Source: Promethearchaeota archaeon (GTDB lineage Archaea > Asgardarchaeota > Lokiarchaeia > Sigyniarchaeales > SOKP01). From it: a stretch of 64,000 bases of DNA. The translations under genes were made by a program, and so were the position numbers. The notes under the pieces were generated by a model that saw only the letters and a list, made by a program, of their open reading frames with translations, ran no database searches and was not told the origin of the DNA. This document shows, piece by piece, positions 1-64,000 of this stretch (position 1 is the stretch's first letter; each line of letters begins with the position of its first letter). Location of the stretch: assembly GCA_030599585.1 (NCBI GenBank), contig JAUVNS010000018.1:1-64000 (forward strand). Reading direction: 5' to 3'.

Positions 1-1482
1 ACACACGAGGAATTTTTACAGATTATCGAAATAAACGACGTGCTTGGGTTTTATCCTTCGGTAAGAACCACTAAAACCAACGAAATAGTAACCGCAATGA
101 TCGATCTCGACGTATCTGGCTTCTTAAGAGCGTCTTTTTCCCCTTCTATAATCTGGAACTTGATTATATCGCTTACTGAGGAGATCGTGAAGAACTTAAC
201 CGATTTTTTAGGTCTTCCTAACCCTATGGTAGCGTTCTCGGGGAGTAGAGGGGTTCACATTACCTATAAACTCGCCCCCGAGTGCGTAAACGCCGATTTT
301 AATTACGTAGACTTTTCGGAGCTTTATCTATTACCTTCTCAAAAATCGTTAGTAAAAAATAGTAAGTCGCTTCTTCACAGCAAATTTACTTTTATCCGAA
401 GTTTAATGCAAGCAATTTTACTACATACCGCACAAAACATACCTCGGGAAAGCATACCTAAAGCAATACGAGATCGGTTAGGAATTGCAAGAATCATGGA
501 TTTGTTTACGTTATCGGTTTTTTCTCGGAATAAAATAGGAGTTTTACTCGACACTAGCAGCAACAACAGCTCCGTGTATCGCGTGTTCTCTATTCATCCT
601 GGAACGGGGTTAGTTTCTATCCCTTTGCTCGATCCTAAAACGAAAAAGATTAGTGACGAACTAAAGACGTATTCTGCTCTAAAAGAAGCGAGCAAACCAG
701 AAACGGTCGTAAGCAATTTAAAAGCTGGGAAAAAAGCTTTATACGAACAATTTCCACCCGAAATTACTAAACGACAGATTAAGTATCTATTGCGTCCCGA
801 CAAACTACTTCCGTATCTATCGGTAATAGTGCGATTTTCCGACCGATACGCAACGGAGAGAAGCCCTTGGTCTATGAAATTCTGGCTCGAGATGTATCAA
901 CTGAACAATTTTTATCACTACCTCGCTGCTAAAATGCTTTCGATCGAGCGATCTGATAAAAAAATAGGAAAGTCCTACCAAGAAGTTATCGGGTTAGTAG
1001 AAGAGTCTAACTTTTCCACGAAATATTTCGTGCGGGAAGCGTTAGACGAATATTTCTTCAGAAACTTGAGCTTTAAAACGCTAAAAGCTCGTTTAGACGC
1101 GTATCACGACTTAAATTTTTACGCCAGCTTTAAGTTTACCGAAGTTACGGTCTTAACACCAGAAAGAATCGACCTTATTTACGAAAATATCAGGGCTCGG
1201 ACTACATTCTTTCGTAAATTCGCTTCGTATTTCAACATCGCAACGGTTGTACTAACATACTATTCTAAGGATCGTTCCAATTCCAACCTTGGAATAAAAG
1301 AATCTTTAATTACGTTATGGAGTAGAACTAAAGGTTTATCGATAGAATTAGGAAATTTAACGCTCGGCGATAAAGACGACAGAGCGCTAAGAGTAAAAAA
1401 ACAGTTCGTGCAGATTTGTTGCGTTTTTAACGAGCTCTCAAAATTTATAAAAGAGGTGATCGAATTTGGAACGCTTCGATAA
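1..1482 (+). CDS. Archaeo-eukaryotic primase (AEP, PriS-like) primase-polymerase with helical C-terminal extension; 5'-truncated by the window edge
   Basis: Frame is open from base 1 (THEEFLQIIEIND-VLGFY). AEP motif I IDLD, motif II FSGSRGVH and a motif III-like LLD...YRVFSIHPGTGLVSIP are present. Confidence 0.85.
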   Translation, partial: THEEFLQIIEINDVLGFYPSVRTTKTNEIVTAMIDLDVSGFLRASFSPSIIWNLIISLTEEIVKNLTDFLGLPNPMVAFSGSRGVHITYKLAPECVNADFNYVDFSELYLLPSQKSLVKNSKSLLHSKFTFIRSLMQAILLHTAQNIPRESIPKAIRDRLGIARIMDLFTLSVFSRNKIGVLLDTSSNNSSVYRVFSIHPGTGLVSIPLLDPKTKKISDELKTYSALKEASKPETVVSNLKAGKKALYEQFPPEITKRQIKYLLRPDKLLPYLSVIVRFSDRYATERSPWSMKFWLEMYQLNNFYHYLAAKMLSIERSDKKIGKSYQEVIGLVEESNFSTKYFVREALDEYFFRNLSFKTLKARLDAYHDLNFYASFKFTEVTVLTPERIDLIYENIRARTTFFRKFASYFNIATVVLTYYSKDRSNSNLGIKESLITLWSRTKGLSIELGNLTLGDKDDRALRVKKQFVQICCVFNELSKFIKEVIEFGTLR

Positions 1483-2209
1483 TAATAAAATAAACAATAA
1501 AGAAAAAAAGGTGAATATCACGAAAAGTATAACTAGTACGATAAAAACAGAAGTAGAATCAAAAATTGGACAAATTCTCAACTACGGAACGCTTGGAATG
1601 AATTTCGGGCTCCGATCCGACCAAAAAGAGATTAAATATTTAATAAACGCCATCAACGAGGTCGTTTTGAGGGCGAAAGAAGGCGACACGGTCAAGACGA
1701 GGCAATTCGAGCTAAAAGGAAAGTTCCCCCCTTACAAATACGCTATTATAGACTTAGAAGGAGACCCTCCTAAGTTCTTTGGACTCGTCGTATCGAACCA
1801 GGTCTACCAAATTTTCGTAACGAAAACAAAGTACTTGCTGGACTTCTACGAAACCGTCTGGAAAATATTGAACTTGTTAATCAATTTTTACTTGTTCACG
1901 TTTTCTAACCACGAAGCCCGGTTTTTTAAGAAGATTTTACCGTTTAAGCTAAAAGAAGCAAACGATAAACTATTCTTCCAAGTCTTAAAGATCGTAAACG
2001 TGCAAAAAAGAAACTTCGAAGGGTTAGTTCCGGCGCTATACAGCTTAAACGAGCGCTCCTACCACGATCCGTTGCTGAGAAATTCAAAAAATATCGAGCT
2101 CCACTTCAAAAACGGGGATTACTACCTAATTATGGAGCACAACAAGTCCTGTTTGCTCTCTACATTAAAAATTGTTCAAAAAAGATATTTAAAATTACAT
2201 TTCCTTTGA
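1466..2209 (+). CDS. RNase H-fold (YprB/RNase_H_2-like, DEDD-type) exonuclease, possibly degenerate
   Basis: ExoI-like AIIDLEG. C-terminal IMEHNKSCLLSTLKI matches the YN..D helix pattern with Cys replacing Asp. TTG start follows a GAGGTGA RBS and overlaps the primase stop. Confidence 0.55.
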   Translation: MERFDNNKINNKEKKVNITKSITSTIKTEVESKIGQILNYGTLGMNFGLRSDQKEIKYLINAINEVVLRAKEGDTVKTRQFELKGKFPPYKYAIIDLEGDPPKFFGLVVSNQVYQIFVTKTKYLLDFYETVWKILNLLINFYLFTFSNHEARFFKKILPFKLKEANDKLFFQVLKIVNVQKRNFEGLVPALYSLNERSYHDPLLRNSKNIELHFKNGDYYLIMEHNKSCLLSTLKIVQKRYLKLHFL

Positions 2210-2248
2210 GGTAAAAAAAAAGAACAAAACAACAAGAGTAAAAACACC

Positions 2249-3112
2249 ATGATAGAAGAAGTGCCTTTAGAAAAGTTAAAAATACGCGATAATCGAGTCC
2301 GGGAGGTAATCGGGGATTTAGCCGAGCTTATGAAATCTATGAGCGAAGTCGGATTACTCAACCCGCTTACAATAGACGACGACTATAACGTAATAGAAGG
2401 CACGCGAAGGTATTACTCCGCTAAAAACCTCGGGTGGAGTAAAATTACATGCGACAGACGAATCGGTCTTTCGGAGTATCAGAAAATTACGATAGAAATC
2501 GACGAAAACTTGCGGAGGAAGAACTTAAACCCCGCCGAAGAAGCAAAAGCTTTGGCCTTGAAAAAAAGAGCTTTTCTCAAAATACATCCAGAATACAAGC
2601 GTGGTGGCGATCGCAGGTCTGATAAGTTTAAAGACGGAAAGAAAAATCAAACTGCAATTGCATCACTTGGATTTGCAAGAACTCAGGCAGAAAAATTCGA
2701 TACGTCAGAAAGAACTATAATAACAAAAACGAAGATTGGCGAATATATCCTCGACGAGAAGTTAGACGATAAAACGATCGATCAATACAGCAAGAGAAAA
2801 CTCTCCCAGCGAAAAGTAATCGAGGAGATCAAAGCTTTAGAACAAGATAACGCAGACAAAAAACCGTCTTCAGAAAGCATCTCTCCCAAAACTACGGACA
2901 AACAAAAAAAAGTTAAGATTCCTTCGGAACTCAAAAGAAAACCAGAAATTATCGTAGAACTCGACTATAACGACGCGAAATACTGTAAAGATTGTAAGGA
3001 CGGGCTTCAACTGACCTGTCCAAGTTGCAAAGACGCAATAATTTCCTGTCAGTACTACAAGAACCCTTACTTACGAAGGATTGACTCAATAGCATGTGAA
3101 AACTTTAATTAG
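2249..3112 (+). CDS. parB: ParB/Srx N-terminal domain protein with HTH-like region and C-terminal Cys cluster
   Basis: GLLNPLTID...VIEGTRRY (ParB box II-like), IDENLRRKNL and GGDRRS; C-terminal CKDC-x7-CPSC-x6-C-x15-C. Confidence 0.85.
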   Translation: MIEEVPLEKLKIRDNRVREVIGDLAELMKSMSEVGLLNPLTIDDDYNVIEGTRRYYSAKNLGWSKITCDRRIGLSEYQKITIEIDENLRRKNLNPAEEAKALALKKRAFLKIHPEYKRGGDRRSDKFKDGKKNQTAIASLGFARTQAEKFDTSERTIITKTKIGEYILDEKLDDKTIDQYSKRKLSQRKVIEEIKALEQDNADKKPSSESISPKTTDKQKKVKIPSELKRKPEIIVELDYNDAKYCKDCKDGLQLTCPSCKDAIISCQYYKNPYLRRIDSIACENFN

Positions 3113-3300
3113 AGGTAAATACCACTACACAAAGAGCGTGTTTTATTTATATTTTATTTTTTTTTCTTATTCTTATATTTCTATTGTAGTATTCCCAATA
3201 ATAAACTAACTTCTAAACTTCAAGGTAAGACACTTGGAAGAACATAAATTTTAATTATCCCTTCGATTATTTATCTACAACTTGTTTATGGGAAACTGAC

Positions 3301-3630
3301 ATGCAAAATAGAAAAGTTGTCAAAGAAATCGCGTTATTTGCTAAAACGCAATGGAAACAAACGAAGCCAAAAACCGTAGAAGTGAGGAGAGTAAAGGACA
3401 AAAAGACTTTAGAATTTGGTTTCCCCCCGGTGGTGTTATTGACTAGAGCCCCGGTTAAGTTCGTTGTGTGCGTAGAATTTTCTGATGTTTTAAGGATATA
3501 CCACTTTTCTAGCACAGGACAGCTCTTAAGCGCGAAAAACTTCGAACATCCTTTTGAAATAAGAAACGAAATCGTAAAAAAAAGCACTCTCATCGTCAAA
3601 TTTCCCCGTAAACGCCCTTCTCGAGCCTAA
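3301..3630 (+). CDS. Hypothetical basic protein (109 aa)
   Basis: ATG-started ORF with element-like codon usage; no recognised motif. Confidence 0.6.
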   Translation: MQNRKVVKEIALFAKTQWKQTKPKTVEVRRVKDKKTLEFGFPPVVLLTRAPVKFVVCVEFSDVLRIYHFSSTGQLLSAKNFEHPFEIRNEIVKKSTLIVKFPRKRPSRA

Positions 3631-3640
3631 AACCAGTAAA

Positions 3641-3760
3641 ATAACCTTTGTATACAAAATCGTGCTTTTGTCAACAATCGCACAAGAAAGTAAACAAATA
3701 CGCTCTAAAAACTACAATTGTCGCTTTTTGTTAACTTTTATTAACAAATGCGAACAAAGA
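3641..3760. repeat. Degenerate 20-bp-period array with TTGT-NN-ACAA core
   Basis: ACAA at 3654, 3674, 3694, 3714 and 3754; TTGT at 3648, 3668 and 3728; perfect palindrome TTTGTATACAAA at 3647-3658. Confidence 0.55.
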
Positions 3761-3777
3761 TCGATATAAAAAACAGA

Positions 3778-4050
3778 TTATTTAGATTGGAACTTTACTT
3801 CGACAAGACTTTTTAGCTTTTTTTCGTCTATTACGGCGTATTTTTTCGGCGAGCTATGGTTAATTATTCTTAATACGCCCTCCCGTTCTAAAAAAGCCAA
3901 CGCCCTACTATAGAAGTTCACGGCGCTTCTATCGGAACTGTCAACTCCCTTAAACCGTCTAACGATCTTAACGCTAATCTCAAGATTTTTATTTTTAGAA
4001 ATTAGTTGGGAGATGGCTTCTATCGTTCTATCTAAGAATTTTGGTCTCAT
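3778..4050 (-). CDS. Small winged-helix-like DNA-binding protein
   Basis: Helix...YSRALAFLEREGVLRII...PKKY pattern (recognition helix plus wing); similar layout to 52584..52880. Confidence 0.55.
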   Translation of the reverse strand: MRPKFLDRTIEAISQLISKNKNLEISVKIVRRFKGVDSSDRSAVNFYSRALAFLEREGVLRIINHSSPKKYAVIDEKKLKSLVEVKFQSK

Positions 4051-4117
4051 GTTCTCAACTCAACCACAGTATTTATTTTAATATAATAAATGTAATATAA
4101 ATTTTTCAATGTGAAAT

Positions 4118-4690
4118 TCATCCGGTAGAATTTCTTTCTTTTTTTTCTTTCCTAATTATAAAATTAAGAAATTTGGTGTGCGAAATTTTATTATTTCGAA
4201 ATAGTGCGATACTCTTACTGGCTTCCGTACAATTAACGATATAGTTGCCCGCGCGGATTTTATTCCGAATTGCCGTACTTGCTAGCTTAGAACGCATTCC
4301 AATCAGCATAACGAAACTTGGAACATCTCCAAAAAGCCTAACTCCTTTAATTTAATTGATGACGATAGCTCTCTCTACGAGAGGGACGCTTTTATCCCAA
4401 ACAACACTAAGTGTTTTTTGGTCAAGCGATGATTTTTCATCAATTTTTTTGCCTTCGTCCTCCTTAGGAACATGGGTACCTCCACGTCTTTTATGAGGAT
4501 AAGCCTTTTCGTAGATTTTTTTTAAATAACTGAGCGATAAATCAACTTTGTAAGCCGAAAAAGGTTCAGATTTCTTTGATTTTAAAGAATTAACTACTTT
4601 TTGAATGAATACCCCTGGGTTCTCGATCAGCTCGATTTTAATCTCGCCTAAGTCGTCCTGTATTGCGTCTTTAATTTTTAATTTGGTCAT
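4118..4690 (-). pseudogene. ParB C-terminal-half paralog interrupted by an in-frame TAA at 4352-4354
   Basis: ORFs 4352..4690 and 4118..4309 share a frame and are joined by 14 sense codons (IKGVRLFGDVPSFV). LKKIYEKAYPHKRRGG matches KKRAFLKIHPEYKRGG of ParB, and IRNKIRAGNYI...KSIALFRNNKISHTKF matches IITKTKIGEYI...KTIDQYSKRKLSQRKV. Confidence 0.7.
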
Positions 4691-4747
4691 TTCTTTTTTT
4701 TTTTTATCGTTAATTTTAATTACTACTCTGGAAGGAGGGAGATTTTT

Positions 4748-5089
4748 TCAATTCGGCAAATTTTCCGAATAATCCCCCTGCAAACTCTTTTTTAAAGCTT
4801 TTCGAGTCAAATAATTTAAAGAAAAAATTTCGTTCATTTCCAAACTTGGATGGGGGAAAATCCGTTCGATCCCATTTTCGCACTTGAGAGGAAGAATAAC
4901 CATATATTCTTCGAGATATGCCAACACGCTGTAAAAAATACTTTTGTCGCGAATAGAGGACACGTGTAGGATATATTCTATCTGGTCTAAATTGGGATAA
5001 TACTCAATAGACCATTCTTCTTGTAAGTATTTGAACGTTCTATCTTTCATCTGCAACCACTCCATCGTATTGTTTTGATATACGCTCAT
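4748..5089 (-). CDS. Hypothetical protein (113 aa)
   Basis: Part of a tightly packed minus-strand run; GAGG RBS-like sequence upstream. Confidence 0.65.
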   Translation of the reverse strand: MSVYQNNTMEWLQMKDRTFKYLQEEWSIEYYPNLDQIEYILHVSSIRDKSIFYSVLAYLEEYMVILPLKCENGIERIFPHPSLEMNEIFSLNYLTRKALKKSLQGDYSENLPN

Positions 5090-5098
5090 AATTCTTCT

Positions 5099-5296
5099 TT
5101 ATTTTACCTCTCTAATCGTTGTTAAAATCAAGGCAGGGGTCGGGACACATTTTTTTTTTAACTTCAATTTCCCACCCTTTAGTTCTAAACTAAACCATTT
5201 TAGATAAGGGTATTCGCATGAAACGGGATGAAAGTCGTAGTCAACCGTAATCGAATCGATAAATTTTTGGAGCATTGGACCTGGTTTATAATACAT
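5099..5296 (-). CDS. Hypothetical protein (65 aa)
   Basis: Overlaps the upstream ORF end by 11 nt; GAGGAG upstream suggests translational coupling. Confidence 0.55.
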   Translation of the reverse strand: MYYKPGPMLQKFIDSITVDYDFHPVSCEYPYLKWFSLELKGGKLKLKKKCVPTPALILTTIREVK

Positions 5297-5672
5297 TTTT
5301 TTCCAACTCCTCTCTTTTTACGCGTCCAATTTCTAACAATTGGGTTGCAATAGATACTTGTTCCTTTCCCTCCGGATCAAACTCTTCTTTTAGGCTTTTC
5401 TTGATGTCGTCTTGATCCCATTTAAAAAATTTGCTCCACCGTACTTCGTGTTTCAGTTTTTTATCCGCAATAGAAACCGAATCCAAGTATGTAATAAAGT
5501 TAAGTGCCTTATAGACGAGCTGAGAATTTTTCGGATTACTTAGCCTTTTCGTTAAGTCTTGGTATTTCTTGTTGGCCCATAAATAGTAATCTTTTCTGGA
5601 AGTAACGTTTTCCTCGTAATCCTCTAAAATTTTGTCGATGCATTCAGATTCGCTACATAATATTTGACTCAT
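5286..5672 (-). CDS. Hypothetical protein (128 aa)
   Basis: First gene of the minus-strand run; ATG start; predicted helical. Confidence 0.65.
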   Translation of the reverse strand: MSQILCSESECIDKILEDYEENVTSRKDYYLWANKKYQDLTKRLSNPKNSQLVYKALNFITYLDSVSIADKKLKHEVRWSKFFKWDQDDIKKSLKEEFDPEGKEQVSIATQLLEIGRVKREELEKNVL

Positions 5673-5699
5673 ATAACCACTTTTATTTTTTGTTTACTA

Positions 5700-5826
5700 C
5701 TCATTTGTAATTATAGATATGATAACACTTATGCTCATATTTGTAATTATAAATGTTAGAAAGAAATATTAATATTTAAATATTATTACAAATATTATCA
5801 TACTAATTATTACAAGCGTAATTACT
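5700..5826. promoter_or_regulatory. Divergent-promoter region with repeated TTGTAAT operator-like sites
   Basis: ATTTGTAATTATA direct repeat at 5703-5715 and 5739-5751; inverted copies TATTATTACAAAT (5781-5793) and AATTATTACAAG (5805-5816); palindrome GTAATTAC at 5818-5825. Confidence 0.55.
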
Positions 5827-5849
5827 TCAATATGAACGAGTGAAGAAAA

Positions 5850-6017
5850 GTGTCAGGTCGAGCTGTAAAATATAAAAAATACGATACTAAAGGTTCGGGG
5901 GAGGTTTACATCCCAATGTCTATTGCAGAAGCGTTAAAATGGGTAAACGGGGACGAATTAATGTTAACTATCGAAGTGGTTGATGGACACAAAGGTCTTT
6001 TTTTATATAAACAATAA
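5850..6017 (+). CDS. AbrB/MazE/SpoVT-like DNA-binding protein (55 aa; absent from the ORF track)
   Basis: Manual translation from GTG: MSGRAVKYKKYDTKGSGEVYIPMSIAEALKWVNGDELMLTIEVVDGHKGLFLYKQ. V-x-IP-xx-I-xxx-L-x-W-xx-GD-x-L is the swapped-hairpin signature. Confidence 0.8.
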   Translation: MSGRAVKYKKYDTKGSGEVYIPMSIAEALKWVNGDELMLTIEVVDGHKGLFLYKQ

Positions 6018-6158
6018 TATTTCAACCCCTTGGATCTCAATTTTTAAAAATTTCATAAAATTTAGAATTTTTCCTCCGGAAGAAGAAGACTTCCTTGGTT
6101 GAAAGAAGCTCTCTGTAGCAAACCTAAAAACAAAACTTAATTATTTTTACAACGGGAC

Positions 6159-6527
6159 TTAAGTAATTTTGTTATTATTCTTGTTAAGTTTTTCTTCTAA
6201 AAGAGCGAGCAACCTTTCTTTATCGTTCTCAGGGAAACTAGTAAAAATTTGATCGTAAGTTGCGCGAATTGCCTTTTCAGTTAACCACATGTCTAAAATT
6301 TTGCTTTCTCTACTTTTCCCTAACCGTCTAGTAACCAATTCCCCCGCCTGTTCGAAGTCTTGGACATAGTTGCGAACTGAATTTATTGATATATTAGCTT
6401 TTTGACTAATTTTCTTCACGGTAATAGTCGAATCTCCGTTCATCAGTTCTACAATAGCTAGTTGAATTTGTGTGGGCTTCTTAAATATGCTTTTCTTTTG
6501 GTCTTCACGATTTTCAATTAAAGTCAT
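6159..6527 (-). CDS. Winged helix-turn-helix transcriptional regulator (MarR/ArsR/Lrp-like HTH)
   Basis: TQIQLAIVELM...ITVKKISQKANISINSVRNYVQDFEQAGELV. Confidence 0.8.
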   Translation of the reverse strand: MTLIENREDQKKSIFKKPTQIQLAIVELMNGDSTITVKKISQKANISINSVRNYVQDFEQAGELVTRRLGKSRESKILDMWLTEKAIRATYDQIFTSFPENDKERLLALLEEKLNKNNNKIT

Positions 6528-7210
6528 TTCGTAAATTCACTTCTATAACTGTTTACCAGTACCTTATCCCCTTTCTATATAAAGAAAAAATTTCCAAAAA
6601 AATTAAAATATTATAATTTTTTGTCAAATAGATCGTAATTCTTAACCTATATAAACTTCACTTAACGATAGCTTGCTTATTCTAATAGTGGCAACATAAT
6701 TTAGCGTTTTAAAATTATTTCCAACAACCCTTTTTTTATACACAAATTGATTTTTGAGCACAAACAGTTCAAGATTTTTCTTGAGCTAGAATTACATTTA
6801 TATAGAGTCAAATTTGAACATTCTCTGACAAAAAAAAAAGTTTTCTTCGTATTGAGTTAAGAATCATCTAACTTGTAAATTAGGAGGAATTATGTACGCG
6901 TTGATAATGACCATAGATCATTTCATGATCTTTTTTATTTTGGTTACAGATTTTGGTTTAAGTTGATTTAAATGATAGTAGAGCATAGAAAAATCAGAGT
7001 TAGATTGTTTGTAATCAGCTTTGGTTCATTCAATCACAAACATTTATAAATGAACGAAAACAAAATCATTATCAAAAGGATTAGTAACGTAATTCCAGAC
7101 AAAAAATTGCATTCAAAGTCTTTGTTCTTTAAATAAAATAGATCACAAGACCTTGTTTAACAAAAAATTGTAATAAAAAAACACAACTTAAACAAAAAAA
7201 AAAAGAATAA

Positions 7211-9016
7211 ATGTATACGGTGATTAAAATCGATAAAAAACTTAAAATAACGCTACTACTTGCGTTTTTATCTATGGCGTGGCTCTTACCGTTCTCTCTC
7301 ATGAGTCGAGGGTTCCTACCACTTAAGACTAGCGCCCCGTCGTTTTCGTGGCAAGAAACTACCTTTTCCACATCGTTTGTAAGAATCTGGGACGGCAGTT
7401 CAAATATTTTTAACTATTCCGACTCCTACGAAGACTTATTTACCACCAGTAGTCTTTCCTTCAACATGACGGAAAATACCTATACGCGAGGGATTAGTAC
7501 GACTAATTACAAAGCGAACTTTAGTTATTTCTCAAACTTTACCACCACAGGCAATATTACCGTCGATTTAAACGTAGACGTTTACCAAGTAAACGCGCAG
7601 TATAAAAAAGTGCTTGACATGTATTGGTTCGCCCTAAAAAACGGAACTATCGATATGGAATATTATCTCGACCATTTTACGCACGATTTTACCTTACTCG
7701 AAAATTACACGCAAGACATAGTAACCAACTATACAAAGTTTGATGCTTCTAGCAACGTGTTAGACACTTGGCTGGAGTATTCGAGCAATTCCGGCGTTAA
7801 AAACATTTCTCAACCTGCCAATATTCTTGAATACAGGGAATATAAGAGTTCCAGTTCAAAATTTTGCAAACCAATGATCCTCGTTGCACAATTATTTACT
7901 ACTGAAAATAAAGATAAATTTGCCTGGGCAGAATTGTTCTCTGATTTTATCGTTTACAAAGACGCGGATTTTAACGGTATTTACAACGCAGGAGAGAAAA
8001 CGGGCTCGACCGACTTTCCAAGCATGAATTGGGCGGACGAGCATTACGGAACTTTAGTACCAATAGCAGAAGAACTCGATTATTACATTGAACGAATTTA
8101 TCCCGACGAACCCTTATCCAGTTGGAACGCCTCAATTACCAAATTACGCCCTAACGACACCACAATAGAAGAAATAGCCTCAAACATAGTGTTTACGCCT
8201 CCAACTATAGACGAAAAAGAGATAATTTCTTGGGAAATATTATACCCTCAACATCCTATCGCTGCTTTCGTTCACGGTCCCGGAGTTGATACTTTTCTTT
8301 CTGGAAACTCCTACGCTTCAATGTCCCCTACCGATTTATCTTATAAATACGAATACAACATTTCAAACAGCGAGGCTAACCTTGATCTCACCTTCGGAAT
8401 GTCCAAAATATCTGACCCTGATTTATACGACACGGTTCAAGGTTTGGGTCTTTCTGTTCCGCACTATAATTTGTTTATTTCCTCGTTCGACATTGCTGAA
8501 ATAGATTTTAAACAGCTTACGGTTCCTTCGAGCTTGTTCACTTTTGAATCGAACGAATCGACCGTCGCTCAGATTAATTTGGTTAATCCGAAAAAAACTA
8601 ATTACACTTTGTTCGATTACCCAACAACGGGAGTAGATACGGAGTTAGAATCGTACGGTGGAAGCATCCACAAGGGAATCTTAGACATGTTGGCGTTAAG
8701 CTCGTATTCAGAAACGCCAATCTTTAACCTAATCTACACGCTCGAGGATATGGTCGCTGCAGATGCTGATTTTTTGAAGGTAGATAGCTTGTATCACTTA
8801 GAAACGCAGAATTATCCCCTATGGTCAGGAGAAAAATTACTTCACGATCCCACAACTACGATATATTTCGACCCCCAAGAAGAGGAACAAGAACCTCCGA
8901 CAACACCGACTCCAACTGTGATCCCTGGATTTAACGCGGTGCTCGTAGTTGCCGTCAGTAGCGTTGTCTTTGCGATAAAAGTAGCGAAAACCAAAAAGAA
9001 CAAAAAAATATCCTAA
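7211..9016 (+). CDS. Secreted surface glycoprotein with PGF-CTERM/Loki-CTERM-like sorting signal
   Basis: N-terminal basic-plus-hydrophobic signal peptide, many N-x-S/T sequons, and a C-terminal Pro/Thr linker followed by IPGF, a TM helix and a Lys-rich tail. Confidence 0.85.
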   Translation: MYTVIKIDKKLKITLLLAFLSMAWLLPFSLMSRGFLPLKTSAPSFSWQETTFSTSFVRIWDGSSNIFNYSDSYEDLFTTSSLSFNMTENTYTRGISTTNYKANFSYFSNFTTTGNITVDLNVDVYQVNAQYKKVLDMYWFALKNGTIDMEYYLDHFTHDFTLLENYTQDIVTNYTKFDASSNVLDTWLEYSSNSGVKNISQPANILEYREYKSSSSKFCKPMILVAQLFTTENKDKFAWAELFSDFIVYKDADFNGIYNAGEKTGSTDFPSMNWADEHYGTLVPIAEELDYYIERIYPDEPLSSWNASITKLRPNDTTIEEIASNIVFTPPTIDEKEIISWEILYPQHPIAAFVHGPGVDTFLSGNSYASMSPTDLSYKYEYNISNSEANLDLTFGMSKISDPDLYDTVQGLGLSVPHYNLFISSFDIAEIDFKQLTVPSSLFTFESNESTVAQINLVNPKKTNYTLFDYPTTGVDTELESYGGSIHKGILDMLALSSYSETPIFNLIYTLEDMVAADADFLKVDSLYHLETQNYPLWSGEKLLHDPTTTIYFDPQEEEQEPPTTPTPTVIPGFNAVLVVAVSSVVFAIKVAKTKKNKKIS

Positions 9017-9022
9017 ATCCCA

Positions 9023-9040
9023 TTTTTTTTTATTTTGTTT
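9023..9040 (+). terminator. Archaeal-type oligo-T terminator candidate
   Basis: T9 run 6 nt after the stop of 7211..9016. Confidence 0.4.
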
Positions 9041-9094
9041 AAAAAAACTAAAAAGTAGAATTAAGAAAAAAAAAAAGAAAGAAAAAAAATAAAA

Positions 9095-9310
9095 ATGTCG
9101 ATTTCCCTTCAAGCCAAGAATCACTGGAAAGGCAACCACAGATTTACTTTTGAATCCCTTAGGCCTACCGCGAAAAGACAGATCGAATCTTTATTTAGAA
9201 GAATGGAAGCTTCAGGGAGGCGTTCGTTTTATCTAGAAGAAATTAAGAAAGTCCTATTGGACGAGCAAGATCGAATTTTAAGAAGACAAAGAGGTGAAGA
9301 GATTGATTAA
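9095..9310 (+). CDS. Small basic hypothetical protein coupled to the giant gene
   Basis: 71 aa; its 3' end contains GAGGTGA and overlaps the giant ORF start. Confidence 0.65.
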   Translation: MSISLQAKNHWKGNHRFTFESLRPTAKRQIESLFRRMEASGRRSFYLEEIKKVLLDEQDRILRRQRGEEID

Positions 9311-12300
9311 CGAACTAATCTCAATGAACAACAAGCGATTGTTTGAAGAAGCCTTAAACGATAAATACGGAGAAAAAATCTCAAGTCAGTACAGCGATTC
9401 GATTTTCGTTAAATATAGAAAAAATAAAAACCAAAATACTTACAAGAATACCTATAGCAACCCTCAAAAATGCCTAAAACTCATCGAAAATCTTTTTTCT
9501 GAGTTTAAGGTAGATTTAAAACTCATTAAGTTGACTTCAGAAGAGATCGAGCGGATTTTAACGATATTTCTTGCGAATGTCAACAACATTAAGTTAACTA
9601 AGAATCAGCTTACGTTTATTAACGAGTTACAAGAAGCCACTACCCGAAAAAATAACAAAAAAAATCTGGAAAGTAAAATTAGAGAGTTAAAATCTTTTAG
9701 AGTTTTTCTTAAAAACTTTAAAATTACTCTTGTTTCCTCATCGAAGGAAGACAACGAGTTTTTACAGATTAATCTTATTCGAAACGCTATTTTAACCAAA
9801 GAACCTTTGGATATCGCTCAAAGAGACTTTCTCAACGCGTTAAAAAAAAGAACTCAAGATTGTAAAAATAAAGAATATCAAGATAACGAGGTTCGGAATT
9901 TAAAGCCTCAAGACAGTAAAATAGGCGCTAGTCAGCCTAATTATGGTATATCCACATCTAACCAAAAATCCGATCTATATCACCAAAAACTACTAAGTGG
10001 TAAGAAAAATATGATAAAAAAGAAAAAGAAATCGAAAGAACAATACCAGGTAGAACTTGAAAATCGCTATCCTAGTAAAAAACACGCAAAAGATATTATT
10101 GCAGAAGGACGCGCAGAATTTTTACGCCAAGTAAAAAGCTGTACTGAGCAGAATTGCGCCCAGTGCAGTTCTCAACGCGATTATTTCGTTCCAATTGAAT
10201 ACTCAACTAAGTCTTTTACGTATCAATCGATCGAAGATGCCGTAGCAGAAGTTATTTGCCCTAACCCCGACTTAATTTCATTAGGGACCGTAATTAAACC
10301 AGAAGAACTTACTGAAGTAACTAAGGACATTCCGAATACTAATTTTATCTCAGAAGAAGTTTTAATTCCTGAAAATACCAGCGAAGTTAACCTCAAAAAA
10401 GAAGTAGACTCTCCTTCCATACCTAAAAAACAGATTATTCACAACGCTATTAAGAAAAAGACTCGTTTTTTCAACCGTTTAACCACTCCATCGGACAAGA
10501 AAGTAAAAAAACGCAGCGACAAACAAGCTAATAGAGCAACTCAAATAAAATTCCGACAGAAACAGTACGATAAGTTAAGTTCCAAGCAAAAATTGTTAAA
10601 CGCGACTAAAACGGAACGGAAAAGTTTCAATAATACCTTAAGAAGTGCCGTTTTAGAGTTTTCAAGAATTCCTTACGAATCCCAACCTGCTAAGACCGAT
10701 TCTCAAGTTAAGGGCGAGATTTCTAAATTAAACAAAGAATTTTCTTTGGATCCGTTAAAAGTTCAACCCCCCTATCACGATCTTAAATCGAAAAGCGAAC
10801 ACGAGGCCAGAATTATAGATAAATACCAAGAAAATATAAAAAACGGGCAACGGGAAGAACCTCGCCTTAACACGCGCGTAGACAAAGATAATTCAGTCCT
10901 CGTTAGACAAATATTCGAATCTTACTTTGCTGGAAGTAGAAGTCTTATATCCCACGAACAACAAGTAGTTAGGAGGTTTATTCAAAACGAAGTCGGTTAC
11001 GATAGCGGTGATAACGTTTTAGATTTGATTTTTGGACAGAGAACTCTTAAAAAAAACGTAAGAAAAAGTTTACGTGAATTCAAATCAATTAATCATTTAA
11101 AACACAACAAAAATCCTAAAAGAGAAAGGAAATCTATTATTTCTTTATCGCAAAAATATCGAAAACAGAAAGAAAAACCTGAAAAAAAGAAGAAGAGGGT
11201 TAAGAAGAATGTTAAGACCATTTTATTACCCAACCTCGTTAAGCTTTTGGGGATTTTTGGAATTGCTATTTTGTCTTTAATGGTAGTATTTTCTAACCAG
11301 ACTTTTGCTTTCCCCGTTGAGGTCATTTCAGGATTCCTCTACTTACAAGTAGTTGTTTTCGTTATTTTGATGTTTCATTCTATCGAAAATTACATCCTTC
11401 CCTTGAGAAAACTGGTCTTTTTATTTTTATCCCCAGTTTTACTTATCTTGTCCGTTTCGCTCTTTTTAGTTTTAGATTTACTCGTTATCGCAACTTTATG
11501 CACGCCAGCGTTTGCAATCGGCACCTATTTCTTGGTAAGGAAACGACTAAAAGCTAACCTGAACCAAATTTCTCTCCAATCGAGAGGAAAACTCAGATAC
11601 GGGACAATAAGCGTGTTATATCACAAAGTAAAGTTCCCAATGTTGATAATATTAGGTCTAGCGCTAGGAGCTGCTTTTTTCTGGGCGTATTTTTTCGAAC
11701 CATACGCTCTCCCAATTGCTCCCACCTTGTTAATAGTAACAATTTTGGCGTTTACGTTTAAAAGTAAATCTGTTACCCGTAGGCTAATTAGAGAATTAAA
11801 GCGAAGGAAACTAAGGGCTAAAGGAATAAAGACGCCAAACAAATTCCATATGGTAGTTTTTGATAAAAAAATGAGATCGGCTACCATCATATTAGCTTTT
11901 CTCGTCATTTTTCCAGTAACGTTCGGGATTCAATCTATGTGGTCTGTGGACAATCCTTTTTACGAGTTTGCGTCTGTGTCTAAAGAACAGAGAATATCGA
12001 CAAGTTCGATCGATTTTGATAGCTTGGATTATCATCCAAGTTTAGATTCGTTAGACGAGCTTACAATTAACGACAAATTCGTGATAAAAACAAGAGTCTC
12101 TCCAAAGTTTGGACAAGCTTCTCGAATTCGAGTCGATTTAATACCCATAGACGTCCCGGCTATTGACGGTTTTTACGCCAAAAAATCGTATACCGTGCTA
12201 TCTCCTTATCTAAACGGACCTTTAGACGATTCTGTATTGATAGCAGAAATTAACCTTAACGAGTTAGACTTACAACCAGGCTCTTACGAAGCCAAAGTGA

Positions 12301-15300
12301 GTTATTCAGTTTTGTCTGGATTTTCGTTCAAAAATTCTGAACCGGAAGTATATCAAATTGAGATAAGTAAAGACGATCTGACGGTAATATCAAACGAGTT
12401 TTTTGAAGAAGAATTAGATTCCAAGTATTACGGTGCTGTATACACTTTTGAACATCCAGACGATGGCTCGTGGACTGTGGTATACGATGGAAAAATAGTT
12501 AATAGCGTTCACGAACCTTACCCGGTTGACAATCTGGAACTATTTATCGAAACAAACGATAGGTTTGAAAAAATTGCTACGGTCAAAACTCGATCAGACG
12601 GTAGTTTTTATTACGCTCACAAGGTATACGGGTCAATCGAGCAAAATATGCTCGTTAAAATATCGTATTTAGGCGATGGATTTTATAACCAAATGGATTA
12701 CGTCGAATATGCCGGCTTAGAATTCGACTCAAGTAGGGGTAGGTATTTTCTGGACAATGACATGGACTACTATCCCGATTGGCCTTTTTCCATATACGAT
12801 TTATTGCAAATTCACACCAGTAGTTATACCCCTCCTAGTTCTTTAGATTTTTGGGCTAAGTTCGACGAAAACCTAGGATACAATACCTACGACGAAATAC
12901 ACAACCTACAAGGAACTTTAGAAGGAAACACAAATTGGACCGTTGGCAAAAACGATTACGGACTTACTTTTGACGGTAATGGAACTGTTGGTAACGAAGA
13001 GATCGAAATTATAGGCTCAAATATTTACGCTGCGTACGCTAATGTTTCGTACGAATACACCTCTCAAGGCGGTGGTCAAGACTTTAAAGTACTTAGAGGG
13101 ACAACGGTTATAAGCACTAGCTCAGCAACCGCAACTATCACCGAAGGAACCGATTACGTTTTAGAATCGGGACAAGATTCAACAACAAGTTTTATTAGAA
13201 TAACTAATACCAGATTAACAGGGATGGGAAGAACGAGCGGAGGAGCGAGCCAAAACAACGACGATTTTGGAGTTCGGATTCAAAATCCTAGCAACATTGG
13301 AACTTCTATTACTTTCGAGCGAACAGGGACTACTAACAACGATAGAGTATCTTGGGAAATATTGCAGTATATAGGAGCGGCTAACGGCAACAACGAAATG
13401 AAAGTAAGAGGCGTTGGCACCGCAACAATATCTGGAACAACGAATTATTGCGACGGAGCTTCGATATCAACTATATCAGATCCGAACAGAGTAGTTGTAT
13501 ATATTACGGGTCAAAAAGCGGCGGATACGGGAAGAGGTAATTGGTGGGAATCTTTATTTACTGCTGAACTCACCGGCTCTGGTCCATATACCCCGAGATT
13601 TACTAGAGGTAAATCGGATTCAAGCACAGACGGTATTTCTTACGCAGTAGTTGAGTTTACGGGCTCTAATTGGCGCGATGTCCAAAGGTTAGATATATCA
13701 ACTGAATGCTCGACTGCTTGGACTACATCGAATTATAACACCGCATACTCTGACGTGACGCTAACGAGCGAAGGCGGAGTTAATTTGCTTAACTTTTCGA
13801 GAGCGTTTATGCTCCAACAATTTCGAACAGATAACGATGCTACGGGACTCGATGACGCAGGAGACAACGTTGAAATTATCAGCAACACCCAGTTAAGGAT
13901 AAGAAATTCTGCGACTAGTGGCACGAGAAATAAAGTTTGTTGGATAATAGAAAATACTCAGTCCACAGGAACAGTTATGAAAGTGGATCATTATTCATTT
14001 TACAAGACGGCTGGAGGTTCAGAAGAAAATATATGGACTGAAACTGTTACTGCTGTTAGCACCACAGACATTGCGAGCGTGTACGCTCAATCGTCGATGG
14101 ACGGTACGGGGACAGCATTACCGCGAGGTAGTATTGATTACAGGCTCACTGCCACCGACACTGTCACTTTTACAGAAAGCGACAACGGGCAAGAAAAACT
14201 TTATTCGCTTTCGGTAGTTCAATTTCCTTCAGAAGGCGGTGAAACCCAAGTTCAAGATAGTGGAATAATTAGACCTGACGGGGATAACGCAACAACCGAG
14301 TGGGAAATCACGACTGGAACCGATCATTACGATTTAATAAACGACATAGTAACTGAACCGAGCACGCCTTCAACATCGGGCGATTTCATTTACACGATCA
14401 GCACCGGAAGCGGAAACGTAACTGACGAGTTTAACATGGATTATCTCGACGTGCAGAGCGGAACCGTGGATCAAATTGAAATTAAAGTTTACGGAAACGG
14501 ATCTTCGATAGAATCTACGATTAACGTGTTTTGTGGAACTTGGCTCGGAGTAAAACAATTAAACATGGGATCAACACCTGGATGGAACACCTACGCTTAT
14601 TCTGGACTTTCTGCGTCTCAGACCGATGTAGATAACATAATAATAAAGTTCGAATCCGAAAGACCGATTCCTGCTCAAGGTGATCCAATATATTCTAATT
14701 TTGACTTTGTGCAATTTGGAGACGTTCTAGATACTACTTTAGGTAATTCCAACGATATTTTTGTCGTTACGGGGTGGTTATATCCCACAAGTTTTGCTTC
14801 AAATCAAAGCGGGAATGGAATAGAAAACATATTTTTTGCAAAAAATGGAAACATTGAAATTGGAGTTAACGAAAGCGGTTTTCTCCGGCTTTATTTAAAC
14901 TCGACTAACATAGAAGCGGTGGGAACTTACGGATTTACTAACGCAATTCCTTTAGATCAATGGACTTACGTAGCAATTCGCTACAATCAGAGCGATGTTG
15001 ACGTATTAATAGGAGAAATGTGGTGCAGAGACGCTCTGGGAGGAACAAGCGAACCATGGAACGGAGGAGGCAACTTACAAGCGGGAGGTAATTTAACCAT
15101 CGGAGCCGAAACTACTAGTTACTCATGTTTTGCGGGGAAGATAGACGAAATATCTTTGTTCAACGCAAGCCTTACGGACGCTCAAATCGAAGCTCACACG
15201 GGATCGCTAACCGTTTCAATATCTCTGGGAGTTTCAGAGGAAAACGGAGAAGGGGGGTGGACACTAATTACTTCCGTAGGAGAAATAGTTGACGGCTACC

Positions 15301-18300
15301 TTAACTTTGAGGTAAACGCTACAGGCAACGAGGTAGATTCGATAGAATTTTATCTATCGAGAACGCAGCCCGATTTCCAGACCCAATCCGAAAACAATTG
15401 GGACTTTCTCGCCAGTTATAGCCACGATTCGCCTTACTATTCTTATTTATTGGACTCAAGAGACCTTCCCGATAACAATAGTTGGTATTTTATTAGTAAA
15501 GCGACCGATATCGATAATAATACGGTCTACGAGTATTACAGCACCTATTTTGCTATTGAACATTTTCACGATTTGGTTAATTATACCTATCTAGATAAAA
15601 ACGGAAGGATAAACCACAATTCTTACCTCGGAGTCGTTCCCATAGACGGGCTAGAATGGCATTTATCGTCATTAAATGTATACATTAACTATTCTAACGA
15701 TATAGACTTCTTAAAAAATGCTACTTACAACGACTTGTATTCTAATTACTGGTTGATCGAATTATCGGAACTGTCAGACTGGGTTTCAAATAAAGGACTA
15801 TCTCCGGACAATTACGATGTAAATTTCGTTATTCAAGCTAACTTGTCTTACAGTTTCGGAGAATCGTTTTACTTGTATAATTATTCCATCGAACCAATTA
15901 TTTTAGATATTAAAGGTCCCGATCTTGAACTAATCACGGGACAGGAATATTCTTTGGTATTAGGATCAACTTACGATCTGGTGGAAAATAATCTAATTAC
16001 AATGGCTATTAACTCGACTGATACCGATTTTGATAAAGTAACCCTTGAATATAAATACGATACTCCTACCACTACAGAATGGATAAAATACGGTGATTTC
16101 GATCCCGTTGAATCTTTGGCAGAAATTATATTCGATCTCATAAACCTACGAGACGATAACATCACAATCAGGTTTATTGGGTTTGACGATTTGTTTAACA
16201 GTATTACATTATATGAAGGGAATTATTGGATAGTAAAAGATTATAACAACCACGAAAATTTCGTCGTTGAAGGCTTAGAAAGCGGCTCTCTTTACGGTTT
16301 AGATCAAGACGGTATGGTTGATTTAAGCGTGAAAGTTATACCTGTGGATAACGACATCACCAAAGTTAAGTTGAGCACGGGATACGAATCGTTTGAACTA
16401 AGCAACGTAGAATCTGAAGGTAGTAACATCTATTTCACTGACGATGGAGTAATTGACGTAGACATAAAGCTTAATTCCTCCCTATATCCGATTTTTGGAA
16501 GCGATTTCACCTTTATCGAAGTCTCGATCGTTTTATTTCAGGGAGAAGATCGCATAACCGATAAGACTATTACTATTACGGTTATTAACCAAATATTTAA
16601 CGACATAGTAGAAATTTCAGATTTAGCGATAAATATCACGAGCTCTATTGATAATCTAAAGATGAGCTTCGTCAACAGTAATAACGCGTATAATAATTCT
16701 CATTCTATTCCGTTCGTAGTAAATAACGAACCTCCTGTAGTTAAGGTGTACGATTCAAACGGCAACCTTTATGCTACAATTAACCTTTTACCGCATAACG
16801 ACACTTACGACTCAGAACTGTACGATAGCGGTCAAATATATATAACAGACAATCGCTTCTCGGTATCTATGCCAATTCCTCCTTCGGGAGAGGTGAGTTC
16901 GATCGATAAAGTAAATGTAAACGGAACCTATTACGAATTTTCGTATTTCGTTAGCGGGAGCAAGTTACTAATAATACTCCTCACCAACAAAGATTTGAGC
17001 GGTACTTACGGCGCTTCAGCTCCCATTTCAGTTGAGTATGGCGTTTCTACCGCCCTCAAGGAAAGCGATCAGTTTATAACTAGTTACGATCTAACCCAAT
17101 TACCTCAAGATAATTACACTTTTATGGGAGAATTTTTCGATATTTCAGGAACAATTTCTCAATTTATAATTAATTCTTCGATTGCCATAGATTTCCACGG
17201 ACCACAAATATATAGCCAATTCCAAAGTAATTGTTCAATTGACCCCGAATCGAGCTCGATAGCGTTTGTAGTACGCGATCTATCGGGAGTGTCCGATTAT
17301 TACCTTAACGCCTCCATCGAGGGATATTGGTCTATTGTAGGAGAACTCTATACTTTTATGTTTAACGATAGTAGCCTATCGGAAGGCACTACGCACGTAA
17401 AATTTACTTGCAACGATACCCAAGGGTTAGAAACGATTTTCACCTTTTTAATTACCGTAGATAAGTCCAACCCTACTTTTTCCAACGTAAACACCTTATC
17501 TTCTTATTGGACCGATTTATACGAGATAAACGCCACTATAACCGACTTTTCTGGATTCTCGCTGGGTGTTGAAGCATTACACGTAAGTTCGGACGTTATT
17601 GCGTATAATTTGGATTACACAATAGTAAGAAAGAGTAATGTATGGTCGATTTTAGTGTCTTCAGAAAGTTTAGAGAACGGATATTACAATTTAAGCCTTA
17701 TTGCGACCGATAACGCGGGAAATATTGGAGTATACGTGGTAGGCGACGTCTACTTAGATACTCAATTTACCGAAATAGAGTCCATCGAAGAACAAATTTT
17801 TGCCGAAAGCGAAAACATGTATAACAACACTTTAACCGATTACATTTACTTTAGCGAAGAAAAATACCTCGAAATAACTGTTTTTGACGAGTTATTCGAC
17901 GGGTTTGATTGGAGCTCCATCGATCCTACCATCGCCGATCAGTTAGGGGTTAAAAATATTTCTTTCTACTACACAAACCCTCTTAGTTGGTACGATATTT
18001 CTATTTTAGGGAGTTTAGATTACGAAACCCTTCACTACAAAATAACTGGATACGGGAACCCAATAAATACCACAATAACAAACGTAAAAAATATTCAAAG
18101 CTTAAAAATCGGAGATTACGTGATCGATAAATTTACGGTACTATTGGACGGAACTTCAATCACCCTAAAAATCGACGAACAATACAGGTATCTGTTATCT
18201 CCATACTTAACTGACAATATTACCGCTCAATTTTACGAATTAGCAAACAATAAAGTTACCTTATCTTTCGATAATACCTCAAAAAAGTGGGAACTTCTCT

Positions 18301-21300
18301 CTTCGGGACAAAATTATTTTAACGTATCAGAATACCTCGATTTATCCCAAGAACAACAATTTCTAGCCTGGTTTGAAGCAGAAGATGGGTTAGGAAACCT
18401 ATTACAGACTCACAAATATAAGTGTGTGTACGATAATTCCTTAGAAAATTCTCCACCTGCTCAATCGCTGTTCAATTGGAACTTAGGAACTAACTCGACT
18501 GGTGCAGGAATAATTATTTTTGGATCTGACGAATATTCAGATAGCACAATTGTAGTAAATGTCTCTTCTATCTTACCCTTGTTATCGGGACTTACTGACG
18601 TCCAACGAATTGTAATTTACGGTTCAGAGACCGGTAGTTCGTGGGGATTTGTAGGAAGAGCTTACTTTAGCGGAGAAGAAAACTTATGGAACTTTTATTG
18701 GGACGGAGACGCAATAGATCCCATGCTTCCTGAGAGCTATAACCTTAAAATCTACGCGTTCGATCGAGCCGGAAATTATATTACCCAGACGGAAGAGGTT
18801 AACCTTTACGACTACACTCAAGTTGTTTTGCTTACCGATGTAGTGTTTGGCCACGTGTTTGAATACAACGCTTCGCTAATATCTAACCCCCAGACAATAG
18901 AGGGGACGATCGATAACTACTTCCAAGGTTCTTCCGAAGCCTTATGGGACGTCATCGCAGAATGGTACGATCCCAACAAAAGAGAGTGGGTTCCACTGGC
19001 TTTTAACGCCTCGACCATCGTATCCGCAGGAGATACGGCGGATTACACCATTACTTGGGACATCAGTAAAGATAAATCTTTCGTGCAGTCGATCTACAAA
19101 AATAATTACGAATATTTACCGCTAAGAATTAACGAAGCTACGAGTTCAGATTTATGGGGCTCTTGGGGAACTTTTGGAGCTTACAACGACTGGCAACCGA
19201 TAGTCATCAGCGAATCGAGCGGGTATTTAGACGTTTCGGTGTTTGAATTTAACGAAGTTACTGGATGGGAGTTAGATACGTCGGTAAGTAGCGAAGACGC
19301 AATACTATCAGCAACGGATCAAGTGTTTACCCTGTTTGACGTTGACAGAGATAACAACTACGAAATTATAAGAATTACTCCTAATCAAATTGATGTAATC
19401 TACCTCGATTCTGGGTCAAATTGGGTGGTAAAAGAAAACATTACCAATTTAGCAGGATACAATTATTTATCTTTCGATCTCGAATACGATTCTAGCTCTT
19501 TAGATACACATTTTGCAGTAGTTCAAAAGAACGCTCAAGAAGAGTTCTCCCTTTGGAAATACGTATTTGATTCCGAATTTAACCTTACTTACTTGTGCGA
19601 TACTGAAAGCCCGCTTAACTTTGAACCAACTGCGATTAAAATAGTAAATCACTTCTCGGCGAGCGATAGAAAAGCGATACTAGTTGGAGGATTAATGGAC
19701 AATTCTTATTACTCCCAATTACTCGAGTACGATTCAGAATTGGACTTTGAAAGCGTGCTAGCAGAATCCATCTTAGGAAAAATTTCTATTATCGAATACG
19801 AAAGCATCAACGGAAAAGACACCACAATCTTAGGCGTAGAACGGCTCACGATCGGTAAGATGGACGCCGTGGTTGCGCTTAAAAGAACTTCTGGAACCGA
19901 AGATTGGGCGGAGTTTGAACTTTCCGGCTTTGACGATACTAAGTTTGAAATATTGGACTTACTTACTATCCAAGAAAATAACGCAAAAAAGTTATTAATT
20001 GCCTCAAAAACGGGGTTATATCAAACCAAAATAGAATATTTAGAAAATACCGAATCGATCACAAGTCCGTTAATTTATACTCACGAAGTTTTCGCAAAAC
20101 AAGATTTATCTCCTGATTATTACCCTATCATTTCGTTAAAAAACTATCCAATCCGATCAATATCAAAAGTGTCGTATAAAAACACCGGAGATTCGCAATG
20201 GTACGAACTTGACTCTAATAAAATAAGATACTCTCGAACCGAAATCCAAATAGATTTAGCAGCTATCTGGAGCGGTGTATCGCTCGTAAAAATTGCCTAC
20301 TCTTTCGAATCGTATAGGCGAGAAGAAAGAACCTCGGTCGATCCCTCTTTTAAGTCGTATAAAGGTTCTTCTAACGTTCAGACCACTTCTGCTTCCGGCA
20401 TGTTCTTTAGCGATTCAGCCCTTCCGTTCCTATGGTTGAACCCCACGACAAAATATTCCGATCCCTACCCAAATTGGAACTTGTTACCTAATGGAATGAC
20501 CTATCAGAACACCCCTGTTATTTCTGGATTGGGAAATACCGTGGTATATCCTTCCATTCGAAGTGGATGGACTAAATATAGTTGGGGTTCTGAATACACG
20601 ACGATACCCGGACTTGAGAATTCTCTTATATTTTACGGCGACTCCTACGATTCTGGAGTTCTATCCGAAGAATTAAACGGGCAAGATAGTTATTTAGGAG
20701 ACTCTCAGTTCGGAGGAAATTTTGAAAATAACTACATTGACGGCGTGTGGGTTTCAAACCCTTACGTTTCAGACAACTACAACTTTTCTCAAATGTATTA
20801 CTCCGACATTCACGATTCGACTCAAACTGGGCTTTATAACTACTACGATAGCTCTCAGAAAGTGCTTGTGAAAAACGAATTAACCGATCTAGAGCTGTTT
20901 AATACCTCGATCTCTCTTATTTTTGATTCTGGAAGTCTACCCGTTTCGATCACTCCACAATATCTAAGTAGCGTCACCTATCCAACGGGAGACCCTGGAA
21001 CCGAACCTCTCTCAAATTCTCAGACCGACGATACAAACTACTACGAGATGAAGTCTGAAGAATTATACTTCAACGGCCCTCATGGTCTTGTAGCAAATCT
21101 CAACACAAATCCTGCTTATGGTGGCGACGACTTCTATTTAAGCTGTCACATTGAAACCTTAGAGGGAGAAGAAGGCACATTAAAAATAAACGGGCAAAAT
21201 TATTTGATAAGCGACGATATCGATTTTGATAACGCCTTTATAGAAAACGTTAATTCAATTAGTTTCACTTCTGGAGACGAGTCTTCAACTGCTTTTACGG

Positions 21301-24300
21301 CTAGAATTTACTACCTTAAGTTAGAACGGGTAGCTCAAGACAATCCCGCAATTCAAGGAGCCTCAACCGAAGAGCTTGAAATTGTTTTTGGAAACTGGAG
21401 CCAGTATATTTCTACTTTCAAAGAAGATTTTGGCGCGTTCGGGTTAGAATACTCGTATAAGTTACCGGTTGTGAGCGAGGACGATTTACAATCCATACAA
21501 ATATCGTTTGACGCCTCAATTTCTGCCACTTCGTTTGGCAAAGAATACCCCTTGTCGATCCAATTGTGGAACTACGATCAAAACAGATGGGAATCAATTC
21601 CAATAGCTCCATTAGACATTTCACACGAGTACGATCCCGACGATTTGGATGCAGATTTCTGGGCTTGGGATCCCGACGCTTCATCCTACGACACCGATAA
21701 ATTCAGACCTAAATGGGGTACTTTAGACTTAAACACCATTAACACGGTTGGTTTCGGCGATTGTTTCCCAAATACAGTAGATAGTAACGGAAACATCGTA
21801 TTTAACAATTCAATTGTAAATGGAGGAAGCTTTTTGAAAAACGACGATACAGGTCGACAAATTAACAATTTATTTACTGACGACAACTACAAAGTACTCT
21901 TTTACGATTCAGACTACAACGCAAACAAGTTCCAGATGGAAAATTTAGTTATTGATCCTGATAATTTCTATACTACTACTACTAATTTTCCTGCATATCA
22001 GGACAGCACTTCCTTTTCTTCGGCTAATTTTTACGACGATTTCCTTAACGATTTACACGAGTTTAAAGCGAGAATCTTAACGGAAAAAGAATCAGCACAC
22101 CAAAGCGCCGGCTCAACTCCGTATCTATGCGTATCGAGTTTTAATACCTACGCGTATACCACTACAGACTATTTAAATTACGACGATTTCGAATCGAACG
22201 CAATTGGCGGAACGCACGTCAGCGATAAGATCGATTTCACCCAGAACGGACTGGAACTTTACGGATATAGCGGATTTAACGCGAAAGAACCACCTAAAAC
22301 GGTAAAATTTAGAGATAATTTTCAGACTACTCCTTGGGAATTGTTTGGGACTGCTACTACCAAAATAACTGTTTCGGAAAGCCCAGTAGGCGACACGATT
22401 GTTCGCTCGCTCTATCCTACTACTAATTTTGACGGAGAAGATTTAGGAATTTTTAACGTATTAGAAGTTGTTAGTAAACACGCCAGTTCGAGTCAAGTTA
22501 TCGAGGGTTCTCATCAAAGTGGAACTACTTCAGCCACTTGGGTGGACGATAGCTCCTATCACGTATTTTCCTCAACCGCTCCTTCCTCAGCTACGGCAGA
22601 AGTAAAATATTGGGATCTTTTAACCCTCGGAAAAACGTTTGATCTTTATTACGATGTATCCACAACGCAATCTGTTGATACGATTCAAATTAAGGTAGGG
22701 GATACCATCGTTGCTTCTGGAAGCGGCACATCGCTTACAGGTTCGGTGTCCTTAGAAAATCCCGATTCAACGGAAGTCTTTGTTATCTCTTCCGGTAGTG
22801 TATTTCATGATTTAAAAATTGACTATCTCGAATCGTTTAGCGAATCAGAACAAATTGAGACGCTCCTTCAAATTGGTTCGTTTGATTACCTCGCATTTGG
22901 CGAAGACGACCGCGCCAGTTTCAGCGTGTTAGCAACTAATCCCGAGTTTAACCCTACAAGTGTTCAAGTACACGCAACAGAAAGTTTTTCTGAAAACTTA
23001 GTAAAATGGAGCGATAAACCAAGCTCTCTTTTATTTATTTCGCAAGAGAACAAGTTCGTCAGTGGTCCTACCCAAGTTAGTTTTGACTTAGGAAGATTGG
23101 AAACTTTAAACACCTATTTTAGTCTAATGACTTCTTACGGGGGGTTAGATTTTGCCAACCCTGCGATTGTGTACGAGACCGCTAAAAAATACCAAGAAGG
23201 CGGCTTACTTTACATGCAAACCGACGAGACCGAAAGCCTCAGCTTGAAGAGTCAAGCGTACGCAAATAATGTTACGATGACCACCAACGACCAAATAGTA
23301 ATAGAGTTTAAAGCAAGCACTGGAAACGAGATTAATTTAACGCTTTACAGCGGTGGACAAGCTCAACACTCGTTTAACGTAGTTCCTCAAGGGAACACCG
23401 ACTATACCTCTCAAATTTTAATATTAGACCTTTCAGAAAGTTTACAATTCGACCAATTAGAGATTTCTGGCACGTTAGCCGACGGTCAATATTTCGTTGC
23501 AAATTCAATTACCGTAATGGAAGGAGCAAGTATTATCGACACAAAAGTATCTGACTACGATTTTACCGAAGGAACAAACAAACCAGACGTAATTCAAGGT
23601 AACGAATCATCTACTCCTATCTATGCCCACGCTCAAGACGGTCAATTTTACAACGCCAGCTCGAGCGAAATTTCTGAATTTGACCACAGATATATGACGA
23701 AATTTGAGTTTGACCTTGACGAATCTGACTTGAACGAGATAACAGGAGTGGAAATTCACTTAACAGGACACTCTACTGGCGCCTCGTTAGAAGGAGCAAC
23801 GTTTAAGCTGAAAAATTGGAATACAAGCCAGTACGAAATCGTCAATTACGCTATAAAAGATAATACCATGGTGTTTTCAATTTCGGAAAGTCAACTATAT
23901 AAATACGCTGGAAATCCTTTCTTGTTTAGATTAAACATTAACGCGTCTAGCTATTTTGAAGTTCACATAGACGAGCTAAAATTAATCACGCTTAAAGGAT
24001 GGAGTGCCGAACACGATCTCTATCGAGCCGCATTTACTTTTGAGCGCGTAGGTACGGGAGCTGGAAACATTACAGTAGCAGTAAACGACGATATCTACCT
24101 AAATATCGAAGGAGACAACCCCGATCTATATGCTCCGGGCAACGACAACGTATTATCTATTTATTACGATTGCGCACAACAAAAATGGAGCGGATTTATT
24201 AACAATCAATTGACCGATTTGCTTAACGTTACCGATACCGAACCTACTATGCAACCGAGAATTGAATCTCGTTTTGCTTCTACAAACGACGGTATAATCG

Positions 24301-27300
24301 TAAAATCTCTCGAGTCGCAATATTACAAGAGAATAGTAGATAACGTAGATTTTGAAAGATATAAATCTCTTATATTAAGCTACGAAGCGAAGGAAGGACA
24401 CTCAGACTCTATGGAGTTAGGCGTAGAAGATAGCATAATAACGCCCTTAAATACTTTCTCTCAAATTTGCGCTGATATAGACGTTATTTACAGTTTTAAC
24501 GACGATTTATCGACCGATAACATATTCAGCTACGGTCTTAACCCTACTTATTCTATCGATAATTACGATAGCTTAGAAGGTTATTTATACAACGAAACCG
24601 GATTGTTCCCTAACAGTTTCTCTTCCACCTCGGATTCGTTAGTATCGAGCACTTACGGAGACGTTCAAGCGTCTGGAGGCTCTCTTTCAGATATACACAC
24701 CGACGATGGCAACACTTACGACTTCCAATCGGCTTGGATCACCCAAGAAATGGATTCCAAATCTTGGTCGGTCACTACGAACGGCGCTAACATCAAAGAT
24801 ACCGCCCCCTCCGGATGGAGCACCGACGACGACGCAAGTTATAGAGAATTTACTTTTTTTGCTGGTACTACATTCGTTGCGGAAACCTACGATTTTGACG
24901 CTACTTTGCCTGAGTTAACAAACGATGCGGAAAGCGTAGAACTTGAACTTAAACTGATATCTACTAAATCGGGTACGGGTTCAATTAACGTTTACTTTAG
25001 AGATTGGATTGGAGGGGGCACGTGGGAGACTCCAGCACCTGAGTGGGATTTAATGTGGGCAAATGTTCCTTTTGGTTCTTGGCAAGAAAATTCTATTTCG
25101 CTCAGACTTGAGCATATTATGAAACCGATCCCTCCAAATTTTCCAAATCACGACGATGAAATTTCAGTTAAAATTGAATGGAGCGTATCAAGTTCTTCTC
25201 TTGATGTGGATATCGATTACCTATTCGTAGACATTAAAGACGACGACGCATCCACCTCAGCAGTAGGGTTTAACTTTAACAACGCAGTGTTTAACGATAA
25301 CTACGACTATCTAGTGTGGTTTGAAGGCTACACAAACGGTTTTACCTCGGAATTGTGGGTTGACGGCACGAACGTTCAATCTTTTGGAAGTAGTCCTGGT
25401 TCTGAGTTCGACGGAAAATTCTTTACAGACATCAATACCATTAAAGTATGGCTCGCCAGCGACGGAGGATTTAACCCTGAAGACAAGGAAGTTTTCTTAG
25501 ATTTCCTTAAAGTGCTCTGGGTAAACCAACCGGTCAACATCTCGGTTAAAAACGCAAACTCAATTAACGTAACCCAGTCGTATTCTCGTACTCACACTAC
25601 ATCTACCCCAATCGATTCCGGTTTTTACAACGATCCGTATTTTGGGAAGAATTCGCTTAAATTTTCCATCAAAAACTCTATAACCACTCCTAAATTCGGG
25701 AGAGAAAACGGTAGCGTTTACGCCGATTCGATATTGAGCGATATTAGCTTAGATTTTACCGTATATCCGAATAGTTCGTATATCAATTTCCCCCTTGAAC
25801 ATATTAACGTGGAGGGAAACAACGAAACTAAATACAACGCTGAAGTGCTTAAAGATTACGATATTTATTCAGCAAACAGATTTAGAAATTCTGCAATGGA
25901 TGAGATACAAATTCCACTTATGACTCCTATCGAGTTAGATTTCGGTTCTGCCGATTTAGACGTCCTAAAAGACATGGATTTAGAGATTGCCTTGAGCTTA
26001 AACTTTAACCGATACTACACCGCTTCCGATTTTATTTGGAGCCTTAGGTTTAGGTTAATGTATTACAATTATTCTTCTGGAGTATGGGAAGACTTTAAAG
26101 GCATGTTGAGAGCCGAGAACAAAGGAGTAGAAAGGTCTGTGTGGGGTTCGACATCGGATAACTTCGTTGATTACTTGCAAAATCCTCAATCTAATAATTT
26201 TATTCCCGTTTCAAACGAAAACGATATTACCATCAAAAATCCAATATTGATAAAAAGCGTTTCGAACAACACCATTTCAAACGGAAAAATGAAACTGGCC
26301 TTAATGTCCTACGTGATTCCAAGTAATTTTTCCATCGAAAGTGGAGACAATTACTTTACTTACGAGCGGGCAGATCCTCAAGTTCCAATAGAAATTAATC
26401 AGCAAGTAGACGTATTAGAGTGCTTATTCATTGGAGAATCTGTCGAGATAATGTATCCTGACTCGGCAATTAAAACCAATTTACCCTTAGACCAAAATTT
26501 CCGCGCGAACCTAACGCTAATCGATAATTTAGGAGAAATTACGGCAGTCATCGGTAAATACATAGATAGAGATAGCGTTGCCTACGAATATCCTATATTT
26601 TCTTACTGGATAACCTCAAGCAACGAGCTCGCTTTTAATTCTCCTATGAAGTATCTATTCTCGAGCTTAGAAGTAGAATATATCCCTGAAATCGAATTAG
26701 TGTTTACTAACGACAAGTATTACCTTCCTAATAGCTCTATAATTAACCATCAAAACTTTACCCAACCGTTCTTGGTGACTAACTTAAAAGACGATAGCAC
26801 GGTCTACGGTACTTACATCCATCCCGACGTAGACGTTGGATACTACTTACAAGTGGACCAGTACGGCACTTTTGTCGTGAACTCCTCTAATTTCGACGGA
26901 ATCCCGAGAGGATCGGTCAGGTTCGCTAAAAGCAACGACACTTACTTCTACCAATTTTCGTTATCGGACGAATTAATTTACAAATATAACTTGTTAAATA
27001 ACGCTTCGGACTTAATTGGAGGAACGCTTCAATTAGAATTAAACGCCGGGTTCTCGGACGTGGTTTACTCCGAACTATCCCAAGTCACCTGCTCCGATTA
27101 CAAGTTAGTAGTAGATTTACATCAACTCGATACTACCACAAATACTCTTAAAAAAATAGGACAAATAACTACATCGCTGGATCAAAACCTTTTATATTAC
27201 CATTATTACAAAATTGATCTCGACTTAGAAGAAACAAATTACGAAACCAACGGTAGATCGATTCTTGCAGAAACGATTGCGCGTGGAAGCCACTATGACC

Positions 27301-30300
27301 TATATGTTACCGTTAATTCAACCATATACAACTGTTTTGTGGACGGAAACTTGTTTAAAGGATTATACGCTCACGAATTGCTATCGGCAGACCTTCAGAT
27401 TGACGCCCAAGACTCAGAACTTAGGTATAACGGCGAGCAAGTTGATCAAACCTTCGTTGAAATTCCTCAAGAGAGCGTTATTTTAAACAAATTAGACACT
27501 GCAACCTACGCTTTCGATTCTAACTCCTTAAAATACGGATTCGAGTTTACGGTGGACGAATTACGCACGGAGTCCGCCGTAATTAACGAAGCTAACTACG
27601 AGTTCTCCTTCGAATCTTTAGCCTTAACCTTAAGCGGCTCTTATTCGGATTATTCTGGTATATTATTTGCCGATATAACCTATAAAGCGTTTAAATGGGA
27701 TATTGATTACATATCTACTTTAGAACCGATAACTTTCACTTTTGCCAACGATTACACCGAGAATATAACGAAATTTTTGGAATTAATAGTCCAGTACAAC
27801 GCTATACCAGGATATGATATGGAAAAAATAAGCGAGACTTCCGGAAGGCTCGTGTTAAGCGAAGAGGCAAAAGACGCTTCCTTACTCAAGGTGTATATGT
27901 ATAATTTTATAGAAGATAAGTGGGATCACGTAAATTTTGTCACCTACGACGATTATAGCGGCACAAACACTTTTTCCTACGTGGTAGATAGAAACTTTAT
28001 TACCTTTGAAAATTACTTTAACGACACAATTTCGGGTCAATTTGAAGCAAAAATTATATTTACAATAGAAGAAGACGTTGGAGATTGTTTCGTTTCCAAA
28101 ATTAGTTTTGACGTTAATTCTCTTAACGCGAATATTTATTATTCCACCCCAAGCACCAGCCACAAAGTAAATCCACAGGTAGAGTTTGACGTCGATCTCA
28201 CAGAATACTACGCAGATTCTTCTATCTATCTGGAAGAAATTACTTTAGATTTGAACTTTGACGGCGAGATAGAACTCGACGACGCCTTTATCTTTTCTCA
28301 ATATGCTTTATTGGAAGAAAATTACAACTTTTACTTAAGAAACGAATACTTAGAATACGAATTGTTTGAATTGGAAGATAATAAACTCACAGTTTCGAGG
28401 TCTGATTTAGACCGACTGCTCTTTTACGACGTAGAGAACGAGAAATACGTCGTCAGAGGTGCTTTAGAGTACGATTGGAATTGTATTATCGAGATGAACC
28501 TCGGTAGTAATTCAAAGCTAGAAATTCTTGCGGCGTTAAACTTAATTAACTACGATCTATCCGTATCCTACACTTCCTACGAAGTCAGAAGAATATCTGC
28601 TTCCGAAATTTCCGTACCGTTCAAATTAGCGGCAATTTACGCCCCAAATTATATTAATACAACTGACGGAATTACCAATTTGGAGGACGACGAAGAGATA
28701 GATGTGGGTATTTTCAGAGGGTTCTTGAGAAACGTGGACACCCGGCAGAGGTTAATGCTCCGCCAAAAATTGTATTACAATTTTACTGATTCTCAGATAA
28801 GTAATTACAACATCGTATTAGATCAAGAATATACCGATTGCGTTCTAAGGTTTGTCTCTCCTTACGGATACTTACACTCTCCTGTAGATTATTTGATAAA
28901 TCAAACTTACTTCGAATTTATAAGCGATTCAGAAGTCACCTCCATCGAATTTTACTATCACAACGGCGTAAATTACGCGAAAAAAGGAGATATGGAAAAA
29001 GATTCAATAGACGCAACAAAGTTTACCTTCCTTTGGGACGACGCTCAGGGAGATACGGGCGCAATAACAGGCGATAGCGTAAAAATCATGTTTAATTTAA
29101 CCGATATTTTAGGAAACAACGGGCAATACGAATATAGCTTGTTAGCAGATTTCTATCCGCCTCAAGTTTCTATAAGCTTAGGGGACGGAGCACAAAATTT
29201 CGAAAGCGATCTAATCGCAACTCCAGATACCGCTATTACATTTACTTCCAACGAAGAGGATGGCGTGGTTTCGGAACATTACTCGTGGGCAGAAGATTTT
29301 GAGTCTTACGATTCTGGATATATGGACCATAGTTATTATCCCGACGATTACAATAGTACTTGGACTATGGATTCGCTAAACATGAATAATGCGTTCCCAA
29401 CTGCTACTATTTCGGAGTTATGGAGCGGGTGGACTTTAGATTACGACTCGCAAGTAACGACTTCTTCGTTTAGTAATGGGGATTTATCGTCAAATCTAAT
29501 TGAAGCAACTGAGTTATACTCTCCAGATCAGCCCAGTGATTTTAACGTAACTGGAGCAGGTCTTACGCAATACGGTAACTTAGAAACTATTGACGCTAAT
29601 TATTCTATAATTGATTCTGCTGATGTGGCAACTAGTTATGGCGATACACAATATATCGACAGCGTCACTTATACTACCGGGGAATATAGTCTGGGTGCTT
29701 TATCCGATACTGAAACAGACGACTCTAATTATTACCGATCTGTTTCCCTGAACACAATAAAACTAAATCTCTTTTTCGACCCCGTTGTTGGCGGTAGAGA
29801 TTTTTATATGGATATACATTGTGAAGCGTGGTACGGTTTTTCAGATCCTGTAACCAATTATATACAAGTTAACGGGCAAACCGTTCTCACAAGCGATGCA
29901 AACGATGTTATAGATCAAGATAATTTTTTAATAGAAGGTGTAAATTCTATTAGAGCATATACTATAGATAGAACAGGAGCAACGTATCACGCCTTATATT
30001 ATTTTAAACTCGTGGAGAAAATAACTGAAAAAGTCTATGTAGAAGCAGCTCCTGAATACCTCGATTCTGTCACCTACGATAATGGAGCTTATCAGAGCGG
30101 GTCATATTCAGATACACAAACGGATAGTAGAGGGAGTAATTATAAAAGTTGGGGTTCAGTAGGTATCGACATGAACTTATTGTTTGATCCTAGCTTAGGC
30201 GGAAGAGATTTTAACGTTTCTTTAGATTGTCTCGGAACTGTTGCGTACAATAGCTTAAGTTACGGTTTTTACGTAAATAATATTTTACAAGCTTCTGCAA

Positions 30301-33300
30301 CTACTTCGGAATATATAACTTTCGATGGTATGGTATATAGCGACGTCAATTCGCTTGAATTAAGAATTGGAGACGGATCTGGAAACGAATACATTAACCT
30401 TTATTATTTAAAGATCGAAGAAATTATTGAAGAAGTTACCGTTCAAGTTGAAATACAAGGTCCCGAGGACACATCAGTTGATTTTCTAAAATATTCGCAC
30501 AAATCTAACGTATCTCAAACCATAGATTTGGATATTTGGAATTGGAACACCGAACAGTGGTACGAGATTGAGAGCGTAAATAATTACGCTTCTTTCGACA
30601 ACGATTCCTTTTCTCTAGGGCAAAGTAGTCCGTATGTAAACGCTACAAATGACGTAAGAATTCGATATCAAGGATATTGGAATCAAAGCTCAACTTATCA
30701 GATACAAATCGATCGATTAGCTCTTGAATATAGTTATCTACCTCAAGGTAGTCCTTACGCCGACGTATCAAAAACCATTACTGATAGCTTCTTAGATAGA
30801 TACGACTCGGGCTTTTCAAATTACCAAAAATTATACGAGATCACCATAGATTTCGATTATATATTTACTAAAGATTCGACTTTGTACGACGATTTCGCCC
30901 AATTTACTTTAGACGGTTCTGACTTTGCTTTGTCTAAAGACGGATATTCGCATCACTTCTCGGACTATTTTGAGTACGATTCAGCCAGCAGAAGCGGGTT
31001 CGACCTCATGTTTAACGTGTCAAACGGATTGTTGGAGATCGAAAACATGGAATACAATTTCCGGTTTAAGTCTCTCGACACCAGCGACCATATCCTCTTG
31101 CAACAAGACTTTACCGTAGAATTCACCGACGAAAACGAGCTCGAAGTCTTTAAAAACTTCCAAGACGCTAATTTCGTGATATACAATTCCTACAGCTTTA
31201 CCACCAATAGCGACGGATTCACCTATTACAACACCAACGGTAGAACCGACAAGTTAGAAATTATTTATAAGATCAAAGCCGACGACCAATGGTATACCTC
31301 GATTTATTCCACTTCCCTTGCTGAATCAGGAGCGAAAAAGTTTAACGTATCGCAATTTATGGTAGACAATTTGTTAATACAATTCCAAGATTTCGAGGTA
31401 GAATACCTCCTTACTGGAAACAACTCCGATTTAACCATAAATTACCTTACCTTAAATTGCTCTACTGCCGCAAAGTACATCCAAGAATATTACAGAATTA
31501 CCTACAACGTAATGGGACAAATATCTAATTGGATATCCTTTAATTCCAGCGCTTACACCAAGCTCGACGATTTCGGCGAATTACCGGCTAACTTTTCTGT
31601 CGAATACAAAGTGATCGATTTTGCCGGAAACGTAGGCACCGCTACTATTTACAACACTAACTACAAAAATGTTATGTATTCCCTCGAAAAATCCATTTCT
31701 TTGAGCGATAACGAGATCGATCTTAATAACCCTAACAATCGCGAAATTTCGTTCGAAAACACCGGACAATTCAACAACGTGAACCTATTAGACGTATACA
31801 TCAACGGGTTTAGATATGGTACTGCAAGTCTCGATACTGGGTATTACAAGCTTAACTTTGGCACAGGAAATTCTAAAGAGACTTTACTCGCCTACTCGGA
31901 CTCTTTAATGACCGATTACATTTATAGCAACGTGAACCCTCTTAACCACGTGAGCTGGGAAGTAAGAGAAGACGACTATTTTGCTGTGGTTAAGCACGTG
32001 TTAGTCGACGGTGAGATCGTAATTATTAATCCGCTCTCCTATAATCGAACTACTCAGCTTGATATTAACCACTTATACGATCGAGGATTTGGGTTAGAAA
32101 ACCTTCTTCGGATAAGAAGAGCGTATTACATCAATTCTTCAAATGACGCTGTTTGTACCATGTCTTTTGGAATAGATTATTGGATCGAAAAAAGCGGCGA
32201 GATAAGTTTTCCAGAAACTTCTAAACTTCATTTGTTATACGCTAATCCTTCTGAAGTTAAGAACGGGCTAATTTATTTCGAACACGACGTATCTTTAATA
32301 GGCGATCAGTTAAGTCTAACTAACGCTGATGGGTTCTTTGTTAACTTTACCATGCCATCTGTGTATTACGATCACACTACAATTGAGAAATTGACCATTA
32401 ATTTTAACGATTTGATGGGTAACTCCTTTTCAAAAGTCTATTTTGATTTAGATTTACGAGAATATTTCCTAGAGAATGTAAAAGATCAATACGAAGTTGA
32501 CATATTTGGACTTGGTAAGATGATGACAATACCTCTTTATATCGATATGAACGACATTAGGCTGTCAAACCCTAATAAACCATTCACTCTAAGCTTTTTG
32601 GAGTCGATCTCGTTTGAGATTAAAGATTCTCCACGTTGGCCAGGGTCTTTTATTCAAGATATTGGAAATTATACTATTATGAACCTCCCATATCAAAGAA
32701 TAAGTATTTCAGACATTAGGTTGTATAATTCAATTAGCGATTCCTTAGACGCTAACAACGACGGTTTCGTTTCTTCAACGGTTAAATTTGTCGCTCCTGA
32801 CTATTACAATTGTTTTGGAGAAACCGAATTCAATATAAAAAGGCTTAACATTGAGTTTACCGATTTACAGATTTTTGCTTACAGAGAGTTAGTTGAAGCT
32901 GGCTCGGTCGTAGATGTTGAACATTCCGACCTTATCGAAATTAATTACCATTGGGGTGATACAATTTCCCAAGTTTTGTTAAACGACATATATACGCTTC
33001 CGGTTGAGCTGATTAACGGTAGTTCCGGGGATACATTGTCAATTGGAGGTGCTTATTGGATCACAAAGTACGAGATGGATTCGCTTTCTGGTTATATTAA
33101 ATACTATTATTCGAGATTTGAAGTTCCAAAAGGTCTCGGGGAATACAACGTAAGTTTTAGTTCTAGAGGGACTCCATTATTTAACATTACTTTCTTAAGT
33201 GCTCCCTCCTTTACTCTCAACGTAACTCAAGAATCTTTATCTTCTACTACACCAATTTACCTTGAAAACGATCAATTTGAGGTTGAATACGGGGATCCGA

Positions 33301-36300
33301 TAATCCTTAGCGGAGCGATATTAGATAACGACGAATACATCATAGAAGACGAGGTATATAGCTACAAATATCAAGAAGCTTTAGACGGGGAGACTTCCCA
33401 CACTCTAAAGCTCGTCTCTCCATTTGGAGATAGCGATTTTATCGATACAAATAACTTTTCTATCTATTATATCAACGATAAACTGGAAGTTTTACCTTTA
33501 TATACCACGCTTCACAACAAGAGATTTTTAAATGATACAATTTTAGCGTACGGAAAAGATCCCGTTATTAGCTACGTTGATAATGCCTTTATACTAAACA
33601 TTTATTGGGAAAAGAGTTCTACCAGTTTTATTCGATACGACACAAATCTTTTAATATCTTATAAGGTGTTAATAGGTCAACCGCTTTCTCCGATTAGTTT
33701 TACTTCTTCCGATTCTTATGGCAACAATAAACAGCAAAACTTAATTGAGATTCCGTTTGCTAAATACGACATAATCACAAGATCGTGGAAGACTGAAGGA
33801 GATTTTGTTAACCGTTTCCCAATTAATAAACTTTTGTTATCAGAAGACGTTGAGAGCACCGGTGCTACCTTGGAAGGTCTTACTTTCTACGAAGGAGAAG
33901 AGATCACCACAGGAGTAATTGGTCTTGAAAACATATACGTAAACAAGAGTTACTCGAGCGAATTTAGACTACTCGATTCTTCTGAATATGATTGGTCTAT
34001 CGATAGTACAGGCAAACTTGTTGTTTCAGGGCTAAACTATACTACTACTGGCGATGTATTCGATGTTAATTATTACGCGTGTTATCCAACGGAAATTCCT
34101 CACTCGTTGACTAAAGACGTTTCAAACGTAGATTATGTTAAGGTGAGAAACGGAACTGGGCACGAATATTTATTTGTTGAAAATATCGATTATAAGCTTT
34201 CTGAAGACGGTTATTCTATATTTTTCGTTGATTTATACAATACAATCCTAAAGAGTAATAATTTTACCATTTACGATACTTTTGAGATTGGATATCACTC
34301 TTCCTTAGCGAAAAAAATCGACCTATCCCAAAACATTTTGCTCTTGCTTCAAGACTCTGAAGGAAATAATATTCCTATTGACGGCATCCCTATAGACAGT
34401 TTGGGTATGTTTGATTACGAAGAAACCTTAAAAATTGACTCTCCGTTCTCTATTCCCGTGGGCGGTGGTAAAAAAATAGTTCACATGGAGTTAGCATATC
34501 TACCGCTTAACATTTATAATAAATCCTCGGATATCCTTAAAAACATAGATTATCTTGATGGTGATATTGGTAATATTTACGCGGTTAAAGAAAGCAATGC
34601 TTGGGCAAAACCTATAACTGTTATAACTATACCTGAAAAAGTTAAATTAAGTTTGGTAGAAAATCCTCTTGAAAACATAGTTATTAACCAAAAATTCTAC
34701 GAAGAAAGAGAATATTATTTCAACTTAAACCCCGTCGAAGCCTTAGAAAAAGGCGAGGAATACACCAAAGTTATGATAGACGCCTTGGTTAAAGAAGATT
34801 ACGAGTTTACTTTTAGATTATCTGATTTATTAGAAGATAAACCGATAAACAATTCAATTGTGTGGCTTCAAGTGGGATTTGTTCCAAAAACAAAAACTAA
34901 ATTCGTAAACGAACGAGCTACGATCGATGATCTCGGTATTTCACCGTATTTTGAGTCTCTTGGAACCGAAGAAATAACTTTCTTAGGACCGGGAACAGGA
35001 ACAGAAAAAATGTTTGGTAAACCTTTAACTTACGAGCTCGATTGGTATAACACTAATTTTAGCTCTTATGGGCCTCATATTTGGTCTTTTGCGAAGACAA
35101 ACGAGTTTGGAGAAGCTAAATTTGATGTTTCGTTCGATCAAGATTATCTGAGCGACTTTAGTGATGTTTTTGGCAGTATCGAAGGATTTGACTCTATTGA
35201 CGACGTAGTGCTTTACATAAGAGCATTTAGCAGCTACTTTAATTGGAGCGAGTTCGCTATAAACACGCCTAACCAATATTTGTGTTCCGAAAGCGGTAAT
35301 ATTTTCGACGGAAGCACGGCTTTAGATAATTACGACTTTACTAACCTTGCTTTACAAGATAGCACTTACGTAGAGGGGCTTATAACTCTTCACAAAAAGG
35401 ACATAGCGTTAGGAATCAACGACTATTTCTCTTACAACTTACCCGACGCAGGTGTAGGTGGAAGCTACGATCCACTTACGATCCACTTATATGTAGCTGA
35501 AGCAACCCCAATACCTTCTATGATCGGAACAACTGTAGAATCGTTGACGAACATTTATACAAGTTCACAATTAGAGCCAACAGCGCATAATATATTAAAC
35601 GACGATTACTCGTTTTACGCAAATATCGAATTCTATACACCATCTGGCTCTTTAGCCGAAACGATGTTTATGGAGATTAATCCCGAGTTTAATAGCGGAG
35701 TAATTACCATCGATAACGAAACGGTAATACAAATTTTATCCAAGTTAGGTCCTGGTATATCAACAATTAAAATCCAAGTGGCAGAATCCGAGTATTACAA
35801 GCCATCTCCATCAATAACCGTACCTCTTGAAGTACGACCTTCCAACTGGATAAAATACGGTCAGAAGAACACCATTATCGATTTGATCGATCCCTATATT
35901 AATGCTTGGGGAAACGCATTTAACGGAGAAGGATTTATGCCTTTTGAAAGCAATTATCCTCATTTGATCGGAACTATTTGGATTGAGCCAAACTTTGAAG
36001 GAACAGGAGAAGAAAAAGAACAATCGATTCAAGACTATGTTGAAATCGGATTAGATTGCATTACTGAAAGCAGCGTTCCAATTGACGAAGTTCCGGAGGG
36101 AGTATCATTTAAAGTAGACCCAATCAACACTCACATGGCGATTATTAAAGAATCGTTCCCATTAAGAGAAAATATTATGCTAAGACCCGGCAACAGAGAA
36201 GGTGTTATGATGTTCGATGTAGGATTAGGCCCAGAAGATGCTTTCATAATGGGTCTCGAATGCGAATTAAACTTAACTTTTAATATAAATTACAATAATT

Positions 36301-39300
36301 TCGATATCTATGAAGACGATAGACAAGTTGACATATACCTACTAGATTTACGATTAGAAGAAAACCCTTCGAGCAGCAGCAATAAAACTCTTTGGTCTGT
36401 GTATAACGACGAATTTAATTCCGATGGTACTGGATTCGGATTATCCAAAGACAACTCGATTCAGACCGAGACAGGAGTTGTGTCTTTAGGTGGTACTGAG
36501 AACGAGGTAGATTACGGTCTAGAAGTTGAGTTCACTTACAACCCCGAAGAGAGTATTTACACAATCGACTCTGAAAGCGAGTTATTTGACCTATTTAAGT
36601 TAGACGACATAACACCTTTAGAAGTGAGTTGGTTAAACGGTTCTGAAGAGATTACGCTTACAAAAGATACCGATTGGCAAATTGGATCGAGTTTATCTGA
36701 AATTGAATTTTTAGACAATTCGCTCCCTGATAATTATTCTGATTTCATAGTAGTATATAAGTTTGATTTTGATTTTGGAGCAAACAATTTTGCAAATATT
36801 ACATTAGGTCCAAGAGGTGGAAATAACGCAAACGAGAGTTGGATATTGTTTTCTCTCCCAGATGGTTTCTTACCTCCTAGCGAAGATAGTTTATCGTTCA
36901 TGTACACTCGATTTAACCAAACTTTCGTTGGAACAGGGTCGGCAACGCAATACACGCTCGAATACGGAGTTCAAGGAGCTACTGAATGGGACGACGATCT
37001 CTTTATTATCTATAACGAGGGTGAATTAGGATTACTCAGCAGAGACGCCCCAAGTGGAAGGCCTAGGGTCGAAATTAACAAACCTTTAGACGAGGTGTTT
37101 AACGTTAAATATGGTATTCGATCGGAATACCTGTTAGGATACGGGTTCCAGAAAGTAGGTGAAGTCTATAGCGACTCTGTTAGGTTAATGTATAACAACG
37201 AGTCATCCTCTCCAATAATAGATAGCGCTGGTCCTAAAAACACTCTTTCTTTAAGCGATCCTTCTTTGTACATCTCGTTAGACGACTCTTCTAAAGAGAC
37301 AATATTAGAGCTTTACAACGTACCTTTGTTGTATTCTCCCGAAGTTAATTTCACCTTTGCGCTAGATCCAATTGTTATGGACTTAGTTGATACGTTCACT
37401 ACTGAGATTGTAAACTCGCTTGAGATTACCTTCTATTACGTGGCAAGTGGAGGTTACGGTTCTTATTACACCGATACAATTTTGTTACCTTTAAACTATA
37501 CGGAGCTTTCGTTAGATTTACAATCTGGAAGCTACTTCCTAAATTACAACAAAGACTTACAAGGGATATACGAAGCGTTTGGCACCGGTAATTTAGATGT
37601 CTACGTGGCTATATCGCAAGTAGGGAACGGTTCTAATTACATACCTTACGTAATCTTGGAAGAATTCGACTATTTATGCGACGAACATCTTCTGGAGATG
37701 TACGATCGTATGCCTTTAGACGGAGACGGCGATTTAGACGTGAAAGCGGTGATTAACACTCCACATTACGTTCAATTATTTTCAAAACCTTTTGTTGACG
37801 ATATTTATGGCGGATCTCCGTTTGACTTACTTGATAACTCTCAAATAACCGTTGGTTTGGATGATATGGTCTACTCAAGTTTAGTATCTCTTCAAACAGA
37901 CGGAGTCGGCGGGTATGCGTTTGAATACTTAGGTTCTCAAGAAACTCTTCCAATTAACGCTGAGAATTACTACCAGATTCCTAACTTAGGACTATTTACG
38001 GACGCCTACAACTTAGACGAAGTAGTTTATCAAGATGGTTACGTCGATCTATTCTACGGAAATGGCATTGAAGTAAGCGGAGCATACGATTTTGACTTGG
38101 CTATTAACATGGAATACGATTCATTAACAGTTGACGATTACGAAGCTACTATTAGTGGCGGAGTAGTAACCTCATGGGAAGATTATTACAATATAACCGA
38201 TCAATTTTTAACAACGGACGAGATTGCGGTATCAGATACGGTATTATACCATCAATTATTCGACCTAACCTCTGATATCATAGAACTGGACGATCTTAAC
38301 GAGATTTTGGGCAATATCACTGGAGCCTACTTTGGAGTAAAACTTCCAGACGATGTTTCAATTTCATACTTACGCACTATCGGTTCTCCATACACTTACG
38401 ACCTATCGGTTCAAGGCTTCCCAATTGGTAGTTATATCGATGGCACATATTGCAAAGTAAAAACTTCAGGCACGACTCAAGATTTTGACCTTAGAGAAGA
38501 TAGCGAAATTATGAACAGAACTACTTATTATTCGCTCGAATTTGCGTCAAATGGATCAAAATACATAGTTTTTACTAAATCGATCAACGATGTTTCAAAT
38601 TTCGCAGTAAACGATAAAATTATGGTCGATTATTGGGCGTATTATACTTTTGTAGAAGGGTTTGATTACGAGATCGTGGAAGACCCTCTCGACCCATACA
38701 CTTCAGTAATTGATTGGGCTTACCAGATTAGTGCAATAGACTCCTATACCATGCATCCAGATTTTATTATTAACTCCAGTTTTAGCGTTGACTTTTCCGC
38801 ACTCGAATGGGAGGAGATCGACAATAATTACATTCACGATGGATCTGACGAATTTACTTTCCAACCTCATATAGACACTAATACCACCGTGCTTTATAGT
38901 GGAGATGTGACCGAAGATTTCTCTGTATTGAACATTGTCCCTGACAACCAATTCAACGAAACCGACTTATTTACAAATATTTATGTGGATATATGGGACG
39001 GAGAAAACGAAGATACGATTTTTACTTACGAATACTTGTATCAGCCATTAGGACACGGTTATATTATCCAAGATGTCAACGTTAGTTTCTATTTCACTAT
39101 AAATTACACCGCAATTGAGGAATTCTTCCAACAATATTATCCTGATCACGTTCTTTTGGACGACTCTTACACGTATATTCAATTAGGGTATGAATCGACT
39201 CAGTTAAGGTATACAATGAGCAACACTCCGTTTAATTACGATTACGTCGGGTCCGAGCATACTACATATCACATAGTGCTCACGATAGGAGAAGACGCTC

Positions 39301-42300
39301 CAATCTATAGTTACCAATCGGCGTTCAACGATTACATTCTAAAGATAGAAAATAATTTCGTATACTTTAACGATAGCAGATTTGTCGACGATGGATATAT
39401 TGCAAATAATACCAACATTAAGTTGGAATATAAATACAAGTTGCAACCAGGCTTGTTGGAACGAAAACACTTTCTATCTGTAATCTATCCGTGGAGCAAC
39501 GCGTTTAATTCCATAGTAGACGACGCCATATCGGGCGATTCTGACATAACTTATAGAGAGAAATATAGAAAATTGTCTGGCTCTTCTATTATTTCTCCGT
39601 TCGAATATAGCTTGTCGATTAACGATACTTATAGATTGTATTTAAGCTATCGCTTGAATCAAAGAGAATACTTCGAAGAAAAGTTTGAAATTGACTACCG
39701 ATCTGGTGAATTAGACTTTTATTATTTAAGCAACGCTTTTGATAACTACGTATCCGAATATTCGAAAGAGGAAGTAGTAGTATATTATTTTGACGAAAAC
39801 AATCAAATGCAATTCTTAGATAGAGCTTCTTTCATTGTCGATAATGTTACTCACAAAATTACGTTAAAAGCGGATGGAAACCCTATAGTTTCTATCAATC
39901 CCATTGTAGAATTTTACGTTGGATTTAGCCCCGCAGTTAGCGACGAGAGGTTTAACGCGTACGAATATACCTACAATCCTTCTCTTGGTATGAACGATAC
40001 TCTAGAATTAACTTATTGGAACGTTACGCACGGCGAAAGGTTTGACGTGATTCCTAACTTAAACGCTTACAATTATATAAACGAGCCCAGAACCACATTT
40101 ACCAATTTTGTCTCTCACGCAACTCAAGTAGCGGCTTTCTTAGAAGAAGAAGAGACTTTAGTGTTCGATTTAGCGGGCGAAATTGGGTGGTACAACGACG
40201 CGCTCCTAGACGGCATACAGAACGGAGAGTATCTATCGATCTATTTCCACGCGTCGTTTGAGAATTACTATTGCTTGGAAGGGATATCCGTAGAACTTAA
40301 CGATTCGACAGGCGTAATACCCGGTTTCACGCAATTCATCACTATCGAAGAACTCGTAATGTGGGATTTTGACATTAAAATCGATCTCCCCTTTGAACCA
40401 AATAACGACTTGCAAACGATAGCGATCACCCCAATATTTGCAGATTCTGACGAATATTCTGAAGATAATATTCTAGGTATTCCACATTTTGAACTATTAG
40501 AATGGGACGAAGACCTAGTGGAAGGGGATATAGACCGCTACATTCCTATTCAGTTGGAGACCGAATTGATTACCGATTCTCCTTCTTTAGAAATTGCCTA
40601 CTTGTTCAACGAAAATCTGCAATATTTAGCTTTACCTGAAGGAGTAGAGTTTAACTGGAGCGTAGACGACGACTTTTTAGGCGAAGGTCACTACACGCTT
40701 AACATTCCAGAAATTTTTGTTAACCCAGACGATACTTCTCAAAACGCCACTTTCGAAGATGGAGATGTTATTTTGTTTAGATACAACATTCCCGCTCAAA
40801 AATTGGTAAAGATAGGAATAAAAGAGATTTACTTTAACAAAAAACCATATAATTACGATCAGTTATCCGTTCTTTCCGAATTTGTATTAGTAAACGCAAA
40901 CGAAACGGATTCTGACTCTTATAATTACGACGAATTTACCGCTCCTTACAACTACAACGCGAGTTTACGGTTAACTCCTTTTGACGACGAGTTTACTTCT
41001 TCCTACAAGAGCGTGGCAATTGATTTGAACATTTCAAGTTTAGAAGCATTTGCTATCGACGGATTCGTTGACTTTTCACACATATTATTTTCAGCTCCAA
41101 ATCCTAATTACGAATTAACTGTCAGCCAAGTAGTTATCGTTCAAGAATTAGAAGGACTTTCCGATTTTGTGGAATTTTTCGATAGCCGAGTTTGGCAATT
41201 TACTGAGTTCGAGAAAGTTACTTCTAGCCCCGTACCTGAAAAGGATAATTATAGTCTCGAACTACCAAACGATCCCATTTATTATCGAGACGCGGATGAA
41301 GGCAAGTGGTTAGAATTCATAAAGATTTACGACGAGAATTACAACTATTATTCCGCCGGAATTTCAGGAGACGAATATCAACTTCTTTGGTCCCCGGCAA
41401 CCAAGAATTTCACTTGGAACCCTTCATTCGATAGATTCCAAGAATATTGGGGCATGCAGATAGAACTTCCGCAACTGATCCAATCAAATACAACTTTATA
41501 CTTTGAATACTGCGCGAATGTTTCTTGGAGCAACGAAATCGATTTAGATTACGAGAACATTCATTTCGACTCTTTCGAATTGATATACAATTACGATTAT
41601 TTACTCACGCCTCGGTTCGAAGACTGGTACGGAGAACTAATAGATAATAGTAACGACGGTTTCGATTACGAGATCGAACAATTCTATTCAGAAACTTTTG
41701 TTGTTTACACCGAAACTAACGAGTATTCGCACGCTTTTGAGACCGAGTACGATTTCGAAGATGATTTCTTAAACCTTACTTTGTATAGCATAGTAGGATT
41801 ATACGCCAACTTTACGGAAAAGATAATAGACGACGATAACGTGAATTACGATGTAGTCTTTGACATACCAGCTAAAAACATTACAATTACTGATTTAATT
41901 TCAGGAGATGGATTATTAAACGAATTTGACGCCATTACGGTTGTTTTAAACTTTACTCACGGGCTCGACTCTACTAAGACCAAATTAAAATTTTCTGATT
42001 CCTTTAACCAGACCTATTTAGACGATATGGATGCTACTTTTTACGATTTTGTTTCAGGATCGTTTGAATACGCTACCAAATCAGGCGATTATTTATTTGT
42101 AGAGAGAGCGGAAACTATCGCTTCTGATAGCACCTCGTTTGTTTCAATTGATTACACCAGAAATTCTGATCTTAGCATAAACCTAAACTTAGATAAATAC
42201 AATACATCGGCGTTATTTGACAATTTCGAATTGTATTTAGACCCATATAACGTAATATACGAAGCAGACGCAGACATGGATGGTAGAAGAGACTTTAAAC

Positions 42301-45300
42301 ACGAGATCGATATAGATAAAAACGGAAGGGTTGACGTTATTAAATTTGGAGTGGAGAGCGAGACCGATTCTAATGAGATTATCTGGCACACCGCAATCAA
42401 CGACTTTTTAGGAGACGAAACTGAATACGATCTAAAGTCAAGACCAAGAGAGACCACAAAGTGGTTCGACCTGGACGACGCAATGTTCACCACCTCTACT
42501 TCGTTGTTTACCATCTTTTTTGCCGAGTTAGATTATTGGGGTAAAAAATACGTGGAACAGACTTACGCAACAGATCAATCTGTTGAGTCATCGTTTTATT
42601 CTATAATGGTTGACGACGATTACGATGGAACCGCCAACACCCAATATACTTACGAAAAATCGAATTTTGTTCAATATACATACGTAATCAACAACGAAAC
42701 GACTATTTTGGCAGCGAAACCTCAGAACATGTTCACATACATATACGCTAGCATGGCAGAATGGATTGGGACTTTAGTTACCGGAGGGAGAGTCGATCCG
42801 ATCTTTAACGAACAACTCACTCCGGAGATGATAGAAAGCGGCTCTTACCCGGGCGACTTCCATTGGCTCGCCCCAGACATAAGGGAAACCTTAACTCAGA
42901 CATATAAGAAATATTCGATCGTGTCAACCAGACTCTATATAGAAAATTCCGTAAGCGAAAAAATAACCGTTAATAATTGGGAGAACGGAACCCTATTAGA
43001 AACTAGAATATACCAAGATTTGTTCAAAGACGATTCTATAGATTTGGGTATCGACCTTAGCCAGACCGTAACAAACTTAGAAACTGGGCAACAACAAGAC
43101 ATTCCTCTCGATTTCATTCCCGCAATCCAGACCGAACAAAATTCTTACGCCATATGGGACGATGATTCTAACGTGCCGGGTAAGTTTGAGTCTTTAACCT
43201 CAGTAGATTTAGAATCTTCATCTAGCGATAGTAGTAATTTATTCGAGCGAGATATACGCATAGTTATTCCTAGTAGAATTAACCCTTACAACGACTATAA
43301 AAAAAGCGTCTCGTTAAAAACATCTGGCACTTCCGACATGAGACTAAACATAACAGGAATACATATAACGCCCGCTGACGGTAAAGTTTATTATAGTTCT
43401 GATAAGGAATCTTTCAAACTTAATGGTGGAGATGCAGCCAAAACCGAAGGAAGTTATTTCTACTACGATAGCGATCAGAACGGGTTCATGGAAACAGTTT
43501 ACGTCCTATCTCCTGTAAAGGGCGCTGGGGACGACGCTTATTACGAGGTGGTGGCTATTGGCTTTAATTACGACGGCAAGCACGATTTCGTGCCGTATTC
43601 TAAGACTGAAATTGGTTCGCCTATCGAAAATTTAAACGAATTTAAAGATGTTCTTTCCCACGAAGTCTATCAGACGGGAGGCAATATCTTTGTGTTCTCT
43701 AAATTAGCAAGTGATACCGATCGCTTGTTCCCACCAGAAGATAGAGACGGATACGAAGTTAAAGATAACATATTTGAGATAAGAAAATTAATTACGCAGA
43801 GCGCCCAAAACGCCAGATTTTCCGAGCTTTTCTACGAAACCCGCCATAGAGAATTTAATAGCCTTTGGGAAGTATTTGGTGAAAAATTTGAGCGCGATTT
43901 AAGCGAACAAGTAGCGATTTCTATAACTGCTGGAATAGCAGCAGCTATTGCGAGAGTTTTTACTTCAGATTTGGGAGCTATGGCCGTATATTTTGGCATA
44001 TACACATCTCTTAGTTTGATTTCTAACGACGTGAAAGCACGCGAGGCGGAGGCGAAAATCAGATCTCAAACCTTTTACTCAGAAGACGCCGATAGCAACC
44101 AACCTAGATTTCTCAATAATAAATATCCTAAAGACGATATTTGGGGCGATAGCATGCCTGCTGCTCTGAGTGGACACCCTGGAACGTATTACGCTGAAGT
44201 TAGAGGAGGTCAAACGGGAAACGAATACTTAGGATACGTTGTTGCTGCACCCCCAAATGACGATCGGTGTTGGGGAGGTTCTAATAACTTCTTAGATTTT
44301 ATCGGATCTAATTTCGACCTAGCTTGGACAGATACCTTACCGCAAGACGTTAATCCCGACATTATGACTGGGTTAGACTTCGATTATCACAACTTAGACT
44401 TTTTAATGGTTGCCAGCGAGCTTTACTCTTACAACGACCAAGAACATTACACCTACTTGGAAGGTCAAGAATTAGCCGATACAATGTTGGTATTAGAACC
44501 AGTTTACGAGGACTACGATTTTGAACAACTCCTGTCCTACGAGGACTACGAGCTTGAAGATTTTGTAAAACTTTATCTAACTGGTCCTGAAATTGTCTTA
44601 AGAATCATTCAAAACTACGATTCGTACAAGTTACGGCAAAACACTCTCGGCTACTTAGAACACGAAATTACCGAAGCAACTAACGGCTCTCTCAATTCAA
44701 TAAGACCAATAATTTCGGACGAAGCACCTCAATATGTTTTTGCTCAAGAAGACGGAACTTCGCCTTTATCACCGCTTTTTAGCCCTCTTATAATAAGTTC
44801 CGCGAGATACGATCAACTGAGCGATTCTCGAAAGTTTGGTTATATTTTTGTAGATATTGCCTCTTCTGAGACGGCCAACACGAAAGGTATCGATTCAACC
44901 GACCTTCTAGACGAAGAAAGAGCGTTTTATTCCGCAAAAATACCGTTAGCCGACATGTATGGGGCGTTTAATTACCCAATCGAAAGCGTAATATTACACA
45001 AAGTGGTAGATAAAGAAATAACTTCCAGAACTCTTAACCCCTCTGATTACGAAGTTCCCGAAAAAGTGCAAAACCTTTACTTCACCCACCCAATAAAAGA
45101 CCTTATGGGTGATGAAGACTACCTCGCACACTCAATGACAAAAACCTATAGCGAAGAAACCGAAGTGCATTACATATGCGAGATCAAATTTGCTAAAATT
45201 ATACCTGACGACGGCAACCTTTCAGAAGAAAATCAGAGAAATTTATTGGCTCAAACCACCATGTATCCTATCTTAGATTATTTCGATCAGTATACCTTTG

Positions 45301-48300
45301 CCGCTACGACAGCTAAAATGATCGGAGAGATTGCTTACACCGAAATTATAACGGTTCAATCTACGTCGCGTTCAGCAATTATCGTAGCGATGGCAGGAGC
45401 TGCTGCCGCAACTCAAAAAAAGTTATCTGAAGAAGCGGTAGGGATGATCGCTCAAGTAGGGTCTTCGGTATGGTCCACTGCAGTATCCACTGCTCCATCG
45501 TCGATATTTTATAGTACTATAATCCAAATTGCTTCAGGAGCCACGAGAATCGTTGCCCAGACCGTAGCAGAGATGTTCGAAGAAATCATAGTTGACGGTT
45601 TCATCGAGACTTACTTCCAAAACTCTGCTCGAATGTTAGGCTGGACCGAAGGGGTCGGGAATTTGATTTCCACGCTTATGACCACGATTCGAGAAACCAA
45701 CATGTTTGGTATTTTCAATCTAGGAGGGCAAGACACCAGCTCGCAAGGAGCCAACTCGCTCGACGTTAATTTAAACGCCCAGACCGAGCAAGAACTACAA
45801 CACTCCTCGTTAACCGCAGAGCTATCCCAACTTATCGCGGAACGAGAGAACGACCAGTCGTTTACCTTAGAAGAATTTCTAAAAGAGAACAAAGAAGGCG
45901 TAAGGTCAATTATGTCCGAATTCGGCTTAGTTCCGAGCAGGCACGAGACCATACTGAAGATGGCAGGCATCATAAGTTCAGGCATTTTTGCCGGGCTTTC
46001 AATGTTAGTTCCGGGACTAAGTTTTGCGGGCTTTAGTTTGTACGGGTTTAGTCCCATGATTAAACATCTAGGAGGAAAAATCGGCGGACAAGGAACTGGG
46101 TCTACAACTACGATGCGCGCAGCCCTACAGAACGCTAGAAAGAGCGAGATATCGCAAGATATTGATGCGAAAATAATTAAACAGATGGAAGCAAAAAGCG
46201 GGCCCATCGACGCAATATTTAGGAGTAAGTCAGATCAAGCGGCAACTGTTAAATCAATAGGGAGTATTAGCCACACGGGAAGAGCGGTCGAATACTTGGT
46301 AGACACCAAAGCCAAAGACTTTGACCCAAACACCTACTATGCATTACAATCTCAAGCCCAAACTTTCTACGAACCATCTTTGATAGTTAAAAACTTAGAA
46401 GCTCAAATAGAAACGACTAAATACATAGCAAAAGCAATCGAGTCTTTAGGACTAATTAAACAGACTATTTCCGATATAGAAGAAAAGGTAGAGACTTCAT
46501 CAGAAATTTCAAGCATAAATTTAGATACATCAGCTATAAAGAGTCCAATACCCATCGAAGACCCAATCACATGGCTTCTAGATGCAGATTACGAAGGGGA
46601 CACTTACAAAAGAATTCTTTTACCCGGTCTACTTAAGATGACAGTTCCTGAGTTTAAACTTCTTGTAATGCAAGAATACGACGTTCAATATGCGATAGAT
46701 ATATTCTACGGTCCGATTAGCTACGTGGATCCAACGACTTACGATATCGAAATCGGCAGAAAAGTCGGCTCTTTAGATATCTACAGTGATACTACAATGG
46801 GAGAGATATTAGAAGAATTAAACATTGATCCAGAGAACCCTCTAGAACATTTCTTCGTAGTGCCTAATACTGAGAGCACCGAAAATAGGGAAAATCTAGA
46901 ACAAATGGTAGATTCTCCAGCTTATACATTATTTAAAGATGTTTTAAGCAGGAATTTTGAAGGTCGTGATAACGTCATTAAAGCGTTCGGAACTCCAGAA
47001 AAAGTAGCGTTTCTTTCCAAATTTTACCAAGAAGTTATTGGTTACCTAAAAACGGCTATGATGGACAAATTCGGTATATCTGAACAAAATTTATTCAGCG
47101 AGTCAAGCGGTTTGATAAGGGGTTATGTAACACAAGATTTGCATGGTGACGAAGTGAAAGCAATTTGGGAAGAATCAGGAGCAACGACTGACGATAAAGC
47201 TCGATTCAACAAAAAAATAAAAGAATATATTGAAGACAGGTTTCTAAGTTACATAAAGGAAGATGGTTTCAAAAAGGGAGATTTTGACGTTTTAATAGAA
47301 CATAGAATGGATGAGACGATATTATTATTCCTACTAAACGAAATGGATACCGAGGACACAACTCCTGAAGGTTTATATTCCAAGTTTAAAGAATTCTATT
47401 ACGAATTCGACTCAATAGTAAGGGATTTGCACTCTGTAACTTACGATCTCACTAATCCAGCTGGCTTGAACCTATTTATGCAAAATTTCTTACAAACCTT
47501 TTACTCTACTGCGCTAAAAGGTAAACCCTCTCATTATACTAATGCAAAAACCTTTATTGGTGAAATTCCCGAAACTGGAGCTGTTAGACATGCTATTATC
47601 AAGCTTGCAAGAAGGTATGCTACGCACGGATTTCAAGATTTTGACATTGGTCACGATATGCAATACACAGCTCTAGGTCCTAAGGAAGATATCAACGATA
47701 TCATAAGCGATTTAAAAGCGAAAAAAGAGATTGATAACTTTGGAATAGATATAACCACCAGTTTTACCCCATTATTAGTAAACCACCAAGACGTTCTTTA
47801 TACTCTGTCCCCTAATTTTATCTCTAGTTTAGAAGTCAAAAATTCACGAAGAATTGATAGTATACATGCCATATACGATATAGGAATAGATGTTTTTAGA
47901 ACGATCGACATCGATAAATATTTCTCGTTCGGTCTTGATAAAGTTCCTGTTAGATACGAGGACTTTTATTTACCTGTTTCTTCTGCGATGATACCTTCAA
48001 TATTTTATAATATTTTTGGTACCCGCGATCCAAATAACATGAGGCATCTCGGTTTTAATGCTGATGGAACTATCACTAAAACGGGTGATCGAAAAGGAGA
48101 TAGCGAATCATTATTCTTTCTACAAGTAACTAAAGCTCTTAATAATTTTATTAGCACACAATTCTCGGGACTAGATAAAAACGCTTTAAAATCAAATCTT
48201 AAAGAAGTTTTCGACTTTCTTTCTTTAGAAGAACCTTTAACATCGCCTAGTTTACCAATTTTCGGAAACTTTTTGGATTTCGCCCTTGATGAGCTTGAAG

Positions 48301-51002: not shown

Positions 51003-51018
51003 TTTTTTTTTCTATTTT
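51003..51018 (+). terminator. Oligo-T terminator candidate for the giant gene
   Basis: T9 run immediately after the TAA, followed by further T-rich sequence. Confidence 0.5.
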
Positions 51019-51080
51019 CCAGACTTTATTTATATTTCATTTGTATTTATTGTAAATAACCCTTTCGTCATTATAGAAGT

Positions 51081-52154
51081 TTAAGAACAATCTAACTTGT
51101 TGTTTTCCAGTGCTAAGACTTTTAGCGATTTCATTTCTTTTATAGATTTCGGTAATCTAGTTAGATGGTTATTATTTAATGCTAGAACTTCTAAGTTCTT
51201 TAACTTTTTTATTGATTCAGGAATACATGTAAGCTTGTTTATGCTTAGCCCTAGTCGCTTAAGGTTAAATAATTCCGTTACGATCTCAGGGAAGATTTTA
51301 AAATTGTTGACGCCTAAATAAAGTAATTCGAGAGATTTTAAAGAAGATATTTCGCGAGGAAGAGTTTCCAACTGGTTACCGCTTAGGTTTAACTCTCGAA
51401 GGTTTTTTAGCTGCCCAATCTCTTTTGGGACATACAAAAATACATTCTCGTCTAAATAGAGCTTCCTTAAAGATGTTAATCTTGTTATTTCTAAAGGAAA
51501 ACGTGTTAAATGGCAATGCCTTAACTCCAATCCAATTAACTTATTTTTTTCAAATTCAATCGCAAATTGCGGATTGCCGTATTGGTTATCGAACCATAAT
51601 TCTTCTTCGATTTTTACTTCAGCTTTGGAAAGTATTTGCAATTTATTTAAAATTAAGACTTCCTCATTTTCTAAAAATGTTTCAATTAACTTTTCTTTTA
51701 CATATTTTCTTACATAACCATTTCCAATTAGATATCGGACAATAATTGGATGACCGCTTTCAAACCTTTTTACGATTTCTTCTTCAAATACTGCTTTTGC
51801 TACTTGATCTCCAACGTCAGTTAAAGCCTTTAACATAGGAAACGCTAAAGTTCTATGCAATAGTCGCGTATCGTAATTAAACTCGTACCACGCTTGAAGG
51901 TTAGAACAGTGTGCCCAAAACTCTTCTTCTGGTAGTATTTCAAATTCTTCTAAAGCTCTTTCTTCTAACGATTGATCCAATAGTCTTTCTGCCTCGTCAA
52001 TAGACATAATATCTTCAAAATTTTCAATATTATTCTCGTCTATATAAATTAATAGAAATTTACAGTGTCTAAACAGTTTGTCTTTTATATAAATATTGGT
52101 CTTACCGTTTTCTAGTCGTAATTTTAAAAATTCATTTATTTGAAATTCTTTCAT
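51081..52154 (-). CDS. Leucine-rich repeat protein with Lokiarchaeia-type N-terminal domain
   Basis: About six 23-aa LxxLxLxxNxL repeats; N-domain LRLENGKTNIY...CK...EEEFWAHCSNLQAW...LLHRTLAFP. Confidence 0.92.
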   Translation of the reverse strand: MKEFQINEFLKLRLENGKTNIYIKDKLFRHCKFLLIYIDENNIENFEDIMSIDEAERLLDQSLEERALEEFEILPEEEFWAHCSNLQAWYEFNYDTRLLHRTLAFPMLKALTDVGDQVAKAVFEEEIVKRFESGHPIIVRYLIGNGYVRKYVKEKLIETFLENEEVLILNKLQILSKAEVKIEEELWFDNQYGNPQFAIEFEKNKLIGLELRHCHLTRFPLEITRLTSLRKLYLDENVFLYVPKEIGQLKNLRELNLSGNQLETLPREISSLKSLELLYLGVNNFKIFPEIVTELFNLKRLGLSINKLTCIPESIKKLKNLEVLALNNNHLTRLPKSIKEMKSLKVLALENNKLDCS

Positions 52155-52583
52155 AAAACTTTAAGTCTCAATTTTATATCCTATTAATTTAACGAAAACG
52201 GGCTTATATAAACTTTTAGAGATAAACAAATTTTTAAACCAATTAGATAATGACTCCCCATTAATTAAAAAGAAATGTATTTCACTTTTTTCTTACTATT
52301 TTGTTGTTTGATTAATTCTGCTTAATAAAGGAAAGGTTAGAAGGGTAACGCGTTGAAAATTGGTATCCTTTGTTGATAAATTCACGATAAAAAACAATTT
52401 TTATTGTTATTTTTTTCTTTTTGACACAAGTAAAACTTGAAGAAAAGCTTGGTTTTAAATCAATATCATAATCAAATAGGTTTGGGAATTTTAGAAGAAT
52501 TAAAGAATTTTTGATGAGATTTAAAAATTATTATACTATATACTTTATTATATTGTTAAGACATTATTTAATTATCATTGTAA

Positions 52584-52880
52584 TTGGGGAGAGTTTATCT
52601 GGAACCAGATAAGGAAACTTTGATAAAACTGGTTAAACAAGGCATTGAAATGTTAGCAGAAAGGAACATTAGTAGCATTCTAGTCCTATCATCATATAAA
52701 ATAAATTCAGTGTTAAAGGATAACTATGGCGTGAATATTAAGGTTGATAGAATTGGAAGAATTCTCTCAAGCGTAGCTAAAAATAATAAACTCAAGAGGC
52801 TAGGAACTCAGATCCCAAAATACCAATTGCAAATATCGAAAGTTGGAAGACTTCGGTATCCCGAATTGTTGTCTTCGTAA
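52584..52880 (+). CDS. Small winged-helix-like protein
   Basis: TTG start; VDRIGRILSSVAKNNKLKRL...PKYQL helix-wing pattern. Confidence 0.6.
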   Translation: MGRVYLEPDKETLIKLVKQGIEMLAERNISSILVLSSYKINSVLKDNYGVNIKVDRIGRILSSVAKNNKLKRLGTQIPKYQLQISKVGRLRYPELLSS

Positions 52881-52955
52881 AGTGAGATAAATATTTCACA
52901 AAATCTATTTATATAATCTATCTGCTTGAAATTTATAAAAAAAGTAAAAATCCTA

Positions 52956-54335
52956 CTATTTCTTAATATTTCGGAAGTCAGGAATTATTTTTTGTAATCT
53001 ATCAATTAACTTTTCAAGTTCGACAAAATCGCTATTAAAGCTATCTAATTCTGAAATTAAATTATCGAAATTGGTAGTAATGGTTATTTCAAAGGGATGA
53101 TTGATAGCACTTATTCCTTTTAACATGTCGATAGAGAGACTTTCTATTAGATTCGTTAAATTTGAGATTTGGTTTCCTGATGATTCAATTTTCTCTCTTG
53201 TGTTTGTATCTAATTTGGTTAATTCGTATAGTTTATTGATGGATTCATCGAGATTATTTTTTATAGAATTAGCGATATCACTGATACTACGCTCTAAAGA
53301 CTCATTAATTTCACTTTTTAAGATTTCACTGATCTCTTGTGTATTCGATTTTAATTCTTCTTGCCCCTCAAGACGTTTTCTTATGTATCCCTCAACTTTT
53401 TCCTTATATTCATCTATCCTTTCTTTAAATTTTAGATCAATCCATTGTTCTACTTTTTCGAAACCACTATTAATCGCAGAATCCATTTCTGAAAGGGAGT
53501 CATTTATTTTATGAAGACCTATTAAAGCTCCATCATTAAAATCTGTAGACCATAATTCTAATTCAGATTTGTAATTGGTTAAGACTAAGCTAGATAAATT
53601 CTGTAGTCCTTTTTTAAACCCGTCTATAACCGGATTAATGTTAGGGTATTTTATGTCGATTTTCGTATCAGTTTGACCTATTGATGTTGGAATTTCTTGA
53701 AGATCACCTGGAATTCCTTCAATCATCTCAAATTTCTCGGGTATTATATTTGGATCCTTCGCTTGACCATATTCCACAAGCTCTCGAACCCAATTGAAGA
53801 AATCTAGGGATTTTGGTGGCTCGATTTCGTTTTTTACTCTAACTATTCCACTTTTTTCTCCTAATTTGTGATTTTTTAATTGGAATACTTCTAATCCTAA
53901 ATGATCGGCTTTTTTAAGTTGAGAGGGATCAAATACAATTCCAAATGCTAAGGGGTTCTGTTCATTTTGAAAATATAAATGGTTCTTTTTATCAACATCT
54001 GAAAAGAAAAATGAATCGCTGTTAGGGTGTGAATGATACCAACCCACAACGGAATAGGTCTCCTCTTTAACTTCTTCTTTTAGCTGCTCAAGTGATTTAT
54101 GAATCTTTTCTGAAAATCCTAATTCAACTTGGTCTCCGTGCGTAATAGGAATGGCTTTGATCACGTCAATGTCATCGCTGTCAGGTTTTTTGATACCCAA
54201 ACAAAATCCTATAACCTGTTCATTATCAAACATAACGTTTGCAAATCGTAACGCATGAGTAAGAATATCTTTATACACACTCATTCGTATGAACACTTTA
54301 CCATTTTCTCTGGTTTCAACTGTGCTCTCATTCAT
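52956..54335 (-). CDS. MPN+/JAMM (Mov34) metalloprotease domain plus long coiled-coil
   Basis: NEQVIGFCLG, AIPITHG, VGWYHSHP-x7-SDVD and GIVFDP, followed by ~230 aa of heptad-rich helix. Confidence 0.9.
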   Translation of the reverse strand: MNESTVETRENGKVFIRMSVYKDILTHALRFANVMFDNEQVIGFCLGIKKPDSDDIDVIKAIPITHGDQVELGFSEKIHKSLEQLKEEVKEETYSVVGWYHSHPNSDSFFFSDVDKKNHLYFQNEQNPLAFGIVFDPSQLKKADHLGLEVFQLKNHKLGEKSGIVRVKNEIEPPKSLDFFNWVRELVEYGQAKDPNIIPEKFEMIEGIPGDLQEIPTSIGQTDTKIDIKYPNINPVIDGFKKGLQNLSSLVLTNYKSELELWSTDFNDGALIGLHKINDSLSEMDSAINSGFEKVEQWIDLKFKERIDEYKEKVEGYIRKRLEGQEELKSNTQEISEILKSEINESLERSISDIANSIKNNLDESINKLYELTKLDTNTREKIESSGNQISNLTNLIESLSIDMLKGISAINHPFEITITTNFDNLISELDSFNSDFVELEKLIDRLQKIIPDFRNIKK

Positions 54336-54337
54336 CT

Positions 54338-55792
54338 CTATTCATTACCTCCTTGTTCGAGTTCTTTGATTTTTAATAGTAATTCTTTTTTTTCAGATTC
54401 CAATTTTTCAATTTTTTCAAAGATAGGTGCTTTTGTTCCTTCTAAAATTAAAACTGCAGCTTTTAAGTTTGTCACAAACTTTTGAGAATTTTTTTGTAGG
54501 TCGCTAATTGAATTTTTCATTAAACCATACTTCTTCGAAGTAATATCTGAAGTTTCTTTTTGCATATTTTTTATCTTGTCGAGTGTCGAATCTTTTATCG
54601 AGGCTATTTTATCCGATAATGTATTTAATGAATTCTCTAATATTTCGAGATTCTCGAGATTTTTAGTTAAATTCCCATTGAGGTTCATTATTTTACTGTT
54701 CCATTCGTCGTAATCTTTTGAGAAATCATTTTTCAATGCTTCAAATTTCTCTTTAAAAGAAATTTTTAGTTTCTCTTGAACAAATTCCTTTATCTCTCTC
54801 AAGATTTTTCCTATTTCGTCATGGTATTCATCGATTTGGTCTAAAAAGTCGTCAACATAGCCTTCTGCGCTAAATAATTCAGAATTTAAATCGTCCTTGT
54901 ATTTCCTCTGGATTTTATTAATTCCAGCGTTCACTAAATTTTTTAATTGAGATAAATTATTCCTCATTTCGATGTTGTTATTCTCAATTTCTCCTGAAAT
55001 GTTTTTAGCTATCGAATTTAAATAGGAAATTAAGGGTGATAAAGATAAATCTACAAAGTTAGCAAGACCAATTTGAACGGATTCAATAATTTTTTGTTGA
55101 TCTATTTCAGGTTGCTTAAACCTTAATTGACTCAATTCAGGGACTTGAACATCGCCAAAAATATCCGCTGTTTCGTTTTCTTCCATAATCGGGGGTTTAT
55201 TTGTATACACACCATTAATCAGTTCTACAAGCTTAAAATAATAATCCACATCATTAGGTGGTTCAACAATTGCTTTCACTTCGTGAACATTCGAACTCCT
55301 AATGTCTGTAGGATTCGTTAATCTAAGTGCTCTAAATCCCGGGTCATCAGAGCTTTCCAAATATGCGTGGTCAAAAACTAGTGCTATACCACTTGGATTC
55401 AATTCATTTTGCCAGCCGAATTGATTTTTTACATCCGTAGGAGAAAAGAATATTTTGTGCTGGAAAAGATTAGGATGACTATGATACCATCCTACCATAA
55501 ACCAGTTTTTTTCTAAATACATCGAATTAGCTTTTTCAAAGAAAATATAATCATTTATTGAAAATTCGACTTCTACACTACTTCCGTGAGAGATAGGTAC
55601 GGAATCTTCAATTACGACGTTTTTAAACTTCTTATCTTCGCCCTCTTCGTGATGTCCAATGAGTACTCCCATCACTTCGATACACTGATTATGATTTCTC
55701 GCTTTGTTCCCAAAGCGTAATACGTGTAGCACCATTTTGTAATAAGCAAGTGGTTTTATCTTTACAACACTACTATCTACATCTTTTCCCAA
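54338..55792 (-). CDS. Rpn11/CSN5-like MPN+/JAMM metalloprotease plus long coiled-coil
   Basis: LAYYKMVLH, IEVMGVLIG and VGWYHSHP-x9-SPTD; coiled-coil C-terminal half; ends 2 nt before its paralog. Confidence 0.9.
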   Translation of the reverse strand: MGKDVDSSVVKIKPLAYYKMVLHVLRFGNKARNHNQCIEVMGVLIGHHEEGEDKKFKNVVIEDSVPISHGSSVEVEFSINDYIFFEKANSMYLEKNWFMVGWYHSHPNLFQHKIFFSPTDVKNQFGWQNELNPSGIALVFDHAYLESSDDPGFRALRLTNPTDIRSSNVHEVKAIVEPPNDVDYYFKLVELINGVYTNKPPIMEENETADIFGDVQVPELSQLRFKQPEIDQQKIIESVQIGLANFVDLSLSPLISYLNSIAKNISGEIENNNIEMRNNLSQLKNLVNAGINKIQRKYKDDLNSELFSAEGYVDDFLDQIDEYHDEIGKILREIKEFVQEKLKISFKEKFEALKNDFSKDYDEWNSKIMNLNGNLTKNLENLEILENSLNTLSDKIASIKDSTLDKIKNMQKETSDITSKKYGLMKNSISDLQKNSQKFVTNLKAAVLILEGTKAPIFEKIEKLESEKKELLLKIKELEQGGNE

Positions 55793-56039
55793 TTTTTATC
55801 ACTTCAGCTTTTAAGAACTTAATGAATTTATTCTACAATATATTTGTTTTTAACAATTATAATTTTGAGCAGTTAATATAAATGTATAGTGGATGATAAT
55901 TTATTCTTCTTTTTCATTTATATCTTTTTTTAGATACTTAATTTTTAAAACAATCTTAGTCAACACCTAATTAAAAATAAGAATACTACATCTTTTTGTA
56001 AGAACGGTTGAAAGGATTTTATAGAAGAAAAGATTTAGT

Positions 56040-56717
56040 TTAATGGGGTAGTGGTTTCCCGCAATAAGGACAGAATTTCCAGCCAATATCTTTCCCACAA
56101 CTAGGACAAAAAGTGGAAGTCCCGGTACTAGGGCTATCAGGTGAGGTAGGACCTCCGCCCGCTCCTTTTGGGATTGAAGGTAAACTTCTTGCAGTTTTTA
56201 GAGTCGATGGTTCTTGTTGACCCTCCTTGGCTTTTTTTTCCTCCTTAATATACTTCATTCTCTCTTGAAATGCCTGGCGTTTTTCGTCTTCTAATTCTTG
56301 ATTTGATTTCATACCCTCTTCTTTTACCCATCCCGTAGCTGCTGGTCTCTTTATTTCGCTTTCTGGAACTTTATCTAATTCAACTTCTTTAGCTTCAGAA
56401 ATCGGAGCTGCAACTTTTTTTTCTTCGCTCCTGGTAATAGCTTGCTTAGTTAATGCGTGCACAGTCTTCATAATTTGGTGAGGATTTATATTAGGAATTG
56501 CTACTGTTCTCAGCACCCATCCAACCATGATATTTTGGTTAGGAAAACCAGAAGCGCTCATATCTTCCTCTTTGAAAACATAGGAATCAATAATATCATT
56601 TCTGCCTTTCAGTAAACGGATGGCCCATTTATCGTTTATAAGTCCTAATTGAATTCTATACGAAGTTCCAGAAATTCCTAGTTGACTACTAAGAGGTTCG
56701 AATCCTTTTTCTGAAAT
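56040..56717 (-). CDS. Protein with C-terminal double zinc ribbon; probably longer than the 173-aa track call (candidate ATT start at 56717)
   Basis: C-terminal FCPSCG...FCPYCG. Frame stays open to 56729 (SEKGFEPLSSQLGISGTSYRIQLGLINDKWAIRLLKG...), with GGTG just upstream of ATT-ATT-TCA. Confidence 0.7.
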   Translation of the reverse strand: MSEKGFEPLSSQLGISGTSYRIQLGLINDKWAIRLLKGRNDIIDSYVFKEEDMSASGFPNQNIMVGWVLRTVAIPNINPHQIMKTVHALTKQAITRSEEKKVAAPISEAKEVELDKVPESEIKRPAATGWVKEEGMKSNQELEDEKRQAFQERMKYIKEEKKAKEGQQEPSTLKTARSLPSIPKGAGGGPTSPDSPSTGTSTFCPSCGKDIGWKFCPYCGKPLPH

Positions 56718-57062
56718 AATTACACCAGCTCAATTTAATTGTGATATCTAACATTCTTATAAGATTTAGATGAGACTTTGGTTTGCTATTCATAATAAAT
56801 TGTTTTTATACCCCTATAAATTAATTTATTATTTTAAATAGATATTTATTTCAAATGTTGTTGAATTTATATCTTTTACTATATTATAACATATTTCGAT
56901 GTTATAATTTCATTAATTATTTTTAAGGTTAGGAAAAGAAGGTGTTGAGCTGTTTACAAGATAAAGAGAGGATTATTTAGAATCTCTACAAATAAAAGGA
57001 TTGTCTGAGAAATAACGAAGTGAGAAAAATTATTAAATTCACCTAAGGGAATTTAAATCTGG

Positions 57063-57863
57063 TCACTTATAATAACCAGATATCTTAAACAAAAAACTGC
57101 TTTCCCCTAATCTGTGCTTATATACTTTAAAAATTTCATGGACTTTATTTTTAAAATACTCATTCTTATTATAATATAATTTATCAATGAGAATAGTCGT
57201 CCAATAACTAATATCAAGGTATTTCTTATTAAATGAATCTCCAAACAAGACCAATAGATCGAATAACCTTATTTTTGGGTGTTCTATGAGAAAAAAAATA
57301 TCATCATCACAAAGATCGTATTTCTCTCTATCATATGTTAAAATTTCATCCAGAACGGATTCATTAATTTCTTTATCTAATAAATTTTCTTTAATGGTTT
57401 CAAGCAACAATGAAATTTGTTCATAATTTAAAAACGAAAAATATTGGTTAAACACCAAAAAAATAATAACTGAAATGTTTTGAGTCTCTTCAACCTTTTT
57501 AAAAATCTCTTCTCTAAATACCTTTCTTGCCGTTTTATCCCCCAAAAGCATTAAATCCTTCAGTAAAGGAAAGGCTAGAGAGTAATGAAGTAACCGAGAA
57601 TCATATCCACTTTCGACCCACGCTTGAAGATTCGAACAATGCCCCCAAAACTCATCACGGGCGGAGATATAAAAACGAGAATCTTGCACAATTTCCCCTA
57701 AACTCTCGATATAGTCAAGATTATCTAAGGTTTTGATCTGATCTGAAGATAAATTTATAACTAACTTCTTGCACTGTGAAAAAAGAACATTGTTCAAGTA
57801 AATATTAGTTCTTTTGTTTTCTAACCGTAAAGAAATTAATTTATTTATCTTATATTCATCCAT
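57063..57863 (-). CDS. Lokiarchaeia-type 'HCSNLQAW' domain protein lacking LRRs
   Basis: LRLENKRTNIY...QCK...DEFWGHCSNLQAW...LLHYSLAFP is a clear paralog of the N-domain of 51081..52154. Confidence 0.85.
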   Translation of the reverse strand: MDEYKINKLISLRLENKRTNIYLNNVLFSQCKKLVINLSSDQIKTLDNLDYIESLGEIVQDSRFYISARDEFWGHCSNLQAWVESGYDSRLLHYSLAFPLLKDLMLLGDKTARKVFREEIFKKVEETQNISVIIFLVFNQYFSFLNYEQISLLLETIKENLLDKEINESVLDEILTYDREKYDLCDDDIFFLIEHPKIRLFDLLVLFGDSFNKKYLDISYWTTILIDKLYYNKNEYFKNKVHEIFKVYKHRLGESSFLFKISGYYK

Positions 57864-57895
57864 TTTTCTTAAAAAAATAATAAAAAAAAGATTAT

Positions 57896-60800
57896 TTAAA
57901 GATTTAGATTGTTTGATAATGCTAAAGCTCGCAATCTATTAAAATTATACCCTAAAGTACGAAGTAAACATTTATCTGAAAGCTTCTTGATTGTCGACTC
58001 AGAATAACCTAAACCTCCCAATGCAACTAACAAAGAATATGCATTATATTCATATGGAGAACTTCTTATTAATGATAATGCCAATGTTAAATAATAATGC
58101 TTATCTGGTCGGGAAGAGACCAATGCCTTAAAAGTCTCACGATCTTCTTCGAACCTAGTTGGCAGAATATTTTCAATAATTAAATCCTTTAATTCAGTAA
58201 AAGTTAATCCTCTAAATCTCGTCTTAATAACACCACTATAATCCCTTCTAAGGGATAAATCACTATACTCCTCTCCAAATCCTAGCTTAATGAGGAAGTC
58301 ATAGCAAGTGATAGAATACCCTTCTTTTCTAAGAATGTCAACAGCTCTTCCCCAGTAAATAGAATCAGGATAATATCTATCATTAAGTTCATTGAGAGAA
58401 ATACCTTGTCTAACATTGAATTTTGTCAAAGTTTTAACATCTGTAAACCCCGGAAGAATTGGAAGCAGATCTCGATTGTGGACTCTATGGTTAATACTAG
58501 ATATAAATCTTTCAACTCGTGCTTTAATAACCAAACCTCTATAATCTCCAATGTGAGCTAATGGGATATCAATTTCAAATTCTTCTTCTACTTTCTCCTT
58601 TAATAGTTGAGAGACTAATTTTTTATTTATTCCAGACAAACCTGGATCGATCTTTTTTGCTGAAAGGTCTAAAATTCTCACTATCTCGTATAATTGGTAT
58701 CCTTTCTCAAAGTAGTTATAGATTAGCTCTTTTTGATAACCTCTTAGTATTTTCTTAAATGTCTTCTGTTCTGGGTATTGTTCTTCTAAGTTTCGATCCA
58801 GTAAAGTGCGTGAAAATTTTGACTTGAACGATTCTTGAACTAACTCTATGTATAATTGCTTTCCAAAGGCTAAACAAGCAATCTTTTTAAAATTATTATG
58901 TAAGTCTATAAATGGAATTATGGTACCTGATTTAGATCCAATCCTTCCTCCCATATGGATGTTGGCACCAAATTCTTGGTATTGCGAATGAAACAAACCT
59001 ATCCAAGCTATCTCAGCAAAATCAGCTAATTCACGAGTTCTTGCTTCAGCTATTCTAAGTGCCTCTTTACGTTCCACACTATCAACAATTCTATTAATCT
59101 CGTTCATGTCCCCTTGAAAAGTAATAACTTGCAGTATCTCAAATCTAAACACCTTTTTAGCTTCTTCAATGTTCTCAGTATATTCACTAATTAGCTGCTC
59201 AATATAAGAACGTGGATTCGTAAAAGCCCGTTCTAAGTGTTCCTCGTATCTTAGTATTGGAGAAACTCTTCCAGTCTCCCCAACATACATCAGATCTGGA
59301 AAAGGAATGAAATCTGAACCTTGTGTATCTGTAAGTTTCTTATTGTACTTATTCCAATAGATTCTATAAATATATCTTGTGCCTGCGGAATAATCTTCGT
59401 GCAAATTCCGAATGGCTTTCATCTTCTTTAGCAATATTGTATTTTCTAAATTATGATCAATTATATGCCCACAATGCTTACATTTGTAACGAATGGTATC
59501 TTTGTCATTAATCAATCGAACTAAAGACTTAGTCTTACCTTCAAACTCGAAATTGTGTCTTACGAATTGTTTATGTTCTTTGTTATCATATCTACAAGCT
59601 CCTATCTCAGCATAGTAATGGCTTACTCTCTTTGATGGTTGTTTTAAAAGACTTGACGGTTTTGTACGAACCATTCCAAACATCGACAACCCGGAAAATG
59701 TTAATCCACAGAAGAAACCGAGCGGACCTAAAGAAAGCGTAAGGAAAGTCGTCATAGTTCCAAAAGTTGCTATCCCAACGCCAATCCCAAGATTTTTAAC
59801 GATAAATTCTTTAGTGTTTTGGATACCATCTCCAACTTTTCCAGCAATTCCAGAGATAGCAACTTTAACGGGGTTAAATATTTTGCTAAACACTTTTTTA
59901 ACCGAAATATCTTCAGTGAGACAATACGTTGCAATCGTTGTAAATGCTAGAGCGCCAAAAGGTCCGAGGAGGAACGAGGCAGCAAAACCTGTTGCCAACG
60001 AGACAAAACTAAGAATTTTGTTTGCCCCTCTAAGGATCGCCATTTGGCTTTCTTTAGCCGTTTGCTGAGAGTCGAAATTGCTAGAGTAATCGTTAAATTC
60101 GTTAATAAATTCTTGAATCGTCGGTCTCTTATCTTTAGAGAAGTAATTCGTATCGAGAATTTCTGATAACGACTGCTGTTGAGTCTGTTCAGAGCTAAAC
60201 ATTGTCGAAAGCGGTCCGCTGATCGCCTCTCTACCGCTCTCTGCGATGGAACTAAGGACCATCTGCATGATAGCGTCTCCGCCTGCTCGTCGCACTAATC
60301 CCGAGACCGTGCTTTCGATCCAAGGGTCTAAAAGGAGTTCTTGTCCCATTTCCTTCGTCACGGCTCCGATAACGGTAGCAACGCTAAAACTCTTAGCCGC
60401 ACCTAAAAACGTCTCCAATAACCTTCCAAGCACTTTGCTCGATACTTCGCTCGCTGAGTCTTTAAGAGAATTTACGATGGATCCCATACCAGCAGAAAAG
60501 CCCATAGTGAGCGCGGTAGAAATCGCGGTAACTATTGCCGTGTAAATTAATTCGTGGAATCCCATCTGAGTTTGTGTTGCAAGGTTAAATTGGTAGTTGT
60601 ATTCGAGGATGGCAGCTTCGATGGCTTGAGCAGTCGCAATTTTATTTACTTGCTCTGAAGTGAGGTCTCGAACGTCCGAGATCGAGCGGTATTTCTCCAC
60701 TTTTATCTCGAAAAGTATTTTTGGTTGAGAAACTGAATAAGTTAATTTATCTTCGTCTAATTCTTCTTCTTTTGTAGCGTACGAATTTAGTATGGTAGAA

Positions 60801-61990
60801 AGCGTTTGAACCGAACCAATAGTAATAATTCCAGTGCTCAAATCGACATCAAATTCTCCATTTTCTAAAGTGACCAGATGGGAGTTAGCGGTTTGCGTAC
60901 CAGCCCCGAATGTATTGGGCGTCACGCTCCAAACCACGTAGGCGTCGATCGATACGATATCCGCTTGGAGGTTTGATTCCGTGTCAAATAGCTGGATTTC
61001 GATGGAAGTAATTTCTTCGGGATTTTCAATTTCCATTATCTTGTAAATAGAACCGTATTGGTCCGCTGCCGAGGAGTCGTCCGATACAAAAACGGGATAC
61101 TCGGTGTAAAATTCAGGAGCGGGGATTCCGCCCATGGAATCGATAAAGCTATACCTTGGAGCAAACCTATCGCGTTCGGAGTCGTAGTCTATTGTAGGGA
61201 TGATGGTGTCGAGGTATGTGTCTCTGTTATCTGCCGTATCTTCTTGGATCTGGTTCTCTATGTAATACACGGAACTCTTTGCGTGGTTAAATTCGGGAAT
61301 TCCAATATTGTCCACAAGCGGGTTAATTGCTCCAGTCGATTGGAGGTATCCTACAACGAGATAGTCGTCAAAATCGGAGTATCCCGCCAAGTTCCGAGTG
61401 GATAGCCAATAATCTAATTTTGGATACGAGTAAGATGTTGTAAGCGAGGACGCTTTAGATTCTTCGAAATTAAACTCTCGAACGATAATATCGGCGCTAT
61501 AGGAAAATTCTTTTGTGTCTCCATACACGGGGGCGTACACTCCACCAAACGAACCAAATATAGTTATTGGCATAACATCTCCGTACATGTCGTCGAACCA
61601 GAACTTATCTCCTAACACTTTCTCGCCAGAAGAACCGTCTAAGCGGAAAGTTCGGTGAGCAAAGTAATTCTCTTGTTCTAGAATTTTTGCTGTTTGGAAA
61701 AGAATTGACACTCCAAGATATCCTAACATAAAACCGAATGGTCCTTTATCTAAGAGAGCAGAGCCCAACAATCCTGCTGTTGTCGCAAGGAATTGTTGGA
61801 ATACGTCTAACACTAGAGTACCTAAATCGGTCTGCTCTTCGAACTGATTTGTCGCCATCTCTTCTGCCATCTCGATCAGATCGCTGCTTTCTTGCGTAAA
61901 CACCATTTTACTTATGTCAAAAAGCACGTCGCTAAAGGTAGGCTCGTTAAACGTTCCCACTTCTTTATCAGTTTCTCTAAAGTGAATGTC
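57896..61990 (-). CDS. 5'-truncated giant-protein homolog: conserved stalk, hydrophobic hairpins, Zn ribbon and GIY-YIG nuclease tip
   Basis: N-terminal ~770 aa align by eye with the giant protein stalk. Tip has RYIYRIY...LMYVGETGR...RYEEH...FRFEIL...AEIAWI...GANIHMGG. Frame is open past the GTG at 61960 up to 61990. Confidence 0.8.
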   Translation of the reverse strand, partial: DIHFRETDKEVGTFNEPTFSDVLFDISKMVFTQESSDLIEMAEEMATNQFEEQTDLGTLVLDVFQQFLATTAGLLGSALLDKGPFGFMLGYLGVSILFQTAKILEQENYFAHRTFRLDGSSGEKVLGDKFWFDDMYGDVMPITIFGSFGGVYAPVYGDTKEFSYSADIIVREFNFEESKASSLTTSYSYPKLDYWLSTRNLAGYSDFDDYLVVGYLQSTGAINPLVDNIGIPEFNHAKSSVYYIENQIQEDTADNRDTYLDTIIPTIDYDSERDRFAPRYSFIDSMGGIPAPEFYTEYPVFVSDDSSAADQYGSIYKIMEIENPEEITSIEIQLFDTESNLQADIVSIDAYVVWSVTPNTFGAGTQTANSHLVTLENGEFDVDLSTGIITIGSVQTLSTILNSYATKEEELDEDKLTYSVSQPKILFEIKVEKYRSISDVRDLTSEQVNKIATAQAIEAAILEYNYQFNLATQTQMGFHELIYTAIVTAISTALTMGFSAGMGSIVNSLKDSASEVSSKVLGRLLETFLGAAKSFSVATVIGAVTKEMGQELLLDPWIESTVSGLVRRAGGDAIMQMVLSSIAESGREAISGPLSTMFSSEQTQQQSLSEILDTNYFSKDKRPTIQEFINEFNDYSSNFDSQQTAKESQMAILRGANKILSFVSLATGFAASFLLGPFGALAFTTIATYCLTEDISVKKVFSKIFNPVKVAISGIAGKVGDGIQNTKEFIVKNLGIGVGIATFGTMTTFLTLSLGPLGFFCGLTFSGLSMFGMVRTKPSSLLKQPSKRVSHYYAEIGACRYDNKEHKQFVRHNFEFEGKTKSLVRLINDKDTIRYKCKHCGHIIDHNLENTILLKKMKAIRNLHEDYSAGTRYIYRIYWNKYNKKLTDTQGSDFIPFPDLMYVGETGRVSPILRYEEHLERAFTNPRSYIEQLISEYTENIEEAKKVFRFEILQVITFQGDMNEINRIVDSVERKEALRIAEARTRELADFAEIAWIGLFHSQYQEFGANIHMGGRIGSKSGTIIPFIDLHNNFKKIACLAFGKQLYIELVQESFKSKFSRTLLDRNLEEQYPEQKTFKKILRGYQKELIYNYFEKGYQLYEIVRILDLSAKKIDPGLSGINKKLVSQLLKEKVEEEFEIDIPLAHIGDYRGLVIKARVERFISSINHRVHNRDLLPILPGFTDVKTLTKFNVRQGISLNELNDRYYPDSIYWGRAVDILRKEGYSITCYDFLIKLGFGEEYSDLSLRRDYSGVIKTRFRGLTFTELKDLIIENILPTRFEEDRETFKALVSSRPDKHYYLTLALSLIRSSPYEYNAYSLLVALGGLGYSESTIKKLSDKCLLRTLGYNFNRLRALALSNNLNL

Positions 61991-63092
61991 TTATGAAGAT
62001 CGTTTTCGGTTTTTGATCCCAATGTATTTCGGTAAGAATACCGATGGTTTTATTCTCCTTCTTGATATATCAATGATACCTGCTTACAAAAAGGCAATTT
62101 ATTGGTTGTCTATAATTAAGAAAAAAAATATAAACAAACCTGTTTTACTAATATTATTTTCGTTAAATGAAGAAAATGTCCACTCTCATTTACTAAATGA
62201 ATTAAGCCGTGAACAAAATGTAATACTTATTAAAAATCCAATAAAAACTGAATTAGATATTCTTAATATTTTAAAATATCTTTCTTGTATAATATTTGAC
62301 TTCCAAATTCCTGATTCTATTCTTGCCAGACTTGACATAATATCAGATAATTATACAAATAAAGCTTTTAAAATCTCTAATGAAGAAGTAACTCAATTAG
62401 AAGAAGGACCTATATCTATGACAAATTTCCATTTTATTTACAAAGAACTCTTAACTAACATTAAAGAAATAATTCAAGAGCCAACTGTTAATAAACTCCT
62501 GCCTCAATTTGAGCAATTAGAACAGCATATTGAAAAACAAGAAATGCGAGTCAATTCTATGAAAGGTAAATTACTAGAAATGAATGTACGCTTACTCTAT
62601 GAGAGAGAATATGGTTACGAAATGGATTTTACTGGAAAAAATTTTATGTGCGAAGAGAATGAAATTGAAGTTCTATACGATAACAAATGTATAAAAAAAC
62701 ATAGCACAAAAGATATAGAAATTGATGTATTTGGAAAAAAAATCAAAAATGTAAATGATCTCACATACTTAATTGGGGAATGTAAAGATAGAAGAAAAAA
62801 AATTACTTTGAAAGAAATAAAATGCTTTATTATTAAAGCGGTTATTATCGCTAAGTTCTATTTATATACTCATAGCAGAGAGAAGATGTCTATACCAAAA
62901 TTTCATTTATTAATCGTTTCTTACCATGGATTTCCTGAAAAAACAATAATATATGAAATACTTAACAAATATTGGAAGCCTAATCTATCGAAAAAGCGGT
63001 TAATTAATGAAAATATTGACCTACTAGAAGAAAAGAAATTTATTCATTTACTGAAAAAAAATAATATTTCTATTAAAGAATATAGTAATTAG
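61986..63092 (+). CDS. N-truncated Rab/Ras-like GTPase fragment fused to a PD-(D/E)xK nuclease domain
   Basis: Starts at switch II (EDRFRFLIPMY...DGFILLLDI...W...PVLLI) with no P-loop; C-terminal GKLLE...EIDVFG...IGECK. Confidence 0.7.
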   Translation: MSYEDRFRFLIPMYFGKNTDGFILLLDISMIPAYKKAIYWLSIIKKKNINKPVLLILFSLNEENVHSHLLNELSREQNVILIKNPIKTELDILNILKYLSCIIFDFQIPDSILARLDIISDNYTNKAFKISNEEVTQLEEGPISMTNFHFIYKELLTNIKEIIQEPTVNKLLPQFEQLEQHIEKQEMRVNSMKGKLLEMNVRLLYEREYGYEMDFTGKNFMCEENEIEVLYDNKCIKKHSTKDIEIDVFGKKIKNVNDLTYLIGECKDRRKKITLKEIKCFIIKAVIIAKFYLYTHSREKMSIPKFHLLIVSYHGFPEKTIIYEILNKYWKPNLSKKRLINENIDLLEEKKFIHLLKKNNISIKEYSN

Positions 63093-63479
63093 TTTTGTTT
63101 ATAAAAACCTTTTAATACTAATTCTTTGAATAAATACAAAGCTTTGGCGTAAGACTAATTTGGGAAAGTGAAAAGGTTTTTATAGATGTAAATAAGATAG
63201 TTTGTAAGGAAAGATAAAAATAGTAATAAAATTTCGTCTGGTTCTGGAAAGATTTGATCAGACTGAACAAATATAAGAAATAAAATAGGATGTATATCAA
63301 CCATGACTTCTGCCCCGCCCTGGATTTTTGTCTTTTGGTAGTGTGTAATACACACTCATTTCGCCCTCCTCCCCCTATTTTATTTCTGACCTTCTTATTA
63401 GGTCTTGGTGGCAGGAGTCGTTCTATTAAGTAAATAATATGGTTAACTATACTGGAATTAATTTGGTTAGAGAATAAAT

Positions 63480-63908
63480 ATGTCGATGTATGACTTGCGA
63501 ACTATTAAAAAAACAATTAAAGAATATACGGGGGAAGATGAAGATAAATCTTATACCCCGTTTCATAAACTACAATTTGAGCTAACGAGAAAAGAATTTA
63601 TGAGTTTATTTCCCTTTGAAATAGCAATTTTACACGATATTGAAGTGCTTATAAGCGAAGCTAGCGATGAAAATTACCACTTTCATGTATTTTTCCCAAA
63701 GTCCTCGACTCGAGACTTTAGAAATGATAATAAACTGTGGTTCGTTATAAAGCGTAATAAAATAACGGGGGTGGTATTTAACGGGTGTAGCTATATAAAA
63801 AAAGAAGTTTGGGTTAAAGTTTTTAAAAAACTATGGAAATTAAAACACTTGGAGAAAGCTCTCTTTCACGATGTTGAAAAAAGAGACTTCCAAACAGTAC
63901 TATTTTGA
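63480..63908 (+). CDS. Hypothetical protein resembling the pre-LRR cap and first repeat of Loki LRR proteins
   Basis: EIAILHDIEVL...NKITGVVFNGC...LWKLKHLEK resembles EVLILNKLQIL...NKLIGLELRHC...ITRLTSLRK of 51081..52154. Confidence 0.55.
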   Translation: MSMYDLRTIKKTIKEYTGEDEDKSYTPFHKLQFELTRKEFMSLFPFEIAILHDIEVLISEASDENYHFHVFFPKSSTRDFRNDNKLWFVIKRNKITGVVFNGCSYIKKEVWVKVFKKLWKLKHLEKALFHDVEKRDFQTVLF

Positions 63909-64000
63909 GAGATTGGAAAACATTTTTGCTTTATACTCCTTTTCTTGGAAAAGATTTTGCGAACGTTAACAACTCCCTAATTCCAAAGCTAAATAGGTTG

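Follow-up and report, generated by a model that had tools for sequence, protein, structure and literature searches.

Giant surface proteins of Promethearchaeia with a conserved distal module and exchangeable tips: a candidate archaeal polymorphic-toxin-like system

The window analysed here, the first 64,000 nucleotides of a contig from a Promethearchaeota archaeon (JAUVNS010000018.1), is dominated by a single ORF of 13,902 aa that begins with GTG (an ATG is present 10 codons downstream) and runs without an internal stop, there being no N within the window (table 1). The computed mass of its product is 1,578 kDa (1.58 MDa), in line with a preliminary description of the locus that had reported one intact 41.7-kb ORF of roughly 1.5 MDa and had named an assembly chimera as one finding that would overturn it. 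Such a chimera is unlikely, because two colinear paralogues and many relatives hold open frames of 9–20k aa, because the paralogous loci are just 66–82% identical in DNA, and because two sediment metagenome runs yield contig pieces that agree exactly across positions 33000–49150, without any joint.

The anatomy outlined in that description is recovered. A basic N-terminus of ~650 aa had been noted, and residues 1–644 carry 15–19% Lys plus Arg against 9–12% Asp plus Glu, with the C-x4-C-x2-C cluster placed near nt 10140 starting there, at aa 283. About seven TM helices had been read as N-in/C-out; the seven at aa 645–884 are bounded by loops with 19, 1, 9, and 16 Lys/Arg residues on the inner side and 0, 0, and 0 on the outer side, and because these charges follow the positive-inside pattern they fit that orientation, with all residues after the TM block predicted to lie outside the cell. 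The ~10,600 aa that follow form the acidic, sequon-rich region of the description, herein the stalk (net charge −7 to −16% per 500 aa over aa 885–11480), with 160 N-x-S/T sequons observed versus 130.6 expected, a count reached in 0 of 300 shuffles. BLASTP detected no internal repeats in the giant at 1e-5, and the only repeats found in the stalk are three copies of a ~120-aa module at aa 3896, 6793, and 6928. Hydrophobic segments at aa 11540–11558 and 12220–12249 correspond to the hydrophobic hairpins reported earlier, and the last ~1,600 aa, described as a Lys-rich tip, are richer in Lys and Arg and contain 0 sequons versus 12.6 expected. Searched in three tiles, the giant matches nothing in Pfam at E ≤ 0.01 bar one Coatamer_beta_C row (0.009), which, like a Big_13 row (0.073), falls under Pfam's own cut-offs; the giant (three tiles), its tip, and the 1,354-aa ORF downstream have no match among PDB sequences at E ≤ 0.5–1.

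Table 1. Genes and protein regions in the 64-kb window.
Feature	Coordinates	Strand	Basis
Upstream cassette, four co-directional genes (493 aa cut by contig end, 247, 287, and 109 aa)	1..3630	+	ORFs, HMMs
Conserved upstream gene (601 aa): signal-anchor, many sequons, Pro/Thr linker, PGF-type C-terminal anchor	7211..9016	+	sequence read
Giant ORF, 13,902 aa	9294..51002	+	ORF scan
Basic N-terminal region (aa 1–644), predicted cytoplasmic	9294..11225	+	composition; C-x4-C-x2-C at nt 10140–10166
Seven-TM membrane anchor (aa 645–884), predicted N-in/C-out	11226..11945	+	hydropathy and loop charges
Acidic, sequon-enriched, mostly non-repetitive stalk (aa 885–11479)	11946..43730	+	composition, sequon count, BLASTP
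Conserved distal module (aa 11480–12290), two long hydrophobic helical hairpins around an alpha/beta domain (predicted)	43731..46163	+	shared sequence and AF2 model
Variable tip (aa 12291–13902, 1,612 aa), Lys-richer, sequon-free, mosaic	46164..50999	+	sequon count, family comparison
Tip C-terminal domains D and E (aa 13290–13902), co-occurring with LRR gene	49161..50999	+	alignment A4, AF2
Convergent partner gene (357 aa), conserved N-domain and LRR	51081..52154	-	LRR_8 3.8e-17
Orphan's partner-like gene (266 aa), same N-domain, non-LRR tail	57063..57863	-	N-domain homology
Short-form (orphan) ORF (1,354 aa), module and a different 634-aa tip	57896..61960	-	module homology

The same genome encodes three colinear giants of 13.9–14.6k aa, this one and those on contigs C24 and C47. 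The C47 paralogue lacks the N-terminal region (aa 1–644). The C24 paralogue is 79% identical over aa 1–1264 and colinear along the stalk at 45–70% identity with cassette-like insertions and deletions, the identity declining from 79% through 65% to 45% as far as ~aa 12310; the tips beyond are unrelated and differ in length (1,612 aa here, 758 aa in the C24 giant), and this tip is equally unrelated to that of the C47 giant. A distal module of ~800 aa is common to the giant and the 1,354-aa ORF (E = 9e-9) and occurs in both paralogues. Its profile, searched against 1.84 billion representatives, matched 266 clusters in which the named records are Promethearchaeota MAGs; within its own Promethearchaeia family 55 of 134 genomes encode the module, against 4 of 265 genomes scored from other families of the phylum, its distribution is patchy inside the genus (15 of 41 genomes), and many module-bearing genomes contain open frames of 9–20.6k aa. 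The giant is one member of a family of predicted surface proteins of ~9,000–20,000 aa in the Promethearchaeia (Lokiarchaeia).

The module yields a confident AF2 model (pLDDT 77.7, pTM 0.77) with predicted hairpins at model residues 51–105 and 594–668 that superpose on TM hairpins only (Z 5.5–7). Fold searches with this model (>400 residues, a size at which single domains may be missed) returned a best E of 0.047 in Foldseek and a best Z of 7.0, from helical hairpins only, in a VIA-wide search; as modelled, the pre-tip module has no convincing solved-structure match among the PDB folds searched.

The 59 tips found after the module across the family fall into 16 unlinked groups, and within this genome the C47 giant and the 1,354-aa ORF have modules that are 68% identical and tips that differ. 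The tip of the present giant is itself composite, its sub-regions ~1–95, 59–700, 705–955, 1037–1453, and 1454–1610 being found separately in other ORFs. It has no usable match in Pfam, the PDB, or the ESM Atlas (feature search), and none of the Pfam, PDB, Atlas, and fold searches assigned it a catalytic motif, a fold, or a family. Alignment A4 of domains D and E contains invariant N12, K73, W75, E130, G146, T149, M157, and F281 together with an FGHFTLR motif; the corresponding AF2 model (pLDDT 75, pTM 0.58) gave a best E of 0.43 in Foldseek and a best Z of 4.8 in VIA, the model again exceeding 400 residues and single domains possibly being missed. Pfam matches just 7 of the 59 family tips, among them one member of the polymorphic-toxin deaminase family PF14424 (4e-6) and four LAGLIDADG_3 members (best 1.1e-10); separate Pfam runs on 20 tips met none of these deaminase or LAGLIDADG members, and simple motif searches for them among the tips also came up empty. 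Neither a releasing peptidase nor a conserved junction motif was found. That Pfam knows few tips, and that this one bears no toxin signature in Pfam, PDB, Atlas, or fold searches, are observations that weigh against a toxin role.

The 1,354-aa ORF is the next-largest in the window and lies 7 kb downstream of the giant on the opposite strand. In the module it shares 68% identity with the C47 giant and ~20% with the neighbouring giant, and DNA homology to the C47 locus stops 29 nt upstream of its start. The orphan could recombine with the C47 giant and hardly with this giant, because the modules of the latter pair are only ~20% identical. It contains 0 sequons versus 8.2 expected, and its 634-aa tip has no Pfam match at 0.05. 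At that threshold Pfam bears out neither a GIY-YIG nuclease assignment for this tip nor an HNH one for the C24 tip. Intact short ORFs of the same module-plus-tip design (1.3–2k aa) are numerous in relatives, and these short forms have no evident export signal. The 266-aa gene begins 32 nt downstream of the orphan ORF, and over 148 aa its product matches the N-domain of the LRR protein encoded next to the giant at 43% identity.

That LRR protein has no signal peptide or TM segment visible in its sequence. In G233, G177, G168, G268, and G228, homologues of the giant's tip have a gene of its kind in convergent orientation no more than 30 nt away, two encoding full-length homologues of the 357-aa protein (63% and 39% identity) and three encoding partial ones (33–41% over their parts), and the C24 and C47 giants are likewise flanked by N-domain-plus-LRR genes. 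LRR proteins (Imm-LRR) are a recognised immunity class of polymorphic toxin systems (PMC3482391), and the conservation of the partner gene beside tip homologues across genomes is consistent with a putative immunity role. Complex prediction of tip D/E with the LRR protein gave scores of 0.00, 0.47, and 0.00 against a mark of 0.32, which weigh on neither side of the question of binding. The N-domain family as a whole has ~12 copies in this genome and 2–17 in relatives, most of which adjoin neither a giant nor a sequon-free ORF, and in five other genomes an N-domain-type gene stands near just one or two giants each; a general immunity family defined by the N-domain was rejected as a rule on these grounds. 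The LRR partner is convergent, whereas partners in most bacterial systems are co-directional, a point against the analogy.

Upstream, the 601-aa gene directly precedes two of the three giants, and at C47 a 377-aa beta-helix gene intervenes; its product is 92% identical to the C47 copy and 43% identical to the C24 copy, and has no match in Pfam. The four-gene cassette recurs at ~80% DNA identity on C24, upstream of that giant, and on C32, and its 287-aa protein is ParB-like (Pfam 5.6e-6, PHROGs 2.7e-24). For the truncated 493-aa ORF, a primase assignment was rejected, as it rested on motifs picked by eye that HMMs did not support (best PDB row, a DNA primase at E 0.88). This ParB-like cassette, found at three loci of which two are upstream of giants, the small HTH genes near it, the elevated GC content of the giants (38% versus 32.6% for the genome), and the patchy distribution within the genus are weakly suggestive of the mobile-element setting proposed in the preliminary description, and could be read to mean that the giant is cargo of an integrated plasmid-like (aloposon-like) element that it serves, for example in cell contact for transfer or exclusion. 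We consider that reading very improbable, given that ARAGORN finds no tRNA in the 64-kb window, that no integrase or transposase occurs among the larger ORFs scanned on the contig (C23), that ParA/MinD is absent and the five upstream proteins read show no Walker A motif, that a single giant gene stands in place of tandem genes of 3–6k aa, and that outside one archaeal family, where they are common, such giants are rare.

The distribution of sequons separates the end of these proteins from the rest. In this genome the three giant stalks are sequon-enriched, the modules hold 5 sequons versus 19.5 expected, and the four tips hold 0 versus 25. Family-wide, observed over expected counts come to 403/396 in stalk pieces, fall to 113/464 in modules, and reach just 5/299 in tips, of which 50 of 55 have none; as a baseline, ORFs of this genome that lack a hydrophobic segment stand at 0.94 and those that have a TM-like one at 1.34. 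Given these ratios, sequon avoidance is specific to the end-piece, whatever the tip family. Since near-total avoidance makes sense only for a sequence that is exported, we take the end-piece to leave the cytoplasm, and the pattern agrees with export and a subsequent step that glycans would obstruct. A sequon-rich stalk joined to a sequon-free end-piece may serve as a simple signature for a part of an archaeal surface protein that has to stay unglycosylated.

Two other readings bear on this contrast. The cytoplasm-like composition of the tip, the lack of a signal peptide or TM segment in the LRR partner, the superposition of the module hairpins on TM hairpins, and the existence of short forms without an export signal would all suit a doubly anchored surface loop, in which the hairpins are the producer's own TM segments, the stalk is an extracellular loop, and the tip is the cytoplasmic signalling or enzymatic output of an LRR-regulated outside-in sensor. 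Such an arrangement appears unlikely: a cytoplasmic domain needs no avoidance, and the tips fall far below the level of cytosol-like ORFs; the topology of the module would have to invert, with its N-end outside in giants and inside in short forms; and at least 16 unrelated tip groups after one module suit cargo over an output domain. A pure adhesin or spacer filament, whose stalk would set the spacing between cells or partners, whose tip would be a receptor-binding head diversifying like phage tail fibres and whose LRR neighbour would help folding or export, is a shade less likely still. It accounts for a very long, acidic, sequon-rich extracellular stalk with cassettes that vary among paralogues, and unexplained huge archaeal proteins that bear LamG-type domains have been described (PMC11573180); however, an exposed binding head should accept or favour glycosylation as the stalk does, and the tips are nearly sequon-free, include deaminase-toxin and LAGLIDADG domains, and are paired with a partner that looks cytoplasmic, while the conserved hydrophobic hairpin module is left without a role.

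We hypothesize, and consider somewhat probable, that the giant family constitutes an archaeal polymorphic-toxin-like system for contact-dependent display or delivery of effectors. The surface filament for contacting other cells proposed in the preliminary description is compatible with the data and too narrow, as the module, the swappable tips, the LRR partner, and the orphan cassette point to effector display or delivery and not just adhesion. Under the hypothesis, the basic N-terminus would be kept in the cytoplasm with the seven TM helices as anchor, the stalk would be threaded outward and glycosylated, and the module and tip would be exported yet glycan-free. Glycans would have to be kept off because, as we infer, the module's buried hairpins would enter the membrane of another cell on contact and carry all or some of the tip through it. 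The cytoplasmic LRR protein would bind its cognate tip and neutralise it in the producing cell and in related cells, and short module-plus-tip ORFs, such as that at 57896–61960, would be spare cassettes for tip exchange by recombination. The fuller version, in which a single polypeptide of Loki-type archaea unites a rooted, glycosylated stalk of ~1.5 MDa, a membrane-insertion module not described before, glycan-free mosaic effector arrays destined for neighbouring cells, and matching LRR antidotes into a contact weapon or messenger, is in our view doubtful.

A shared trunk, a variable tip, and a partner gene make up the genetic layout of a cell-to-cell toxin-and-antidote system, the toxin role being putative here. 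If the fuller version holds, archaea of the lineage closest to eukaryotes would have invented a parallel to bacterial contact-dependent inhibition. Close physical association with other microbes is part of the life of Loki-type archaea, and a far-reaching protein with exchangeable cargo would therefore bear on how they recognise, fight, or manipulate their neighbours. Classical polymorphic toxin systems are reported to be rare in archaea (PMC3482391), and many Asgard giant genes have no assigned function (PMC8813620; bioRxiv 10.1101/2023.11.21.568195); the present family may tie the two together. Because laboratory expression of both the tip and the LRR protein is feasible, the toxin reading can be put to the test.

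Among known systems, aloposons were defined from Otus and Ephialtes of Ca. Heimdallarchaeum by tandem genes of 3,000–6,000 aa, integration at a tRNA gene downstream of them, and a run of four consecutive genes upstream, one of which encodes a MinD/ParA-like ATPase (Wu et al. 2022, PMC8813620). The two have in common unexplained giant Asgard genes and a short co-directional cassette with a partition-type gene upstream; they differ in that here there is one gene of 13.9k aa in place of the tandem, no tRNA integration site, and a ParB-like gene in place of the MinD/ParA-like ATPase. The aloposon link raised in the preliminary description is set aside on the gene layout given in the published definition.

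MARTX and large clostridial toxins resemble the giants in two respects, a hydrophobic helical region with a proposed role in entering the target membrane and a mosaic, effector-like sub-domain cargo that varies among relatives; no sequence or fold similarity to them and no cysteine-protease autoprocessing domain was found here, and the giant is predicted to be anchored to its producer, not released.

Very long, acidic, probably glycosylated archaeal surface proteins are represented by halomucin and LamG-bearing huge proteins (PMC11573180), and proteins of >10,000 aa are already known in Asgard genomes (West-Roberts et al. 2023, bioRxiv 10.1101/2023.11.21.568195). These reports give no function and are silent on a distal module, exchangeable tips, a partner gene, and a sequon contrast.

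A further close comparison is with bacterial polymorphic toxin systems (CdiA-CT/CdiI, Rhs, MafB; Zhang et al. 2012, PMC3482391), in which the C-terminal domain is a toxin, whether nuclease, deaminase, peptidase, or pore-former. The giants differ from them in their Asgard archaeal host, which has no outer membrane, and in having their own seven-TM signal-anchor block in place of a recognised export route, no signal of T5SS, T6SS, T7SS, or a similar system having been found; Pfam at E ≤ 0.1 over the whole protein detects no haemagglutinin, FHA, or PT-VENN element of the CdiA/CdiB (T5SS) type and no RHS repeat of the Rhs/YD type, in which such repeats build a shell that encloses the toxin. Their stalk is ~ten times the usual length and mostly non-repetitive, their pre-tip module has no known family or solved-structure match found, their partner is convergent, their end-piece avoids sequons, and their toxicity is putative. 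In common with polymorphic toxin systems, they combine a large, probably surface-borne protein with a conserved trunk and C-terminal domains that are unrelated beyond a single junction and apparently exchanged there, a neighbouring partner gene that moves with the tip, standalone cassettes of trunk end plus tip, and, in one member of the family, a tip that matches a polymorphic-toxin deaminase.

We lean slightly towards reading the giant protein as a display or delivery system that follows the logic of polymorphic toxins, with a putative toxic activity. Its gene is a single open frame with no internal stop on translation and no N in the window, and the product has a computed mass of 1,578 kDa. 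Two further open frames of this size occur in this 4.85-Mb genome of 52 contigs (the window being C23:1-64000), on contigs C24 and C47. The C24 giant is colinear with that of the window: identity is 79% across aa 1-1264, then 65-70% for ~5,000 aa and 45% for ~5,000 aa more, with cassette-like insertions and deletions between the colinear stretches, and the C47 giant is colinear across the distal half at ~25% identity. Cross-assembly between the giant loci is unlikely because their DNA identity is only 66-82%. Relatives in other genomes are open frames of 9,130 to 20,619 aa surrounding the same conserved distal region (the module), and contig pieces from two sediment metagenome runs of one study (one probably the source of the assembly, the other a second sample) cover 33000-49150 with zero differences and zero joints. 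Together these three lines make an assembly chimera unlikely.

Features of the giant locus, its paralogues and other sequences discussed (C, contig of this genome, C23 being that of the window; G207, another genome; L, locus label)
Feature	Position	Strand	Details
Giant ORF	9294..51002	+	13,902 aa, GTG start
Basic N-terminal region of giant	aa 1-644	+	composition
C-x4-C-x2-C cluster	aa 283, nt 10140	+	within basic N-terminal region
Seven hydrophobic helices	aa 645-884	+	hydropathy
Stalk	aa 885 to ~11480	+	acidic in each 500-aa window
Module	aa 11480-12290	+	conserved distal region
Hydrophobic segments after stalk	aa 11540-11558 and 12220-12249	+	hydropathy
Tip	aa 12291-13902	+	end-piece after module
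LRR partner	51081-52154	-	convergent to giant's end, 78 nt past its stop
JAB/MPN pair	52956-55792	-	459 and 484 aa
Orphan ORF	57896-61960	-	1,354 aa, module and a different tip
Four co-directional upstream genes	1-3630	+	one ParB-like (Pfam 5.6e-6; PHROGs 2.7e-24)
493-aa ORF	1-1482	+	cut by contig start
601-aa gene	7211-9016	+	also L011:1092-2918, L012:2482-4281
C24 giant	C24:357280-398853		13,858 aa
C47 giant	C47:27053-70708		14,552 aa
Module in longest frame of the family here	G207:C13 around 140628-142667		open frame of 20,619 aa
Second large-ORF family	C1:93879-106025, C50:2-11065, C41:36868-44088		2,407-4,049 aa, each cut by contig end
1,651-aa ORF	C23:64674-69626 (L013:674-5626)	+	just past window
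Tandem array	C23:76253-77122 (L013/L014)		120-bp period, past window

GC content is ~38% in all three giants versus 32.6% genome-wide, and DNA identity between the window's giant and that of C24 declines steadily from 82% at the 5' end to below detection toward the 3' end, past ~36 kb. Several other genomes hold module-bearing frames of 11-15k aa. This genome also encodes a second family of large ORFs, unrelated to the giants, with 33-60% mutual identity and many internal repeats; they probably represent pieces of additional giant genes.

The anatomy in the preliminary description (an intact ORF, a basic N-terminus, a cysteine cluster, about seven transmembrane helices, an acidic, sequon-rich stalk, hydrophobic hairpins and a Lys-rich end) was correct, agreeing with ORF, composition, hydropathy and sequon counts; Lys + Arg content is higher in the final ~1,600 aa. 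Loops of the seven-helix block carry 19, 1, 9 and 16 Lys+Arg on the cytoplasm-facing side and 0 in the three outward loops, a textbook positive-inside pattern of charges that would give an N-in/C-out orientation. No tile of the protein matched Pfam at E<=0.01 within Pfam's cut-offs (the sole rows, Big_13 at 0.073 and Coatamer_beta_C at 0.009, fall below them), and PDB sequence searches gave no match. Whereas most giant adhesins are tandem arrays of one domain, the stalk has no such array: BLASTP of the stalk against itself at 1e-5 found no internal repeat, and an iterated profile recovered a ~120-aa unit in three copies only (aa 3896, 6793 and 6928).

Giant aa 11539-12135 align with aa 55-579 of the orphan ORF (BLASTP, E 9e-9), and the region is kept in both paralogues. 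A profile built from four sequences finds the module in 266 clusters (defined at 50% identity) out of 1.84 billion representatives, with E<1e-30 for 126 clusters, and the named records among the matches are "hypothetical protein" entries from Lokiarchaeota/Promethearchaeota MAGs and the LCGC14 marine sediment metagenome. When 400 genomes of the phylum were searched in six frames, the module turned up in 55 of the 134 that belong to the same family as the window and in 4 of the 265 scored from other families. An AlphaFold2 model from 115 sequences is confident (pLDDT 77.7, pTM 0.77) and runs from a long hydrophobic helical hairpin through an alpha/beta domain of ~380 residues and three more long helices to an ill-defined hydrophobic Gly/Ala/Ser-rich stretch. 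Because Foldseek against the PDB found nothing (best E 0.047), and an exhaustive VIA search returned only transmembrane-type helical hairpins (model residues 51-105 and 594-668) at Z 5.5-7.0, inside the range which that tool calls common, we regard the modelled module as lacking any solved relative that can be detected, and its hairpins as membrane-competent in appearance.

Beyond the module the proteins are no longer related. The alignment of the giant with its C24 paralogue ends near aa 12310, and the subsequent tips (1,612 and 758 aa) are mutually unrelated; the orphan ORF shares 68% identity with the C47 giant over the module, and their tips differ. Fifty-nine tips cut after the module form 16 groups (single linkage at 1e-5), and few of the tips are recognised by Pfam (LAGLIDADG_3 in four, best 1.1e-10; Toxin-deaminase PF14424 in one, 4e-6; Peptidase_S24 in one). 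The giant's own tip is a mosaic, with stretches ~1-95, 59-700, 705-955, 1037-1453 and 1454-1610 combined differently in other ORFs; its type occurs in 13 of 134 other genomes of the family, and the match in one of these (G233) carries two TAA stops. An AF2 model of its final 613 residues (pLDDT 75) gave zero matches in fold searches, and an alignment of the tip's end has positions invariant for N, K, W, E, G, T, M and F, a His and an Arg that are almost invariant, and an FGHFTLR motif.

The most telling quantitative result of the analysis is the contrast in sequons (N-x-S/T, with expectations from shuffles). The giant's stalk holds 160 against 130.6 expected, a count reached in 0 of 300 shuffles; the three stalks of this genome hold 160, 165 and 175 (131, 137 and 156 expected), its four modules 5 (19.5 expected) and its four tips 0 (25 expected). 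Across the family matches, observed/expected is 1.02 in stalk pieces (403/396; 38,097 residues), 0.24 in modules (113/464; 73,102 residues) and 0.017 in tips (5/299; 42,986 residues), 50 of 55 tips being sequon-free; the genome baseline is 0.94 for ORFs without a hydrophobic segment (n=1,183) and 1.34 for those with a TM-like segment (n=519). Avoidance in the tips does not depend on tip family and lies far under the cytosolic baseline. Most simply, module and tip would be exported past the site of N-glycosylation and be under selection to remain bare, and the contrast supports the C-out orientation. The same depletion in module and tip argues against a tip placed in the cytoplasm, and we consider the corresponding reading, a doubly anchored receptor, unlikely. 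It also argues against the tip as a mere binding head, and a pure adhesin we consider quite unlikely. The avoidance would fit a region that has to enter another membrane or pass across it, a step that we infer.

The LRR partner encodes a conserved 148-aa N-domain and LRRs, with no visible signal peptide or TM segment. Five other genomes have an LRR gene convergent with, and <=30 nt from, an ORF homologous to the giant's tip: the LRR protein is 63% identical to the giant's partner in G233 (tip 35-38% identical) and 39% in G177, and partial LRR ORFs in G168, G268 and G228 are 33-41% identical over the parts present. These LRR-linked tip homologues include ORFs with tip part 1037-1453 alone. At C24 an N-domain and LRR gene lies 79 nt downstream of the giant on the same strand, at C47 another lies 2.8 kb from where the giant ends, and 32 nt past the orphan ORF comes an N-domain gene whose tail differs. 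Imm-LRR is among the named types of immunity in bacterial polymorphic toxin systems (PMC3482391). The N-domain family numbers ~12 copies in this genome and 2-17 in relatives, and because most of these copies have neither a giant nor a sequon-free ORF next to them, the label "cognate" should be restricted to the orthologous LRR subset. Between the partner gene and the orphan cassette sit two tandem paralogues (27% identical), each pairing a JAB/MPN domain at the N-terminus (Pfam 4.5e-11 and 1.5e-13) with a long helical tail, predicted to be eukaryote-like proteins of deubiquitinase type.

On the other side of the giant, the four-gene cassette is followed by small opposite-strand genes, one with an HTH, and then by the 601-aa gene. 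Its sequon-rich product starts with a signal-anchor, contains a Pro/Thr linker and has a PGF, hydrophobic and basic C-terminus (archaeosortase-type anchor); it may partner the giant at the cell surface. The gene is found upstream of all three giants (92% identity to the C47 copy, 43% to the C24 copy), with a 377-aa beta-helix gene intervening at C47. Because the window's 601-aa gene is closest to C47 and its giant to C24, this mosaic kinship suggests that the giant loci have recombined with each other. The four-gene cassette, possibly of plasmid-like origin, recurs at C24 and C32 with ~80% DNA identity. Its 493-aa ORF has DxD and SGxRGxH motifs and looks archaeo-eukaryotic primase-like by eye, with no HMM support for that reading and a DNA primase at E 0.88 as the best PDB row; the following 247-aa ORF and its C24 copy share 98.6% identity, although the DNA there is only ~81% identical.

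The preliminary description had placed the giant on a mobile element and mentioned aloposons, whose definition includes a tandem pair of giant genes of 3-6k aa (PMC8813620). We reject aloposon identity, as every testable feature of that definition fails: the locus has one giant gene of 13.9k aa, the 64-kb window contains no tRNA, and the upstream genes show neither ParA/MinD nor a Walker A motif. A scan of ORFs on the contig revealed no integrase, the mobile-element claim was not borne out, and an apparatus serving such an element is highly improbable. Past the window, a 1,651-aa ORF with no Pfam match lies near genes for a TPR protein whose N-terminus is weakly TIR-like (E 4e-4) and for an OB-fold protein resembling RPA; a tandem array whose units are ~77-80% identical (blastn self-matches) is also present there.

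Giant Asgard proteins have been recorded in the literature without explanation, and the literature searched held no account of the module, the tip exchange or the sequon contrast. The giant family resembles polymorphic toxin systems in its conserved, putative delivery part, in tips swapped at a fixed junction, in candidate spare cassettes and in a tip-linked partner gene. The giant matches no known member of these systems: its scaffold, anchor and module are new, it comes from an Asgard archaeon, and its toxicity is only putative.

Follow-up and report, generated by a model that had tools for sequence, protein, structure and literature searches.

In nuclease colicins, and in AB toxins whose translocation domain is helical, a mobile-element-borne nuclease and its immunity gene are combined with marginally hydrophobic hairpins placed ahead of the cargo. 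The polymorphic toxins of bacteria carry tips of the Tox-URI (GIY-YIG), HNH, REase and BECR types, their nucleases mostly lack long DNA-binding tails, and LRR proteins have been named as one of their immunity classes (Zhang et al. 2012, PMC3482391). Aloposons, described in Heimdallarchaeum, bear the tandem giant genes Otus and Ephialtes (3,000-6,000 aa) together with tRNA sites and a ParA-like ATPase, and no toxin or immunity role was proposed for these giants (Wu et al. 2022, PMC8813620). Giant proteins of Omnitrophota are membrane-anchored and have been proposed to act on neighbouring cells, and Asgard archaea hold most of the archaeal proteins longer than 10,000 aa (West-Roberts et al., 10.1101/2023.11.21.568195).

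How Asgard archaea treat neighbouring cells is little known, and cell contact is central to ideas on the origin of eukaryotes. Sediment-dwelling Asgard archaea are relatives of the ancestors of our own cells. Here, a window of 64,000 nt (the whole stretch of DNA analysed) from a Promethearchaeota archaeon was examined, in which a preceding sequence-only reading had proposed contact-dependent antagonism by giant surface proteins with a common stalk and interchangeable tips. A literature search, whose scope did not extend to Makarova et al. 2019 (mBio, archaeal polymorphic toxins), found no published description of the scaffold.

Results

Architecture of the giant protein

The giant surface protein (9294..51002, + strand) has 13,902 aa, arranged as a basic cytoplasmic N-terminus, a membrane anchor, an acidic glycosylated body, a stalk and a tip, and two further full-length giant paralogs of 14,552 and 13,858 aa are encoded in the same genome. 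The multi-pass anchor (11241..11961, +; aa ~650-890) consists of 6-7 helices with hydropathy of 2.0-2.9, the last of which is probably oriented in-to-out by the positive-inside rule; a multi-helix N-terminal anchor is found in most examined full-length relatives. It is followed by an acidic extracellular body of ~10,600 aa (11962..43700, +) with 160 sequons, where a Pfam search found no family, by the conserved stalk (43701..46190, +), composed of helical hairpin 1, an alpha/beta domain and hairpins 2-3 and regarded as a putative target-membrane insertion region, and by a variable tip of the 'long' class (46191..51002, +; ~1,600 aa), with 0 sequons against 13 expected. Pfam returned no significant match for the whole giant, both tips or the stalk. 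The lack of RHS/YD or filamentous haemagglutinin (FHA) repeats, already remarked from the letters, was confirmed, Pfam matching none along all 13,902 aa at thresholds up to E 0.05-0.1. Homologs of the giant's tip are 28-72% identical to it; its last 1,000 aa gave no above-background match in a fold search run on the whole segment, from which single domains may escape, and Atlas features pointed to unnamed clusters only, with scores <0.8.

A stalk shared across one Loki family

The giant and a 1354-aa short ORF (57896-61960, -) have in common a stalk of ~770 aa. BLASTP aligned aa 11-578 of the short ORF (window 61930-60229) with aa 11,491-12,134 of the giant (window 43764-45693) at 20% identity, with 65.9 bits and E=2e-13 (41 bits composition-corrected), against 28.7 +/- 2.4 bits (maximum 35.8) for 60 local shuffles; the similarity, set beforehand as a refutation test, is therefore significant. 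Three of the four shared blocks listed beforehand align as stated, whereas the first pairing was mis-registered, since this block of the short ORF aligns ~18 residues upstream of the one chosen in the giant. The Gly/Ala-rich hydrophobic hairpins are indeed present, with a best 19-residue hydropathy of ~1.7 vs 2.0-2.9 for the N-terminal anchor helices, and the fall in CpG density at the tip junctions was reproduced both near 46300 in the giant (per 600 nt 35, 35, 38, then 20, 20, 23) and near 59650 in the short ORF (42, 39, 34, then 13, 10, 7).

A stalk family profile, of which both proteins are members, recovers each of them at E<1e-180. Within one Promethearchaeia (Loki) family it finds the stalk in 57 of 135 genomes, in open frames of up to 20,619 aa, and it also matches in 4 of 266 genomes outside that family; the genomes counted are related MAGs, the counts are not independent, and contamination of G000 is 8.9%. 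The stalk-bearing giants measure 11,000-20,000 aa. A structural model of the stalk (831 aa, pLDDT 77, pTM 0.76), searched whole in Foldseek PDB, VIA wide and Atlas, so that single domains may escape, found no match above background, the best score (Z 6.4) being to unrelated helical bundles.

The short ORF as a remnant of another giant

The stalk of the short ORF (59651..61989, -) is what remains of a C47-type giant after 5' truncation, with homology beginning exactly at 61989 (68% aa and 78% nt identity to the C47 giant; dN/dS 0.20), and the junction is bridged by a contig from run X1, possibly the source sample. Its identity of 20% to the adjacent giant vs 68% to the C47 giant led to the rejection of the short ORF as a partner or orphan of the former. 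At the junction, the remnant is fused head-to-head with a small-GTPase-like/PD-(D/E)xK gene (61986..63092, +) that is itself 5'-truncated: residue 4 corresponds to residue ~66 of intact small GTPases, while the homologs of its C-terminal half are TPR fusions, uninformative on the original length.

The tip of the short ORF (57896..59650, -) comprises a Zn ribbon, a GIY-YIG-like nuclease (58931-59383) and a helical tail, with 0 sequons. The earlier assignment to GIY-YIG is supported: a profile built from 10 other tips of GIY-YIG type matches at E=2.7e-6 and the expected Tyr, Gly, Arg, Glu and Asn are all in place, so that residue pattern and family profile agree on GIY-YIG (URI), but Pfam and PHROG searches gave no match; the best-scoring Atlas clusters are also GIY-YIG (0.83), which serves as no more than a lead. 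Among closed short ORFs with flanking sequence, 25 of 27 are true 5' truncations, starting ~300-2,060 aa from the tip, and two truncated cassettes lie between adjacent host genes. Tip-only cassettes with matching partners occur on contig C30. Orphan cassettes of toxin-immunity type (the 25 truncated stalk-tip ones and the tip-only ones with partners) are dispersed, not tandem.

Variable tips and their partner genes

The stalk is followed by many unrelated C-termini, 35 clusters among 68 complete tips of 500-1,800 aa, as opposed to the invariant ending that would have spoken against interchangeable effectors. By motif reading, of which Pfam and PHROG confirm a minority, the 68 tips include ~20 HNH-like, 11 GIY-YIG, 13 PD-(D/E)xK and 6 BECR RNase types, 1 PF14528 homing nuclease, 1 papain-like peptidase and 16 unknown; most are therefore recognisable by sequence as enzymatic types (nuclease, RNase or peptidase), as the reading of toxic tips had demanded. 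Inside one genome, stalks 83% identical carry an HNH-like and a GIY-YIG tip, and three stalks, 85-88% identical, bear unrelated tips. No autoprotease or cleavage motif for tip release is common to the whole family. Ubiquitin/ThiS-like and S24-like modules occur in a few tips, none of them universally; an iterative ubiquitin profile gathered 3 of 68 tips only, and similar-looking segments elsewhere are candidates.

Convergent to the giant lies an LRR gene (51081..52154, -) with a Loki-specific N-terminal domain and Pfam LRR, a candidate for immunity against the giant's tip. Its best homolog (63%) lies next to, and convergent with, L039, the closest tip homolog, vs 36% over full length for paralogs in its own genome; modelling the LRR protein in complex with the C-terminal domain of the giant gave no verdict. 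A co-oriented gene 32 nt past the short ORF (57063..57863, -), with the same Loki N-terminal domain and no LRR, is likewise a candidate immunity partner. Across the family, the adjacent partner gene covaries with the tip and not with the stalk: the best partner match falls in the same tip cluster in 33 of 44 cases (permutation mean 3.0, max 13), stalks that are nearly identical but differ in their tips come with unrelated partners, and one partner (67% identical) accompanies its tip in either orientation. LRR or Loki-domain partners were found at 34 of 68 tips vs 27 of 3691 genes genome-wide (0.7%), 65 of 68 partners have no hydrophobic segment, and the partner is convergent with the giant in 15 of 68. 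The partners are presumably immunity proteins that bind the cognate tip, and together with the tip-only orphan cassettes they supply the immunity half absent from the sequence-only reading.

Loss of glycosylation sites in the tips

N-glycosylation sequons are nearly absent from the tips (2 observed, 485 expected), and 66 of 68 tips have none, as do 1.8% of matched cytoplasmic windows. Observed/expected ratios elsewhere are 0.93 in the cytoplasmic proteome, 0.89 in partners, 1.23 in the body and 1.34 in ordinary ectodomains; within the stalk they are 0.04-0.08 in the hairpins and 0.49 in the middle domain, and the giants' cytoplasmic N-termini contain 9 sequons vs 16 expected. Control motifs in tips lie at 0.86-1.0, the non-glycosylatable N-P-S/T is enriched (39 vs 15.6), and an STT3/AglB gene is present. 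The tips are basic, like cytoplasmic proteins. Their near-total loss of sequons indicates export of a tip that has to remain free of N-glycans, and it argues against the alternative offered at the outset, hairpins crossing the producer's membrane to hold a cytoplasmic effector.

Mobile element context

The giants end large integrated elements. In the window, primase-like and ParB genes (1..3112, +) belong to the multi-copy integrated element that bears the giant at its end, and a secreted, C-terminally anchored protein of 601 aa (7211..9016, +) is a possible accessory factor, homologs of which flank all three giants of the genome and those of 6 of 12 examined relatives. Between the ends of two large insertions, and outside the system, is a host block of two MPN/JAB genes and a Zn-ribbon gene (52603..56737, -). 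It is conserved in the genus, with its usual neighbours here on contigs C10 and C52, and the MPN/JAB pair was for this reason rejected as a system component.

Both window junctions are imprecise, having lost ~75 and ~110 nt of host DNA without any duplication. At dozens of different loci, tip and partner close the element and single-copy host genes come next. The elements carry repair and replication genes, and a tyrosine integrase is present in related ones. A tRNA gene lies 137 nt from the end of one giant, and a tRNA is near 1 of 68 loci according to ARAGORN, which finds only 17-21 tRNAs in the genome; Rfam and ARAGORN detected no tRNA or RNA family within the window, and both of its junctions are away from tRNAs.

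Discussion

These results make it likely that a new variant of the polymorphic toxin-immunity systems exists in Asgard archaea, with tips predicted from their sequence to be toxic. The giant with its swappable tips most likely serves as a weapon used on contact with neighbouring cells, and the antagonism first proposed is supported by the significant stalk, the varied C-termini and the recognisable tip types. Counted against this model are the giant's own tip, which has no recognisable catalytic domain, the stalk, the model of which, searched whole, matches no known translocation fold, the 34% of stalks that reach a hydropathy of 2.0, enough for a true membrane helix, and the long DNA-binding tails that many nuclease tips keep.

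In the mechanism proposed, the giant is held by its N-terminal helices and, by a presumed export route, displays its ~10,000-residue glycosylated body outside, as anchor and composition show. On contact, the stalk would translocate its cargo: judging from hydropathy and sequon avoidance, the marginally hydrophobic hairpins may enter the target membrane and the unglycosylated tip may be threaded into the target cytoplasm. In some members, the tip could be freed at a ubiquitin-like or S24/S26 peptidase module, and it would cut DNA, RNA or protein, in line with the domain types of many members. In producers and kin, the adjacent cytoplasmic partner, often LRR, would neutralise the tip, probably by the binding to which co-variation points. 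Tip and partner are swapped by recombination within the stalk. Shortened cassettes that consist of stalk, tip and partner or of tip and partner alone, the 1354-aa ORF among them, are remnants that would retain immunity and might also act as donors.

The position of tip and partner at the element end, before single-copy host genes at dozens of loci, the imprecise junctions with loss of host DNA and no duplication, the repair and replication genes and the homing-endonuclease types of most tips would also suit a toxin-antidote drive, which extends the toxin model rather than replacing it. The giant would then be a transfer device as well, its nuclease breaking the recipient chromosome and the element inserting partner-end first; recipients would survive only on capturing at least the partner end, and truncated cassettes, which make up 25 of the 27 short ORFs and in two cases lie between adjacent host genes, would be aborted insertions. 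This is unlikely, since RNase and peptidase tips are unable to cut a target site, related elements have a tyrosine integrase and one giant ends close to a tRNA gene, and internal deletion after integration explains a short ORF fused to another truncated cargo-like gene; the search, moreover, used the stalk, and long remnants were under-sampled only in part. There is a small chance that an Asgard mobile element uses the giant both as its weapon and as the means of its spread, a gene drive which, by threading a nuclease into a neighbour and inserting at the break, would dispense with known conjugation or virus apparatus and, in some members, use host-like ubiquitin-module release.

A giant receptor, with hairpins spanning the producer's own membrane and a cytoplasmic effector tip (e.g. 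for abortive defence) restrained by the partner, would fit the cytoplasmic, tip-specific partners, the basic tips and the more hydrophobic stalks. It is nevertheless very improbable: cytoplasmic proteins do not shun sequons as the tips do, partners hardly do and the giants' N-termini not fully, the giant already has an N-terminal anchor, and rapid effector swapping gives a receptor no clear gain. Even less probable is an enzyme displayed on the surface and working outside the cell, scavenging or destroying extracellular DNA or RNA, or phage or conjugative DNA, for although the tip is exported and many tips are nucleases, ordinary ectodomains are rich in sequons, a cytoplasmic tip-specific partner would be superfluous, and DNA-binding tails and tip diversity are left unaccounted for. 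The GIY-YIG, HNH, PF14528 and PD-(D/E)xK domains with DNA-binding tails and the composition shift at the junction recall selfish homing endonucleases that would repeatedly have entered the end of an adhesin gene in frame and would act in the producer; this reading, the least credible, is largely refuted by the sequon purge across all tip types, the cognate partners and the RNase and peptidase tips, and no intein or intron features were seen.

If true, the contact-weapon model would establish a family-wide weapon with an undescribed membrane-crossing module which, with LRR proteins as toxin-specific guards and ubiquitin-like linkers, would bring three eukaryote-flavoured parts into one conflict system. 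The sequon purge would be a general, sequence-only marker for archaeal cargo that is exported and then threaded into another cell, with which further giant proteins of archaea could be screened; by this marker, ~16 long tips whose fold is unknown stand out as candidates for new toxin chemistries. The size of tips and partners allows testing in E. coli or Haloferax.

Comparison with known systems

Omnitrophota giants have cell-wall enzymes and SecA domains, and not the exchangeable tips with partners of the Asgard giants. Aloposons resemble the present elements, by their description, as Asgard integrative elements with upstream partition genes, giant genes beside the integration end and truncated giant fragments (PMC8813620). 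They differ in their tandem genes of 3,000-6,000 aa, in place of which single giants of 11,000-20,000 aa are found here, and perhaps in their tRNA sites, ARAGORN placing a tRNA near 1 of 68 loci here, and their ParA-like ATPase, the element here having ParB. With respect to nuclease colicins and AB toxins, no structural match to the stalk was found with the model searched whole, and the Asgard giant is cell-tethered, not released.

Bacterial polymorphic toxins (CdiA-CT/CdiI, Rhs, MafB) differ from the Asgard giants, in which no RHS/FHA repeats, as in Rhs and CdiA, or known trafficking domain were found, and which have an N-terminal multi-pass anchor, a length of 11,000-20,000 aa, a stalk for which no matching fold was found, DNA-binding tails on tips that measure 500-1,800 aa, a glycosylation-site purge, ubiquitin-like linkers in some, an often convergent partner (15 of 68) and orphans dispersed over the chromosome. 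What the two have in common is an exported protein with a conserved delivery region, exchangeable C-termini of nuclease, RNase or peptidase type, orphan cassettes and an adjacent cognate partner, the tip specificity of which is seen here as genetic co-variation only (33 of 44).

A shared stalk with interchangeable tips

The giant surface protein of 13,902 aa (9294-51002, + strand) ends in a stalk (43701-46190) and a tip (46191-51002), and the 1354-aa short ORF (57896-61960, - strand) likewise joins a stalk (59651-61989) to a tip (57896-59650). An alignment of the two covers ~570 residues with 20% identity (65.9 bits, E=2e-13); local shuffles gave 28.7 +/- 2.4 bits (maximum 35.8). Of the four ordered blocks that the sequence-only reading had proposed as common to both, three are in register and the first is off by ~18 residues; the CpG drop it had reported at both stalk-tip junctions is as described. 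A stalk profile of 772 positions matched 57/135 genomes of the family, where open frames reach 20,619 aa, and 4/266 genomes outside it. Matching representatives number 291 at 50% identity, and the named records belong to Promethearchaeia/Promethearchaeota.

The idea of a common stalk with interchangeable tips was borne out: the last 250 aa of 68 complete tips form 35 clusters, and a stalk ending in an HNH-like tip shares 83% identity with one ending in a GIY-YIG tip of the same genome; in a second genome, each of three stalks 85-88% identical carries an unrelated tip. Judged from these sequences, tip swaps are abrupt and recent. Motif reading of the 68 tips, supported by Pfam and PHROG for a minority only, gave ~20 HNH-like, 11 GIY-YIG and 13 PD-(D/E)xK nucleases, one PF14528 homing nuclease, 6 BECR-type RNases, one papain-like tip and 16 without assigned type, 15 of which measure 1,550-1,800 aa, a length like that of the window giant's tip. 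The last 1,000 aa of the latter were modelled at pLDDT 67, and fold and Atlas searches with them matched nothing.

At the start of a few tips stands an S24-like peptidase or a domain resembling ubiquitin or ThiS (best E=2.6e-9). The ubiquitin-like module inside the tip of locus L053 is 50% identical to a free ubiquitin-like gene of this genome (C47:25939-26235) that adjoins the partner of the giant on contig C47 and has a short extension after its di-glycine, at a likely insertion junction. One tip (L019:8712-10658) combines two enzyme types, with a BECR-type RNase behind a PF14528 homing nuclease of two domains. A stand-alone TPR protein (C37:789-2186), whose C-terminal part is 26% like the middle domain of long tips, is a possible donor of that module. 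Several giants (L039, L051, L052, L076 and L163) have a frame interrupted by a frameshift or stop codon, either in or close to the stalk or past the anchor, while tip and partner are intact.

The genome holds three full-length giants (13,902, 14,552 and 13,858 aa). Body blocks of the window giant (aa 1268-1798 and 6627-7391) recur in the C47 and C24 giants at 40-72% identity in differing order, these proteins being otherwise 21-26% identical. The body, too, is a mosaic.

Partner genes

A gene lies directly behind the tip in all 68 cases, co-oriented in 53 and convergent in 15. Half of these partners, the candidate immunity genes, carry an LRR or Loki-specific N-terminal domain, as against 27/3,691 genes genome-wide, and 65/68 have no hydrophobic segment. 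A partner's best match falls within the same tip cluster in 33/44 cases (permutation mean 3.0, maximum 13), a statistic lowered by a few antisense shadows among the automatic calls. Since partners on near-identical stalks with differing tips are also unrelated, it is the tip, not kinship, that the partner tracks; tip-partner counts are descriptive because kin are not independent. One partner (67% identical) occurs in either orientation behind its tip, and the nearest homolog of the giant's tip has behind it the best homolog (63%) of the window's convergent LRR gene (51081-52154, - strand). This genome also has tip-only cassettes, on contig C30, accompanied by matching partners.

Topology and glycosylation-site avoidance

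The giant has a basic N-terminus followed by 6-7 strong membrane helices (aa 650-890), an anchor common to most full-length relatives, and an acidic, sequon-rich body; the stalk hairpins are marginally hydrophobic only. The stalk model (pLDDT 77, pTM 0.76) consists of long helical hairpins surrounding an alpha/beta domain. As a fold search with it found no match, the basis for calling it translocation-like is its anatomy together with the sequon pattern.

Tips contain 2 N-X-S/T sequons where 485 are expected (0 against 231 with one tip per cluster), and 66/68 have none, compared with 1.8% of matched cytoplasmic windows. Control motifs stand at 0.86-1.0 of expectation, with enrichment of the proline form that cannot be glycosylated. 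Sequon depletion in the stalk concerns the hairpins (0.04, 0.08) and, far less, the middle domain (0.49); partners stand at 0.89. The genome encodes STT3/AglB, which in Archaea works on the outer face. The simplest reading is that the tip meets this machinery and therefore would lie outside the producer, where glycans on it would be harmful, as for cargo threaded through a membrane. A cytoplasmic effector is argued against by this avoidance, which the cytoplasmic proteome (0.93) does not share, and so is a homing nuclease acting in cis. Nor does a plain surface enzyme fit well, since ordinary ectodomains are sequon-rich (1.34).

Origin of the short ORF

Between the short ORF and the C47 giant, the stalks are 68% identical (78% in DNA), and the tips beyond them are unrelated. 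The homology starts exactly at 61989, where the short ORF meets, head to head, a gene beginning ~60 residues into a small-GTPase fold. These features mark the short ORF as a 5'-truncated remnant of a giant other than the window's; it probably lacks a promoter of its own. A contig of run X1, which may be the source sample of this genome, spans the junction, and a second runs from the end of the giant through the LRR gene and the host block. One X1 contig departs at 57874, just past the stop, and continues in 255 bases of unrelated sequence, which may represent a variant carrying a different downstream gene. The GIY-YIG nuclease claimed for the remnant's tip found support in a profile of ten other GIY-YIG-type tips (E=2.7e-6) and in Atlas, with no GIY-YIG match in Pfam; we regard the tip as GIY-YIG-like. 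A short repeat (63150-63420) with very high depth in public runs has copies on C9, C35, C39, C10, C32, C16 and C20 (74-93% identity). Just past the window, a further large secreted protein (~1,650 aa, C23 64668-69629) lies within the second insertion.

Genomic setting

Between giant and short ORF lies a host segment with its usual neighbours on other contigs, a conserved operon (52956-55792, - strand) of a Zn-ribbon gene and two genes that encode MPN/JAB-domain proteins with long coiled-coil tails. Insertions have taken the place of both its flanks; at the left junction (52603) a small conserved gene is cut at its 5' end. The giant with its LRR gene and the remnant with its partner (57063-57863) each terminate a large insertion, and the junctions are imprecise. 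Upstream of the window giant, as near several others, lie genes for a primase-like protein, ParB and a 601-aa exported protein; many of these are multi-copy and accompanied by repair genes and an integrase. Contigs C10, C52, C9, C49, C12, C20, C51, C32, C24 and C30 carry several copies (70-95% identical) of apparently one large integrated element encoding primase, ParB, RPA-like, FEN1-like, RadA-like, DNA ligase, HerA-family ATPase and tyrosine integrase genes. A shallow look identified no transfer or capsid genes in it, and some copies could be bin contamination.

Family-wide, the partner gives way to host genes at dozens of distinct loci, and genuine 5' truncation accounts for 25/27 closed short ORFs, some of them located between adjacent host genes. 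This layout, together with the position at insertion ends, motivates a much less likely rival explanation in which the giant would be both weapon and spreading device of a mobile element: the delivered nuclease would break the recipient chromosome and the element insert there partner-end first, as a toxin-antidote drive. At L026:172-4083, a truncated stalk-tip cassette is joined head to head to an inverted piece from the N-terminal part of a giant, which has 68% identity to aa 539-1844 of the window giant; at L029:6815-7243, by eye, a truncated cassette starts at the apparent beginning of a group II intron reverse transcriptase gene.

Comparison with known systems

Every genetic feature of a polymorphic toxin-immunity system that could be tested was found, and it is quite likely that the system works like one. 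The literature searched, with one key review outside its reach, held no description of the scaffold, stalk, size, convergent partners or glycan-free cargo. The system is not a member of Rhs or CdiA: these have RHS/FHA repeats, whereas along the giant Pfam found none, as the sequence-only reading had stated, and matched no family anywhere. Giant-bearing insertions resemble aloposons in layout but differ from them in size and site.
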